Shown here one piece after another: positions 1 through 64,000 of a stretch of DNA of 64,000 nucleotides. The translations under genes were made by a program, and so were the position numbers. The stretch is from Anaeramoeba ignava BMAN. Its lineage: Eukaryota > Protista > Anaeramoebae. The number at the start of each line of letters is the position of its first letter. The stretch's first letter is position 1. The notes beneath the pieces are model-generated. The model searched no databases. It was not told the origin of the DNA and saw only the letters and a program-made list of their open reading frames with translations. The DNA lies in contig JAPDFW010000071.1 of the NCBI GenBank assembly GCA_028826165.1, positions 248,001 through 312,000 of the forward strand, given 5' to 3'.

Positions 1-1907
1 CTTCCATAAGAGTTTCGCAATTTTTAGAACATGAACAACAAAAATGCATCCTTAATATACCCAGCAGGGAATGGAAACCCTATAATTACTGGAGCTCAAA
101 TAAAAGATTTAGGGCATTGTCTCTCATATTGGATGACGAAAATAGAGACGGTTCTTGGTTTACTTATTCTTGGTCTCAAGGATTTTTTGCAACCCAAATT
201 GGAACGCATATTGTTTCTATTAAAGAATACAAAGTCTATAAAGAAAACCAAAAAGAAAATGACATCTCAAGAAAAAAGAGGATTAAAACAGAGCCCATTT
301 CGGACAGAGAAGTGCACGTTTCTGTCGATATTAAGAAAAAGGAATCGACATTTTACTTGATATTGAAAATGATTCACGAGTTTGATTTCCCTTATATCAT
401 CACAAATAACACTTCCCAGATGCTTCGGATTTCTCAGAGGAATTGCAAGCAAGAGAGGTTTATTCACCCGTTCACTTTTATTTACTACACATGGGAAAAT
501 CCACTGGAAGCGAAGCAAATCAATGTTTATTTGATGCAAACAAGCCTATCTTTTCGTTTTAACTTGAAAAAGAATATGAAAACAGAACCGTTCCAAATCA
601 TGAACAGCAGCACAAAATATTACTTTGAGGTTGTGCGTTCTCATCACACCACAGAATTGAAATTGGATACGATAACAAAAGAGAATCAGGAAATGTGCAA
701 CTTGGATGATCAAATTTTACAATCAGAACTTTGTCATTCTGCTGTTCTTGATTTTTTGCCAGGATTGGGTATTTCGATTGTTTCGAACAAGCGCGAAGAA
801 ATACTCTTTGGATTATTTGAAGGAATCACAGGAACAATCAATGTATCTCGCTCAAAAATACTTTTCCATTGGGAAATTCATGATTTCCAGGTTGATAACC
901 AGCTTTATTCTTCAAATTTCCCTGTTTTTATCAGTGAAGAAAAGCAAAACAATCACCATTTTTTAAGCTTTGATATTACCAAAAGTCGGCTTGAGGAAAG
1001 CATCCATTTGTTTCTTAATTTCGATTTGAAGATACAACCGATTTATATAATGGCTGATGAGGTTTTGCTTACCTCGTTGTTTTTGTTCTATAAAGAAATA
1101 GTGAGCCAATTAACTGGCTTTATGGGCTATTTTGAGCGGAAGTTTATTTCTCAGAAAAATTTCGAGTCTCATAAAGCCAAAACAAAGAAGATTATTGATG
1201 ATTTCCGATCTTATTCACGTCTCCGTTTTTGTTTCAAAAATTTCTCTATTGATCCTATTTATGCAATTATATCAACACGAATACAAGAACTTCGTTATCT
1301 TTCGATATTAACCAACGGAATTGGAAATATTGATGCAAAATGGGTTTTCGGAAGTTTTTCTTTTAGAGACCGATATTTAGATGAAGATTCCTTTTTAGAC
1401 GAAATCAAGATCCACTATTTGAATTATTTCAATGAATACTTAATATCTTTTCTGAATCGCGAACTAGTTACAAAACTGAATTTTTCAAATTATTCATTTG
1501 CTTTTTTTGGTGATGATTCTCCAATTACACAAAAAGTGAAAAAAAGATTACCAAGAAATTTTGGGCAAAATCAAGTTGTAATTCCTTATGATCCTGATTT
1601 AGCACTTGGCCAATTTCTTTTGTATTCGCAACTAAAAGGTGGTCAATTTGAGAAGGAGAATTGTATTTTGTTCATTAAAAGTGGGAAAAAAGCTTTAGTT
1701 TTTTCTGAAAACATTTTACTTTATGTTTCTGATTTTGAAGATCAGAAAAATATCAAAAGTTTTTTTATTCCTTTGAAAAAAGCAAGTTTAAATTTTGTTG
1801 AAAATGATTTGTTTGCTATTGTTTATGAAGAAAGTAAGATACAAGTTCAGATACAAGATTCTAAAACCATGGATAAAATTTTAGATCTCATTTCAAAAGT
1901 GGATTAA
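1..1907 (+). CDS. VPS13: VPS13-family lipid transfer protein, C-terminal part (VAB repeat, APT1-like region, PH-like end); 5'-partial
   Basis: Frame is open from position 3 to TAA at 1905-1907. Motifs PYIITNNT..LRISQ..YYTWENP (VAB), GLGISIVS..EEILF..FQVDNQL..FPVF, and RLPR..PYD..ALGQ.LL are typical of the VPS13 C-terminus. Confidence 0.85.
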   Translation, partial: SIRVSQFLEHEQQKCILNIPSREWKPYNYWSSNKRFRALSLILDDENRDGSWFTYSWSQGFFATQIGTHIVSIKEYKVYKENQKENDISRKKRIKTEPISDREVHVSVDIKKKESTFYLILKMIHEFDFPYIITNNTSQMLRISQRNCKQERFIHPFTFIYYTWENPLEAKQINVYLMQTSLSFRFNLKKNMKTEPFQIMNSSTKYYFEVVRSHHTTELKLDTITKENQEMCNLDDQILQSELCHSAVLDFLPGLGISIVSNKREEILFGLFEGITGTINVSRSKILFHWEIHDFQVDNQLYSSNFPVFISEEKQNNHHFLSFDITKSRLEESIHLFLNFDLKIQPIYIMADEVLLTSLFLFYKEIVSQLTGFMGYFERKFISQKNFESHKAKTKKIIDDFRSYSRLRFCFKNFSIDPIYAIISTRIQELRYLSILTNGIGNIDAKWVFGSFSFRDRYLDEDSFLDEIKIHYLNYFNEYLISFLNRELVTKLNFSNYSFAFFGDDSPITQKVKKRLPRNFGQNQVVIPYDPDLALGQFLLYSQLKGGQFEKENCILFIKSGKKALVFSENILLYVSDFEDQKNIKSFFIPLKKASLNFVENDLFAIVYEESKIQVQIQDSKTMDKILDLISKVD

Positions 1908-1929
1908 AAAAAATTTTTTTTTTATATAA

Positions 1930-2936
1930 AATTTAGAAATTTCTTTCATTTCTTTCATTTGATTTTATTTTTTAAATTTAGAACGATTTTTTTAATTTGA
2001 TTTTAAATTAGAATGATTTCTTTAAATTTGATTTAATTTCTTTAAAATTGATTTTATTTCTTTGAATTTGATTTAATTTCTTTAAAATTTGAATTTAATT
2101 TCTTTAAATTTAATTTATTTAAATTTAATTTCTTTAAATTTTATTTCTTTAAATTTAATTTAATTTCTTTAAATTTCGAATTAATTTCGTTTTAATTTAA
2201 TTTAATTTCTTTAAATTGATTTCTTTAAATTTGATTTAATTTCTTTAAATTTCTTTTAATTTGATTTAATTTCTTTTAAATTGATTTCTTTAAATTTGAT
2301 TTTTAATTTCTTTTAAATTTAAATTTAATTAATTTTTAAATTTCGAATTAATTTCTTTTAAATTGATTTCTTTTAATTTGAATTGATTTCTTTAAATTTA
2401 ATTTAATTTCTTTAAATTTCAATTTAATTTCTTTAAATTTAATTTCTTTAAATTTAATTTAATTTCTTTAAATTTAAATTAATTTCTTTAAATTTGATTT
2501 AATTTCTTTTAATTTCTTTAAATTTAATTTCTTTAAATTTGATTTAATTTCTTTAAATTTGAATTTAATTTCTTTAAATTTGATTTCTTTAAATTTAATT
2601 TCTTTAAATTTAAATTAATTTCTTTGAATTTGATTTAAATTTAATTTTTAATTTCTTTAAATTAATTTCTTTAAATTTTAAATTTAAATTTGATTTAATT
2701 TCTTTAAATTTGAATTTAATTTAATTTTAAATTTAAATTAATTTCTTTTAAATTTAATTTAATTTTAAATTTAATTTAATTTCTTTTAATTTAATTTAAT
2801 TTCTTTAAATTTGATTTTAAATTGATTTCTTTAAATTTGAATTTAATTTCTTTAAATTTGAATTAATTTGATTTTAAATTAATTTCTTTAAATTTAATTT
2901 CTTTAAATTAATTTCTTTAAATTTGAATTGATTTCT
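1930..2936. repeat. Degenerate AT-rich tandem array (core TTTAATTTCTTTAAAT) between convergent VPS13 and AMPK-beta stops
   Basis: About 1 kb of repeated atttctttaaattt variants, continuing into the AMPK-beta stop codon. Confidence 0.9.
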
Positions 2937-3743
2937 TTAAATTGGTTTGTACAAGACCGTTGTTACAAACTTTGACTTATATCTGTTTGTAGAACTATAA
3001 ATGACAACATCTTCTCGTGTGATTGAGTACAAATGATTTAAAATAACATGAGAAGGGATAGACATATGAGAAGGATCATCACCAGTATCAAGAGTAATTG
3101 GGGGATGATGCAACAATGGAGGAATTTTTGGGGGATAAGTTTGATAAGAAAGAATAGGAGGAACATGTTGAGAATATTCTCTTGGAGAAGATTTTTTGAG
3201 GGAGTTATTAGGCGAGAGCATCTCTTCATCGATAGTCTTTATCTCAGTAATATTCAACATTTCTCCATTTTCATCCATTGTAATTGGTTCATGATAAGAA
3301 ATCGCTGTTTCTCCATCCACAACATACACATACTTGTGTTGCCCCACAGGAAGGTTGAGTATGAGTGTGAAATCCGATTCGCTTTGACTCATTTTGATAG
3401 GTTCCCAGTTCGTAAAGCTTGCTTTGATTTTCACATTATTTCCCCCTCCCTTCCATCTAAAAACCGTTGGAACTAATACTTCAGGTGTTGTTTGTGGCTT
3501 CTTGTTTTTGTCCTTGCTCGTCCGTCTTTCTCGTGGTATCTGTTTGCTTTTTTCTTGTAAATTTTTTGCTTCTTGATTTTTTTTGTTTTTTTCTTTTTGT
3601 TTTTCTTTTTCTTTTTCATTTTGTTTTTCATTTTGTTTTTCTTTTTCTTTTTCTTTTTCTTTTTCTTTTTTTTTCTTTGTTTGTTTTTGTGATTCTTCTT
3701 CTAAAAAAGTTTCATAATCTCCTCGTGAATTTTTTTGTCCCAT
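2937..3743 (-). CDS. PRKAB: AMP-activated/SNF1 protein kinase beta subunit
   Basis: N-myristoylation start MGQKNS; CBM48 glycogen-binding module (PTVFRWKGGG..ASFTNWE..LPVGQHKYVYVVDG); C-terminal ASC domain (PPKIPPLL..PSHVILNHLY..RYKSKFVTTVLYKPI). Confidence 0.95.
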   Translation of the reverse strand: MGQKNSRGDYETFLEEESQKQTKKKKEKEKEKEKEKQNEKQNEKEKEKQKEKNKKNQEAKNLQEKSKQIPRERRTSKDKNKKPQTTPEVLVPTVFRWKGGGNNVKIKASFTNWEPIKMSQSESDFTLILNLPVGQHKYVYVVDGETAISYHEPITMDENGEMLNITEIKTIDEEMLSPNNSLKKSSPREYSQHVPPILSYQTYPPKIPPLLHHPPITLDTGDDPSHMSIPSHVILNHLYSITREDVVIYSSTNRYKSKFVTTVLYKPI

Positions 3744-3765
3744 AAATTTTTAAATTTTTAAATTT

Positions 3766-3805
3766 AAAAATGAAAAAAATGAAAAAAATGAAAAAAATGA
3801 AAAAA
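3766..3805 (-). promoter_or_regulatory. Tandem TCATTTTTT initiator-like array upstream of AMPK-beta ATG
   Basis: (tgaaaaaaa)x4 on + strand, which reads (tttttttca)n on the coding strand, about 25-60 nt before the ATG. The same pattern precedes most genes in the window. Confidence 0.5.
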
Positions 3806-3938
3806 TAAAAATAAATTTTTGGTTTTGTTTTGGTTTTGTTTTGGTTTTTTTTGATTTTCTTATTGGAAATTAAAAATGGAAAAAAGAAAGAAAATATTTT
3901 GTTCCACTTTTTTGTTTTTGATTATTTGAATTGATAAA

Positions 3939-5042
3939 TTAATCTTTATTTTCTTTATTCTCTTGATTTGTTATAATTGTTCTTTGTCTTCCAAACCATT
4001 TGAAATTTTGTTGATAAAAAGCTGCTGCTTTTTCAGGAGATACTGTGCAAATTCCATCTCCAGTCAAAAGTTCGAAACCAGCAAAAAAGGTAGTTCTTGG
4101 TAAAATTTCAATCATAAAATGGAAATTTTCAACATTTTTTGGTGCGTTTGAAAAAACAAGATTCCAAGGAGCATCCATTATAGCAAGACATTTCCATGCT
4201 TTTCTTAAAATATCTGCGAGATCTTCTTGCTCTTTTTGATTTAATTCACTAATTGATAGTTTTTTTGTTTTGGGAATAATACTGAGATGATAATTATAAA
4301 AAGAAGCATAAGGAGTAATAACAATGAAAGTATCATTTTCATAACAAAAACGTGGAGAATCTCTTTCCTTCTTAATAATTTCCAACAAAATATCTGGATT
4401 GTTCTTGAAAATCTCTACTTTTTGTTTCAAATCTGAAGGAACAAAATCAAGTGACATAATTTGAGAATGTGGATGATTTTTACTTGCCCCCGAATTAAGT
4501 CCATGATTTTTAAAAAGAACTACATATTGAATTTTTTCAGGTTTCATAAGTTCATTATATCTATTTATATAAGTTTGAACAATTCTTGTAACTTTTTGCA
4601 AAGAAAATTGAGCAGGTTTTTGATCATGTTTATTGGTTTCTACAATAATTTCATGTTGTCCATATGGATATTTGCGAAAATAAAAAGGATCTTCAATTTT
4701 AACTTGTTTTTCTTCAGATTCATTTTTTGGAATTCTGACACTTGGGAATTTATTATCAACTGATCTAATAATCCAAGGTTTTGTTTTGTCTTCTGGAAAT
4801 CTATATCTTTCAATCTCTTCAGGATTTTCATATCCAGGACAAAAAGGGCAAAATTCTTCTGGTTTTTTGATTTCTTTATCAATATCAAACTGGGAATCTT
4901 GAAAATCAAAGCTCTTCATTATATTCTTGATTTCAATTTGTCTTTTTTTTCGAGCTGTTACTAATATTGATGTGCGTCTTGTAAGAAGATCTTCTCGTAC
5001 TTCAAATTGTTCAATATCTTCAAAATTAGATGAATTAAACAT
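3939..5042 (-). CDS. galT: Galactose-1-phosphate uridylyltransferase (GalT/HIT superfamily), prokaryote-like, intronless
   Basis: Zn motif CPFCPG, NKFP, HEIIVET..H, FKNHG..SGAS..HPHSQ (catalytic HxHxQ), and C-terminal AGFEL.TG..I..VSPE.AA. Confidence 0.9.
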   Translation of the reverse strand: MFNSSNFEDIEQFEVREDLLTRRTSILVTARKKRQIEIKNIMKSFDFQDSQFDIDKEIKKPEEFCPFCPGYENPEEIERYRFPEDKTKPWIIRSVDNKFPSVRIPKNESEEKQVKIEDPFYFRKYPYGQHEIIVETNKHDQKPAQFSLQKVTRIVQTYINRYNELMKPEKIQYVVLFKNHGLNSGASKNHPHSQIMSLDFVPSDLKQKVEIFKNNPDILLEIIKKERDSPRFCYENDTFIVITPYASFYNYHLSIIPKTKKLSISELNQKEQEDLADILRKAWKCLAIMDAPWNLVFSNAPKNVENFHFMIEILPRTTFFAGFELLTGDGICTVSPEKAAAFYQQNFKWFGRQRTIITNQENKENKD

Positions 5043-5316
5043 TTGGAAAATAAAAATGAAAAATAATATCTTTTTTTTTTTCCTTTTTTTTAATTATCTT
5101 TTTTTTTCCTTTTTTATTAATTATTTTTTGCTTTTTTATTAATTATTTTTTGCTTTTTTTTTGTTTTGATTGATTTTTGTTCTCTTGAAAAAATAAAAAA
5201 GGGTAAAGAGGAAAAAATAAATATAAAAGTGGAATTTTTTAATTTTTTTATTTTTTTTAATTTTTTTATTTTTTTTTTTTCATTTTTTCATTTTTTCTTT
5301 CTTATTTTTAATAAAA

Positions 5317-8300
5317 ATGTCATTCACTTTAGCAAGAGTAAAATGGGTTTCATTTTTTTTAGTTTATTTTGGTGGAAAAAATCTTCCAAAAGATTATCAA
5401 CATTTTATTTATCAAGGTGCAGTTTTAGAACACATTTCAACTTTTTATCATAAAGTAACTCAAGCTTTTCCTCAAGCAACTCATTTTTATGAAGAAATAC
5501 CAGATCCAACAACAAATAACGATGATTTTACAGTTTCAGTTATTCAAGTAGAAAAACTACGCGATGTATTTGATATTAAATAAAATTTTTCTTTTAAAAA
5601 TTAAAAATTAAAAATTAAAAATTAAAAATTAAAAAATTTTTTTAGAGAAAATTTGGAGAAAGACCAAATATTTTGGAAAGAAATTTAATCGATTTATTAA
5701 ATACAAAATATCAAGGAAAAGAAGGATATTATCTTCCAATTGGATTTCCAAAAGAAAATGTTGATGCAAATGTTGAACCAAACAAATATTTAAATAAAAA
5801 ATTTCTTCAAAAATGTTTTTTTACCGAAAAAATGGATGTGAATTTTGCGTATGTTGTTGCAGAAGAGGTTATAAATGTCACAGGAATAATGAAAGCACAA
5901 GTAGATATGGAAGATTTGATTCGCGACTCTTTAAGAGTTGTTGAAAGAAATAATTCAAAACTTGCTGGAACAACAGCAATTGAAATGGATTTAACTGCAA
6001 TTAATAAGATTTTGAAGAAAAAAGGAATGTTTATTAAACAGGCCTTTTTAAGCTATGATTATTTGGTTAAGCATCCACAAGATTTTGAAAAAGTCCAAAA
6101 ACTTAGAAGAACATTGAAGTATTTGTTTGATATTTGCCAAAGAATATTAGTTTTGTATGAAAAAGCAAGTGAAATGCAACCATATGATGGAAACAAAGAA
6201 TTGAAAGAAAATTTTTTGAAATTAAGATCAGACATACTCGAAGATTATGTTGATATTTCTTCTCAATCTGTGATTTCTCAAGATATGCTTGATTTGTTTG
6301 AAGGGCAAATGAATTGTGATTGTTATTTTAATATTGGCACTAAACAATATGGAGCTCATAAATGTATTTTAGTTTCAAGACTTGGAGAAGAAAATTTCCA
6401 AAAAATTCCTTTTATAATTCCAAAATATTCTCCAAGTATTATTTTGAAATTTTTCAAATGGATTTACTCTGGTTTTTTGATGGATTTTGTTTTGGATGAT
6501 GAGCAAAATATTGATTTATCAAGAGATACACTTTTAGATCTTGAAAATTTATCCAGTGATAATGATTTAGATCTTGAAAATTTAGATCCTAGTTTTCTTT
6601 TTGATGGTAATAATGCAAACCAAGTTGAAGAAAATGAAAATGAAAATGAAAATGAAAATGAAAATGAAAATGAAAATCAAAATGAAAATGAAAATGAAAA
6701 TGAAAATGAAAAAGAAAATGAAAATGAAAATGAAAATGAAAATGAAAATGTAAATGAAAAAGAAAATCAAATTGAAAATGAAAAAGAAAATAAAAATCAA
6801 AATCAAAATCAAAATCAAAATCAAAATGAAAATCAAATTGAAAATGAAAATGAAATTGAAATTGAAAATCAAAATGAAAATCAAAATGAAAATCAAAATC
6901 AAAATCAAAATCAAAATCAAAATGAAAATCAAATTGAAAATCAAAATCAAAATCAAAATCAAAATCAAAATGAAATTGAAAATCAAAAAGAAAATCAAAT
7001 TCAAAAAGAAAATGAAATTGAAAATATTCAAGAAATTGAAAATCAAAATGAAAATCAAAATGAAAATCAAAATCAAAATCAAAATCAAAATGAAAATGAA
7101 AATGAAAATGAAAATGAAAATCAAAATGAAAATCAAAATGAAAATCAAAATCAAAATCAAAATCAAAATCAAAATGAAAATCAAAATGAAAATCAAATTG
7201 AAAATCAAAATCAAAATGAAAATCAAAATCAAAATGAAAATCAAAATCAAAATGAAAATGAAAAAGAAATTGAAACAAATGAAAATCAAATTGAAAATCA
7301 AATTCAAAATCAAAATCAAAATCAAAATGAAAATGAAAATGAAAATGAAAATGAAAATCAAAATGAAAATCAAAATGAAAATGAAAATCAAAATCAAAAT
7401 CAAAATCAAAATCAAAATGAAAATGAAATTGAAAATATCCAAGAAATTCAAAATGAAAATGAAAATGAAAATGAAAATGAAAATGAAAATCAAAATGAAA
7501 ATCAAAATGAAAATGAAATTGAAAATGAAAATCAAAATGAAAATCAAAATGAAAATGAAATTGAAAATCAAAATCAAAATCAAAATCAAAATCAAAATGA
7601 AAATGAAATTGAAAATATCCAAGAAATTCAAAATGAAAATGAAAATGAAAATCAAAATCAAAATGAAAATCAAAATGAAAATCAAAATGAAAATCAAAAT
7701 GAAAATCAAAATCAAAATGAAAATCAAAATCAAAATGAAAATGAAAATGAAAAAGAAAAAGAAAATGAAAATGAAAATGAAAATGAAAATGAAAAAGGAA
7801 ATGAAAATGAAAATCAAGGTGGAGTTTATCAAAAAACAGTAGACTCAAAAATTAAATCAATTTGCAATAAAAAACAAGTTAGAACAATAAACCCTTTCAC
7901 AAAACTAAAACAACTTCAATCACTTACAAAAGAATTTGGGATTGATCTTGCATTAAAAAGTGGAAGATCAGGACTTTTGAAAGATATTTCTAAATTATAT
8001 TATGATGATAGTTTAAAAGATTTCACAATAATTATTGAAAATGAAGAAATCAAAATCCACAAATCAATTTTGATTGCTAGAAGTGAATTATATAGTGCTT
8101 TATTTCAAAGCTTGCCGGATAATGCAAATATTATTCATGACCAATCACAAAAATCAAAAGAATCTATTAAAGCATTTATTCGATATTTATATTTTGATGA
8201 ACTTGATGAAGAAATGACAGAAGATGTATTAATTGAATTAGATGATGCAGGAGAATATTTCCAACTTAGAGGATCTTGTTATCTTGAAATATCAGAATTC

Positions 8301-10634
8301 TCTGAAAAAATAGCATTAAAGCAATTGCCTTTAATTCCTGAAGATGAAAGATTATCATTTTTTTTAATGAAAACAGGAATTCAAGAAAGAATAGACATAA
8401 GGAGAATTAAAGAAGAAGAAGAGAGAAAAAGACAAGAAGAAGAAAGAGAGAGACAAGAAAGAGAGAGACAAGAACGTATGAAAGATAATCAAGAAAATGA
8501 TACACTTGCTAATTTATTCTTAGAAATGTTGAGAAGTAGATATTTAGATTATTTGGAGAATGATGAAAACGAAAGTGATAATGAAAATGATAATGAAAAT
8601 GATAATGAAAACGAAAGTGATAATGAAAATGATAATGAAAATGATAATGAAAAAGATTCAAATACTTCAGATAATTCAGATAGTTCAGATAATTCAGATA
8701 GTTCAAATGAAAAAGATTTAAAAGAAAATTATTCAAATGAAACAGATACTTCAAATGATTCAGATACTTCAAATGAAACAGATACTTCAAATGATTCAGA
8801 TGAAAAAGATTTAAAAGAAAATTATTCAAATGAAACAGATACTTCAAATGATTCAGATGAAAAAGATTCAAATTATTTAAAAAAAGATTTAAGAGAAGAT
8901 GAGTTAAAATATTTAGAATATTTTTTAAATGAATTAAATGATGTAAATGAAAATGAGTTAAATGAAATAAATGATTTAAAAGAAAATGAATTAAATGAAT
9001 TAAATGAATTAAATGAATTAAACGAAAATGATTCAAAAGATTTAAATGAATTAAATGAAAATGAATTAAATGAAAATGAATCAAATGAATTAAATGAATT
9101 AAATGAATTAAATGAAAAATATTTAAATGAAGATAAGTTAAAATATTTAAATGATTTTTTCAATGAATTTTTTGGAAATGATGTAAACGAAAATGAATTA
9201 AAAGATTTAAATGGAAATGATGTAAACGAAAATGAATTAAAAGATTTAAATGGAAATGATGTAAACGAAAATGAATTAAAAGATTTAAAAGAAAATGATT
9301 TAAATGAATTAAAAGAAAATGATTTAAAAGAAAATGAATTAAAAGATTTAAAAGAAAATGAATTAAATGAAAATGATTTAAATGAATTAAATGAAAATGA
9401 ATTAAATGATTTAAATGAATTAAATGAATCAAATGAATTAAAAGATTTAAATGAAAATGAATTAAAAGATTTAAAAGAAAATGATTTAAATGAAAATGAT
9501 TTAAACGAAAATGAAATAAAAGATTTAAAAGATTTAAATGGATTAAATGATTTAAAAGAAAATGAATTAAATGATTCAAAAGATTTAAATGAATTAAATG
9601 AAAATGAATTAAATGAAATAAATGAATTAAATGATTTAAATGAAAATGAAATAAAAGATTTAAATGAATTAAATGAAAATGAAATAAAAGATTTAAATGA
9701 ATTAAATGAAAATGAATCAAATGAAAATGAATTAAATGAAATAAATGATTTAAACGAAATAAATGAATTAAATGATTTAAATGAAAATGAAATAAAAGAT
9801 TTAAAAGAATTAAATGAAAATGAATTAAATGAAATAAATGAATTAAATGATTTAAATGAAAATGAAATAAAAGATTTAAATGAATTAAATGAAAATGATT
9901 TAAATGAAAATGAAATAAAAGATTTAAATGAATTAAATGAAAATGATTTAAATGAAAATGAAATAAATGAAAAAGATTTAAATGAAAATGATTTAAATGA
10001 AAATGATTTAAATGAATTAAATGAAAATGAATTAAATGATTCAAAAGATTTAAATGAAAATGATTTAAATGAATCAAATGAATCAAATGAATTAAATAAA
10101 AATGAATTAAATGAAAATGAAATAAAAGATTTAAAAGATTCAAATGAATTAAATGATTCAAATGATTTAAAAGATTCAAATGAATTAAATGAATTAAATG
10201 AATTAAATGAAAATGAAATAAATGATTTAAATGAAAATGAATCAAATGAATCAAATGAATCAAATGAATCAAATGAATCAAATGATTTAAATAAATTAAA
10301 TGATTCAAAAGATTTAAAAGATTTAAAAGAAGATGAGTTAAAATATTTAGAATATTTTTTAAAATATTTAGAAGGAGATGAATCAAAGTATTTAGATGAA
10401 AATGAATTAAATGAATTAAATGAATTAAATGAAAATGAATTAAATGATTTAAATGAAAATGAAATAAATGAAAATGATTTAAATGAAAATGATTTAAATG
10501 AAAATGAAATAAAAGATTTAAAAGAAAATGAATTAAAAGATTTAAATGAATTAAATGAAAATGAATTAAATGATTCAAAAGATTTAAATGAATTAAATGA
10601 TTTAAATGATTTAAAAGAAAATGAAATGATTTAA
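5317..10634 (+). CDS. DOCK DHR2-like domain + tandem BTB domains with very long NE/NQ and NELN low-complexity tracts
   Basis: Exons 5317-5565 and 5646-10634 (phase-0 intron GTATTT..TTTAG, 5566-5645). N-terminus FFLVYFGGK..FIYQG..LEHIS..FP..VSVIQVE resembles DHR2 lobe B. BTB1 is CDCYF..YGAHKCILVSR; BTB2 is KDFTIII..IHKSILIARSELY. Confidence 0.7.
6632..7815 (+). repeat. Coding hexamer array (AAAATG/AAAATC)n encoding about 390 aa poly-NE/NQ
   Basis: Direct reading; in frame between the two BTB domains. Confidence 0.95.
8560..10630 (+). repeat. Coding degenerate repeat (AATGAATTA/AATGATTTA) encoding about 690 aa N/E/L/D-rich tail
   Basis: NELNE/NDLKE repeats, including a duplicated EDELKYLEYFL block at about 8896 and 10330. 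Confidence 0.9.
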
Positions 10635-10660
10635 ATTAATCAAAAAAAAATAATAAAAAA

Positions 10661-10704
10661 TTTTTTTTCATTTTTTTCATTTTTTTCATTTTTTTCATTT
10701 TTTT
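10661..10704 (+). promoter_or_regulatory. Tandem TCATTTTTT initiator-like array upstream of CTNNBL1 ATG
   Basis: ttttttttca tttttttca tttttttca tttttttca followed by aaaaATG at 10715. Confidence 0.5.
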
Positions 10705-10714
10705 AAATCTAAAA

Positions 10715-12377
10715 ATGAATCAAAATACAAGAAAAAGAACAATCGAAAAAAATCAAAAACAAGATATAGACCAAATAGTTTCACGAGTAAAATTTCTTCC
10801 AAATTTAGATTCAAAATTCTTAAAAGAAACATTAATTAACTTGAAAAAAAAATGGGAATATAACCAACAACAAAGAATAAAATTTGTAGAAGATCCAGAA
10901 AAATTTATGGAAAGTGAAAGCGATTTGAATACAACAATTCACGAGCTCAAGCTTTTTGCAGCAAATCCCTCAATGTATGAGGATATTCTTAGCTTCCCAA
11001 ATTTTATAGAAACAGTTCAAAATTTGATTTCTCACGAAAATAACGATATTTCACAAAGTATTTTAGAAGCTCTAAATGAATTTATTGAAGAGGATGCTGA
11101 TATAGAAGAAGATAAAGAGAATTATACGACAAAATTTGCTGTTACATTATTACAAAATGGGATTCTTGAAATTGTTGTAGATAATATGTTTAGATTGAAG
11201 AATCAAAATAATGGTTTGTTTTTTTTTTAAATTTTAATTTTTAATTTTAATTTTAATTTTTATTTTATTTGTAGATTCTTCATTTGATTCAGAAAATAAA
11301 TCCATTTTCGTTAGTTTTAACATGATAGAAAATTTTCTTGAAATGGATGAAAAAGTGACAGAATTTTTCAATAAAAAACCAGAATTTTTCACTTTTATTT
11401 TGGATATTTCGCAAAATGCAGCACAGAATTTTAATGCGAATATGGAATACGCAAGTGAAATATTAGCAATCTTAGTTCAAAGCAATGAAAAAAATCAAGA
11501 AATTTTAGGAAAAGCAGAAAATTTAGACAAATTGATGCACATTATCAACTCGTTTAAAGCAATAAAAACAACAGGCGATCTAGACGAATTTGTTCAGAAC
11601 ATCTTCGACTCTCTCTGTTCTTGTTTAATGAATACTAAAATCCAAGACCAATTTCGAAATTTGGAAGGAATTGAACTACTTTTAATTATGATCAAAAAAA
11701 ATAAACAGCAATTTCCTTCTTTGAAAGCTCTCGACTTTGCGATCATGAATAACCCCGAATCTTGCAAGTATTTTATCGAGAAGGCATTGGGGTTGAAGAT
11801 TATTTTCTCGTTGCTAATGCGACAGAAATTAAAATCCAAAAAAAATGCCAAAAAATCAAAAGAAAAGAAAGAAAATGAAAGAAAATTTGATGAATTTATT
11901 TTCTCGATATTATTGAGTTTGATGAACCAATCTGCGGAATTGAACTATGCGAGAGTGGTCAACAAGTTTATCGAGAAAAACCACGAAAAAACTGAAAAAA
12001 TGCTCGACATTTTTCAGAAATGGAACAAAAAATTAATCAAAGGAATGATTTTAATTCAAAACGAAGAAGATCAGAATAAAATCAAAAAGGATCTTCTTGA
12101 CGAGATTACTGAAGAAGAAAAAGAATACGAGAAATACACCCAGAAACTCAATTTCGGTCTGCTCATTTTGCAGTCCATTTCGGTTATTGTTTTGAAACTA
12201 TTTGTTTTCAGTGAAAATTCCAAAATCAAAATTCTCGAAATTTTAAATCGGAAAAAAATTGAATTTAATTATATTGTGAATTTAGTCAATGAATTTTTCT
12301 CAAATTTGGATGAAGAAAGTGGAGATCGAAAGATTTTAGAAGATTTATTAATTTTAGTGAGAAAATCATTAAATTAA
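10715..12377 (+). CDS. CTNNBL1: Beta-catenin-like protein 1 (PRP19/CDC5L spliceosome complex)
   Basis: Exons 10715-11213 and 11275-12377 (phase-1 intron GTTTGT..GTAG). Motifs NQQQRIKF.EDPEKFMESE.DL, LISHENNDI, N.EYASEILAILVQ, EFVQNIFDSLCSCL, EGIELL, KFIEKNHEK. Confidence 0.92.
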
Positions 12378-12466
12378 AAATTAAAAATTTTTTTTCATTT
12401 TTATTTTTTTAATTTTTTTTTTCCCTCTTTTTTTCTTTATTGTTTTTTTTTCTTTATCAAAATAAA

Positions 12467-15400
12467 ATGGAAATTTGGGAAGCTATTGAACAAAATAATA
12501 TTGAATGCTTGAATGAAATAAAATCCATTTCAGAAACAGATTTAAGAAAAGAAGGGAAACCAATTGTAAATTTTGCGATTGAAAAACAAGTTTCAGTTGA
12601 AATTATAGAAAAATTAATAAAGAAAGGAGCAAATCCAAATTCAGTTGATAAATTAAGAAGAAACTCATTACATATTGCAATTATGAATAACTTAGGAATT
12701 GACATGATTAATTTCCTTATTCAAGAGTGTGTTTCAATAAATGCAAAAGATGAACAAGGCAAAACAGCGACTCATTATTCAATGATTTATTTGAAGAGAG
12801 AAGACAGAATCGAGATCATCAAATACTTGATTGGAAAAGGACTTGAGCTCAATTCAAAGACAAATAGAAATGAAACTGCTTTGCATTTTGCATGTCAAAA
12901 TAATTCGGTTGAAGTGATTAAATATCTTATTGGAAAAGGTCTTGATATCAATTCAAAGACAAATAGAAATGAAACTGTGTTGCATTTTGCATGTCAAAAT
13001 AATTCAATCGAAGTGGTTAAATATCTTGTTGAAAAGAAGTTGTATCTCAACGCAAAAACGAAAGAAAATGAAACACCTTTGCATTTTGCTTGCCAAAGCA
13101 ATTCTCTTGAAATTATTGAATATTTGATTGAAAAGGGAGCAGATATCAACGCAAAAACAAAAAAGAACCTCAATATTTTGCATTTTGCATGCCAAAAAAA
13201 TTCGCTTGAAGTGATTAAATATTTAGTTTCAAAAGAAGTTGATTTTTATACGAAAACCTATTGGAACGAGACTCTGCTTCATTTTGCATGCGAAAGTAAC
13301 TCGCTTGAAGTGATCAAATATCTGATTGAGAAGGGACTTTATGTAAATGCAAGAACATATTTAAATCAGACACCATTTCATTTTGCGTGTCAAAACAATT
13401 CGCTTGAAGTGATTAAATATTTGATTGAAAAGGGAGCTGATATTCGGGCGAAAACAAAAAAGAACCAAAACGTTTTGCATTTTGCATGTCAAAATAATTC
13501 GCTCGAAACAATTAAATATTTGATTGAAAAGGGAGCAGATGTTCGAGCGAAAACAAACAAGAACCAAACAGCATTGCATTTTGCATGCCAAAAAAATTCG
13601 CTCGAAGTGATTAAATATTTGATTGAAAAGGGAGCAGATGTTCGAGCGAAAAACAACGAGAATGAAACAGCTTTGCATATTGCATCGCATTACCAACAAA
13701 AGGATTCATTTGAGATTATCAATCTTTTAATAGAAAAGGGAACCGATGTGGGAGCTAAAACAAATGAAAATCAGCTCGCACTGCATTTTGTTTGCATATA
13801 CCAGCAACAAAATTCGCTCGAAGTGATTAAACTATTGATTGAAAAAGGAGCGGATGTGAATGATAAAAACAACGAAGACGAAACAACGCTGCATTTGGCT
13901 TGTTTCCAGCAACAGAAAAATTCACTTGAAGTGATTAAGTTGCTTATTGGGAAAGGAGTGGATATCAACGCATCAACAAAATATTATAAGCAAACACCAC
14001 TCCATTTTGTTTGTCAATATCAACAGCAGGAAAGTTCGCTTGAGATCATCAAATTATTCATTGAAAAGGGCGCAGAAATCAACTCCAAAAATTTTTATAG
14101 CCAAACCCCACTTCATTATGCTTGTCATTATCAAAAACATCAGAACTCGCTGAAGATTCTTGAGTTATTGATCCAAAACGGTGCTGATGTAAATGCAAAA
14201 AACGAGAGAAATCAGACGCCGTTGCATTTGGTTTGCTTCCAAAAAGAACACAAAAATTCGATCGAAATTATTAAATTGTTGATTGAAAATGGAGCGGATG
14301 TGAATTCTCAGACAAAAAACAATCAAACCCCGCTGCATTTTGCTTGCCAATACCAGCAACAAAACTCTTTTGAAGTGATCAAATATCTGATCGTCAAAGG
14401 AGCGGATCTGAACGCAAGAACAGATGACTATGAAACCCCTTTGCATATTGCGTGCCAGTTCCAAAACCATCAGAATTCGATCCAAGTGATTAAATTATTG
14501 ATCCAAAATGGAGCAGATATCAATTCCCGCAACGAAAAGCATCAAACGCCACTGCATTTGATTTGCTTCCAAAAAGACAACAAAAATTCAATTGAAATTG
14601 TCAAGTTACTTATTGAAAATGGAGCAGATGTCAATGCAAAGAACAACGATTCTCAGATCTCTTTGCATTTTGCCTGTCAATATCAACAGCAGAAAAATTC
14701 GTTTGAAATCATCAAGCCTTTAATAGAACACAGTTCGGATATTAATGCAAAGAATAAATACCATCAAACACCTCTTCACATTGCCTGTCAATATCAACAG
14801 CAGGAAAATTCGTTTGAGATTATTAAATCACTAATTGAAAAAGGCGCAGATATTAACGCCAAAAATATATATAATCAAACCCCATTGTATCTTGCGTGCC
14901 AGTTTCAAACACAAGAAAACTCGCTCAAGGTGATTAAATATTTAGTGGAAAAGGGCGCTGATTTGAATGCCAAAAATAAAAATCAGGAAACAGTTCTCCA
15001 TTTCGCTTGTCAAAACAACTCGATTGAATTGACCAAGTTTCTTGTCAAAAAAGGAGCCAATATCAACATCAAGGCAACATTCCAAGAAACTCCCTTGCAC
15101 ATTGCGTGCAGAAAGAATCTAGGAGAAATCATCATCTTGCTTCTCAATAAAGGAGCACACATCAATACAAGAAACAATTTCAACAAAACTCCCTTGCATT
15201 TTGCATGCGAAAACAATTCGTTGAAAATCATCAACTTACTTGTTGAAAAAGGAGCGGATATTCACGCAAAAACATATTATGAAGAAACTCCTTTGCATTT
15301 TGCTTGCCAAAAAAATTCGACTGAAATTATCAAATATTTAATTGAAAAGGGAGTGGATATCAATGCGCGAACTAAAGACCACAAATCTGCCCTGCATTTA

Positions 15401-17283
15401 GTGTGCCAATCCCAAGTCAATCAAAGCAGTTCCCTTGAAATCATCAAATATCTAATTTCAGAAGGAGTAGATATCAACGCGAAAACAAATTCAAATCAAA
15501 CAGCCTTGCATTTTGTTTGCATATATCAACACCAAAACTCACTCGAGATCATCAAATACTTGATTGAAAAGGGAGCTCATCTCAATTTCAAAACCAAAAC
15601 CCAAGAAACTCCACTGCATTTTGCGTGCTATAAAAATTCGCTTGAAATTATCACATTTCTTGTTGAAAAGGGAGCCGATCTGAATGTCAAGAACAAAGAT
15701 CAACAAACCCCGTTGCATATTGCATGCTCCAAAAATTCATTTGAAATTATTCGATTCCTTGTTGAGAACGGCGCTGACATCAATTCAGAAGACGAGATCA
15801 AACAGTTGCCTTTGCATATTGCATGTCAACAGCAGGAAACATCGCTTGATATTATCAGATTTCTTATTCAAAAGGGCGCAAATATCAATGCAAAAACAAG
15901 CATGAACCAGAACGCATTGCATTTTGTCTGCTCTAATAATTCGTTTGAAATGATCAAACTACTTGTTGAAAATGGAGCTGATATCAATTCAAGGAATAAT
16001 ATCAATGAAACACCTTTGCATATCATTTGCCAGCAGCAAAGCTCGCTCGATATTATCAAATTTCTTGTTCAAAACGGTGCTGATGTAAATGCAAATAATA
16101 AATACCAACAAACCTCTTTGCATTTATCATGTCAATACCAAAGAGAGAACGCTTTTGAAATTATCAAATTTCTCGTTCAAAATGGTGCTGATGTAAATGC
16201 TAAGAATAAAGACCGACAAACACCCATTCAAATTGCAATACAAAAAAATAACCAAAATTCAATCAAGATTTTATTAATGAATGATGCAAATATTTTCGAT
16301 TTGGAAGAAAAGGAAATCACAGACCAAATTATCAAGATTTTCCCTAAAGTTTATTCAATCAACGAAGATATGAATAATTTATTACATTCAAAAGAGAATT
16401 TTTCTGATTTCCAAATAAAATGTAATGATGGCTCAAAAATTGATGTTCATAAATTGATTTTATTATCAAGATTCAACAATAATATTTTATTATTTCAAAG
16501 ATTTGTTAATATTTGTTTGCAAAAACCAAAAGAAATTATTCAATTAGCAATCAATTTTCTTTATACTGGATTTCCTGATTTTAATAATTTTATTCAAAAC
16601 TTCCAAAATTTTATTATATATAAAAATCAAATTAGAAAAATTGAAAGAGATTATCAACTCAAGAAAATCTCACGCAATGAATTTTATCAAAAAAGAGATA
16701 CAATTAATTATTTAAGAAAAAAAGAGGAAGAAAATAGAAAAAAACAAAAACAAAAACAAAAACAAAAACAAAATTGGAATGAAAATGAAAATAAAAAAGA
16801 AAATTCATTTAAAAAAGAAATTGAACAAACTCTCAAAGTTGAAGAATTCTTTAAAGAAATGGGATTTGATTCAAAATGGATTGAAAGTAAAAAAGGAAGA
16901 AAAGGAATAATAAAAGATTTATCAAAATTATATCAACAAAATGAAACAAAGATTTCACAATAATTGTTGAAGAAAAAGAAATTAAAGCTCATAAATTAAT
17001 ATTAATAATACGAAGTGATTTATTTAAAGGAATGTTTTTAAATGTTAATGATTCATCAAATCAAGTTCATGATTATTCAAGAAAATCAAATGAAACAATT
17101 CAACAATTAATTTATTTTATTTATAATGATGAATTTGATGAAACAAAAGAAATAAATGAAAAAATTTTCCAAGAATTTGAAGATGTTAAAGATTATTTTC
17201 AATTAAATCCAAATTCAATTTTAGATTTATTTTTAGATTTAGATTTAGATTTGGATTGGGATTTGAATGATAATTTGAATTGA
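12467..17283 (+). CDS. Long ankyrin-repeat protein (about 35 repeats) with C-terminal tandem BTB domains; one -1 indel at about 16950
   Basis: Repeated TPLHFACQ.NSLEVIKYLIEKGADINAK. BTB1 is FSDFQIKC..VHKLILLSRF. Comparison with the adjacent paralog (acaaaagatttt vs acaaagatttc) shows one A missing before BTB2 (KDFTIIVEEKEIKAHKLILIIRS), which ends at TGA 17281-17283. Confidence 0.85.
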
Positions 17284-17376
17284 AAAAAAAAATTTTTTTT
17301 TCTTTCTTTTGATTTTGTTAATTTTTTTTGGTTATAAAATAAATTTTTTTTTCATTTTTTTCTTTATCAAAATAAA

Positions 17377-19783
17377 ATGGAAATTTGGGAAGCTATTGAA
17401 CAAAATAATATTGAATGTTTGAATGAAATAAAATCCATTTCAGAAACAGATTTAAGAAAAGAAGGGAAACCAATTTTACATTTTGCGATTGAAAAACAAG
17501 TTTCAGTTGAAATTATAGAAAAATTAATAAAGAAAGGAGCAAATCCAAATTCAGTTGATAAATTAAGAAGAAACTCATTACATATTGCAATTATGAATAA
17601 CTCAAGCATTAAAGTTATCAAGATATTATTAAAATCACATGTTCTTATCAATGCAAAAGACAAAAATAACAAAACAATAATGTATTATTCAATAATTTAT
17701 TTAAAAAAGGAAATTTTATTTGAAGTTATTCAATTATTCATTGAAAATGGAGTCGATTTAAATGCAAGATCAGGAGCTAAGGAGGAAACAGTCTTACATC
17801 TTGTTTGTAATTTTCATTACAAAAATTCAGTTGAAATTATCAAAATCCTTGTTGAAAAAGGAGCTGAAATCAATTCAAGGAATAAATACCAAGAAACTCC
17901 TTTGCATTTTGCTTGCCAAAAAAATTCGACTGAAATTATCAAATATTTAATTGAAAAAGGAGCAGATATCAATGCAAAAAACAATTATCATGAAACTCCA
18001 TTGCATATAATTTCTTTCCATAATGATTCATTTGAGATTATCAAATTACTGATTGAAAAAGGAGCGGATATTCACGCAAAAACGGATTATGAAGAAACTC
18101 CATTTCAAATTGCTTGTGAACAAAATAAGGCACTTGAAGTGATCAAATTATTTATTGAAAAAGGAATAGATATCAATGCAAAAATGCAATCAAAAGAATC
18201 AGCTTTGCATGTTTTTTGCTTCAAAAATTCGTTTGAGATTATCAAATATCTGATTGAAAAAGGAGCTGATTTGAATATACAAAATGATTTTGGAGACACT
18301 CCACTGCATAATTGCTGTAGAAGAAAGAATTCAATCGAAATTATTAAATACTTGATTGAAAAGGGAGCTGATTTGAATATTCAAAATGAAAATCAAGAAA
18401 CACCCTTGTATCTTGCTTTTCAACAAGAAAATTCATTGGAAATGATTAAATTACTAGTTAAAAAGGGTGGGAATCCAAATATAAAAATAGGTCCTAATCA
18501 AGAAACACTACTACATTTTTTTTGTAATTTTCATTACAAAAATCCAGTTGAAATGATCAAAATCCTTATTGAAAATGGAGCTGATATCAATTCAAGGAAT
18601 AATATCAATGAAACACCTTTGCATATCATTTCGATAAAAAATGATTCGCTAAATGTTATCAAATTTCTTGTTGAAAATGGTGCTGATGTAAATGCTAAAA
18701 ATAAAGAAGAAGAAACACCTTTGCATCTTGTTTGTCAATATCAAGAACATAATTCTGGTGAATATATTGAATATCTGATTGAAAATGGTGCTGATGTAAA
18801 TGCTAAAAATAAATACCAGCAAACCTGTTTATATTTTGCAATTTGGAAAAATAATGAAGAGGCAATTGAGATTTTATTAATGAATGATGCAAATATTTTT
18901 CATTTAAAAGAATCCCAAATCACAGACCAAATTATCAAAATTTTCCCTAAAAGTTTATTCAATCAACGAAGATATGAATAATTTATTACATTCAAAAGAG
19001 AATTTTTCTGATTTCCAAATAAAATGTAATGATGGCTCAAAAATTGATGTTCATAAATTGATTTTATTATCAAGATTCAACAATAATATTTTATTATTTC
19101 AAAGATTTGTTAATATTTGTTTGCAAAAACCAAAAGAAATTATTCAATTAGCAATCAATTTCCTTTATACTGGATTTCCTGATTTTAATAATTTTATTCA
19201 AAACTTCCAAAATTTTATTATATATAAAAATCAAATTAGAAAAATTGAAAGAGATTATCAACTCAAAGATCTGCTTTGGGAAGAATTTTGTGAAAAAAGA
19301 GATACAATTAATTATTTAAGACAAAAAGAAAAAGAAAATTCATTCAAAAAAGAAATTGAACAAACTCTCAAAGTTGAAGAATTCTTTAAAGAAATGGGAT
19401 TTGATTCAAAATGGATTGAAAGTAAAAAAGGAAGAAAAGGAATAATAAAAGATTTATCAAAATTATATCAACAAAATGAAACAAAAGATTTTACAATAAT
19501 TGTTGAAGAAAAAGAAATTAAAGCTCATAAATTAATATTAATAATAAGAAGTGATTTATTTAAAGGAATGTTTTTAAATGTTAATGATTCATCAAATCAA
19601 GTTCATGATTATTCAAGAAAATCAAATGAAACAATTCAACAATTAATTTATTTTATTTATAATGATGAATTTGATGAAACAAAAGAAATGAATGAAAAAA
19701 TTTTCCAAGAATTTGAAGATGTTAAAGATTATTTTCAATTAAATCAAAATTCAATTTTAGATTTATTTTTAAATTTTATTTGA
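17377..19783 (+). CDS. Ankyrin-repeat (about 14 repeats) + tandem BTB protein, tandem paralog of the upstream gene; one +1 indel at about 18950
   Basis: N-terminus MEIWEAIEQNNIECL and the BTB cassette are near-identical to the upstream gene. cctaaaagtttattc vs paralog cctaaagtttattc shows one extra A joining ORFs 17377-18981 and 18974-19783. Confidence 0.85.
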
Positions 19784-20075
19784 ATAAAAAAAAAATAAAT
19801 GAAAAATATTAAATAAAAGAGAAAAATTTTTTTTGGAATGATCTTGAAAAATTTTTTCTTTTTCTTTTTCTTTTTGAAAAAAATAAAAATTTTTGATGAT
19901 TCATTGTTGAAAAATGTTATGATTATGTATTGTTTTTTTTTGAGAAATTTTAAAATCATTTTTTTTTTTTTTTTGGTAATTTCAAAATAAAAAAATTTGA
20001 TTAGCTTTTGTTATATTTTTATTGCTTCATCATAATTTTTTTTTTCTCTCTTTAAAAATAATTTCAAATTCAATA

Positions 20076-23000
20076 ATGAACACTTTAGAAAAAAATCAAA
20101 ATCAAAATCAAAATCAAAATCAAAATCAAAATCAAAATCAAAATCAAAATCAAAATCAAAATCAAAATCAAAATCAAAATCAAAATCAAAATCAAAATCA
20201 AAATCAAAATCAAAATCAAAATCAAAATGTGGCAAAAGTTCATATAACAGCAAAAAAGGATAATAGAATTCCTTCAATTCTTGGAAATATTGATTCACTT
20301 CCATCACCTATGTTTTATGAAGAACAAGGACCAAACAGACCTTCAATACAAAATTTAAAAGAAAATGAATTTAAAGGAGACTCTGTAGTAAAATCGAAAA
20401 ATTAATCAAAAAAAAAGAAAAAAAACAAACACAAACACAAACCCAACAATCCCTTTTGGGGATTGATTTAATTTTAATTTTAGTTTGAAATGCCTCCAAA
20501 AAGAAGAACTTTTGATATTGGAATGGGAGCAGGTGTTATTGTAAGATCTGTTGTGAGTATAATTGGAGTAATTTACTTTCTTCGTCTTGGATATATTGTT
20601 GGATATGCAGGAATTGGGTTATCTATTCTGATTATTGGGATTTCAACATTAGTAACTGTAATAACGACATTATCACTATCAGCAATTTCTTCAAATGGAA
20701 GAATCTTAGGAGGAGGTCCATATTATGTAATTTCTCGGTCATTGGGTCATCCTTTTGGTGGAGTGATTGGTTTGTTCACTTTTCTTGCTTTATCTGTAAG
20801 TGTTGCTCTTTATGCGATGGGACTTGCAGAAACAATGGTTGAATCATTTGGATTATTGATGACTTCTTCTGTTTATGCGGAAAGATTGCTTTGGGGATGG
20901 ATTTACTTGACAATTATGCTTATTTCTATTGTGAAAGGACTTGGAGTAGTGATTAGAATACAAGTTACTTTGTGTATTATTTTGATCCTTTCCATTTTAT
21001 TCATCTTGTTTTCAAGCTTTAAAGATACTTATTCTAGAAACGTTTTTTCTGAAAATTGGAAATCATCTTTTTCGAAGAAACAGAATTTCTTTAGTATTTT
21101 TGCTTTATTTTTCCCAGCAGTAATAGGTAGATATTTACTTTTTTTGTTTCCAAAAGAAAAAAAAAATTAATCAAAATCAAAATCAAATTATCTAGGAATT
21201 CTTTCACCGTTTAACATTTCAGGTGATTTGAAAACTCCGCAGAAAACACTACCTAGGGGACTTCTATCTTCTGTTTTTGGGACAAGTATTCTTTATATTC
21301 TAACAACTCTTATGCTTGGAGCAATTGTTCCTCGTTCAGGAAGTTCAGGATTGAAGAACAACTATTTTGTGTTAAGGAACATTTCTTTTTGGAAACCTGT
21401 TGCTTGGATTGGGTTGTTTGCAGCTGCTTTTAGTTCTTCTATTGCATCTTTATCGTCAGCTTGCAATATTTTCCAAGCTGCTTGTGTAGATGAAATATTT
21501 CCAAAAGCGATTAATTTTTTTGGGAAAGGAAGTGGAAAGGATAATCTGCCTTTTAGAGCTTTTGGACTAAGTTATTTTTTTGCGTTTTTGACACTATTGC
21601 TTGGCGAGATGAATAAAATTGCTCCTTTTACAACAGCATTTTTTTTGATTACATTTGCAATGATTAATTGGGCATGTTTCCAAGCATCAATAGCTCGTTT
21701 GCCAAGTTTCCGTCCTTCTTTTAAATATTACAATCCTTATCTTGCCTTATTTGGAACTCTTTTAAGTATTGCTGTTATGTTTATGATCAATTGGATTTCT
21801 TCCTTAGTTATTTTGGGTTGTAGTTATCTTGTCTATAAATACTTGGATTTCAAGAAATTGGATGTTAATTGGGGGCCAAGTGGAGATGCCAAGCAATATA
21901 TTAAGCTTTTAGATTCGCTTGTCGGTTTTGGCACTTTGAAACATCATGCAAAAACTTTTAGACCGGGTTATCTTTATTTATCAACTTCTCATCCTCTTTC
22001 TTCAAAAAATCTTCCAATAACAAACTTGTTTTCTCAATCTTTAAAGAAAGGAAAAGGTTTATTTATTTTTGGTCAAGTTCTGATGACAAAAAATCACGAG
22101 AAAGATCAGAATCTTTTAAAATCAATTCATCAAAGAAACGAGTTTCTTTACTGGGCTCATACAAATTCAATTAAGATGTTTTATGATATTACACTCTCAA
22201 AATCTTTTCACAAAGGAGCCAAGGATTTACTTTTTCTATCAGGAATTGGGAGTTTTCGGCCTAATGTTGTTGTTTTAGATTTTCCTGAGAATTGGAAATC
22301 AAGATCAAATCAAAATCCAAATCAAAATCAAAATCAAAATGAAAATGAAAAATCATTGAAGGAAGAAATTTCTTCAAATGAGAATACTTCCTCTCAAAAG
22401 AAAACAGAAAAATGGGATTTTAGTAGTCAAGAAAATTCAAAAAAAAAAGATCAAATCTCAGAAGTTAATTTGGATCTTGAAAAAATACCAAAAAAAGAAA
22501 ATAATAAGAACACTTCTAACAGTTTCTCTGATATTTTTGAAGCGAATGCAATTTCAGAAAATGAAAAAGAAAGATCAAGTTTACAAATGCAAGAAATAGA
22601 TCTTGAAGAAAAAATAGAGGAAAAAGAAAAAGAAAAAGAAAAAGAAAAAGAAAGAGAAAGAGAAAGAGAAAATAATAAGGAAAAGGAATTTGTGTTGTGG
22701 TTGTTGTTCTAAAAAAAGGGATTTGAGAAAAAGATCAGATAATGAAGAAATTCCTTTAAGAAATCTAAAAAGATCCTTTTTGTATTCAACAAAAAAATTA
22801 GAAATTCCTAAACATTTTGAGGAAATAGAAGAGAAGGAAGAATCAGAAGAATCGAAACATAAAGAAATCAAGATTGGGGAATATATTAATCTCATTTCAT
22901 TAGCTTTTGATCTTTCTTATGGGGTGATTATCACAAAAGGAATTGATAAAATTGATTTTGAAGCAGAATACACAGGAAATATCGATGTATGGTGGCTATC

Positions 23001-23469
23001 AGATGATGGAGGATTAACGATATTAATTCCATATCTCCTATCAAGACATAAACGATGGAGGAAATGCAAACTAAGAGTTTTCTCACATACTCATCCTGAA
23101 AAAGTTGGAGATTATATGAAAATTTATTTCCAAATGAAAAATCTTCTTGAAGAATTTCGAATTGAGGCTGAAGTGATTATTGTTGAAGATTTATTTGAAG
23201 AACCTTCTCAGAAATCTTTGAATGATTGGAAAATGTTTCAAGCTCCTTCAGGAAAAAGAGGGAATCAAACTTTGAAACTTATCAAACTTTCAGAAAGTCT
23301 TCAAAAACATTCGGGAAAATCTGATTTTGTTGTCGTTTCCTTGCCTTTTCCAGATAAATCAATGGATCCAAAATTGTTTATGAGTTGGTTAAATTTTTTA
23401 AGTAGAGAAATGCCTCCTTTAATATTTGTCAGAGGAAACCAACAAAATGTTTTAACATTTCAAATGTGA
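20076..23469 (+). CDS. SLC12 cation-chloride cotransporter family protein
   Basis: Exons 20076-20387 (donor could be 20385), 20484-21126 and 21196-23469, with a +1 break at about 22690. Motifs FLRLGYIVGYAG, LSLSAISSNG..GGGPYYVISRSLG, FFPAVIG|ILS..NISGDLK.P, PSFRPSFKYY, IDVWWLSDDGGL..LIPYLL, PPLIFVRGNQQNVLTF. Confidence 0.92.
20094..20228 (+). repeat. Perfect (AAAATC)n coding microsatellite (poly-NQ)
   Basis: About 22 perfect hexamers at the SLC12 N-terminus. Confidence 0.95.
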
Positions 23470-23548
23470 AAAAATCAAAATTCCAAAAATTTTTTTTTTC
23501 ATTTTTTTCTTTTCAAAAAAATTAATAATTAAAAAATAAAAAAACAAA

Positions 23549-25336
23549 ATGAATGATTGTTTATTTTTTGGTAAAAATCAAGATCCAATTCTTTTCAAAA
23601 ATGAACCAGTTGCAATAATAAAACCAATTCAATTTAATTTTGAAAATGAAAATGAAAATGAAAATGAAAATGAAAAACAAATTAAACAAATTTCAACAGG
23701 TCATGTTTCAACAATTTTCCTTTTTGAAAATGGAAAATCAATAGAATACTTAAATAAAAAAGATTCAAAACAAAATCCTGAAAAAATCCAAATTGAAGAA
23801 AATATTCAAAAAGTAACTGTTACTTATGAGAATGAAGCTATTTTAACAATAAAAGGAAAAGTATTTGCCAAAGGAAATTACATTAATACAAAAAATCCAA
23901 AAGAATTTATCAATATTTCATCATTAATTGAAGATAAAAATGATAGAGTAATTCAAGATATTGTTTCTGGATACAGTTCAATTTATTTATTAACTTCAAA
24001 TCAAAATGCTTATGGAATTGGTGCAAATTATTCCTATCAACTTGGTTTTGATTCTAAAAAGCTTAAAACAACACAAAAACCAATTTTAATGATGAAAAAT
24101 GTTTCTAAAATGTTTTCAGGAAATTCAACATGTGTTTTTCTTTTAAATTCAAATCAAGAATTATTTGTATGCGGTTACAATGAATTTGGTAGACTTGGAT
24201 TAGGAATAAATGAGATAAAAATCCAAAAATTAACCAAAATCCAAAATATTCCAAAAGGCAAAATAATTGATATTCAATCTGGATATACTCATTCAATAAT
24301 GTTGATTGAAAATGAAGATGAAAATCCAAAAAGAAAACTTTATTCATGTGGAGAATTTAAATGTAATGGACTTGGCAAAAAATATGGAGAAAATACTTAT
24401 GAATTTACTGAAATCAAATCATCTTTATTTGAAAATGATAATATTCTTGATTTTTCTATTGGAAGACAACATACTTTGATTTTAACTTCAAATTCGAAAT
24501 TAATAGGATTTGGAAAGAATTCTTTTGGTCAATTAGGAACTGGAAATACAAATGAAAATCAACCAACTCCAATTCAAATTGAACTTCCTAAATTAAGATT
24601 TAATGAAGAAATTTTCAATTATCATATTTCTTGTGGATTTTATAATTCATTTCTTTATTATTCTCCTTTTCTTTCTTCTTTTTCCAATCTTGAAGAAGAT
24701 TTGATAAAACTATTTAGAAGAAAAGAATTTTGTGATATTTCATTTAAAACCAAAACTGGAGAAATAATTGAAGCTCATAAATTAATATTGAAATATAGAT
24801 TAAATCAAAATGAAAATGAAATTGAAAAACTTCAAGAAATTATTTCAAAAAAATCAATTAAAGAATCAAATCAAATATTTGAAATGATTTATTCAAATAA
24901 TTCCAAAGTAAATCCAAAATTATATTCTGAAATTAAAGAAATTATAAATTCAAATGAAAAAATAGAAGAAACAATTAAAAGAATTTATTTAAATGAAAAT
25001 GAAAATGAAAATGAAAAAGATTTTATTATTGAAAGAAAAGAAAAACAATATAAATTTCCAAAATTAATATTAATAATGAGAAGTGAATTATATCGAGGAA
25101 TGTTTTTATCTGTAACTGAAGATACTTCTAATAAAGTTACAGATTATAGTGAATTAAGTAATAAATCATTTCAAATATTTGAATATTGGATTTATTCAAA
25201 TCAAATTAAAGATGAAATTGAAATTACACAAGAAATCATTAATGAAATTAAAATTGGAATTGATTATTTTCAATTAAATGAAACAAATCCAAATTTATTT
25301 GATTTATTAATTAACAAATTTAATAATCAAAATTAA
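23549..25336 (+). CDS. RCC1-repeat beta-propeller + tandem BTB protein
   Basis: RCC1 motifs CGYNEFGRLGLG, IQSGYTHSIML, SIGRQHTLILT..FGKNSFGQLGTG. BTB motifs FCDISF..AHKLILKYRL and KDFII..KLILIMRSELYRGMF..DYFQL. Confidence 0.9.
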   Translation: MNDCLFFGKNQDPILFKNEPVAIIKPIQFNFENENENENENEKQIKQISTGHVSTIFLFENGKSIEYLNKKDSKQNPEKIQIEENIQKVTVTYENEAILTIKGKVFAKGNYINTKNPKEFINISSLIEDKNDRVIQDIVSGYSSIYLLTSNQNAYGIGANYSYQLGFDSKKLKTTQKPILMMKNVSKMFSGNSTCVFLLNSNQELFVCGYNEFGRLGLGINEIKIQKLTKIQNIPKGKIIDIQSGYTHSIMLIENEDENPKRKLYSCGEFKCNGLGKKYGENTYEFTEIKSSLFENDNILDFSIGRQHTLILTSNSKLIGFGKNSFGQLGTGNTNENQPTPIQIELPKLRFNEEIFNYHISCGFYNSFLYYSPFLSSFSNLEEDLIKLFRRKEFCDISFKTKTGEIIEAHKLILKYRLNQNENEIEKLQEIISKKSIKESNQIFEMIYSNNSKVNPKLYSEIKEIINSNEKIEETIKRIYLNENENENEKDFIIERKEKQYKFPKLILIMRSELYRGMFLSVTEDTSNKVTDYSELSNKSFQIFEYWIYSNQIKDEIEITQEIINEIKIGIDYFQLNETNPNLFDLLINKFNNQN

Positions 25337-25362
25337 TATTAAAATTAAAATTAAAATCAAAA

Positions 25363-25405
25363 ATTTTTCATTTTTCATTTTTTCATTTTCATTTTTTTCA
25401 TTTCA
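25363..25405 (+). promoter_or_regulatory. Tandem TCATTTT initiator-like array upstream of RGS-DH-PH-MORN ATG
   Basis: ttttttca tttttca ttttttca ttttca tttttttca tttca, ending about 17 nt before ATG 25422. Confidence 0.5.
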
Positions 25406-25421
25406 ATTAATTTTTTTTTGA

Positions 25422-28400
25422 ATGACAAATCCTTTAGCTAAAATTGAAGATTCATTACAAACAACAAAAATTCAAACAAGTCAAGAACCTAAAATTCAAG
25501 AAAAAGTAAATAAAAAAAAAATTTAGAAAAAAAAACTTTTATGAATTAAACTTGAAATTTTTCATAAGGAAATTACACCAACTGAAACAGTAAATCTAAC
25601 ACTTGGATTTGTTCTCGAAGATAAACTTTGTCGGGCATATTTTCAACAATATTTACGAGAACAATTCTCATATGAAAATATGGGATTTTATTATGCTGTT
25701 CAAAAATACAGACATTTAGAAACTGATGAAATGAGAAATAGTTTTGGAAAAAAAATGTTTGATACTGTATTTATAACTAATTTTTTCATTTTTCAACATT
25801 CCAAAATTTATTTCAATTCAATTCAATTCAATTTAATTTAATATTTAATTCAATTCAATTCAATTCAATTCAATACAATTTAATTCAATTTAATTCAATT
25901 CAATTCAATTCAATTTAATTCAATTTAATTTAATTCAATTTAATTCAATTCAATTTAATTCAATTTAATATTCAATTCAATTCAATTTAATATTCAATTT
26001 AATTCAATTCAATTCAATTTAATTCAATATTCAATTTAATTCAATTCAATTCAATATTCAATTTAATATTCAATTCAATATTCAATTCAATTCAATTCAA
26101 TATTTAATTTAATTCAATATTTATTTTAATATTTAATTCAATATTCAATTCAATTCAATTCATTTCAATTCAATTCAATTTAATATTCAATTCAATTCAA
26201 TTTAATATTCAATTCAATTCAATATTCAATTCAATTTAATTCAATTCAATTTAATATTCAATTTAATATTCAATTCAATTCAATTCAATTTAATTCAATT
26301 CAATTCAATTTAATTCAATATTTAATTTAATTCAATTCAATTCAATTCAATTCAATTCAATATTTAATTTAATTCAATATCCAATTCAATTCAATTCAAT
26401 ATTCAATTTAATTCAATTTAATTCAATTTAATATTTAATTTAATTCAATATTTAATTTAATTCAATATTTAATTTAATTCAATATTCAATTCAATATTTA
26501 ATTCAATTTAATATTCAATTTAATTCAATTCAATTCAATTCAATTCAATATTCAATTCAATATTCAATTCAATTCAATTCAATTCAATATTTAATTTAAT
26601 TCAATATTTAATTTAATTCAATTTAAAATTCAATATTTATTTTAATATCCAATTCAATTTAATATTCATTTTAAAATTCAATATTTATTTTAAAATTTAA
26701 TATTTATTTCAAAATTCAATCTAAAATTTAAAATCTAGTATATTTCCACAGAATCAATGCAAGAAATTAATATAAATTCTGAAATGAAAAAAAAAATCAA
26801 TCAAACAATTGAAAATGAGGGATATACAAAAACACTATTTGACGAATCAATGGATCATATTATGGGAATATTAGAAACACATTCATTTCCTCGATTCAAA
26901 CAATCACAACACTACGAACTTCTTTTGAAGGATCTTGAACTAATTCAAACGGGCAAAACACCACATGGCCCAGAAACACAGAGAGACCAAGCCTTCAATT
27001 CAATATATACAATGAAGCAACAATTAAGTTCTAAACTCAATGATTATGCACAAGAATTCGAAACACTTGATCCAAATGAAAATTCACAACAAGAAAATAC
27101 AGTTATGAAAGAGATCCGAAGAATCTACGTGCAAATACGAGATGTTGAAATGGCAATAGCAAAGGATCTGCAGAAGAAGCAGACACAGTGGAATTATGAA
27201 CAGATATTATCAGATGTTTTTAAAAACGCTTCTCAGCAATATTATAAAATTTATAGTCAATATTTTAAAATATTCACTCAAATCGAACCAAATATTGAAT
27301 CCCTTGTTGATCAAAAGCATCCAAATAATGCGTTCAAAAGAATTACCAAGAAATACTTGTGTGATATCAAGTGCGTTTTAAGTCTTCCAATTGACGAATT
27401 GATGAAATTTGAAAATCTTCTTTTCAAACTAGTTGAATCTACATCTGAAGACCATCCAGATATCCACGAGCTCAAACAATTCACACAAGAGTTCCACGAG
27501 TTTGTTCTTTTTTCAGCGCAAGAGAGGGTTTTGCAAAGCAAGATTGTGGAAAGCAATCTGTATTTATTTAAAAATCGCAAACTTTTAAAAGAAGGAATTG
27601 GAAAAATAATAAAATACGCCCAAGATCCCTCACTCAACGGAGTATCTTTTCAATTACTTCTTTTCGAGGATTGTCTTTGCTGGGCTGTATCGGAAACACG
27701 CGATCAATCAACCCCTACAGAAGATCAAGAGACAGCAAAGAAAATCAAGTTTATTGTTGACGAGATCCTCCCAATCAACCTTGTTTGGATCAAGCAAGGT
27801 ATCGAATCATTGAAGTTTCTTGGGGAGTCGGTCTTCCAAATAACCTCTCCGGGAATTGAGCTTGCAGTATCCATTCCTGGCACCTCTGAATGGATTACTG
27901 AAATCGCAGCCGTTGTGGCCAAAAGTTGCGGACTTGATTCTCGAGATGTTTTTTCATCTCCGGAAAGAAAAGGCACTTTTTATCAGCCAGATCGCAGTCG
28001 CTACATAGGAACCCTTAAGGACGGCAAGTTTCATGGCGATGCGAAAATCATATATCCAAACGGTTCCGTTTTTGAGGGGAATTTTGTTGAGAATATCAAA
28101 TCTGGTCCTGCCAAATTGACTTTTCCTACTGGAGATATTTTAACGGCAAATTGGGAAAATGATTTTCCTTCTGGTTTAGCCAAAATCACTTACAAAAGCG
28201 GCACTGTTATATCTGGTAATTATTCCGATGGGTTCATTTCTGGTCCTGGAAAAATTCTTTTTTGTGATGGATCCGTTTATGAAGGTGATTTCGACAAAAA
28301 TAAAATGAATGGAAAAGGAACTCTTATTTATTCAAATGGTGATAAATATCAAGGTGAATTCAAAAATAATTTCCGTCATGGCCAAGGTGAATTTCATGAG

Positions 28401-29523
28401 AGAGATAACCAAATATATAATGGCGATTGGGCATATGACAAGAGAGAAGGAAATGGAAAACAGATTTATTCCAATGGCAATGTTTATGATGGCGGATGGA
28501 GGAAGGATTTGGTCTGTTTTTTTCATATTTTTCACATCCTTTCTTCCTTTTTATTCATTTTATCCTTTTTTATCCTTCTTATTATTTTATTCTTTATTTG
28601 TTTTTTCTTCAAAGCCTCATGGCAAAGGTATTTATATTTCTAAAACTGGTTCTAAATATGCTGGGCATTGGAATCTCGGTCAAAAAAGTGGTTTTGGTCG
28701 ACTTGATTATTCTGAAACTAAATATTATGAAGGTGAATGGGTTGAAAATTTGAAATCTGGAAAAGGAATTCTTTATAATGGAACCATTCATTTTAATGGG
28801 GAATGGTATATCCAAATTTTCCATTTTAAATTTTTAAATTTTTAAATCTTTTTCTATTCTTTTTTTTTAAAGGGATGATGATCTTCCAAATGGTTTTGGA
28901 ACTCTTACAATTTTTCCTGATTCAAAACAAGAAAAATCCAAAGAAAATGAAAAAGAAAATGAAAATGAAAATGAAAATGAAAATCAAAATGAAAATAATC
29001 AAAATGAAAATCAAAATGAAAATCAAAATCAAAATCAAAATGAAAATCAAAATGAAAATAATCAAAATCAAAAAGAAAATCAAAATAAAAATAAAAAACC
29101 ACCAATTGATATATCAAAAGATTTTTACATTCAAAAAGTTTTGGGAAATTTCAAAAATGGATTCCCAGATGGAGATAATATTACAATTGAAATTAGAAAC
29201 AAACTAAAAATTCGAGCACAAATGAAAATGGGAAAAGTGATTAAAAATTAAAATATTAAATTATTAAATTAAAATATTAAAATTAAAAATATTTTTTGTA
29301 ATTTTAGTTAAATCAAAATTGTACAATCACTTTTTGGAATGGAACTCAAATTGAAGCTTACTTCAAATTAGATACTCTTGATATTACAAAACCAATTAGC
29401 TTTCTTATTCCTCGAGAATTAGACAAAATTTTCGCAATTGATCAACAAAATGAAACAAAAGCTCCTCCTGGAATTTCTTTTTGGCTTCTTCCTCCAAAAG
29501 ATCCTTTACTCAATTTAATTTAA
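25422..29523 (+). CDS. RGS-DH-PH-MORN protein (alsin-like DH-PH-MORN core with N-terminal RGS domain)
   Basis: Exons 25422-25505, 25569-25766, 26739-28511, 28615-28805, 28873-29236, 29308-29523; all GT-AG and frame-consistent. RGS motif FQQYLREQFSYENMGFY..YIS..EINI..LFD..SFPRF; DH end LSLPI..L..T.EDHPD; PH motif LLKEG..LLLFEDCL; about 11 MORN repeats (YxGxW/F..GxG). Confidence 0.85.
25810..26700 (+). repeat. Intronic (AATTC/AATTT)n pentamer satellite filling the 972-nt intron 25767-26738
   Basis: The intron splits the RGS domain (MFDT|YIST); its interior is aattc/aattt/aatattc repeats. Confidence 0.9.
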
Positions 29524-29674
29524 AATTATTTTTTTTTTCTTTTTTTTCTTTTTTTCTTTTTTGAATTAATCAATTGATTTGCTTTAAAAAATTCCAAAAC
29601 AAAAACTCATTTATTATTTTTATTTTTATTATTTTTATTGAATTTAAAATTTGTTTTTGTTTTTGTTTTTGTTT

Positions 29675-32600
29675 TTATCTTTGAGTTCCATCTATTTTTA
29701 AATTTTTTGCTTTTAAAATTAAATTTATAATTTCATCATGAATTTGTTCATGTTCTTTTTTTGATTTTAAGATAATTTTCTCAACAGATTTCAATCCAAA
29801 TATAAAAATTGATTGAAAAATAGCGAAATGAAAAATTTCTTCAAATTTAACCATTTCCATAAAAGGTAAAGGTTTTTTATCTAAGAAAATCATAAGTTGA
29901 TTAGTGAATGATAATGTTGTTTTCAAATCTTTTTCTTTTAAAGAAATCATAAGTAATTTTCTAAATATCCGAAAATTATTATCATTTAAATAACCTCCAG
30001 TTTCTTCTATTGAAAATTGATAAGCTTCTTTTGAAGCTGAATAATGTTTAAGAATATAAGCAAAATCTCCAACAGTTTGATAATATTTTTCTGGATATTC
30101 TTCTTTTAATTCTATTATATTTGGATTTAAATCTTCTGTATGATTTAGGAAATGATTTAAATTTTTGCTATCAATTTCAGTAGCTCGAATTAAATTTCCA
30201 AACCATTCTGTACAAATTGATTTTTTATGTGGAGTTTTTATTTCAGAAAGAAAAGCATTTTGTTTATAAATTATTTTGTTGAAATTTTTTTCATTTCTTT
30301 TTGTTGATTTTAGATCATTTTCATTTTCAGAATTATCTGCAAAATAATTTGATGTTAATTCATATATATTTTCAATTTCATTTTGATTTTGATTTTGATT
30401 TTCAATTTGATTTTCATTTTGATTTTCATTTTGATTTTCATTTTGATTTTCATTTTGATTTTGATTTTGATTTTGATTTTGATTTTGATTTTCATTTTCA
30501 ATTTCATTTTGATTTTCATTTTGATTTTGATTTTGATTTTGATTTTGATTTTGATTTTGATTTTCATTTTGATTTTGATTTTGATTTTGATTTTGATTTT
30601 GATTTTGATTTTGATTTATATTTTGATTTTTATTTTGAATTTTTTGATTTTGATTTTGATTTTGATTTTGATTTTGATTTTGATTTTCATTTTGATTTTG
30701 ATTTTGATTTTGATTTTGATTTTGATTTTGATTTTGATTTTGATTTTGATTTTGATTTTGATTTTGATTTTGATTTTGATTTTGATTTTGATTTTGATTT
30801 TGATTTTGATTTTGATTTTGATTTTGATTTTCATTTTGATTTTGATTTTGATTTTGATTTTGATTTTGATTTTGATTTTGATTTTGATTTTGATTTTGAT
30901 TTTGATTTTCATTTTGATTTTCATTTTGATTTTCATTTTGATTTTGATTTTGATTTTGATTTTGATTTTGATTTTGATTTTGATTTTGATTTTGATTTTG
31001 ATTTTGATTTTGATTTTCATTTTCATTTTGATTTTGATTTTGATTTTGATTTTGATTTTGATTTTCATTTTCATTTTGATTTTGATTTTGATTATTTTCA
31101 TTTTGATTTTGATTTTGATTTTGATTTTCATTTTGATTATTTTGATTTTCATTTTCATTTTGATTATTTTCATTTTGATTTTGATTTTGATTTTGATTTT
31201 TATTTTGATTTTGATTTTGATTTTGATTTTGATTTTGATTTTGATTTTGATTTTGATTTTTATTTTCATTTTGATTTTTTAATTTATTTATTTTATAACT
31301 ATAATCAATATATTCTCCACTATAGAATTTTTCTTTAATAAATTCTTTATTATTTTCTTCAAAAACTCTTTTTTTGAAATTTTGTAATCCTTTCCATCCA
31401 AATAATTTCGAAAATTTTAACAATAAATAATAAATTTTCTTTTCCAAAAAATTTGAAATTGTTGTTCCAGGAAACAATCTTGATTGTAAAACACTTTGAG
31501 TATTTTTGGATTTGTCAAGAGAACAAAGATATTCTATATTCACTTTGTATTGGGTGGTATCGGGAATCATTATTCTTGCTGGCTTTGTGAAATGAGTATT
31601 AAAATTCATAACTGGATTTTTAGTAATTTTCTTGATTTTTTCAGGATTGATTTGATTTAATGTGAGAAAAAATTGTTTGTAATTTTCTGATGCAAAATAT
31701 GCTTTTGAGAGTAAAATATATCCATTTGGGTGATACGGAGCAACAGAAACTAAATGTTGAGCTAAAATCAAAGCTTTTTTGATTTTTTTATTTTTGATTA
31801 ATAATTTGATTAATTTCTCCATTAGTGGAATTGAGTTTGGCTTTTGTTGAAATGCTTTTGTCAAAATTGATAAAGGCTTTTGAATTTCTTTCAGTTTAGA
31901 ATATGATTTACTAACAATAATTGCTAATTCTGGTTCTTGATTTAGGAAATTTGAGAAAAATTCGATTGCTTGATTGAAATGGAAATTATTGAAGAAATAA
32001 TGCTTTATTGCTTTGATAAAGAAGTTGTTTCCATATGAAGGAAGTAATGTTGAATACACGCATCCTAATTTTTGTCCTTTCCATACTAAATTATTTAGTA
32101 AGTTTATAATTCTTGTTTTGTTGTTAATTTTTTCAAAGTCTTCAACAAATTTTAATATTGGATAATGTTCATAGATATTAATTTTGTGGAAATATTCACA
32201 TCTTAGAAAAGAGGAAATGAAAAGTTCTTCCCATAATTTTGATTTAATTTTTTCAAGTTTTAAAGTTTTGTTATTTTGAATTTATTTTCATTTTCATTTT
32301 CATTTTGATTTTCATTTTCATTTTGATTTTGATTTTGATTTTGATTTTGATTTTGATTTTGATTTTGATTTTGATTTTGATTTTGATTTTGATTTTGATT
32401 TTGATTTTGATTTTGATTTTCTTTTTCATTTTCATTTTGATTTTTATTTTCATTTTCATTTTTATTTTCATTTTGATTTTGATTATTTTGATTTTCTTTT
32501 TTATTTTCATTTTCATTTTCATTTTGGTTTATATTCTGATTTTCATTTTCATTTTGATTTTCATTTTCATTTTGATTTTGATTTTGATTTTGATTTTGGT

Positions 32601-33292
32601 TTATATTTTGATTTTTATTTTGGTTTATATTTTGATTTTTATTTTGATTTTGATTTTGATTATTTTGATTATTTTGATTTTGATTTTGATTATTTTGATT
32701 TTTGGTTTTGATTTTGATTTTTATTTTGATTTTGGTTTATATTTTGATTTTTATTTTGATTTTGATTTTGATTTTCATTTTGATTTTTATTTTGATTTTG
32801 ATTTTGATTTAAAGAAGGATATTTTCTAAAAAATAAATTTGCTTGATTATCAAAAAAGAAGAAATCTAAATTTTTTTGCAAATTAATTTTCTTTCCATCA
32901 GAATCAAAAAAATCAAAATAGAATTTTCCTGGAAGAATAAAATGTATATGGAAATCAATTTTTGAGAAAGCATTATAAGAACAATAAGTTCCTGATAAAA
33001 TTGTCCAATTTTTTTGAAAAAATTTGCTATTTTTTTGAGAATTAATCAATCGACCAAAATAACTAGCAATTCCAGCAAGACTTGAAGTATCAACACCAAT
33101 TACATGATGATAAAAACCAACAAGTGAAGCTGGATCATTTTTTGGGTTTGATGAACTACTTTTAATTAAATGACAAAGATCTGGTGATCCTAAACCTATT
33201 TTTGTTTGTTTGAGTTGGTTTTGTCTTGATATAAAACTTTCTCCTAAAACATTCTCAACCATTTCATGAGTAAATGATAACCACTCTGTCAT
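29675..33292 (-). CDS. ChAPs-family (Bch1/Bud7-like exomer cargo adaptor) TPR protein with two large NQ insertions; compensating indels at about 32700 and 32283
   Basis: N-terminus GLGSPDLCHLIK..YHHVIGVDTSSLAGIASY..GTYCSYNAFSKID..PG, then LWEELFISSFLR and TPR helices ending FFLTLN, as in ChAPs. ORFs 33292 and 32059 share a frame, but the NQ tract between them is shifted and contains stops. Confidence 0.8.
30372..31277 (-). repeat. Coding (AAAATC/G)n array, about 300 aa poly-NQ
   Basis: (gatttt)n on + strand, in frame within the ChAPs ORF. Confidence 0.95.
32283..32810 (-). repeat. (AAAATC/G)n array inside ChAPs gene
   Basis: (gatttt/catttt)n on + strand; no GT donor at its 5' edge, so it is probably coding. 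Confidence 0.85.
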
Positions 33293-33422
33293 TTTAATAA
33301 AAAATGAAAAATGAAAAATGAAAAATGAAAAAAAAATTCAAAAAAAATATTTTTTTTCTCCTTTTTAATTTTTTTTTTCTTCTTTTTTTTTCATTTTTTT
33401 CATTTTTCTTTTTTTTCTTTAA
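33293..33422. promoter_or_regulatory. 130-bp putative bidirectional promoter with back-to-back TCATTTT arrays
   Basis: (aaaaatg)x4 next to the ChAPs ATG (minus strand) and tttttcattttttttcattt next to the kinase ATG (plus strand). Confidence 0.55.
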
Positions 33423-36400
33423 ATGATTTCAAATTATTTTATTTTTGCTTTTTTCCTTTTGTTTTTTTTATTTTCAATAATAAAAACTTTGACATTAACA
33501 GAAAACAAATTGATTTATCCAACATTTGCAAATGAAAAAACAAATGAAAAAACAAATGAAATTTACAATGATCATCCCATTTTCTTTTCAAAATCAACTT
33601 TTTTTCTTTCATCTACAGAATTATTAGATAGAATTGAATTAGATTCTGGAGATTTAATTAATTTAAGAATAAGAGCAGATGGAGCAATAGTAGGAATTAA
33701 TAAATTTTCAAGAGAAATGTATGTTTCAAGTGCACCTTTTGCTTATACAGATGATTTTGAAGAAGTTGAAGTTATTTATAATTTGAATAAAGAGATTGAC
33801 AACAATAATTTTAACAAAGAAATTGACAACAATAATTTTAACAAAGAAATTGACAACAATAATTTTGATAAAAAGATTGACAACAATAATTTTGATAAAG
33901 AAATTGAATTGAATAATTTTGATAAAGAAACTGAATTAAATAATTTAAACAAAGAAATTGACAACAATAATTTTGATAAAGAAATTGAATTAAATAATTT
34001 TGATAAAGAAATTGACAACAATAATTTTGATAAAGAAATTGACAACAATAATTTGAATAAAGAGATTGAATTAAATAATTTGAATAAAGAAATTGACAAC
34101 AATAATTTTGATAAAGAAATTGAAAACAATAATTTAGATAAAGAAATTGAATTGAATAATTTTGATAAAGAAATTGAATTAAATAATTTTGATAAAGAAA
34201 TTGACAACAATAATTTAGATAAAGAAATTGACAACAATAATTTAGATAAAGAAATTGAATTGAATAATTTTGATAAAGAAATTCACTTGAATAATACTTT
34301 TTCAATCAAAAATAAAATACAATTTCTTTCACTTTCAAAAAATTCTTCCAAAAAATCTCTTATTGTTGATCCTTTAGTTTATTCTTCTTTTTTTGGTGGT
34401 CATTCTGATGATGTTGTAACTGCTTTTCAACTTTCTCCAGAATTAAACGAATTTTCATTTTTAATAGCTGGAGTAACACAAAGCATGAATTTTCCAATTG
34501 AGAATAACATAGATTCTATGTCAGAACCTCATAATGAAATACCTGTAGCTTTTATAACTCATATGAATTACAAAGGAATCATGTCATTTAGTACTCTTTT
34601 TGGACCTCTTTCCCAATCAGAAACTCAACATGTTATTCCAACTGGTGTTTTTCATGATTTAGATGGGAATCATTGGGTTACTGGTTATGTAAAGAATTGT
34701 TTTTAAAATTAAAATTAAAATTAAATTTAAATTTAAATTTAAATTAAAAATTATTTCTCATTTTTTAGACAAGTATCTCTGATATTCCCACTTCAATTAA
34801 TTCTCTTTCAAACAAAACACACAATTCTATCACTAGCGGATTTATTCTTCAATTAAGTAAACACGGAAATCATCTTATGTATTCTACATTATTTGGCGGT
34901 GATCATGATTCTTCAGCAACCAAAATTTATGGACTTGGATATTCAAGAAATTTTGGACCAATTATTGCTGGAATAACAAATTCTACATCTTTATTGAATG
35001 GTGTCACAAATTTAGCTGATTCGGAAGATACAAATAGTGCTTTTATTGCATTTTTGGAAATCAGTCCAGAAACTTCATTCATTTCACATATTATCAAAAT
35101 TGGAGAATCAAACAATTCAGAATTTCGCTCATTGGCTGTTTTTGAAGAAAACGGAATTCAAAATTACACAAATATCGTTGCAGCAGGAACAACCGATTAT
35201 CCAAACCTTTCAACTTATCCCCAAATTGATGGGGATTTCCCAACAGGAACTGCTGGTTTCATGTGCAGATTCAATATTTCTTACAGCCCTTTTAGCATAA
35301 TTGAGAAAGTGTGTGATTATATCGGAACAAATGCAAGTTTTGTTGATGATTCAATTTGCGCAGTTACTCTTGATATTGGGTATTCTGGTTCTTTGATAGA
35401 CTCATATTTCATTTCAGGATCAACTAAAAATTATGAGAATTTTACAGGAAATTTTGTTTTTGCTTCTACAAATTTAACCTCTTTAGCTCCGCATTACGAT
35501 TTCAATGCAAGTGTTGGATATGCACTTCGTGCAAGTAAAAATGGACATTTGAATTATTCCATTTTGGTTGGATGCAAGGATGCAGATACATACATTACTT
35601 CCACTTCTTTTCATTTGAGTAATATTTTATCAATTTCTGGAGTTACTTCTTGTGACATGAATATGAATAACAGTGTTTGGAATGATATCAATAAGGATGA
35701 ACTCAAAAACTATTCAACAAAATCATTTGTTTTGAAAGTGAATATAACACAAATCGGTAAATTTATTAATCAACAAAAATAAATCAAAATCAAAATCAAA
35801 ATTAAAATCAAAATTAAAATCAAAATTAAAAAAAAATAGAGCAATCAACACAAAATGAAACTCTCGAACAATTTATTATTTGGTCAAGTTATATTGATCC
35901 ATATCTTTCAGATCACCCACGCAATCAATTTTCAACTATACAACTTGATTATTCAGGAAATATATATTCAATATTCAATATCCCAAGTGGCATAACCACA
36001 AATCTAACAACAACAATTGATGCATATCAAGATACTTCTCCAGGAGGAACATCAATATTCATTCAAGTATTTGGAGGATTTGAATGCGAAATTGGATCAT
36101 ACAGTTCTTCTGCAAAAAATATTTGCATTCCTTGTGAAGCTGGGCATTATTCAAATAAAATCAACATGCCTGAATGCAAACTCTGCTCGGAAAATGAAAA
36201 CCAACCTTTTATGGGAAGTATAGAATGTTTAGGATGCTTGAATACAACAAATGAAAAGGGAAAAACAGATTGCGTCAATTCCCACGCCCCATATATGCCT
36301 ACAATTTGGGTCAACGAAACAGGAGAGGATGAAATCAAAGTTCAATGGATTTCTCCTAATATGAGCTCTGACAATATTTCGTTTAATCTTCGAATTTTTT

Positions 36401-38454
36401 CGGATTCGATTGATATTTATTTCTTTGTTCAAAATTGCACCTTAATTGATAACAACACATGTGAGACTGAATTTGATGGGCTTTATCAAGACACATCATA
36501 TTACATCTCAATTCAGTCGATATTAAACACAGGCACTGAATCTTTAGTAGGCTCTTGGACAGCCACCATTTTAGAAACAACATATGGACCACCTTATCGT
36601 ATTAATCCATCATCGATCAAACAGAATTATGATAAAAATACTGAGTTCGTTTCTTGGGATCCGCCGTTTGATAATAATCAGGAAATTTTCGGTTATATTT
36701 TAACTTATGGAATTCGTTCACGTGATCGTGGTACTTTCGAAATGAATTCGGTTGCCTCTCAAAATCCAAACGTTACAATAAGGAATTTGAAACCAAACCA
36801 AACATATTACTTGGATATTTTTGCAATCAATAGAGGAGGAACAGGACCTTCTTTAAGAGATGCTGGAGTGATGTTTTTATCAGGATATTCTGCACCCGCT
36901 CCTGTGGAAATATTCCAAAAAACATTTGATACCGATGGACTTCTTCTTTCTTGGAATCCTCCTGAGAATTATGGTTCTAATATTAGCAATTACCGATATC
37001 AATTAAAAAATAAACCCGGATCAATGAAAAACATCTCCAACGATACAACAGAGTATCTTGTGAGTGAATGTGATGAACAATGCACAGTTACAATACAGGC
37101 AGCCAATCAATTCGGATGGTCAGATGAAAACTACAAAGATTTCCAAATGGAAAAGGCGTCCAAAACAATTTCTTACGTTCTTATTGGTATAACAGTTGGT
37201 TTAGCAGTAATCATTATTGTTCTTGTTGCAACAAGAAGCAAAATTAAGAACACAAGAAGGAAGAAGGCGATTCGTTCTCGAATGAAGAGAATGAAGAAAA
37301 ACTTCGACAAGCACGTGTTGCACAAGCTTGTTCCGCAGCAAGAAACATGGTTTTTCGAGGCATTCCGACCAGATCTTGTTTTTGATATTACGAGCGATAT
37401 CGAGACTAAAATGTATGTTCGTCAAGGAGACCATATCGTGATTCTTAACGAACATGTTTCAGGTGGATTGGTTTTCTGCAAACAAACATCAAAATCTGAA
37501 ATTGAAATTTTGGAGTATTTATGGAAAAAATATCTCGAATTGCCAATGGCGTTCCCGATGATCCAATTCATTGGAGGAACTGAAAAACAACCCGGACACA
37601 ATCGAAAACGTTCTATTAAGCGCAAAAAGCAATTCGATAATGTTCCCCAAAACGATCCGCTTGAGCTCTCCTCGGAAACTGATTCGGATAGCGATCAAAT
37701 CGATTCAATTCAAATCAACGATAATCTCGAGAAAATCCAAGAAAATTCTCTTAAAGATTCCTCAAAACAAATGAAAATTTTCCCTGAAATGAAGAAGAAA
37801 ACAATGATTATTTCTGTGCAATATTTCCCGATGTCTCTTTATGATTATTTGCACATCCGTAAGGAACGCAAACAAGCATTCCAAGAAGATGAGAAAATTT
37901 GGATTGCGTTTAATTTGGCAAAAGCGATCCAATTTATTCACAGTTGTTTTGTGATTCACAGAGACATCAAACCCAAAAACATTATGATCGGAACTGATGG
38001 ATTTCTTCGTGTTGTTGATTTCAACACTGCCGTTAAATTGAGAAAGGGTCAAGCTGTTTTCCGCGGTCCAAGAGTTGGTACTCTTGAATATTTTGATGAT
38101 GCTCCTTCTTATCATTTCGATCCAAAAACTGGTCAATCACATTTTCTTTATACATATGCTCATGATATCTATTCTTATGGAAGAGTTCTCCAAGATCTTT
38201 ATTTTGATGATTCTGATGTCGGTTTCGAAATTGTTTCTTTGAAAGATAAATTTCATACTTCTTCTGAGTTTGATGTTGATTCTGATACTCCGAATGATGA
38301 GTTACTTGGTAAAAATATTTCTCAAGGAACAGAAGTTGATAGAATTATGATGATTATTATTGATTCTTGTCTTGCAAATCCTAAAATTAGAACTAATTGG
38401 AATGATATTTTACAGAATTTACAACCTTTTGTGAAGACTATTTTCAAGATTTAA
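33423..38454 (+). CDS. Single-pass receptor-like kinase: signal peptide, SBBP-type beta-propeller, Cys-rich (GCC2/Eph-like) repeats, 3 FN3, TM, divergent Ser/Thr kinase
   Basis: Exons 33423-34688, 34769-35756, 35840-38454. LIVDPLVYSSFFGG and WVTGY|TSISDIPT (SBBP); CEIGSYS..CIPCEAGHYS..ECKLC; FN3 motifs (VSWDPP, LKPNQTYYLDIFAINRGG, LSWNPPENYGS); TM YVLIGITVGLAVIIIVLVA; kinase HRDIKPKN, DFN, VGTLEY, DIYSYG. Confidence 0.85.
33783..34280 (+). repeat. Coding 27-nt tandem repeat (9 aa EIDNNNFDK/EIELNNFDK, about 18 copies)
   Basis: gataaagaaattgacaacaataatttt variants in frame in the kinase ectodomain. Confidence 0.92.
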
Positions 38455-39575
38455 ATTCAAAATCAAAATGAAATTGAAATTCATTTATAAAATTAAAATC
38501 AAAATTAAAATCAAAATCAAAATTAAATTTAAAATTAAAATTAAAATCAAAATCTAAATATAAAATCAAAATTAAAATCAAAATCTAAATCAAAATCAAA
38601 ATTAAAATTAAAATCAAAATCAAAATCAAAATTAAAATTCAAATCAAAATTAAAATCAAAATTAAAATAAAATAAAATCAAAATCAAAATTAAAATAAAA
38701 ATAAAAATCTAAATTAAAATCAAAATCAAAATCAAAATCAAAATTAAAATCAAAATTAAAATTAAAATCAAAATCAAAATCAAAATCAAAATCAAAATCA
38801 AAATCAAAATCAAAATCAAAAATCAAAATCAAAATCAAAATCAAAATCAAAATCAAAATCAAAATCAAAATCAAAATCAAAATCAAAATCAAAATCAAAA
38901 TCAAAATTAAAAATCAAAATCAAAATCAAAAATTAAAAAATCAAAAATCTAAATAAAAATCAAAATCAAAATCAAAATCAAATCAAAATCAAAATCAAAA
39001 TCAAAATCAAAATCAAAATCAAAATCAAAATCAAAATCAAAATAAAAATCAAAATCAAAATCAAAATCTAAAATCAAAATCAAAATCAAAATCAAAATCA
39101 AAATCAAAATCAAAATCAAAATCAAATCAAAATCAAAATCAAAATCAAAATCTAAATCAAAATCAAAATCAAATTAAAATTCAAAATCAAAATCAAAATC
39201 AAAATCAAAATCAAAATCAAAATCAAAATCAAAATCAAAATCAAAATCAAAATCAAAATTAAAATCAAAAATCAAAATCAAAATCAAAATCAAAATCAAA
39301 ATCAAAATCAAAATCAAAATCAAAATCAAAATCTAAAATCAAAATCAAAATCAAAATCAAAATTAAAAATCAAAATCAAAATCAAAATCAAAATCAAAAT
39401 CAAAATCAAAATCAAAATCTAAATCAAAATCAAAATCAAAATCAAAATCAAAATCAAAATTAAAATCAAAATCAAAATCAAAATTAAAAATCAAAATCAA
39501 AATCAAAATCAAAAAATTAAAATTAAAATCAAAATTAAAATTAATTAAAATCAAAATTAAAATCAAAATTAAAAT
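38455..39575 (+). repeat. Intergenic (AAAATC)n array starting directly after the kinase stop
   Basis: About 1.1 kb of aaaatc/aaaatt hexamers with frequent phase slips, non-coding. Confidence 0.95.
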
Positions 39576-39680
39576 TTATTTGAATAAAACGTTTTTAATG
39601 AGAATAAAAGAAAAATTTTTCATTTTTCATTTTTCATTTTCATTTTCATTTTTCATTTCATTTTTAATCTTATTTTATAA

Positions 39681-42384
39681 ATGCCACCAAAAAAATACAG
39701 ACAAAGAAATAAAATCAAAAAACAAAAAAAAATTCAAAAAGAAAATAAAAAGAAAACCAAAATGAAAGCTGAAAAAAACTTTAAAAATACAAAATCAAAA
39801 AAAATGCAGATGCAAAATTTTAAAATCAAATTGAAAAAAAAAAAATAAAATCAAAACCAAATTCAATTAAATTGTAATAGTCTTCCTTTTAAAGGTTCCA
39901 AAATTAGAGTTATGCCTGATGTTCATTCTGGAAAAAGTTCAGTGATTGGATTCACATCAACACTTTCTGATTATATTATTCCAAATGTTATGTAAATTTA
40001 TCTTTTAATTATATTTAAATAAATATTTTAAATTTAAAATCAAAATTTAATTATTTATTTTAGATTTAAATCAAAATTTATATTTGAATAAATATTCAAA
40101 ATTTAATTAAATATTTTATATTTAATTAAAATTTTAATTTAATTTAAATTTAAAATTAAATAAATATTTCAAAATTTAAATCAAAATCAAAATATTATAT
40201 TTAAATAAAAATATTATAATTAAATAAATATATTAGATCAAAATTAAAATCAAAAAATCAAAATCAAAATTAAAAATAAATAAAAATCTAAATCAAAATT
40301 TAAACAAATAGATTAGATTTAAAAATAAAATCAAAATCAAATCAAAATAAAAATAAAATTTTAAATAATTAATTAAAATATTTAATTATATATTTTTATA
40401 TTTAAATAAATAAAAAGAAAATTTTAATTAAATATCATTTTTCATTTAAATAAAATATATTAGATTCAAAATAAATACCAAAAATTTGAATAAATATAAG
40501 ATTTAAAATATATTTTATAATTAATATATAGAGAAATTTAAAATTATATAAGGAGAAAATTTAAATATAATATTTTAAAATTTGATTTTAAATTAAATCA
40601 ATTTGAAAAGAAATATGACCAATTTTAATTAAATTGTATAGTTTTTTAAATTCCAAAATTAAATAGATTAGATTTAATTAAATATATTATATTTAAATAA
40701 ATATTTTAGATTTAAATAAAATGTTTTTAAATTTAAATCTTTTATTTTATATTTAAATAAATATATTAGATTTAAATAAATATTTTATATTTAAATAAAT
40801 ATATTAGATTTAATTGTATATTTTAGATTTAAATAAATATTTTAGATTTAAATAAATATTTTAGATTTGAATAAATATATTATATTTAAATATATATTTT
40901 AGATTTAAATAAATAGATTAGATTTAAATAAATATATTAGATTTAATTATATATTTTAGATTTAATTAAATATTTTAGATTTAATTAAATATTTATAATT
41001 AATTTATTCTTTCTTTTGTTTTTAAAGTGGTGTTGATATTGGTTGTGGTGTTCTTGCTATTGATTTAGGTCCTGTCGAGTTTGAATTTCCTGCTGTTGAT
41101 AAATTTATTCATGAAAAAATTCCTGCTGGTTTTGAAATTAGAAAAGAATCAGTTCCCTCTCCACAACTACAAGAAATTATGAATACTTTTGATAAAGAAA
41201 CTGAAATTAAAAAATTTTTGGAAAGTGTTAAACAAGTTTCTAAAAAAGTTTCTGGTAAACAAAAATCTAGTGTTATGAAATCGATTGGAACATTAGGGTA
41301 AATATTTTAATATTTTAATATTTATTTAATATTTTAATATTTAATATTTAATATTTATTTTATATTTATTTAATATTTTAATATTTTATATTTATTTAAT
41401 ATTTTAATATTTTATATTTATTTAATATTTTAATATTTATTTAATATTTAATATTTATTTAATATTTTATATTTATTTAATATTTTAATATTTAATATTT
41501 AATATTTATTTAATATTTAATATTTTAATATTTTAATATTTTAATATTTTAATATTTATTTTATATTTAATATTTAATATTTATTTTATATTTATTTAAT
41601 ATTTTAATATTTTAATATTTTATATTTATTTAATATTTAATATTTTATATTTTATATTTATTTAATATTTTAATATTTTAATATTTATTTAATATTTAGT
41701 GGAGGAAATCATTTTATTGAACTTGATCAAGAAGATGGAAGTAAAAATATATGGTTAACAATTCATTGTGGATCAAGAAATTTTGGATTACAAGTAGCAA
41801 ACTATCATCAAAAAAAAGCGAAATCACTAGTTGGAGACAAGAAAGGATTAGAATATTTAGAAGGAGAACATGCTAAAGAATATCTTGAAGACATGAAAGT
41901 TGCACAAAAATATGCGAAACTAAACAGAAGAACAATAGCAGATCAAATAGTGCATGAATTTTTTGGATTGGAATTGTCAAAACTGGATATTGTTGAGTCG
42001 ATTCACAATTACATTGATTTTGAGGATAATATCATAAGAAAAGGAGCAATTTCAGCTAGAAAAGGAGAAAGATTAGTTATTCCCTTTAATATGGCAACTG
42101 GTCTTATTATCGGTTTTGGAAAAGGTAATGAAGAGTATAATTGTAGTGGTCCTCATGGAAGTGGAAGATTGTTATCAAGAACTCAAGCTAAACAAAAACT
42201 TAAAATGAGTGATTTTCAAAAAATTATGAAGGATAGTAATGTTTATTCTACTTGTGTTGTTAATTCAACTATTGATGAAGCTCCTTTTGCTTATAAAGAT
42301 ACTGATACTATTTTGAAGTTTATTGAACCAACAGTTGAAATTGAAAAGAGATTGAAACCAATTTATAATTTTAAAGCAAAATAA
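39681..42384 (+). CDS. rtcB: RtcB-family RNA ligase, short bacterial type, 3 exons; 5' end corrupted or uncertain
   Basis: Exon 1 to 39991 (SKIRVMPDVHSGK..VIGFT..IIPNVI), exon 2 41028-41297 (GVDIGCG..SIGTLG), exon 3 41700-42384 (GGNHFIE, IHCGSRNFG, HNYID, RKGA, SGPHGSGR, DEAPFAYK). ATG 39681 is in frame, but a TAA lies at 39846 in an A-rich stretch. Confidence 0.9.
40000..41000 (+). repeat. Degenerate AT satellite (about 19-mer TTTAAATAAATATWTTAGA in 3' half) in RtcB intron 1 (39992-41027)
   Basis: Repeated tttaaataaatattttaga units; polypyrimidine tract and AAAG acceptor at 41027. Confidence 0.8.
41300..41697 (+). repeat. Pure A/T (AATATTT[T])n satellite filling RtcB intron 2 (41298-41699)
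   Basis: No C or G seen between the donor GTAAAT and the acceptor TTTAG. Confidence 0.9.
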
Positions 42385-42387
42385 TAA

Positions 42388-44076
42388 TTCAATTTTAATT
42401 CAATTCTAAATCAATTTTAAATCAATTTTAAATCAATTTTAAATAAATTCTAAATCAATTTTATATTAATTTTATATCAATTTTATATCAATTTTAAATC
42501 AATTTTATATCAATTTTAAATCAATTTTAAATCAATTTTAAATCAATTTTATATCAATTTTATATCAATTTTATATCAATTTTATATCAATTTTATATCA
42601 ATTTTATATCAATTTTATATCAATTTTATATCAATTTTAAATCAATTTTAAATCAATTTTAAATCAATTTTAAATCTATTTTAAATCAATTTTATATCAA
42701 TTCTAAATCAATTTTATATCAATTTTATATCAATTTTATATCAATTCTAAATTTTAAAATCAATTTTATATCAATTTTATATCAATTTTATATCAATTTT
42801 AAATCAATTTTTAAATCAATTTTTAAATCAATTTTATATCAATTTTTAAATCAATTTTAAATCAATTTTATATTAATTTTATATCAATTTTAAATCAATT
42901 TTATATCAATTTTAAATCAATTTTATATCAATTTTAAATCAATTTTATATCGATTTTAAATCAATTTTATATCAATTTTAAATCAATTTTAAATCAATTT
43001 TAAATCAATTTTAAATCAATTTTATATCAATTTTATATCAATTTTATATTAATTTTATATCAATTTTATATTAATTTTATATCAATTTTATATTAATTTT
43101 AAATCAATTTTAAATCAATTTTATATCAATTTTATATCAATTTTAAATCAATTTTAAATCAATTTTAAATCAATTTTAAATCAATTTTATATCAATTTTA
43201 TATCAATTTTATATCAATTTTATATCAATTTTATATCAATTTTATATTAATTTTAAATCAAATTTAAATCAATTTTAAATCAATTCTAAATCAAATTTAA
43301 ATTAATTTTAAATCAAATTTAAATCAATTTTAAATCAATTTTAAATCAAATTTAAATCAATTTTAAATCAATTTTATATCAATTTTATATCAATTTTAAT
43401 TCAATTCTAAATCAATTTTATATCAATTTTAAATCAATTTTATATTAATTTTAAATCTATTTTAAATCAATTTTAAATCAATTTTATATCAATTTTAAAT
43501 CAATTTTAAATCAATTTTATATCAATTTTAAATCAATTTTATATCAATTTTATATCAATTTTAAATCAATTTTATATTAATTTTATATCAATTTTAAATC
43601 AATTTTATATCAATTTTATATCAATTTTAAATCAATTTTATATTAATTTTATATCAATTTTAAATCAATTTTAAATCAATTTTAAATTAATTTTTATATC
43701 AATTTTTATATCAATTTTAAATCAATTTTATATCAATTTTAAATCAATTTTTAAATCAATTTTAAATCAATTTTATATCAATTTTATATCAATTTTATAT
43801 CAATTTTATATCAATTTTAAATCAATTTTATATCAATTTTATATCAATTTTAAATCAATTTTATATTAATTTTAAATCAATTTTAAATCAATTTTAAATC
43901 AATTTTAAATCAATTTTAAATCAATTTTATATCAATTTTATATCAATTTTATATCAATTTTATATCAATTTTAAATCAATTTTAAATCAATTTTAAATCA
44001 ATTTTATATCAATTTTAAATCAATTTTAAATCAATTCTAAATCAAATTTAAATTAATTTTATATTAATTTTATATC
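42388..44076. repeat. 11-bp satellite (TCAATTTTAWA)n, about 150 copies, starting right after the RtcB stop
   Basis: Alternating tcaattttata / tcaattttaaa units over about 1.7 kb. Confidence 0.95.
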
Positions 44077-44216
44077 AAAAATATAAATTTAGAATCGATT
44101 GTTTTGCTTTTTTTTTACAAAGAGATTTGCCTTTCAAATAAAAACAAAAAATTTATTTTTTTATTTTAATTTTTTTTTTTCATTTTTTTTCTTTTTATTT
44201 TTATTAATTATTTTAA

Positions 44217-47200
44217 ATGGCCGTTTCTAAAAAACAAGTTCTCTTTTTTTTAATTTTTGCAACTGGTTTTATTTTCTTTTGTGTTTCTTTATTTGGTTTA
44301 TACACCCCACTTTATAAAAAAAGAAAAAATTCAGAGCCAGTTTTATGTAACGTCATTTCTCGTTCTTGGAATAAAAAGATTGAATTTACAATTGGTGTAA
44401 TTTTTCTTTACTTTTTAAATCATTTACAAATTAAAATTAAAATTAATATTAATATTAAAATTAAAATTAAAATTAAAATTAAAATTAAAAATTAAAAATT
44501 AAAATTAAAATTAAAATTAAAATTAAAATCAAAATTAAAATTAAAATTAAAATTAAAATTAAAATTAAAATTAAAATTAAAATTAAAATTAAAATTAAAA
44601 TTAAAATTAAAATTAAAAATTAAAATTAAAATTAAAATTAAAATTAAAATTAAAATTAAAATTAAAATTAAAATTAAAATTAAAATTAAAATTAAAATTA
44701 AAATTAAAATTAAAATTAAAAATCAAAATTAAAATTAAAATTAAAATTAAAATTAAAATTAAAATTAAAATCAAAATTAAAATTAAAATCAAAATCAAAA
44801 TTAAAATTTAAAAATTAATATTAAAATTAAAAATAAAATCAAAATCAAAATTAAAATTAATATTAAAATTAAAATTAAAATTAAAATTAAAATTAAAATT
44901 AAAATTTAAATAAAAAGTTCTCTTGCTATCCTGGAACAGAATATCAAGGGAATAGTGACTTTAATACATTTCAACAAGGAACAGTAGAAGGAACAGAAGT
45001 TTCTAATTATGCAGATGGAGCAAATTATACATTTTATTATTATGAGAAGGATAGTGTATGTTTTAATTCAAAAATAATATTAAAATTTAATTTAAAATTA
45101 AAATCTAATTTAAAATTATTATTAAAATTAAAATTAAAATTAAAATTAAAATCAAAATTAAAATTAAAATTAAAATTAAAATTAAAATTAAAATTAAAAA
45201 TTAAAATTAAAAATAAAATTAAAATTAAAAATAAAATTAAAATGAAAATGAAAATTAAAATTAAAATTAAAATTAAAAAATAGGATTTTTATTTAGAATT
45301 TCCAGATTTTAACAAAGGAGCAATAATATCACTTTCTGTTATATCTGCAATTATTTTATATCCAGTTCTTGGGTTTTTATTTGGATATTATCTTCCTAAA
45401 TTAATATCAAAATGCAATGCTAAATCCAAATGTTGCACAAGAAAAAGACGAAGACAAGTAGTTCCGTCATCACTATCCAAGACAAAAAAGACACAAGATC
45501 CATTCTCAGATGTTCTAGCTGATGGTATATTATCTTTCTCAAAACATTTCGTTTTTTTTTGGATTAAGATTTTTTTATTATATTTTTTTTTAAAATCAAA
45601 TAGAAATTACTTTATCTCCTATTAATTTCGAAGTTGTGGATATTAAATCTTATTTACGAAATGCAATGCAACTTGAAGAGTTTTCAGATATTACTTTTAT
45701 TCTTGGAGATGATGAGTTTCTTGGTCATAAAGTATTATTGAAATTATTATTAAATTTATTATTAAATTTATTATTAAAATTATTATTAAATTATTATTAA
45801 ATTAATTATTAAAATTATTAATAAAATTATTATTAAATTAATTATTAAAAATATTTATAAAATTATTATTAAATTTATTATTAAAATTATTATTAAATTT
45901 ATTATTTAAATTATTATTAAAATTATTATTAAAATTATTATTAAAATTATTATTAAAATTATTATTAAAATTATTATTAAAATTATTATTAAAATTATTA
46001 TTAAAATTATTATTAAAATTATTAATAAAATTATTATTAAATTATTTATTAATATTATTAAAATTATTATTAAAATATTATTAAAATTATTATTAAAAAT
46101 ATTATTAAAATTATTATTAAAATTATTATTAAATTTTATTATTAAATTTATTATAAAAATTATTATTAAATTTATTATTAAAATTATTATTAAATTTATT
46201 ATTAAAATTATTATTAAATTTATTATTAAAATTATTATAAAAATTATTATTAAATTATTTATTAAAATTATTATTAAAATTATTATTAAAATTATTATTA
46301 AATTTGATAGATTATCCTTTCACAACGTTGTAATTTCTTTAAAAGATACTTTCAAGAACACAGTGGTGTTACAGAAATGGAATTTCCTGAATATACTTAT
46401 GATGTTTTTCATAAATTTATGGAATGGATTTATTGTGGTTCTGTTGAAATTCCTTCATCAATGTTTCAGAATGTTTGATATTTTAATGAAAATATTCAAA
46501 TCAATATTTAAAAATAATAATTTGAAAATATTTTTACTTTTCTTTTATTAAGATGATTCAAATGGCAGAAAGATTTTCGGCTACATCATTCCAACAGATT
46601 TTAGTCCAAAATTCTTCAGAACAAAATTCTCGTAAAAAGCCTCTTAAAAAGAATCTGTTTCTTATTTTTATAATTTATTCATCACAAAAAAATTTTTTTT
46701 ATTAAATTTTAAATAGAAAAACCAATTAAATTATCTGAACCAATTGGAGGTGAATTTTCACAAGCTGTTGGACAAGAACTTTTCTCGGATATTGCATTTA
46801 TTGTTGAAGGAAAAACTATTGCCGCTCATAAGATTATTTTAGCTTCTAGATCAGATTATTATCGTGCAGTTTTTTTATCAGGGTTAATTTCAGATTAATA
46901 TTAAAATTAAAATTCATTTATAAAATTAAAATTAAAATTAAAATTCATTTATAAAATTAAAATTAAAATTAAAATTAAAATTAAAATTAAAATTTATTTT
47001 GAAAATTAAAATTAAAATTCATTTATAAAATTAAAATTAAAATTCATTTATAAAATTAAAATTAAAATTTATTTATAAAATTAAAATTAAAATTAAAATT
47101 AAAATTAAAATTAAAATTAAAATTAAAATTAAAATTAAAATATAAAATTATAATTAAAAATTAAAATTAAAATTAAAATTAAAATTGAAATTAAAATTAA

Positions 47201-47815
47201 AATTAAAATTAAAATTAAAATTAAAATTAAAATTAAAATTAAAATTAAAATTAAAATTAAAATTAAAATTAAAATTAAAATTAAAATTAAAATTAAAATT
47301 AAAATTAAAATTAAAATTAAAATTAAAATTAAAATTCATTTATAAAATTAAAATTAAAATTAAAATTCATTTTGAAATTAAAATCAAAATTAAAATTAAA
47401 ATTAAAATTTATTTTGAAAATTATAATTAGAATGAGAGAAAGTAGAGAAACAGAATTAATTGTTCCTGATATTACTTATGCAACTTTCAATGATATTCTT
47501 CAATTTCTTTATTCAGGAGAAATTTTAATTACTGATGAAACTGATGTAATTTCCCTTTTAGTAGCAGCTGATGAATTAGCTATTGATCCTCTTAAATCTA
47601 GATGTGAATCTGTAATTTCAGTTAATATTGATCTTGGAAACTGTTTAGATTTATTGCAATTTTCTGATATTTACTTTGCTCATCAACTCAAAGAACATGT
47701 TATTCATTTTATTTTGAAGAATATACAAAAAGTCAAGAAAACTCCTGAATTTTCAAAATTGGATTCGGAATTGCTCGCAGAAATTGAATTAAAAGCAAAA
47801 TCAAAAACTAATTAA
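44217..47815 (+). CDS. 8-exon two-TM membrane protein fused to tandem BTB + BACK domains
   Basis: Exons 44217-44396, 44918-45055, 45284-45524, 45604-45731, 46311-46472, 46553-46631, 46717-46882, 47431-47815 splice in frame. TM1 VLFFLIFATGFIFFCVSLFGLY; TM2 GAIISLSVISAIILYPVLGFLFGYYL; BTB1 FSDITF..FLGHK|IILSQRC; BTB2 FSDIAFIVEGK.IAAHKIILASRSDYY..SG|MRES; BACK NCLDLL..LKEHVIHFI. Confidence 0.85.
44428..44910 (+). repeat. Intronic (AAAATT)n array (intron 44397-44917); same unit in introns 45056-45283 and 46883-47430
   Basis: Direct reading. Confidence 0.92.
45740..46303 (+). repeat. Intronic 12-mer (AAAATTATTATT)n array filling intron 45732-46310
   Basis: The intron splits the BTB GHK|IILS motif; its interior is almost purely A/T. 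Confidence 0.92.
46900..47425 (+). repeat. Intronic (AAAATT)n array with CATTTAT interruptions
   Basis: Intron 46883-47430. Confidence 0.9.
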
Positions 47816-48128
47816 ATTAAGTACATTTCTCAATCTTAATGTCCTTTTGCTTTTTGCTTTTTGCTTTTCTCTTTTCTTTTTTTGCTTTTTGCTTTTCTCT
47901 TTTTTTGCTTTTTTCGCTTTTTTTGGTTATTTGATTGCTTTTTTGCAATAAAAAGTTTTGAAATTTAAAATTTCTTTTTCTTTTCTTTTCTTTTCTTTTT
48001 TTTAATTGTTTTTGAAAAAAAGAAAAAGTGGAACAAAAAGTGGAACAAAAAGTGAAAAAAAAGAGAATTGAAAAAAAATTTGAAAAAGAAAAGGATTTTT
48101 TTTGGAAGGAATAAAGAAATAATTCCTT

Positions 48129-51100
48129 TTAATTGATATCACCAATCTTAGTCCAATCTGATGTGTTATAAGATGGGATATTTGGGTTCATAACTGAATC
48201 TCTTAGTTGTTTTTGTTTTCTTTTCTTGTGATAAATGACAACAAAGATAATAGCTCCAACAACAACAATTGGAACAACAACAGCTGGAACAATAACTCCA
48301 ACTTTAGAAGTACTTTCTGATTTAGATGTTGGTGATTGACAACTTGATCCATCTATAATATTAATTTTAATTTTAATTTAAAATGAATTTTAATTTTAAT
48401 TTTAATTTAAAATGAATTTTAATTTTGATTTTAATTTTGATTTTAATTTTGATTTTGATTTTGATTTTAATTTTGATTTTGATTTTGATTTTGATTTTGA
48501 TTTTGATTTTGATTTGGATTTTCATTTTCATTTTCATTTTGATTTTGATTTTGATTTTGATTTTGATTTTGATTTTGATTTTGATTTTTGATTTGGATTT
48601 TGATTTTGATTTTGATTTTGATTTGGATTTTGATTTGGATTTTGAATTACCTCCACCACAAACTCCACAAATATCAACTTCACATTGACAAAAATCTTTA
48701 CTTGCAGAAATAACTACTGATCTATAATTTGTATCAAATTGAATTGAAGCAGGATTTACTTTACCAAAACTGATTGGACCAGCCCAGTTATTTGGATAAC
48801 TTGTAACTGGAATAACATTAAGTTGACCATAAGCTCCAGTTATTTGACCACTTGATTTGGAATAAGTTTCAGTTAAATTCAACAGTTCCTTTCATAAAAC
48901 AATTATCCCATGTTGTCATTCCAAGTTGTAAACTTCCCATCCAAAAATCTCCAGAATATTCAAATATATATTCATTTGAATTTGAATTATCGGTGTTGTA
49001 AGTTGCATTTATTGCCCATTGGAAATTTGAAGGTTCTAATGTTTCTCCAAATGTATCTATTTATTTTTTTTGAAAATATATAAAAGTAATTTTTAGATTT
49101 TGTTTAATAAATAAATTTTAAATAATTGAATAAAAAATTAATTACTATCAGGTGTTGAATCAAGTTTTGAGAAACTAATAAGAGGGAAAGTTCCATGAGA
49201 TGACATATTTCCAATCTATTTAAAAACCATAAATATAAAATATTGATTTAATATTTTAATTTAATAAAATAATATCAATTTAATAAAATAATATTAATTT
49301 AATAAAATATTATTAATTTAATAAAATAATATCAATTTAATAAGATAATATCAAGTTAATAAAATATTATCAATTTAATAAAATAATATCAAGTTAATAA
49401 AATATTATTAATTTAATAAAATATTATCAATTTAATAAAATATTATCAATTTAATAAAATAATATCTATTTAATAAAATATTATTAATTTAATAAAATAT
49501 TATTAATTTAATAAAATATTATTAATTTAATAAAATAATATTAATTTAATAAATTATTATCAATTTAATAAAAAATAATATTAATTTAATAAAAATAATA
49601 TCAAGTTAATAAAATATCAAAATATTATCTATTTAATAAAAATATTATCAATTTAATAAAATATTATTAATTTAAATATCAATAAAATAATATTAATTTA
49701 ATCAAATAATGTTAATTTAATCAAATAAAAAATATTATTAATTTAATAAAATATTATCAATTTAATAAAATATTATCAATTTAATAAAATAATATTAATT
49801 TAATAAAATATTATCAATTTAATAAAATATTATTAATTTAATAAAATAATATTAATTTAATAAAATATTATCAATTTAATCAATTTAAATTTAATAAACA
49901 AACCTGCATCCAATCACCAATATTTCTGTCTGCTGGTGCCTCGTTTTGATAATGAGCTTGACCTTGAGCAACAGTTGTTGAAAAAGTATATGAAGAAGTA
50001 TAGACACAATTTGCCGGTGTTGGTGAACTTCCATTACTCATTGATGCTTCAAAATCATAACAAGCTAATCTAGAACCTTGATCATCACGAAGAAGAAGTT
50101 CAATTTTGTATTTTCCTATTGGAAATTCTGGAACTCTTTATAAAACAAAATAAATTATTAGAATTAGAATTAAAATTAAAATTAAAATTAAAATTAGAAT
50201 TAGAATTAGAATTAGAATTAAAATTAGAATTAGAATTAGAATTAGAATTAGAATTAAAATTAGAATTAGAATTAGAATTAGAATTAGAATTAGAATTAGA
50301 ATTATAATTAGAATTAGAATTAAAATTAGAATTAGAATTAGAATTAGAATTAAAATTAGAATTAGAATTAAAATTAAAATTAAAATTAAAATTAGAATTA
50401 AAATTAGAATTAGAATTAGAATTAGAATTAGAATTAGAATTATAATTAGAATTAGAATTAGAATTAGAATTAAAATTAGAATTAGAATTAGAATTAGAAT
50501 TAGAATTAGAATTAGAATTAGAATTAGAATTAGAATTAAAATTAGAATTAGAATTAGAATTAGAATTAGAATTAGAATTAGAATTAGAATTAGAATTAGA
50601 ATTAGAATTAAAATTAAAATTAGAATTAAAATTAGAATTAGAATTAGAATTAGAATTAGAATTAGAATTAGAATTAGAATTAGAATTAGAATTAGAATTA
50701 GAATTAGAATTAAAATTAGAATTAGAATTAGAAATAGAATTAGAATTAGAATTAAAATTAGAATTAAAATTAAATTAGAATTAGAATTAGAAAAAGAAAT
50801 GAGAATTTTGTATTTTATTTGAAAGTTACTTAATATCGTAATCTTTTCGAACATAATTGCCGGCCACAACAGGACAACTAAATATTTCACAAGAATCAAA
50901 ATCCATTTCAATAATTGGATCTGCTGAGAAATTTTGATACCAAACCTAAATTTATTTTATTTTTAATTTTATTTTTAATTTAAATAAAAAAAAAAAGAAA
51001 AAAAAAAAGCAAAAAAAAAAGCAAAAAGAAAAGAAACAATTTACAGCAAGATGTAAAGTTGAACCAGTGCTAATTTCATAACCTGTTTTAATTGAATAAT

Positions 51101-51264
51101 TTGCTACATAACTGAAAATTGAATCAATAACAAAAGAATCTGCTGGTAAATAACTAAAGTAAGTTAAAGTTGCTGGATCGTTATCACTTCCACAATTTGT
51201 ATAACTAATATTAGCAAAAACAAAACTGGTTAACAAAATTAATAAAAAAACTTGGAAAATGCAT
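48129..51264 (-). CDS. Type I membrane protein: signal peptide, ML (MD-2/NPC2-like lipid-recognition) domain, unknown domain, DxCGVCGGDGSSC Cys motif, TM
   Basis: Exons 51264-51045, 50945-50830, 50135-49904, 49215-49146, 49056-48651, 48352-48129, with +1 breaks at about 51255 and 48875. ML pattern YTNCG..DSCEIFSCPVVAG..FPIGKYKIE..D.QGSRLAC.DF; TM VGVIVPAVVVPIVVVGAIIFVVIY followed by HKKRK. Confidence 0.75.
48360..48643 (-). repeat. Intronic (AAAATC/AAAATT)n array (intron 48650-48353)
   Basis: (gatttt)n on + strand. Confidence 0.88.
49250..49895 (-). repeat. Intronic 19-mer satellite (plus strand TTTAATAAAATATTATCAA)n, intron 49903-49216
   Basis: Direct reading, about 30 degenerate units. 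Confidence 0.88.
50158..50790 (-). repeat. Intronic (TTCTAA)n array, intron 50829-50136
   Basis: (gaatta)n on + strand, about 100 units. Confidence 0.92.
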
Positions 51265-51474
51265 TTTGATCAATTCAATTTTAATTTTAATTCAATTTAA
51301 TAAAAGAAAAAATGATTTGTTTTTTTTTCTCTTGTTTTCTAAAAAGGAAAAAAAAAATTTTTTTTTAATTAATTTCTTTGTTTCTTTTTTTCTTTATTTT
51401 AATAGGGGGCATTATTAATAATTAATAAATAAAAAATTCTTTTTAATAAATTTAAAATAAAAAAAAAAGGAATA

Positions 51475-52970
51475 ACACTTATTTCAATTCTAAATCCAAT
51501 TTCAATTTAGTTTTGTTTAATTTAAAATAAAAAGTGGAATAAAATTTAATTTTAATTCTAAATCCAATTTCAATTTAGTTTTGTTTAATTTAAAATAAAA
51601 ATGGAATAATATTTAATTTATTTTAATTCTAAATCCAATTTCAATTTAATTTAATTTAATTTAATTTAAAATAAAAAGTGGAAAAATTTGGAATAATATT
51701 TAATTTATTTAAAATTGGAATAAAAATTCAATTCCAATTTCAATTTAATTTAGTTTAATTTAAAATAAAAAGTGGAATAATATTTAATTCAATTTAATTT
51801 AAAATAAAAAATGGAATAAAATTTATTTCAATTCTAAATCCAATTTCAATTTAATTCAATTTAATTTAATTAAAATAAAAAGTGGAATAATATTTAATTT
51901 ATTTCAATTCTAAATCCAATTTAATTTAAATTAAAATAAAAAGTGGAATAATATTTAATTTTAATTCTAAATCCAATTTAATTCAATTTAATTTAATTTA
52001 ATTCAATTTAAAATAAAAAAGTGGAATAATATTTAATTTCAATTCTAAATCCAATTTAATTTAATTTAGTTTAATTTAAAATAAAAAGTGGAATAATATT
52101 TAATTTCAATTCTAAATCCAATTTAATTTAATTTAGTTTAATTTAAAATAAAAAGTGGAATAATATTTAATTCAATTTAATTTAAAATAAAAATGGAATA
52201 AAATTTATTTCAATTCTAAATCCAATTTCAATTTAATTTAATTTAATTCAATTTAAAATAAAAAGTGGAATAATATTTAATTTCAATTCTAAATCCAATT
52301 TCAATTCAATTTAATTTAATTTAAAATAAAAAGTGGAATAAAATTTAATTCAATTTAATTTAAAATAAAAATGGAATAAAATTTATTTCAATTCAATTTA
52401 TTTAATTTAAATAAAAATTTCAATTATATTTTTAATTCTAAATCCAATTTCAATTTAATTCAATTTAAATTAAAATAAAAAGTGGAATAATATTTAATTT
52501 ATTTCAATTCTAAATCCAATTTCAATTTAGTTTTGTTTAATTTAAAATAAAAAGTGGAATAAATTTAATTTTAATTCTAAATCCAATTTCAATTTTAATT
52601 AAAATAAAAAGTGGAATAATATTTAATTCAATTCAATTCTAAATCCAATTTCAATTTAATTTAATTTAATTTAAAATAAAAAGTGGAATAAATTTAATTT
52701 TAATTCTAAATCCAATTTAATTTAATTAAAATAAAAAGTGGAATAATATTTAATTCAATTCAATTCTAAATCCAATTTCAATTTAATTAAAATAAAAAGT
52801 GGAATAATATTTAATTTATTTCAATTTAATTTAATTTAATTAAAATAAAAAGTGGAATAAAATTAATTTATTTTAATTTATTTCAATTTATTTCAATTTA
52901 ATTCAATTTAATTTAAATTAATTTAATTTAAAATAAAAAGTGGAATAAAATTAATTTATTTTAATTTCAA
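51475..52970. repeat. Intergenic minisatellite, about 40-70 bp unit with conserved AAAATAAAAAGTGGAATAA and ATTCTAAATCCAATTT blocks (about 25 copies)
   Basis: Direct reading; lies just downstream of the 53020 stop codon. Confidence 0.9.
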
Positions 52971-53019
52971 TTTTAGTTGTAATTTTATTTAATTTTAATT
53001 CAAAAAATGAAAATGAAAA

Positions 53020-54645
53020 TTAAAACTTTGTGGAACAATGACGAATAGCATTTGCAATTATCAAACCACCATCAGTCTGAGAATCCCAATAATCAGGATT
53101 AAAATCTGAAGAAATAGGGAAAAAATTTAAAACAACAATTAAACCGTTATGCGATTTAAAATCTCTCTGAACAATCAAAGGTTGACCATCGTCCCACTCA
53201 GCAATGAGAAGGGAATCTTTAAGACAAACAAGATTATGCCGAGGACATTTTAAACCGCCATCAAAATTTTTGACGTTTGAAATGATAGGACTTGAATCAA
53301 CAAGAACCTTCCCCATTTGATGATGAGAAGGATTAGTGTCTCTTCCACTTGAAACCACAGGAAGCATTTGATCCGAAATAATCCTTCCCGAAAAACCCAT
53401 CTTGGGCTCATCCATTGAAAATGCTGCAAAAACTACTCCTCCTCCTTTTTCAATGTAATCTGCTATCAAATCCCCAAAATATTTAGGATCAGAAAAATCA
53501 ACCACTGAATACACAAATATGCAGTGGAATTGCTGCAAATAATCTCCCTCAATTTTGATCTGATCCCCTCCATTTAAAACTGTGATATCTTCGAAATTTA
53601 ATGATGAAAGAGTGCTGCAAAAATTCTTGTGATATTTCTCATCATTTTCGCTTGTCAAAACAAGAATTTTGTAAAAAGTTGTTACGTTTTTTGTTTTCAA
53701 ATCAAAAACATAACTGAACATTGAGCGTGCAAGTGGATTTTCTTGCATTTTCTTGGATTTTGTTTGGATTTGAGTTTTTTTGGATTGAGTTTTTTTGATT
53801 GATTTTTTTTTTGGATTGATTTTTTTAGATTTGATTTTTGGATTTGATTTTGGATTTTGAATTTGAATTGGATTTTGAATTGGATTTTGAATTGGATTTT
53901 GAATTGGATTTTTATTAATAAATTGAGATTCTCGCAAATTTCCTACTTCAATTTCTAATGAGCGTCTTGTTTTGATTTGGGATAACAAAAACGATATCAG
54001 ATATTTCTGATCAAGAGGCTTTCCTCTTATGATCTTCTCCGTGAATTCTAGAAGCGATCCATTGCGAGATACCCTGCTTGAAATGATACTAAAAAACCTT
54101 GAACAATTCGGACCTTCAAAAAGTTGCAAAATTTCCTTTGTGATTTCTGGGAAATGAGAGACTAAACAACGACCTTTTTGCAATGAAAATTGCTCGCTTT
54201 CAAGTAGCCATAAAATAGAGTCGGGCATTTGGGCTTGAATCATATTCCCAAAAAGTTGTTGAGTGATCACAATGTGATCCAAGTTGATGAGCTTTTTGTA
54301 AAATTTTTCTGAAATTGGAGGCAGATTTTGTTGGAGAAATTCAAACAAAAGCTTCTGCCCAATAATTTCAACACTTGTTGTATTAGCAACATTGGCTTTT
54401 AAACATGGGATTATTTGTAGAATTTCATTCACTTGATCATTTGGTTTGGCATTTTTTAATTCTTTGAAAAATTGAATTAATTGCTTTTGAATAAATTGTG
54501 TAATTTCTATTGTGTTTAAATCGTCTTTATTAGATTTTTTCAGGAAAGAAGTCTTATTTGTGTGAGAATCAAATAGTTTTTTAGGAACAAAATCTGGATA
54601 TTTATGAATAATAAAATTAATTAAATTTTGATTAATAGTTGCCAT
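53020..54645 (-). CDS. Hypothetical protein with C-terminal class-I GATase-like (Rossmannoid) domain
   Basis: 541-aa ORF. C-terminal CIFVYS..FSDP..FGDLIADYIEKGGGVV..SGR..IAEWDDGQPLI..VVLNFFP.SSD..W..DGG.IIANAI resembles a domain seen in prokaryotic extracellular proteins. N-terminal half not recognised. Confidence 0.6.
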   Translation of the reverse strand: MATINQNLINFIIHKYPDFVPKKLFDSHTNKTSFLKKSNKDDLNTIEITQFIQKQLIQFFKELKNAKPNDQVNEILQIIPCLKANVANTTSVEIIGQKLLFEFLQQNLPPISEKFYKKLINLDHIVITQQLFGNMIQAQMPDSILWLLESEQFSLQKGRCLVSHFPEITKEILQLFEGPNCSRFFSIISSRVSRNGSLLEFTEKIIRGKPLDQKYLISFLLSQIKTRRSLEIEVGNLRESQFINKNPIQNPIQNPIQNPIQIQNPKSNPKIKSKKINPKKKSIKKTQSKKTQIQTKSKKMQENPLARSMFSYVFDLKTKNVTTFYKILVLTSENDEKYHKNFCSTLSSLNFEDITVLNGGDQIKIEGDYLQQFHCIFVYSVVDFSDPKYFGDLIADYIEKGGGVVFAAFSMDEPKMGFSGRIISDQMLPVVSSGRDTNPSHHQMGKVLVDSSPIISNVKNFDGGLKCPRHNLVCLKDSLLIAEWDDGQPLIVQRDFKSHNGLIVVLNFFPISSDFNPDYWDSQTDGGLIIANAIRHCSTKF

Positions 54646-54677
54646 TATTATTATTATTATTTTTATTATTTAAAAAT

Positions 54678-54706
54678 TGAAAAAAATGAAAAAAATGAAA
54701 AAAATG
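54678..54706 (-). promoter_or_regulatory. Tandem TCATTTTTT initiator-like array upstream of ATG 54645
   Basis: (tgaaaaaaa)x3 on + strand. Confidence 0.45.
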
Positions 54707-54833
54707 ATTTTGTTTTTTTTTTTGTTTTTCTTTTTCTTCAAAAACAAAATTTCAAAATGAAAAAAATTTGATTTGATTTGATTTGATTTGATTTGGAAAA
54801 AGAAAAAAGAAAAGAAAGAAAGAAAGAAAAAAA

Positions 54834-57800
54834 TCATCGTTTATCACCCAATAAGGAATTTGCAGTTTTAATAAGATTAACAGGTTTTTTTGCATCAGCA
54901 ATCAAATATCCATTGAGATTCAAACCTTCAAGTAATTCTGCTTTATTTAGCAATTCTGATTGTGACATTATTTCCAACGTTTCAGGACCAATCAAGGTGA
55001 CGATTTCCTTGAATTTCTTTGAATAAATTTGGGACATTTCCTTTGCAAAGTCAATTTCAAGAAGATTCATTTGCTTTTTGTGTTCGAATTCAGCACTATT
55101 TTTTTCCTTCGAGAAATCGAGTTTGATTTTGTCTTCAATTTCCTCAGCAGTTGTAGTTAATGTTGCCTGATTGACTTTTGATTCTCCTTGAATAACGGCT
55201 GCTTCTGATTTTGCTTTTGCCTGCGCTTTTGCCTTCCCGGCGGTTTCTATTGATTTGCAGTCAGCTTGTTGTTGGTACAAAGTTTGGCGAGTTGTTTCGG
55301 CTTCAATTTCATCCTCAAGCTGCTGGATTTCAAGCTTTCCTTGTGATTCTGTTGATTTTTTCAACGCTTCATGTCGCGCATCTGCTTCTTGAGATTGGGT
55401 AGTAATGGATATTGCGAGTTGAACTGATTTTTGGAGTGACAGTCTTGTTTCTTCATCGATTGGTTCGACCGTTTGAATATCGATGTCAGTTACAATTAGA
55501 TTATTTGCTTTGAACTCAAGTCTGTCACGAACATGACCGGTTTTCTTGTCGACGCCAAAAACAGCCTTTCGGATCAACTGAGTAGGAGTTACGATGGAAT
55601 TCGTCAAATGGCGTTGCTGCAACACTTCCTCTGATTCTCGAACCAATAGCCTTGCACATGTCACCAATGAAGTCAGGTACTTGGAAAATTTTGGTTGATT
55701 CTTCCTTGATGTCTTTGTTGACTTCGAAACGCCAGGCATATTGCAGTTTAAGATTCAATCGGGCGTGGTCGCTTGTTTCTACTGTCACAAGATCTGTCGA
55801 GAAGTCTGGTCCCAAAAGAAGCGCGATTGCCTTGACTTGATGACCGATTTTTGGTCTTCCAGCTGACAACGACAAGACAGTGAAATCTTCATCAGGTTCA
55901 AGCATCACAAGATCAGGTCCAAACTGGACTCGTGCTGTTTTCTCTTTGTAGTCGTAGATCTGCACTGCAGAGTTATTTGGGATCTGGAATGTAACCACTC
56001 GTGTTTTGTCTCTTTGTGGCGCTTCCATTTGATCCGGTTGGATTCCACCTCGAGTGATTGTCGGATCTACATCAATGTTGATAAGCTTTTCCACAACGCT
56101 TGTCAACTCCTTTTCCCAAAGTTCCTCATATGGCTTGAGCATGTATGTTTCTCCAATCACTGTTCGGATCAATCCTGTCCGCAAATCTCGCACATAAACA
56201 CCCTCGTCTTTGTGCAACGGTATTGCTGCACGTCTCTCCAATAATTGCACTGCCACAGGCGGTATGTATCTCCGTGGCCCATGCACCATCCACCGCTCGC
56301 CAGGGGTTCTTCGTACTTTTGAAACTTTTTTATCTTTTTTCTTTTTTTCCTTGTTTTCGTTGTTCATGTCGGTGTCATGTTCGAGTTCTTTTTGTTCGTC
56401 TTCAAATTCCTCAACGCACCTTAAAAGAAGCGCTTCATTTTTCTTCAAAGTATTCACTTTTTCCAGTCCATTGTTCAGCAATTCTCCAGGATGCAAGAAA
56501 AAGTGTGGCTTCGCCTTTGCGGAGTTGTTTCTTGCCAAAGTGTTGCTTGCCATCAATGACTGGATTGAGAACAACACAGTACTGCATGTCGTTGAGAATA
56601 ACAAGGGGAACTTCTCTCACCACATCTTCAAACACTCCAGGAATGTAGTATTCTGTTTCCTGTTTTGTTACAAGCCATTCATTACCTGCTTTGCGTTTCT
56701 TGCCGAATTTGTCCACAAAAGTGCTTCTTGCTTTCAAATGAAGCGCCTTCCTGTCTGTGAGTACAAATCCCTTCACTAACCCCAAAACCTTCTCTTCCAC
56801 TTTTGGAAGATAAAATCCCTCTTTTGTTTCCAACCAAATTTCTCCTGCCTTGCGTGTCACTTCCCCGTCTGTAAAAGTACTCAGTGCTGTTAATTTCAGT
56901 GCACTGCTTTCTTCAATGAAAACTGCCTTAACAGTCTCTAATACCTGAACGCGAATGTTCGGGATATATGTTCCTGGTCCTTCAAAATACCATTCTGTTC
57001 CGGCTTTTCTTTCCACAATTACATCATTGATTTTTTCCTTGAAATCTTGGATTGCTTTTAATCGCAAGGCTTGTTGTGGTTGAACAGTTTGTAGTTTTAA
57101 AACACTACCTAATAATTTTTCTCCTGGATAAAGTGGGAATTTTTCATTTGATTCAAATCTAATTTCCTTTTCTCCATATTTCAACAAAACCTAAAAAGCA
57201 AGAAATTATTTAATTATTTAATCAATTATTTAAGAAATTATTTAAGAAATTATTTAAGAAATTATTTAATAAATTATTTAAGAAATTGTTTAATTATTTA
57301 AGAAATTTTAAGAAATTATTTAATAAATTATTTAAGAAATTATTTAAGAAATTATTTAAGAAATTATTTAATAAATTATTTAAGAAATTATTTAATAAAT
57401 TATTTAAGAAATTATTTAAGAAATTATTTAATAAATTATTTAATCAATTATTTAAGAAATTATTTAAGAAATTATTTAAGAAATTATTTAATAAATTATT
57501 TATTTAATTATTTAATTAATTATTTAAGAAATTATTTAATAAATTATTTAATAAATTATTTAATAAATTATTTATTTAATTATTTAATTATTTAATAAAT
57601 TATTTAAGAAATTATTTAATTAATTATTTAAGAAATTATTTAATAAATTATTTAATAAATTATTTAAGAAATTATTTAATAAATTATTTAAGAAATTGTT
57701 TAATTAATTATTTAATCAATTATTTATTATTTAAGAAATTATTTAAGAAATTGTTTAATCAATTATTTAATCAATTATTTAAGAAATTATTTAAGAAATT

Positions 57801-60177
57801 ATTTAAGAAATTATTTAATAAATTATTTAAGAAATTATTTAAGAAATTATTTAAGAAATTATTTAAGAAATTATTTAATAAATTATTTAAGAAATTATTT
57901 AAGAAATTATTTAATAAATTATTTAATAAATTATTTAATCAATTATTATTTAATTATTTAATAAATTATTTAAGAAATTGTTTGTAAATTATTTAATAAA
58001 TTATTTAATAAATTATTTAAGAAATTATTTAAGAAATTATTTAAGAAATTATTTAAGAAATTATTTAATAAATTATTTAATAAATTATTTAATAAATTAT
58101 TTAAGAAATTATTTAAGAAATTATTTAATAAATTATTTAATAAATTATTTAAATTAATAAAATTTATTTGTTTAATTATTTAATAAATTATTTAAGAAAT
58201 TATTTAATAAATTATTTAATAAATTATTTAATAAATTATTTAAGAAATTATTTAATTATTTAAGAAATTATTTAATAAATTGTTTAATAAATTATTTAAG
58301 AAATTATTTAAGAAATTATTTAAGAAATTATTTAAAATTATTTAATTAATTATTTAATAAATTATTTAATAAATTATTTAATAAATTATTTAATAAATTA
58401 TTTAAGAAATTATTTAATAAATTATTTAAGAAATTATTTAATAAATTATTTAATTAATTATTTAAGAAATTATTTAAGAAATTATTCTTTAAGAAATTAT
58501 TTAAGAAATTATTTAATAAATTATTTAAGAAATTGTTTAATAAATTATTTAATAAATTATTTAAGAAATTATTTAATAAATTATTTAATAAATTATTTAA
58601 GAAATTGTTTAATTATTTAATAAATTATTTAAGAAATTATTTAATAAATTATTTAAGAAATTATTTAAGAAATTATTTAATAAATTATTTAAGAAATTAT
58701 TTATTTAATTATTTAAGAAATTATTTAAGAAATTATTTAAGAAATTATTTAATAAATTATTTAAGAAATTATTTAATAAATTATTTAATTAATTATTTAA
58801 GAATTATTTAAGAAATTATTTAAGAAATTATTTAATAAATTATTTAAGAAATTATTTAATAAATTATTTAATAAATTATTTAATAAATTATTTAAGAAAT
58901 TATTTAAGAAATTATTTAATAAATTATTTAATAAATTATTTAAGAAATTATTTAATAAATTATTTAATAAATTATTTAATAAATTATTTAAGAAATTATT
59001 TAAGAAATTATTTAAGAAATTATTTAATTAATTATTTAAGAAATTATTTAATAAATTATTTAATAAATTGTTTAATAAATTATTTAAGAAATTATTTAAT
59101 AAATTATTTAATTAATTATTTAAGAAATTATTTAAGAAATTATTTAAGAGATTATTTAAGAAATTATTTAAGAAATTATTTAAGAAATTATTTAAGAAAT
59201 TATTTAAGAAATTATTTAATTATTTAAGAAATTATTTAAGAAATTATTTAATAAATTATTTAATAAATTATTTAAGAAATTATTTAATAATTTGAAATTA
59301 TTTAATAAATTATTTAATAAATTATTTAATAAATTATTTAAATTATTTAATAAATTATTTATTTAATTATTTAATAAATTATTTAAGAAATTATTTAAGA
59401 AATTATTTAATTAAATTATTTAATAAATTATTTAAGAAATTATTTAATAAATTATTTAATAAATTATTTAAGAAATTATTTAAGAAATTATTTAATAAAT
59501 TATTTAATAAATTATTTAATAAATTATTTAATAAATTATTTAATTAAATTATTTAAGAAATTATTTAATAAATTATTTAATAAATTATTTAATAAATTAT
59601 TTAAGAAATTATTTAAGAAATTATTTAATAAATTATTTAATAATTTAATTATTTAAGAAATTATTTAATTAATTATTTAAGAAATTATTTAAGAAATTAT
59701 TTAATAAATTATTTAAGAAATTATTTAATAAATTATTTAATAAATTATTTAAGAAATTATTTAAGAAATTATTTAAGAAATTATTTAATAAATTATTTAA
59801 GAAATTGTTTAATTAATTGTTTAAGAAATTGTTTAAGAAATTGTTTAATTATTTAATTATTTATTTGTTTAATTATTTAGTTATTTAAGAAAAAAGCAAA
59901 AAATTTTTTGCTCTTTTCCTTCTCTCAAATTCCCATTTTATATACATACTTGTCCATTCTCATCTAAAACTGGTTCATTATCCTCAATAACAACAGGATT
60001 TTCAATAACACAATACTGTCTTGGTCCAACTAAAATCATTTGTTTTGGTCCGTCAACAACTTTTTCATTATGTTGTTTTAAATAAGTTAATGGACCAACA
60101 AATAAACGAGTTATGTTTGTGTCTTCATCTAAAACATGTATATATTCATATGGTTTGAGTTTTATTGTATCTGACAT
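54834..60177 (-). CDS. MVP: Major vault protein, 2 exons; two +1 indels (about 56500 and 55585)
   Basis: Exon 1 60177-59950, intron 59949-57191, exon 2 57190-54834. Nine MVP repeats (PYEYIHVLD..N..GP.TY; FPLYPGE; RKAG.EW; EGVYVRD..G; RDKTRVV..AVQIYDY), shoulder (LLLGPDF.TD..VETSDHARL..VPDFIGD.CKAI.SRIRG.VA) and cap helix (LQKSVQLAI.ITT.SQEA.ARHEA). Confidence 0.95.
57200..59890 (-). repeat. 12-mer satellite (plus strand AAATTATTTAAK)n, over 200 copies, filling the 2759-nt MVP intron
   Basis: aaattatttaag / aaattatttaat units between donor GTATGT (59949) and acceptor TTTTAG (57191). Confidence 0.95.
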
Positions 60178-60501
60178 TCAAAAATAAAAGAAAATAGAAG
60201 AAAAAATGAAAATTAAAATTAAAAAAATTAAAATTAAAATTTTAATTAAAATTAAGAAAAAAAAATTAAATAAAATTTCCCTTTTACAAAATGAGAACAA
60301 GTTACCTTTTTTGCTTTTTATTTTATTTTATATTTTTTTTAAAAGGTCACAATTAAATAAAGTTGAGTTTAATTTCGAAAAAAAAATTTTAAAATCGAAG
60401 AAAAATGTTTTTTTGATTTAATTAGAATTAAAAAGATTAAAAAAAAAAAAAGAGAATTGGAAAAAATTAAGATTTTGAAAATGTGAAATCAAAATGAAAG
60501 T

Positions 60502-63500
60502 TTAAAGTTTTGATTTATAATTTTCTATTATAGATTCAAGATTCAATTCAGGATGAATTTTACTTAATTTTGTTAAAAATTCAATTGAAATATCATAAAT
60601 CTTTTGTTCGATAAAAAAATTCACCAAATCCTCAATAAATTGATTTTTTTCGGATGAATTTTTTTTGATTAAATCGGAAAAAATTTGGATTGCCTCTTCA
60701 ATTTTTTGTTGATAAATCAAAATCTTTGTAATATGGAAAGTAGCATTTATTGAAGGGTCGATTTGGTGAGCCTTTTTATAAAATTCAAGGGATTTATCGA
60801 GAAGTTCCTTTTTAAGATAGACACCAGCAAGATTATAAAAAACATCATAACTTGAACTTCTGAGAGACAAACATTTCTCGTAAATTTGAATTGAGCTATC
60901 GAAATCTTCGATTTTTTCGTAAAGAATGGCAAGATTCCAAAGACAATCGAAATTGGATGGATCTATACTAATTGCTTTTTGATAATTTTTAAATGCTTCT
61001 TCATGATTTCCTATATGATCGTAAACAAAAGCAAGATTGTAGTGAGAATTTGAAATTGAATTGGAATTTGGATTGGAATCATCAATAGAGATTGCCTTTT
61101 GAGCTGATTCAATTGATTTCGTATAGTTTTCAATGGAAAAATAAGCCGTAGACAAATTGTTGAAAATATCCGGAGTTTCCATGCCTAATTCAATAGCTTT
61201 GTTCCAGTTTTCGATCGCAAGAGTGTATTTTCCTGTGTTGTCATAAACAACTCCAAGTGCGAAATAAGCGTCGGCAAAATTGGGATTTTTTTCAATTGAG
61301 AATTTGTAGCTGTCAACTGCGTTTTTGATATCGTTAATTTCTTCATAACATTTACCCAAGTAGTAGAAATGAAGATAATTGGCAACTTGCATTTTGACAA
61401 GCACTGTGTATGTTTCAATTACTTTCCGTGTTTTTTGTTGCGAAAGGTAAATTGATACTAACGTTTCATAAGCGCGGATCTGTTTTGGATCAATTACGAT
61501 TATTTGTTCCAAACATTTTTCTGCTTCTGAAATTTTTCCCTTTTGGATCAAAACTTGTGACAAAAGATTCCATCCTTCAATGTTATTTGGATCTAATTCT
61601 GTTGACGTTCTAAGTGCTTCAATGGCTTTGTCAATGTCGTTTTTCTGAATATATGTTTTTCCCAACAAAAAATATCCTTTTCCACTTTTAGGTGACAGTG
61701 ACACAAATTCAACAAGCATTGTGATTGCTTCCTCGAGCAAGTTTTCCGAAATGTACAAATCAAAAAGTGCTTGTAATGTTTCTTCGTTGCCACTGTCTAA
61801 TTCAAGTGCCTTTTTGTATAGTGAAATGGCTTCTTGAATACGATTTTGTTTTTCTTGGCATTGACCACTGTAGAATAGTGCTTTGCTGTTTGTTGGTTCT
61901 TTTCCAAAAACGACATTGAAATATTTTCCGGCTTGTTCGTAGTTTTTTTCTTCAAAATATGCCTTTGCTAAATTAAACAAGATTTGGGGTGTTTCTTTCT
62001 TGTTTTTGTTGAGCTCTTCATAATATTTGATTGCATTGGAAAAATCTTTAATAATTAAATAACATTGAGCAAGATCTTCCATTGATTTATAATTATTGGG
62101 ATCTTTTTCCAAAACAAGACAAAGGACTTTGATTTTTGATTTCGTGTCTTTTTTTTCTTGGTTTTGATTTTCATCTTGTTTTTGATCTTGTTGTTTTTTG
62201 TTTTTTGGAACATTTTTTTTGACATTTTTTTTGACAAGTTTTTTGAATTTTGTTGTTTTTGTTGTTTTTGTTTTTGCTTGATCTTCTTCATTTTTTTCGA
62301 ATTTCGGTTGTTTTTCTGAAGATGTTCTTCTAATAAGTCTTTGAATTTTTTTATTAGAATACGGTTTTTTTTGGAGAGCATTTGATTTCGAAATTGTTTT
62401 TTTTACAAGTGGCGTTTGTTTGTTTTGAACAGAGATTTTAGTTTTAATTGATTTTTTATTTTTTTGATCTTGTTTTTCATTTTTTTCTTGATCTTGATCT
62501 TTATCTTTATCTTTATCTTTATTTTGATCTTGATCATTTTGTTGGAATTTTTGTTGTTTTTCTGAAGATGTTCTTTTAATTAATCTTTTGATTTTTTTAT
62601 TAGTATTTGGTGCTTTTTTAACTGGATTTTTTACAGTTGATTTTTGATTTTTTTGAGAAGGAGTTTGACTTATTTTAGAAGTTTTGATTTGTTTTTTGTT
62701 TTTTATGTTGCTTTGATTTTGGGGGTTTTTTTTAACTTGTTTCTTTTTGATGATAACATTTTTTTGTTTTTGTATTTTATTATTTTTATCATCTTTTTCA
62801 ATTTGTTTATCTTTTTTTTTAATTTGATTTTTAATTTGATTATCTTCTTGAATTTGATTATCATTTTCAATTTGTTTATCTTTTTCGAATTTGTTTATCA
62901 TTTTCAATTTGTTTTTCAATTTGATTATCTTTTTGAATTTGATTATCTTTTTTTGAATTTGATTATCTTTTTCAATTTGATTATCTTTTTCAATTTTATT
63001 ATCTTTTTCTTCAATTTGATTATCTTTTTCAATTTGTTTATCTTTTTGAATTTGATTATCTTTTTCAATTTGATTATCATTTTCAATTTGATTATCTTCT
63101 TCAATTTGATTATCATTTTCTTCAATTTGATTATCTTCTTGAATTTGATTATCTTCTTTAATTTGATTATCTTTTTCAATTTGATTATCATTTTCAATTT
63201 GTTTTTCAATTTGATTATCTTTTTTAATTTGTTTTTGAATTTGATTATCTTCTTGAATTTGATTATCTTTTTCAATTTGTTTTTGAATTTGATTATCTTT
63301 TTGAATTTGATTATCTTTTTGAATTTGATTATCTTTTTGAATTTGATTATCTTTTTCTCCAATTTGATTATCTTTTTCTTCAATTTGATTATCTTCTTGA
63401 ATTTGATTATCATTTTGAATTTGATTATCATTTTCAATTTGATTATCATTTTCAATTTGATTATCATTTTCAATTTGATTATCATTTTCAATTTGATTAT

Positions 63501-64000
63501 CTTCATGAATTTGTTTTTCAATTTGATTATCTTCTTGAATTTGATTATCATTTTCAATTTGATTATCATTTTCAATTTGTTTTTGAATTTGATTATCATT
63601 TTGAATTTGATTATCATTTTCAATTTGATTATCTTTTTCAATTTGTTTTTGAATTTGATTATCATTTTGAATTTGATTATCATTTTGAATTTGATTATCT
63701 TTTTCAATTTGATTATCATTTTCTTTAATTTGATTATCTTTTTTAATTTGATTATCTTCATGAATTTGTTTTTCAATTTGATTATCTTCTTTAATTTGAT
63801 TTTTTTCTTGAATTTGATTATCATTTTCTTGAATTTGATTATCTTTTTCAATTTGATTATCTTTTTGAATTTGATTATCATTTTGAATTTGATTATCATT
63901 TTGAATTTGATTATCATTTTCTTCAATTTGATTATCTTCTTTAATTTGATTATCTTCTTCAATTTGTTTTTGAATTTGATTATCTTCTTCAATTTGATTT
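60502..64000 (-). CDS. Multi-TPR protein with long low-complexity N-terminus; 5'-partial, +1 break at about 62886
   Basis: About 13-14 TPRs (e.g. ADAYFALGVVYDNTGKYTLAIENWNKAIEL). The upstream 18-nt repeat reads (EKDNQI/ENDNQI)n, continuous with QIENDNQIQEDNQ at the ORF start. Confidence 0.8.
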   Translation of the reverse strand, partial: NQIEEDNQIQKQIEEDNQIKEDNQIEENDNQIQNDNQIQNDNQIQKDNQIEKDNQIQENDNQIQEKNQIKEDNQIEKQIHEDNQIKKDNQIKENDNQIEKDNQIQNDNQIQNDNQIQKQIEKDNQIENDNQIQNDNQIQKQIENDNQIENDNQIQEDNQIEKQIHEDNQIENDNQIENDNQIENDNQIENDNQIQNDNQIQEDNQIEEKDNQIGEKDNQIQKDNQIQKDNQIQKDNQIQKQIEKDNQIQEDNQIQKQIKKDNQIEKQIENDNQIEKDNQIKEDNQIQEDNQIEENDNQIEEDNQIENDNQIEKDNQIQKDKQIEKDNQIEEKDNKIEKDNQIEKDNQIQKKIIKFKKIIKLKNKLKMINKFEKDKQIENDNQIQEDNQIKNQIKKKDKQIEKDDKNNKIQKQKNVIIKKKQVKKNPQNQSNIKNKKQIKTSKISQTPSQKNQKSTVKNPVKKAPNTNKKIKRLIKRTSSEKQQKFQQNDQDQNKDKDKDKDQDQEKNEKQDQKNKKSIKTKISVQNKQTPLVKKTISKSNALQKKPYSNKKIQRLIRRTSSEKQPKFEKNEEDQAKTKTTKTTKFKKLVKKNVKKNVPKNKKQQDQKQDENQNQEKKDTKSKIKVLCLVLEKDPNNYKSMEDLAQCYLIIKDFSNAIKYYEELNKNKKETPQILFNLAKAYFEEKNYEQAGKYFNVVFGKEPTNSKALFYSGQCQEKQNRIQEAISLYKKALELDSGNEETLQALFDLYISENLLEEAITMLVEFVSLSPKSGKGYFLLGKTYIQKNDIDKAIEALRTSTELDPNNIEGWNLLSQVLIQKGKISEAEKCLEQIIVIDPKQIRAYETLVSIYLSQQKTRKVIETYTVLVKMQVANYLHFYYLGKCYEEINDIKNAVDSYKFSIEKNPNFADAYFALGVVYDNTGKYTLAIENWNKAIELGMETPDIFNNLSTAYFSIENYTKSIESAQKAISIDDSNPNSNSISNSHYNLAFVYDHIGNHEEAFKNYQKAISIDPSNFDCLWNLAILYEKIEDFDSSIQIYEKCLSLRSSSYDVFYNLAGVYLKKELLDKSLEFYKKAHQIDPSINATFHITKILIYQQKIEEAIQIFSDLIKKNSSEKNQFIEDLVNFFIEQKIYDISIEFLTKLSKIHPELNLESIIENYKSKL
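62820..64000 (-). repeat. 18-nt coding tandem repeat (GAAAAAGATAATCAAATT)n = EKDNQI
   Basis: aatttgattatctttttc variants running to the window edge. Confidence 0.9.

Follow-up and report, generated by a model that had tools for sequence, protein, structure and literature searches.

The stretch of DNA analysed here (the window; 64,000 nt, within which all coordinates of its features are positions) comes from the Anaeramoeba ignava BMAN assembly of 147 contigs and 42,843,398 bases. It carries genes for an RGS-RhoGEF-MORN protein, a bacterial-type RtcB, a double-BTB protein, a Cys-rich type-I membrane protein and the major vault protein, and spliced models of these genes, checked one exon at a time, contain 11 long introns of 228–2759 nt. 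All 11 have GT..AG ends on the strand of their gene. A preliminary description of this DNA had proposed that its introns form two size classes and that every long one is filled with a tandem repeat. This was borne out by Tandem Repeats Finder (TRF), which detects an array at every place that had been named, and the eight intervals for which coordinates had been given begin with GT and end with AG at exactly those bases. Strong arrays (TRF score of at least 100) cover 92–99% of ten long introns and 54% of the first RtcB intron. We dropped TRF coverage as a test statistic because shuffled sequences of A and T only also reach 60–97%, and instead compared the best TRF score per base of each intron with that of 20 dinucleotide-type shuffles. 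By this measure 10 of the 11 long introns exceed all 20 of their shuffles; the score of intron 41298–41699 (0.5% GC) does not rise above them, an A/T-only shuffle being itself repetitive.

In three of the genes, conserved protein sequence runs on across the introns. The plus-strand RGS-RhoGEF-MORN gene is interrupted by a 972-nt intron (25767–26738; 95% arrays) made of an AATTC-type 5-mer, and RGS profile positions 5–55 lie before it and 57–115 after it. The minus-strand major vault protein gene has the longest intron in the window (57191–59949, 2759 nt; 97% arrays), which consists of about 223 copies of a 12-mer and has Vault_2 profile positions 1–31 in the upstream exon and 34–59 in the downstream exon. 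The RtcB gene, on the plus strand, has two: intron 1 (39992–41027, 1036 nt) is a decayed composite of a 19-mer and a 6-mer, and intron 2 (41298–41699, 402 nt; 99% arrays) is an AATATTT-type array that stretches all the way from its donor to its acceptor. Each of the three RtcB exons is matched in turn by P0016, the public RNA-guided model of the A. ignava protein, which uses both introns exactly, with the split codons ATT (I) across intron 1 and GGT (G) across intron 2. The window RtcB is 53–61% identical to bacterial proteins, and its motifs align with a bacterial RtcB without a gap. The claim that the splice junctions restore conserved motifs therefore stands for the RGS and Vault_2 profiles, which are continuous, and for RtcB. 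That this bacteria-derived gene holds two introns with an array from donor to acceptor is a hint that arrays might create or remodel introns.

The plus-strand double-BTB gene contains three (AAAATT)n introns, which had been counted without being individually placed and which we resolve as 44397–44917 (521 nt; 94% arrays), 45056–45283 (228 nt; 94%) and 46883–47430 (548 nt; 98%), together with a 579-nt intron (45732–46310; 98%) built from about 48 copies of a 12-mer. The first has the sole GTA..AG pair that preserves both reading frames; the second runs from GTATGT to TAG and is consistent with the frame; and a single (AAAATT)n array (44428–45278) spans both, interrupted by the 138-nt exon that separates them. 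The donor of the third lies at 46883, and its array begins at 46894. BTB profile positions 29–81 and 48–107 are found after the introns of this gene. Assembled RNA and DNA contigs were compared over its repeat-free exon cluster (46271–46933), and in two runs, from two studies, the RNA contigs have 45731 followed directly by 46311 and 46882 by 47431. In runs X3 and X4 the 30 letters ahead of 46311 are those of 45702–45731 (with one base different in X4), and where the RNA contigs depart from the genome at 46882 the next 30 letters are those of 47431–47460. The RNA contigs excise the satellite introns 45732–46310 and 46883–47430, while a DNA contig retains the continuity from exon into array. 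Splicing of these two introns is thus exact in RNA from two studies, as the preliminary description would predict.

The Cys-rich membrane-protein gene, on the minus strand, has three long introns: 48353–48650 (298 nt; sense-strand (CAAAAT)n; 98% arrays), beyond which the reading frame enters a transmembrane exon; 49216–49903 (688 nt; 19-mer array; 94%), with open exons on both sides; and 50136–50829 (694 nt; sense-strand (TCTAAT)n; 92%), in which TRF counts 106 copies with a 94% match. Neighbouring introns of one gene do carry unrelated units by TRF, as had been asserted. The junctions of the 11 long introns rest on RNA contigs in two cases, on a public protein model in two, on profile continuity in two, and on GT..AG ends plus reading frame in five (44397–44917, 45056–45283 and the three membrane-protein-gene introns within 48353–50829). 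The introns and their repeat content are real. The four short introns in the window, all plus-strand, measure 79–85 nt and also have GT..AG ends. Two of them, in the double-BTB exon cluster (46473–46552, 80 nt; 46632–46716, 85 nt), appear as joints in RNA contigs of X3 and X4, and the joint of the former is absent from DNA contigs. The other two were read from the sequence: an 80-nt intron of an FN3-kinase gene (34689–34768), whose interior is already three to four copies of AAAATT and AAATTT, and an 83-nt intron (35757–35839) with about eight copies of AAAATC or AAAATT.

Arrays of the same kind lie outside introns. A 1.1-kb plus-strand (AAAATC)n array (38453–39575), apparently non-intronic, starts at the stop codon of a kinase open reading frame (ORF) that ends at 38454 and has space for a complete kinase domain, and it stops about 100 nt ahead of the RtcB region. 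An intergenic plus-strand 11-mer array (42385–44078, 1.7 kb; 154 copies, 91% match) has its first base directly behind the stop codon of RtcB (42381 is the last position of both the ORF and P0016) and its last 139 nt ahead of the next ATG. A complex higher-order array with periods of 67, 129 and 205 nt (51442–53000) is flanked on one side by the 5′ end of the membrane-protein gene and on the other by the next minus-strand ORF, at its 3′ end. Two further arrays are read in frame. On the minus strand, a hexamer array (30368–31278; sense AAAATC/AAAATG) forms a 303-codon (NQ/NE)n tract within a 794-codon ORF, and its edges are without splice sites; a homologous-protein search with this ORF did not return the window's own protein model, and other public A. 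ignava proteins hold tracts like it. On the plus strand, 197 copies of GAAAAT (6630–7814) give about 395 codons of (EN)n, flanked by ordinary coding sequence. The presence of intron hexamers in ORFs as long N/Q/E tracts is a second hint at intron creation or remodelling. In a random sample of 200 kb from 18 contigs, about 23% of bases are low-GC array and 29% lie in strong arrays. Sorting these arrays into intronic and intergenic according to which strand the longest flanking ORF is on was abandoned: it mislabelled the arrays at 57212–59849 and 49250–49898, and we therefore claim no intronic-to-intergenic ratio.

The pattern is general, and essentially every intron above roughly 150 nt follows it. 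Elsewhere in the genome we collected 46 introns, defined by protein homology alone, from four conserved families (CCT, myosin, HSP70 and a second RtcB gene), a sample to be set against 32,108 introns genome-wide. All 46 have GT..AG ends; 15 are short (58–86 nt) and 31 are long (156–1710 nt). The preliminary description had proposed running TRF on all introns of the genome, and in this sample tandem arrays are present in 31 of 31 long introns, each with a best score per base above all 20 shuffles. An apparent exception (C84, 334391–335333; 30% GC) that looked like a long non-repetitive intron proved to be an insert that keeps the frame and weakly matches an intein. The arrays fill nearly the whole intron: the median gap is 10.5 nt from array to donor and 8 nt from array to acceptor, and the non-array flanks of a long intron sum to a median of 26.5 nt. 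The edges of arrays, at 0.68 and 0.75, have decayed further than their interiors, at about 0.83.

Array lengths, here taken from the published hybrid assembly, change quickly between paralogues. The myosin copies C91 and C61 are identical at 528 of 528 exon bases, whereas their intron is 193 nt in the first, where a 12-mer is repeated 15 times, and 816 nt in the second, where the same 12-mer is repeated 66 times; the two could be haplotigs or an assembly duplicate instead of true paralogues, and length variation is evident either way. Between C93 and C117, with exons 97.3% identical, one myosin intron measures 79 versus 156 nt, with identical ends and an internal duplication, and another 1710 versus 207 nt. 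These comparisons are unpolarised, so that each difference may be an expansion or a contraction, and they show that array copy number shifts faster than point substitutions accumulate between paralogues.

The claim that the repeat units are mostly locus-specific is only half borne out. Among 88 arrays there are 43 distinct unit types, 33 of them singletons, in keeping with what had been claimed; AAAATT (the dominant hexamer), AAAATC and AAATT return at many loci, and to these the claim does not extend. Periods of 6, 12 and 18 nt dominate, and 45 of 63 short-period arrays have a period that is a multiple of 3. The arrays also follow strand rules. On the sense strand they contain 1.2% G versus 4.0% C, and AG occurs 72 times versus 242 for CT; C exceeds G in 28 introns and the reverse holds in 10 (p = 0.005); and the A-rich strand of (AAAATT)n introns is the sense strand in 17 of 19 (p = 0.0007). 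Short introns too show less G than C, and the sense-strand G poverty could come from a transcription-linked mutation bias instead of selection.

We consider it highly probable that these are ordinary GT-AG spliceosomal introns whose interior has been almost wholly replaced, by amplification, with an AT-rich micro- or minisatellite. The seed would be a minimal intron (about 60–85 nt, about 8% GC) whose interior is already a few copies of a motif such as AAAATT. From there this motif, or a mutated derivative of 5–19 nt, would be amplified to tens or hundreds of copies, through slippage during replication and unequal exchange as the molecular processes that we infer. Splicing seems to require little beyond an initial GTA and a final (T/A)AG, so array growth would be tolerated, presumably through arrays being invisible to the splicing machinery; sense-strand arrays are nearly free of G and therefore offer no GT or AG decoys. 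The same amplification would strike all low-complexity DNA, intergenic as well as coding where the unit reads through in frame, and intron length would thus be a by-product of genome-wide satellite inflation. The idea that local amplification, not transposon insertion, sets intron length is therefore supported, but not as an intron-specific mechanism, since arrays also occur between genes and in ORFs. Nor is the mechanism distinctive, as had been suggested: slippage and unequal exchange in AT-rich non-coding DNA are already known, and it is the scale and completeness that are unusual. Because arrays also fill intergenic DNA and some coding regions, satellite introns are an extreme case of a known process and not a new intron mechanism. 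The proposed survey of mismatch-repair genes showed both families to be present: the genome has six matches to MutS_V and four of MutL type (DNA_mis_repair), each of which exceeds the cut-off.

It is conceivable, at rather long odds, that tandem arrays also create and remodel introns besides lengthening them, the spliceosome accepting practically every AT array that lacks G and lies between GTA and (T/A)AG. Besides the two hints given above, a long intron keeps a median of some 26 bases outside its array, so that the branch site would have to lie inside the repeat or at its very edge. If tandem arrays do act in this way, expanding arrays could switch among coding tract, intron and spacer, and the G depletion and A-rich AAAATT orientation would be a footprint of selection for splicing invisibility. 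We think it unlikely that the arrays are maintained by selection for a function such as the timing of transcription or splicing, nucleosome exclusion, replication origins or protein binding. The strand rules, the prevalence of periods in multiples of 3 and the share of arrays (roughly one quarter of the genome, which is compact at 43 Mb) might suggest such a function, but units and lengths vary freely between recent paralogues whose exons are unchanged, units are unrelated between adjacent introns of a gene, and the same arrays lie between genes and inside ORFs; moreover, the strand rules fit selection against harmful motifs, or mutation bias from a short-intron seed, equally well. That a long-read assembler inflated short low-complexity introns is very improbable. 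Short-read contigs do break within arrays, which might speak for it; however, an independent short-read DNA contig (X1 record 1) enters both flanking arrays from the exons, and the summed depth of array words in DNA runs is thousands of times that of unique exons, which is not a copy number but is of the order expected were such arrays about 1% of the genome. The published RNA-guided annotation, moreover, has a mean intron length of 300 nt and a maximum of 4168 nt, and the arrays are not perfect runs but contain numerous variant copies arranged in ordered blocks. Least probable of all is the insertion of introner-like or other mobile elements with repetitive bodies: RtcB is of bacterial type, its introns were therefore gained after transfer and some intron-gain process must thus exist in the lineage, but arrays stop only some 10 nt short of either splice site, common termini beyond GTA...(T/A)AG are not visible in the 46 introns, the 43 units in 88 arrays form no one shared family, transposon ORFs are absent, more than 90% of the intron sequence being taken up by arrays, and homologous short and long introns have identical ends and differ only inside.

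A. ignava offers a clean natural case in which satellite dynamics govern nearly all of intron size and transposons make no visible contribution, and it implies that very little internal intron information is needed for splicing in this organism. By a rough estimate from published figures, intron length beyond the 76-nt mode makes up about 17% of the genome. In its searchable text and supplements the A. ignava genome paper says of the introns only that they are extremely rich in A and T, and tandem repeats and microsatellites are not mentioned in those parts. The sense-strand pattern gives a testable rule (arrays G-poor, AAAATT arrays A-rich). In practice, arrays break short-read assemblies and can mislead gene finders, since an array may be an intron, a spacer or a coding tract, and they should serve as highly polymorphic markers.

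The nearest known parallel is the Drosophila Y-linked fertility genes kl-3 and kl-5, whose gigantic introns contain satellite DNA (PMC6508621). In both systems the introns are spliceosomal, consist in bulk of simple tandem satellite that is transcribed and spliced out, and differ in their satellites from one to the next. In Drosophila, however, just a few introns are concerned, which reach megabase size and lie in heterochromatic, testis-specific genes whose expression depends on a programme of its own, whereas in A. ignava essentially every long intron is affected, at 0.15–4 kb and in housekeeping genes (CCT, HSP70, myosin), and arrays run from splice site to splice site. Gigantic introns of hundreds of kilobases to megabases were not found, the maximum being 2759 nt in the window and 4168 nt in the published annotation.

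Among AT-rich protists, Plasmodium falciparum has been reported as the most STR-dense genome (PMC12699852). Like it and Dictyostelium discoideum, A. ignava is extremely AT-biased, has introns and intergenic DNA of low complexity that are prone to slippage, and carries hexamer or trinucleotide tracts that are translated in frame into runs rich in N/Q. The D. discoideum genome is reportedly more than 11% simple repeats, coding N/Q tracts included, a figure said to come from Eichinger et al. in 2005. In both species introns generally stay short (about 100–180 nt), with small SSRs, unlike the A. ignava arrays, which have up to 220 copies of units of up to 19 nt and set intron length; about 23–29% of sampled A. 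ignava bases lie in arrays, a share that compares only loosely with the figures for those two genomes. Introners and transposon-driven intron gain in Micromonas, some fungi and dinoflagellates are likewise lineage-specific processes that add intron DNA to many genes, but they do so by dispersed copies of one family with defined ends, whereas A. ignava introns share no family and growth takes place inside an existing intron. Finally, human intronic expansion loci (FXN GAA, CNBP CCTG, C9orf72 G4C2) resemble A. ignava in that a short intronic motif grows locally through slippage or repair errors and outpaces point substitutions; there, expansions are rare, usually harmful and confined to single loci with GC-containing units, whereas most long introns of A. 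ignava are normally in an expanded state, apparently without harm.

TRF recovers a tandem array at every position where the preliminary description of this DNA had placed one, and each of the eight intervals that it delimited begins with GT and ends with AG at exactly the bases given, on the strand of its gene. Its count of 11 long introns also stands; they are 228–2759 nt long and lie in genes for an RGS-RhoGEF-MORN protein (25767–26738), RtcB (39992–41027 and 41298–41699), a double-BTB protein (44397–47430), a Cys-rich membrane protein (48353–50829) and the major vault protein (57191–59949), while the short introns of the same genes are 79–85 nt. A 138-nt exon lies inside the array at 44428–45278, so that the three AAAATT introns are 44397–44917, 45056–45283 and 46883–47430; RNA places the donor of the third at 46883, as against an array start at 46894. 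Strong arrays (TRF score of at least 100) cover 92–99% of ten of the 11 introns and 54% of RtcB intron 1, and in ten of the 11 the best TRF score per base is higher than in all 20 composition-matched shuffles. The exception is 41298–41699, whose score per base is not above those of its 20 composition-matched shuffles because at 0.5% GC the A/T shuffles of such a sequence are themselves repetitive.

Contigs of the read runs were compared over the repeat-free exon cluster at 46271–46933. Runs X3 and X4, which come from two studies, behave as RNA in having zero depth within short introns; a single contig from each (1457 nt and 1523 nt, respectively) skips the short GT..AG introns 46473–46552 and 46632–46716. 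Upstream of 46311 the RNA contigs continue with the letters of 45702–45731 (exactly in X3, one base off in X4), and downstream of 46882 both continue with 47431–47460; thus the 12-mer intron 45732–46310 and the AAAATT intron 46883–47430 are excised exactly. A contig from DNA run X1 (record 1) passes continuously from one array through all exons and short introns of the cluster into the next array. Single bases of the X4 contig, which is from an older study, depart from both the assembly and X3 (A>G at 46376; T>C at 45728, before the junction), perhaps reflecting a difference of strain, culture or allele. Spliced models were also compared exon by exon. Residues 1–26, 28–116 and 118–344 of P0016, a public A. 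ignava RtcB protein of 344 aa, are the translations of the three RtcB exons, the split codons yielding I and G, and P0016 aligns with a bacterial RtcB without gaps across both intron junctions. The RGS profile is continuous (positions 5–55, then 57–115) across intron 25767–26738, as is the Vault_2 profile (1–31, then 34–59) across the 2.76-kb intron 57191–59949; for the other five long introns the support consists of GT..AG ends and the reading frame.

The RtcB gene of the window (39912–42384) is of bacterial type, with 53–61% identity to Spirochaetota and other bacterial proteins, and its two introns must therefore have been acquired after transfer. Its Pfam similarity reaches about 15 codons 5' of the annotated start, beyond an in-frame stop. 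The genome has a second RtcB gene, of eukaryote type (L004:1501–2757, minus strand, about 334044–335300 of contig C84), in which about 320 extra in-frame codons (30% GC) are inserted immediately ahead of profile position 331. Intein_splicing matches this stretch weakly (27 bits against a cut-off of 35.8), and the insert may represent an intein within a nuclear RtcB gene.

Introns elsewhere in the genome were sampled without regard to repeats, as gaps between successive six-frame Pfam matches to the Cpn60_TCP1, Myosin_head, HSP70 and RtcB profiles, each gap being narrowed to a GT..AG pair that preserves the reading frame; 47 gaps gave 46 introns. The sampled gap at 334391–335333 of C84 (30% GC) was considered as a long non-repetitive intron and rejected, since it is the in-frame insert with the weak intein match. 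Fifteen of the 46 introns are 58–86 nt long and the remaining 31 are 156–1710 nt. For every one of these 31 long introns the best TRF score per base (0.62–1.76) lies above the maximum of 20 shuffles, so that long introns elsewhere are repetitive, and not mostly non-repetitive, the outcome named beforehand as contrary to the preliminary description. Among 42 long introns the array starts a median of 10.5 nt past the first base and ends a median of 8 nt short of the last, and the non-array remainder per intron (median 26.5 nt, n = 42) is far below a minimal intron. The published annotation has 32,108 introns with a mean of 300 nt, a median of 102, a mode of 76 and a longest of 4168; they have 8.14% GC and make up 22.5% of the genome (PMC11550330). 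By arithmetic on those figures, intron length above the 76-nt mode is, as a rough estimate, about 17% of the genome. The introns of A. flamelloides, which average about 1.5 kb at 23% GC, may be of a different construction. Satellite-filled long introns in A. ignava are real and general.

These introns also follow strand rules. The sense strands of 40 long introns contain 1.2% G and 4.0% C, with 72 occurrences of AG as against 242 of CT; apart from the two obligatory splice-site Gs, 28 introns have more C than G and 10 the reverse (p = 0.005). A like preference for C over G is seen in the short introns. Among 42 long introns (window and loci L001 and L006–L026), AAAATT arrays read A-rich in the sense direction in 17 introns out of 19 (p = 0.0007). 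Such rules are consistent with cryptic splice signals being selected against, and a transcription-linked mutation bias may lie behind them instead.

Amplification is not specific to introns, a point on which the preliminary description overreaches, for arrays are also found between genes and in frame within ORFs. TRF and the end of P0016 place a 1.7-kb 11-mer array immediately 3' of the RtcB stop codon, reaching to 139 nt upstream of the next ATG; an AAAATC array starts at the kinase stop codon (TRF and ORF end), and a complex array at 51442–53000 fills the space between two genes (TRF and ORF layout). ORF reading finds in-frame hexamer arrays that would encode (EN)n over about 395 codons (6630–7814) and (NQ/NE)n (30368–31278, 32273–32810 and 20092–20228), with no GT..AG at their edges; the hexamers are GAAAAT, AAAATC and AAAATG, and tracts of the (EN)n/(NQ)n kind are present in public A. 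ignava proteins. An 18-mer array of 69 copies (62791–63999) overlaps the 5' part of a TPR gene ORF (60502–62919, minus strand), and may represent a coding six-residue repeat. Strong arrays take up 29% of a random 200 kb drawn from 18 contigs, and low-GC arrays of at least 150 nt take up 23%. The claim of mostly locus-specific units is borne out in part: 33 of 43 unit types are singletons among 88 low-GC arrays sampled, but AAAATT (8 arrays), AAAATC (6) and AAATT (4) recur. Periods of 6, 12 and 18 dominate; 45 of 63 short-period arrays have periods divisible by 3, mostly these. Of the 88, 25 are long-period arrays; many apparently intergenic arrays have long periods (67–487 nt) composed of shorter AT-rich motifs (51442–53000; loci L028, L030, L034 and L039).

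Homologous introns of recent paralogues have different interiors and unchanged ends. The myosin genes of contigs C93 and C117 have exons that are 97.3% identical; one intron is 79 nt in the former and 156 nt in the latter, with common first 30 and last ~28 bases and an internal duplication of period ~49 nt, and another is 1710 vs 207 nt. Between the myosin loci of C91 (287228–287948) and C61 (410075–411418) the exon bases are identical (528 of 528), and the intron is 193 vs 816 nt, with the same ends and the same 12-mer in 15 vs 66 copies. These two loci may have arisen by very recent duplication or be haplotigs; in either case, copy number turns over much faster than bases. Periodic identity is about 0.83 in array interiors as against 0.68 in the first tenth and 0.75 in the last, and a regular interior with decayed edges is the usual pattern of arrays homogenised by unequal exchange. 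Short introns hold 3–8 copies of AAAATT or AAAATC, which are plausible seeds for amplification. Insertion of transposons would be the alternative source of length, and we saw no transposon-like features in the long introns; this, with the same-ended paralogue introns and the regular interiors, supports the original proposal of local tandem amplification. A survey of mismatch-repair genes found six of MutS type and four of MutL type, so that repeat growth cannot be put down to a wholesale loss of this repair system.

The satellite-filled introns are undescribed for this organism: the A. ignava genome paper says of introns only that they are 'extremely AT-rich', and tandem repeats and microsatellites are unmentioned in its main text and the supplementary files searched (PMC11550330). 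Keyword searches of the literature returned no genome described as having intron length set by tandem arrays. The nearest genome type is that of SSR-rich, AT-rich protists, Dictyostelium among them. Plasmodium falciparum is a further example (PMC12699852). The nearest described case is found in Drosophila, where Y genes have gigantic introns filled with satellite; unlike those of A. ignava, these introns are of another scale and restricted to few genes (PMC6508621). The intron arrays of A. ignava take a known mutational process to an extreme.
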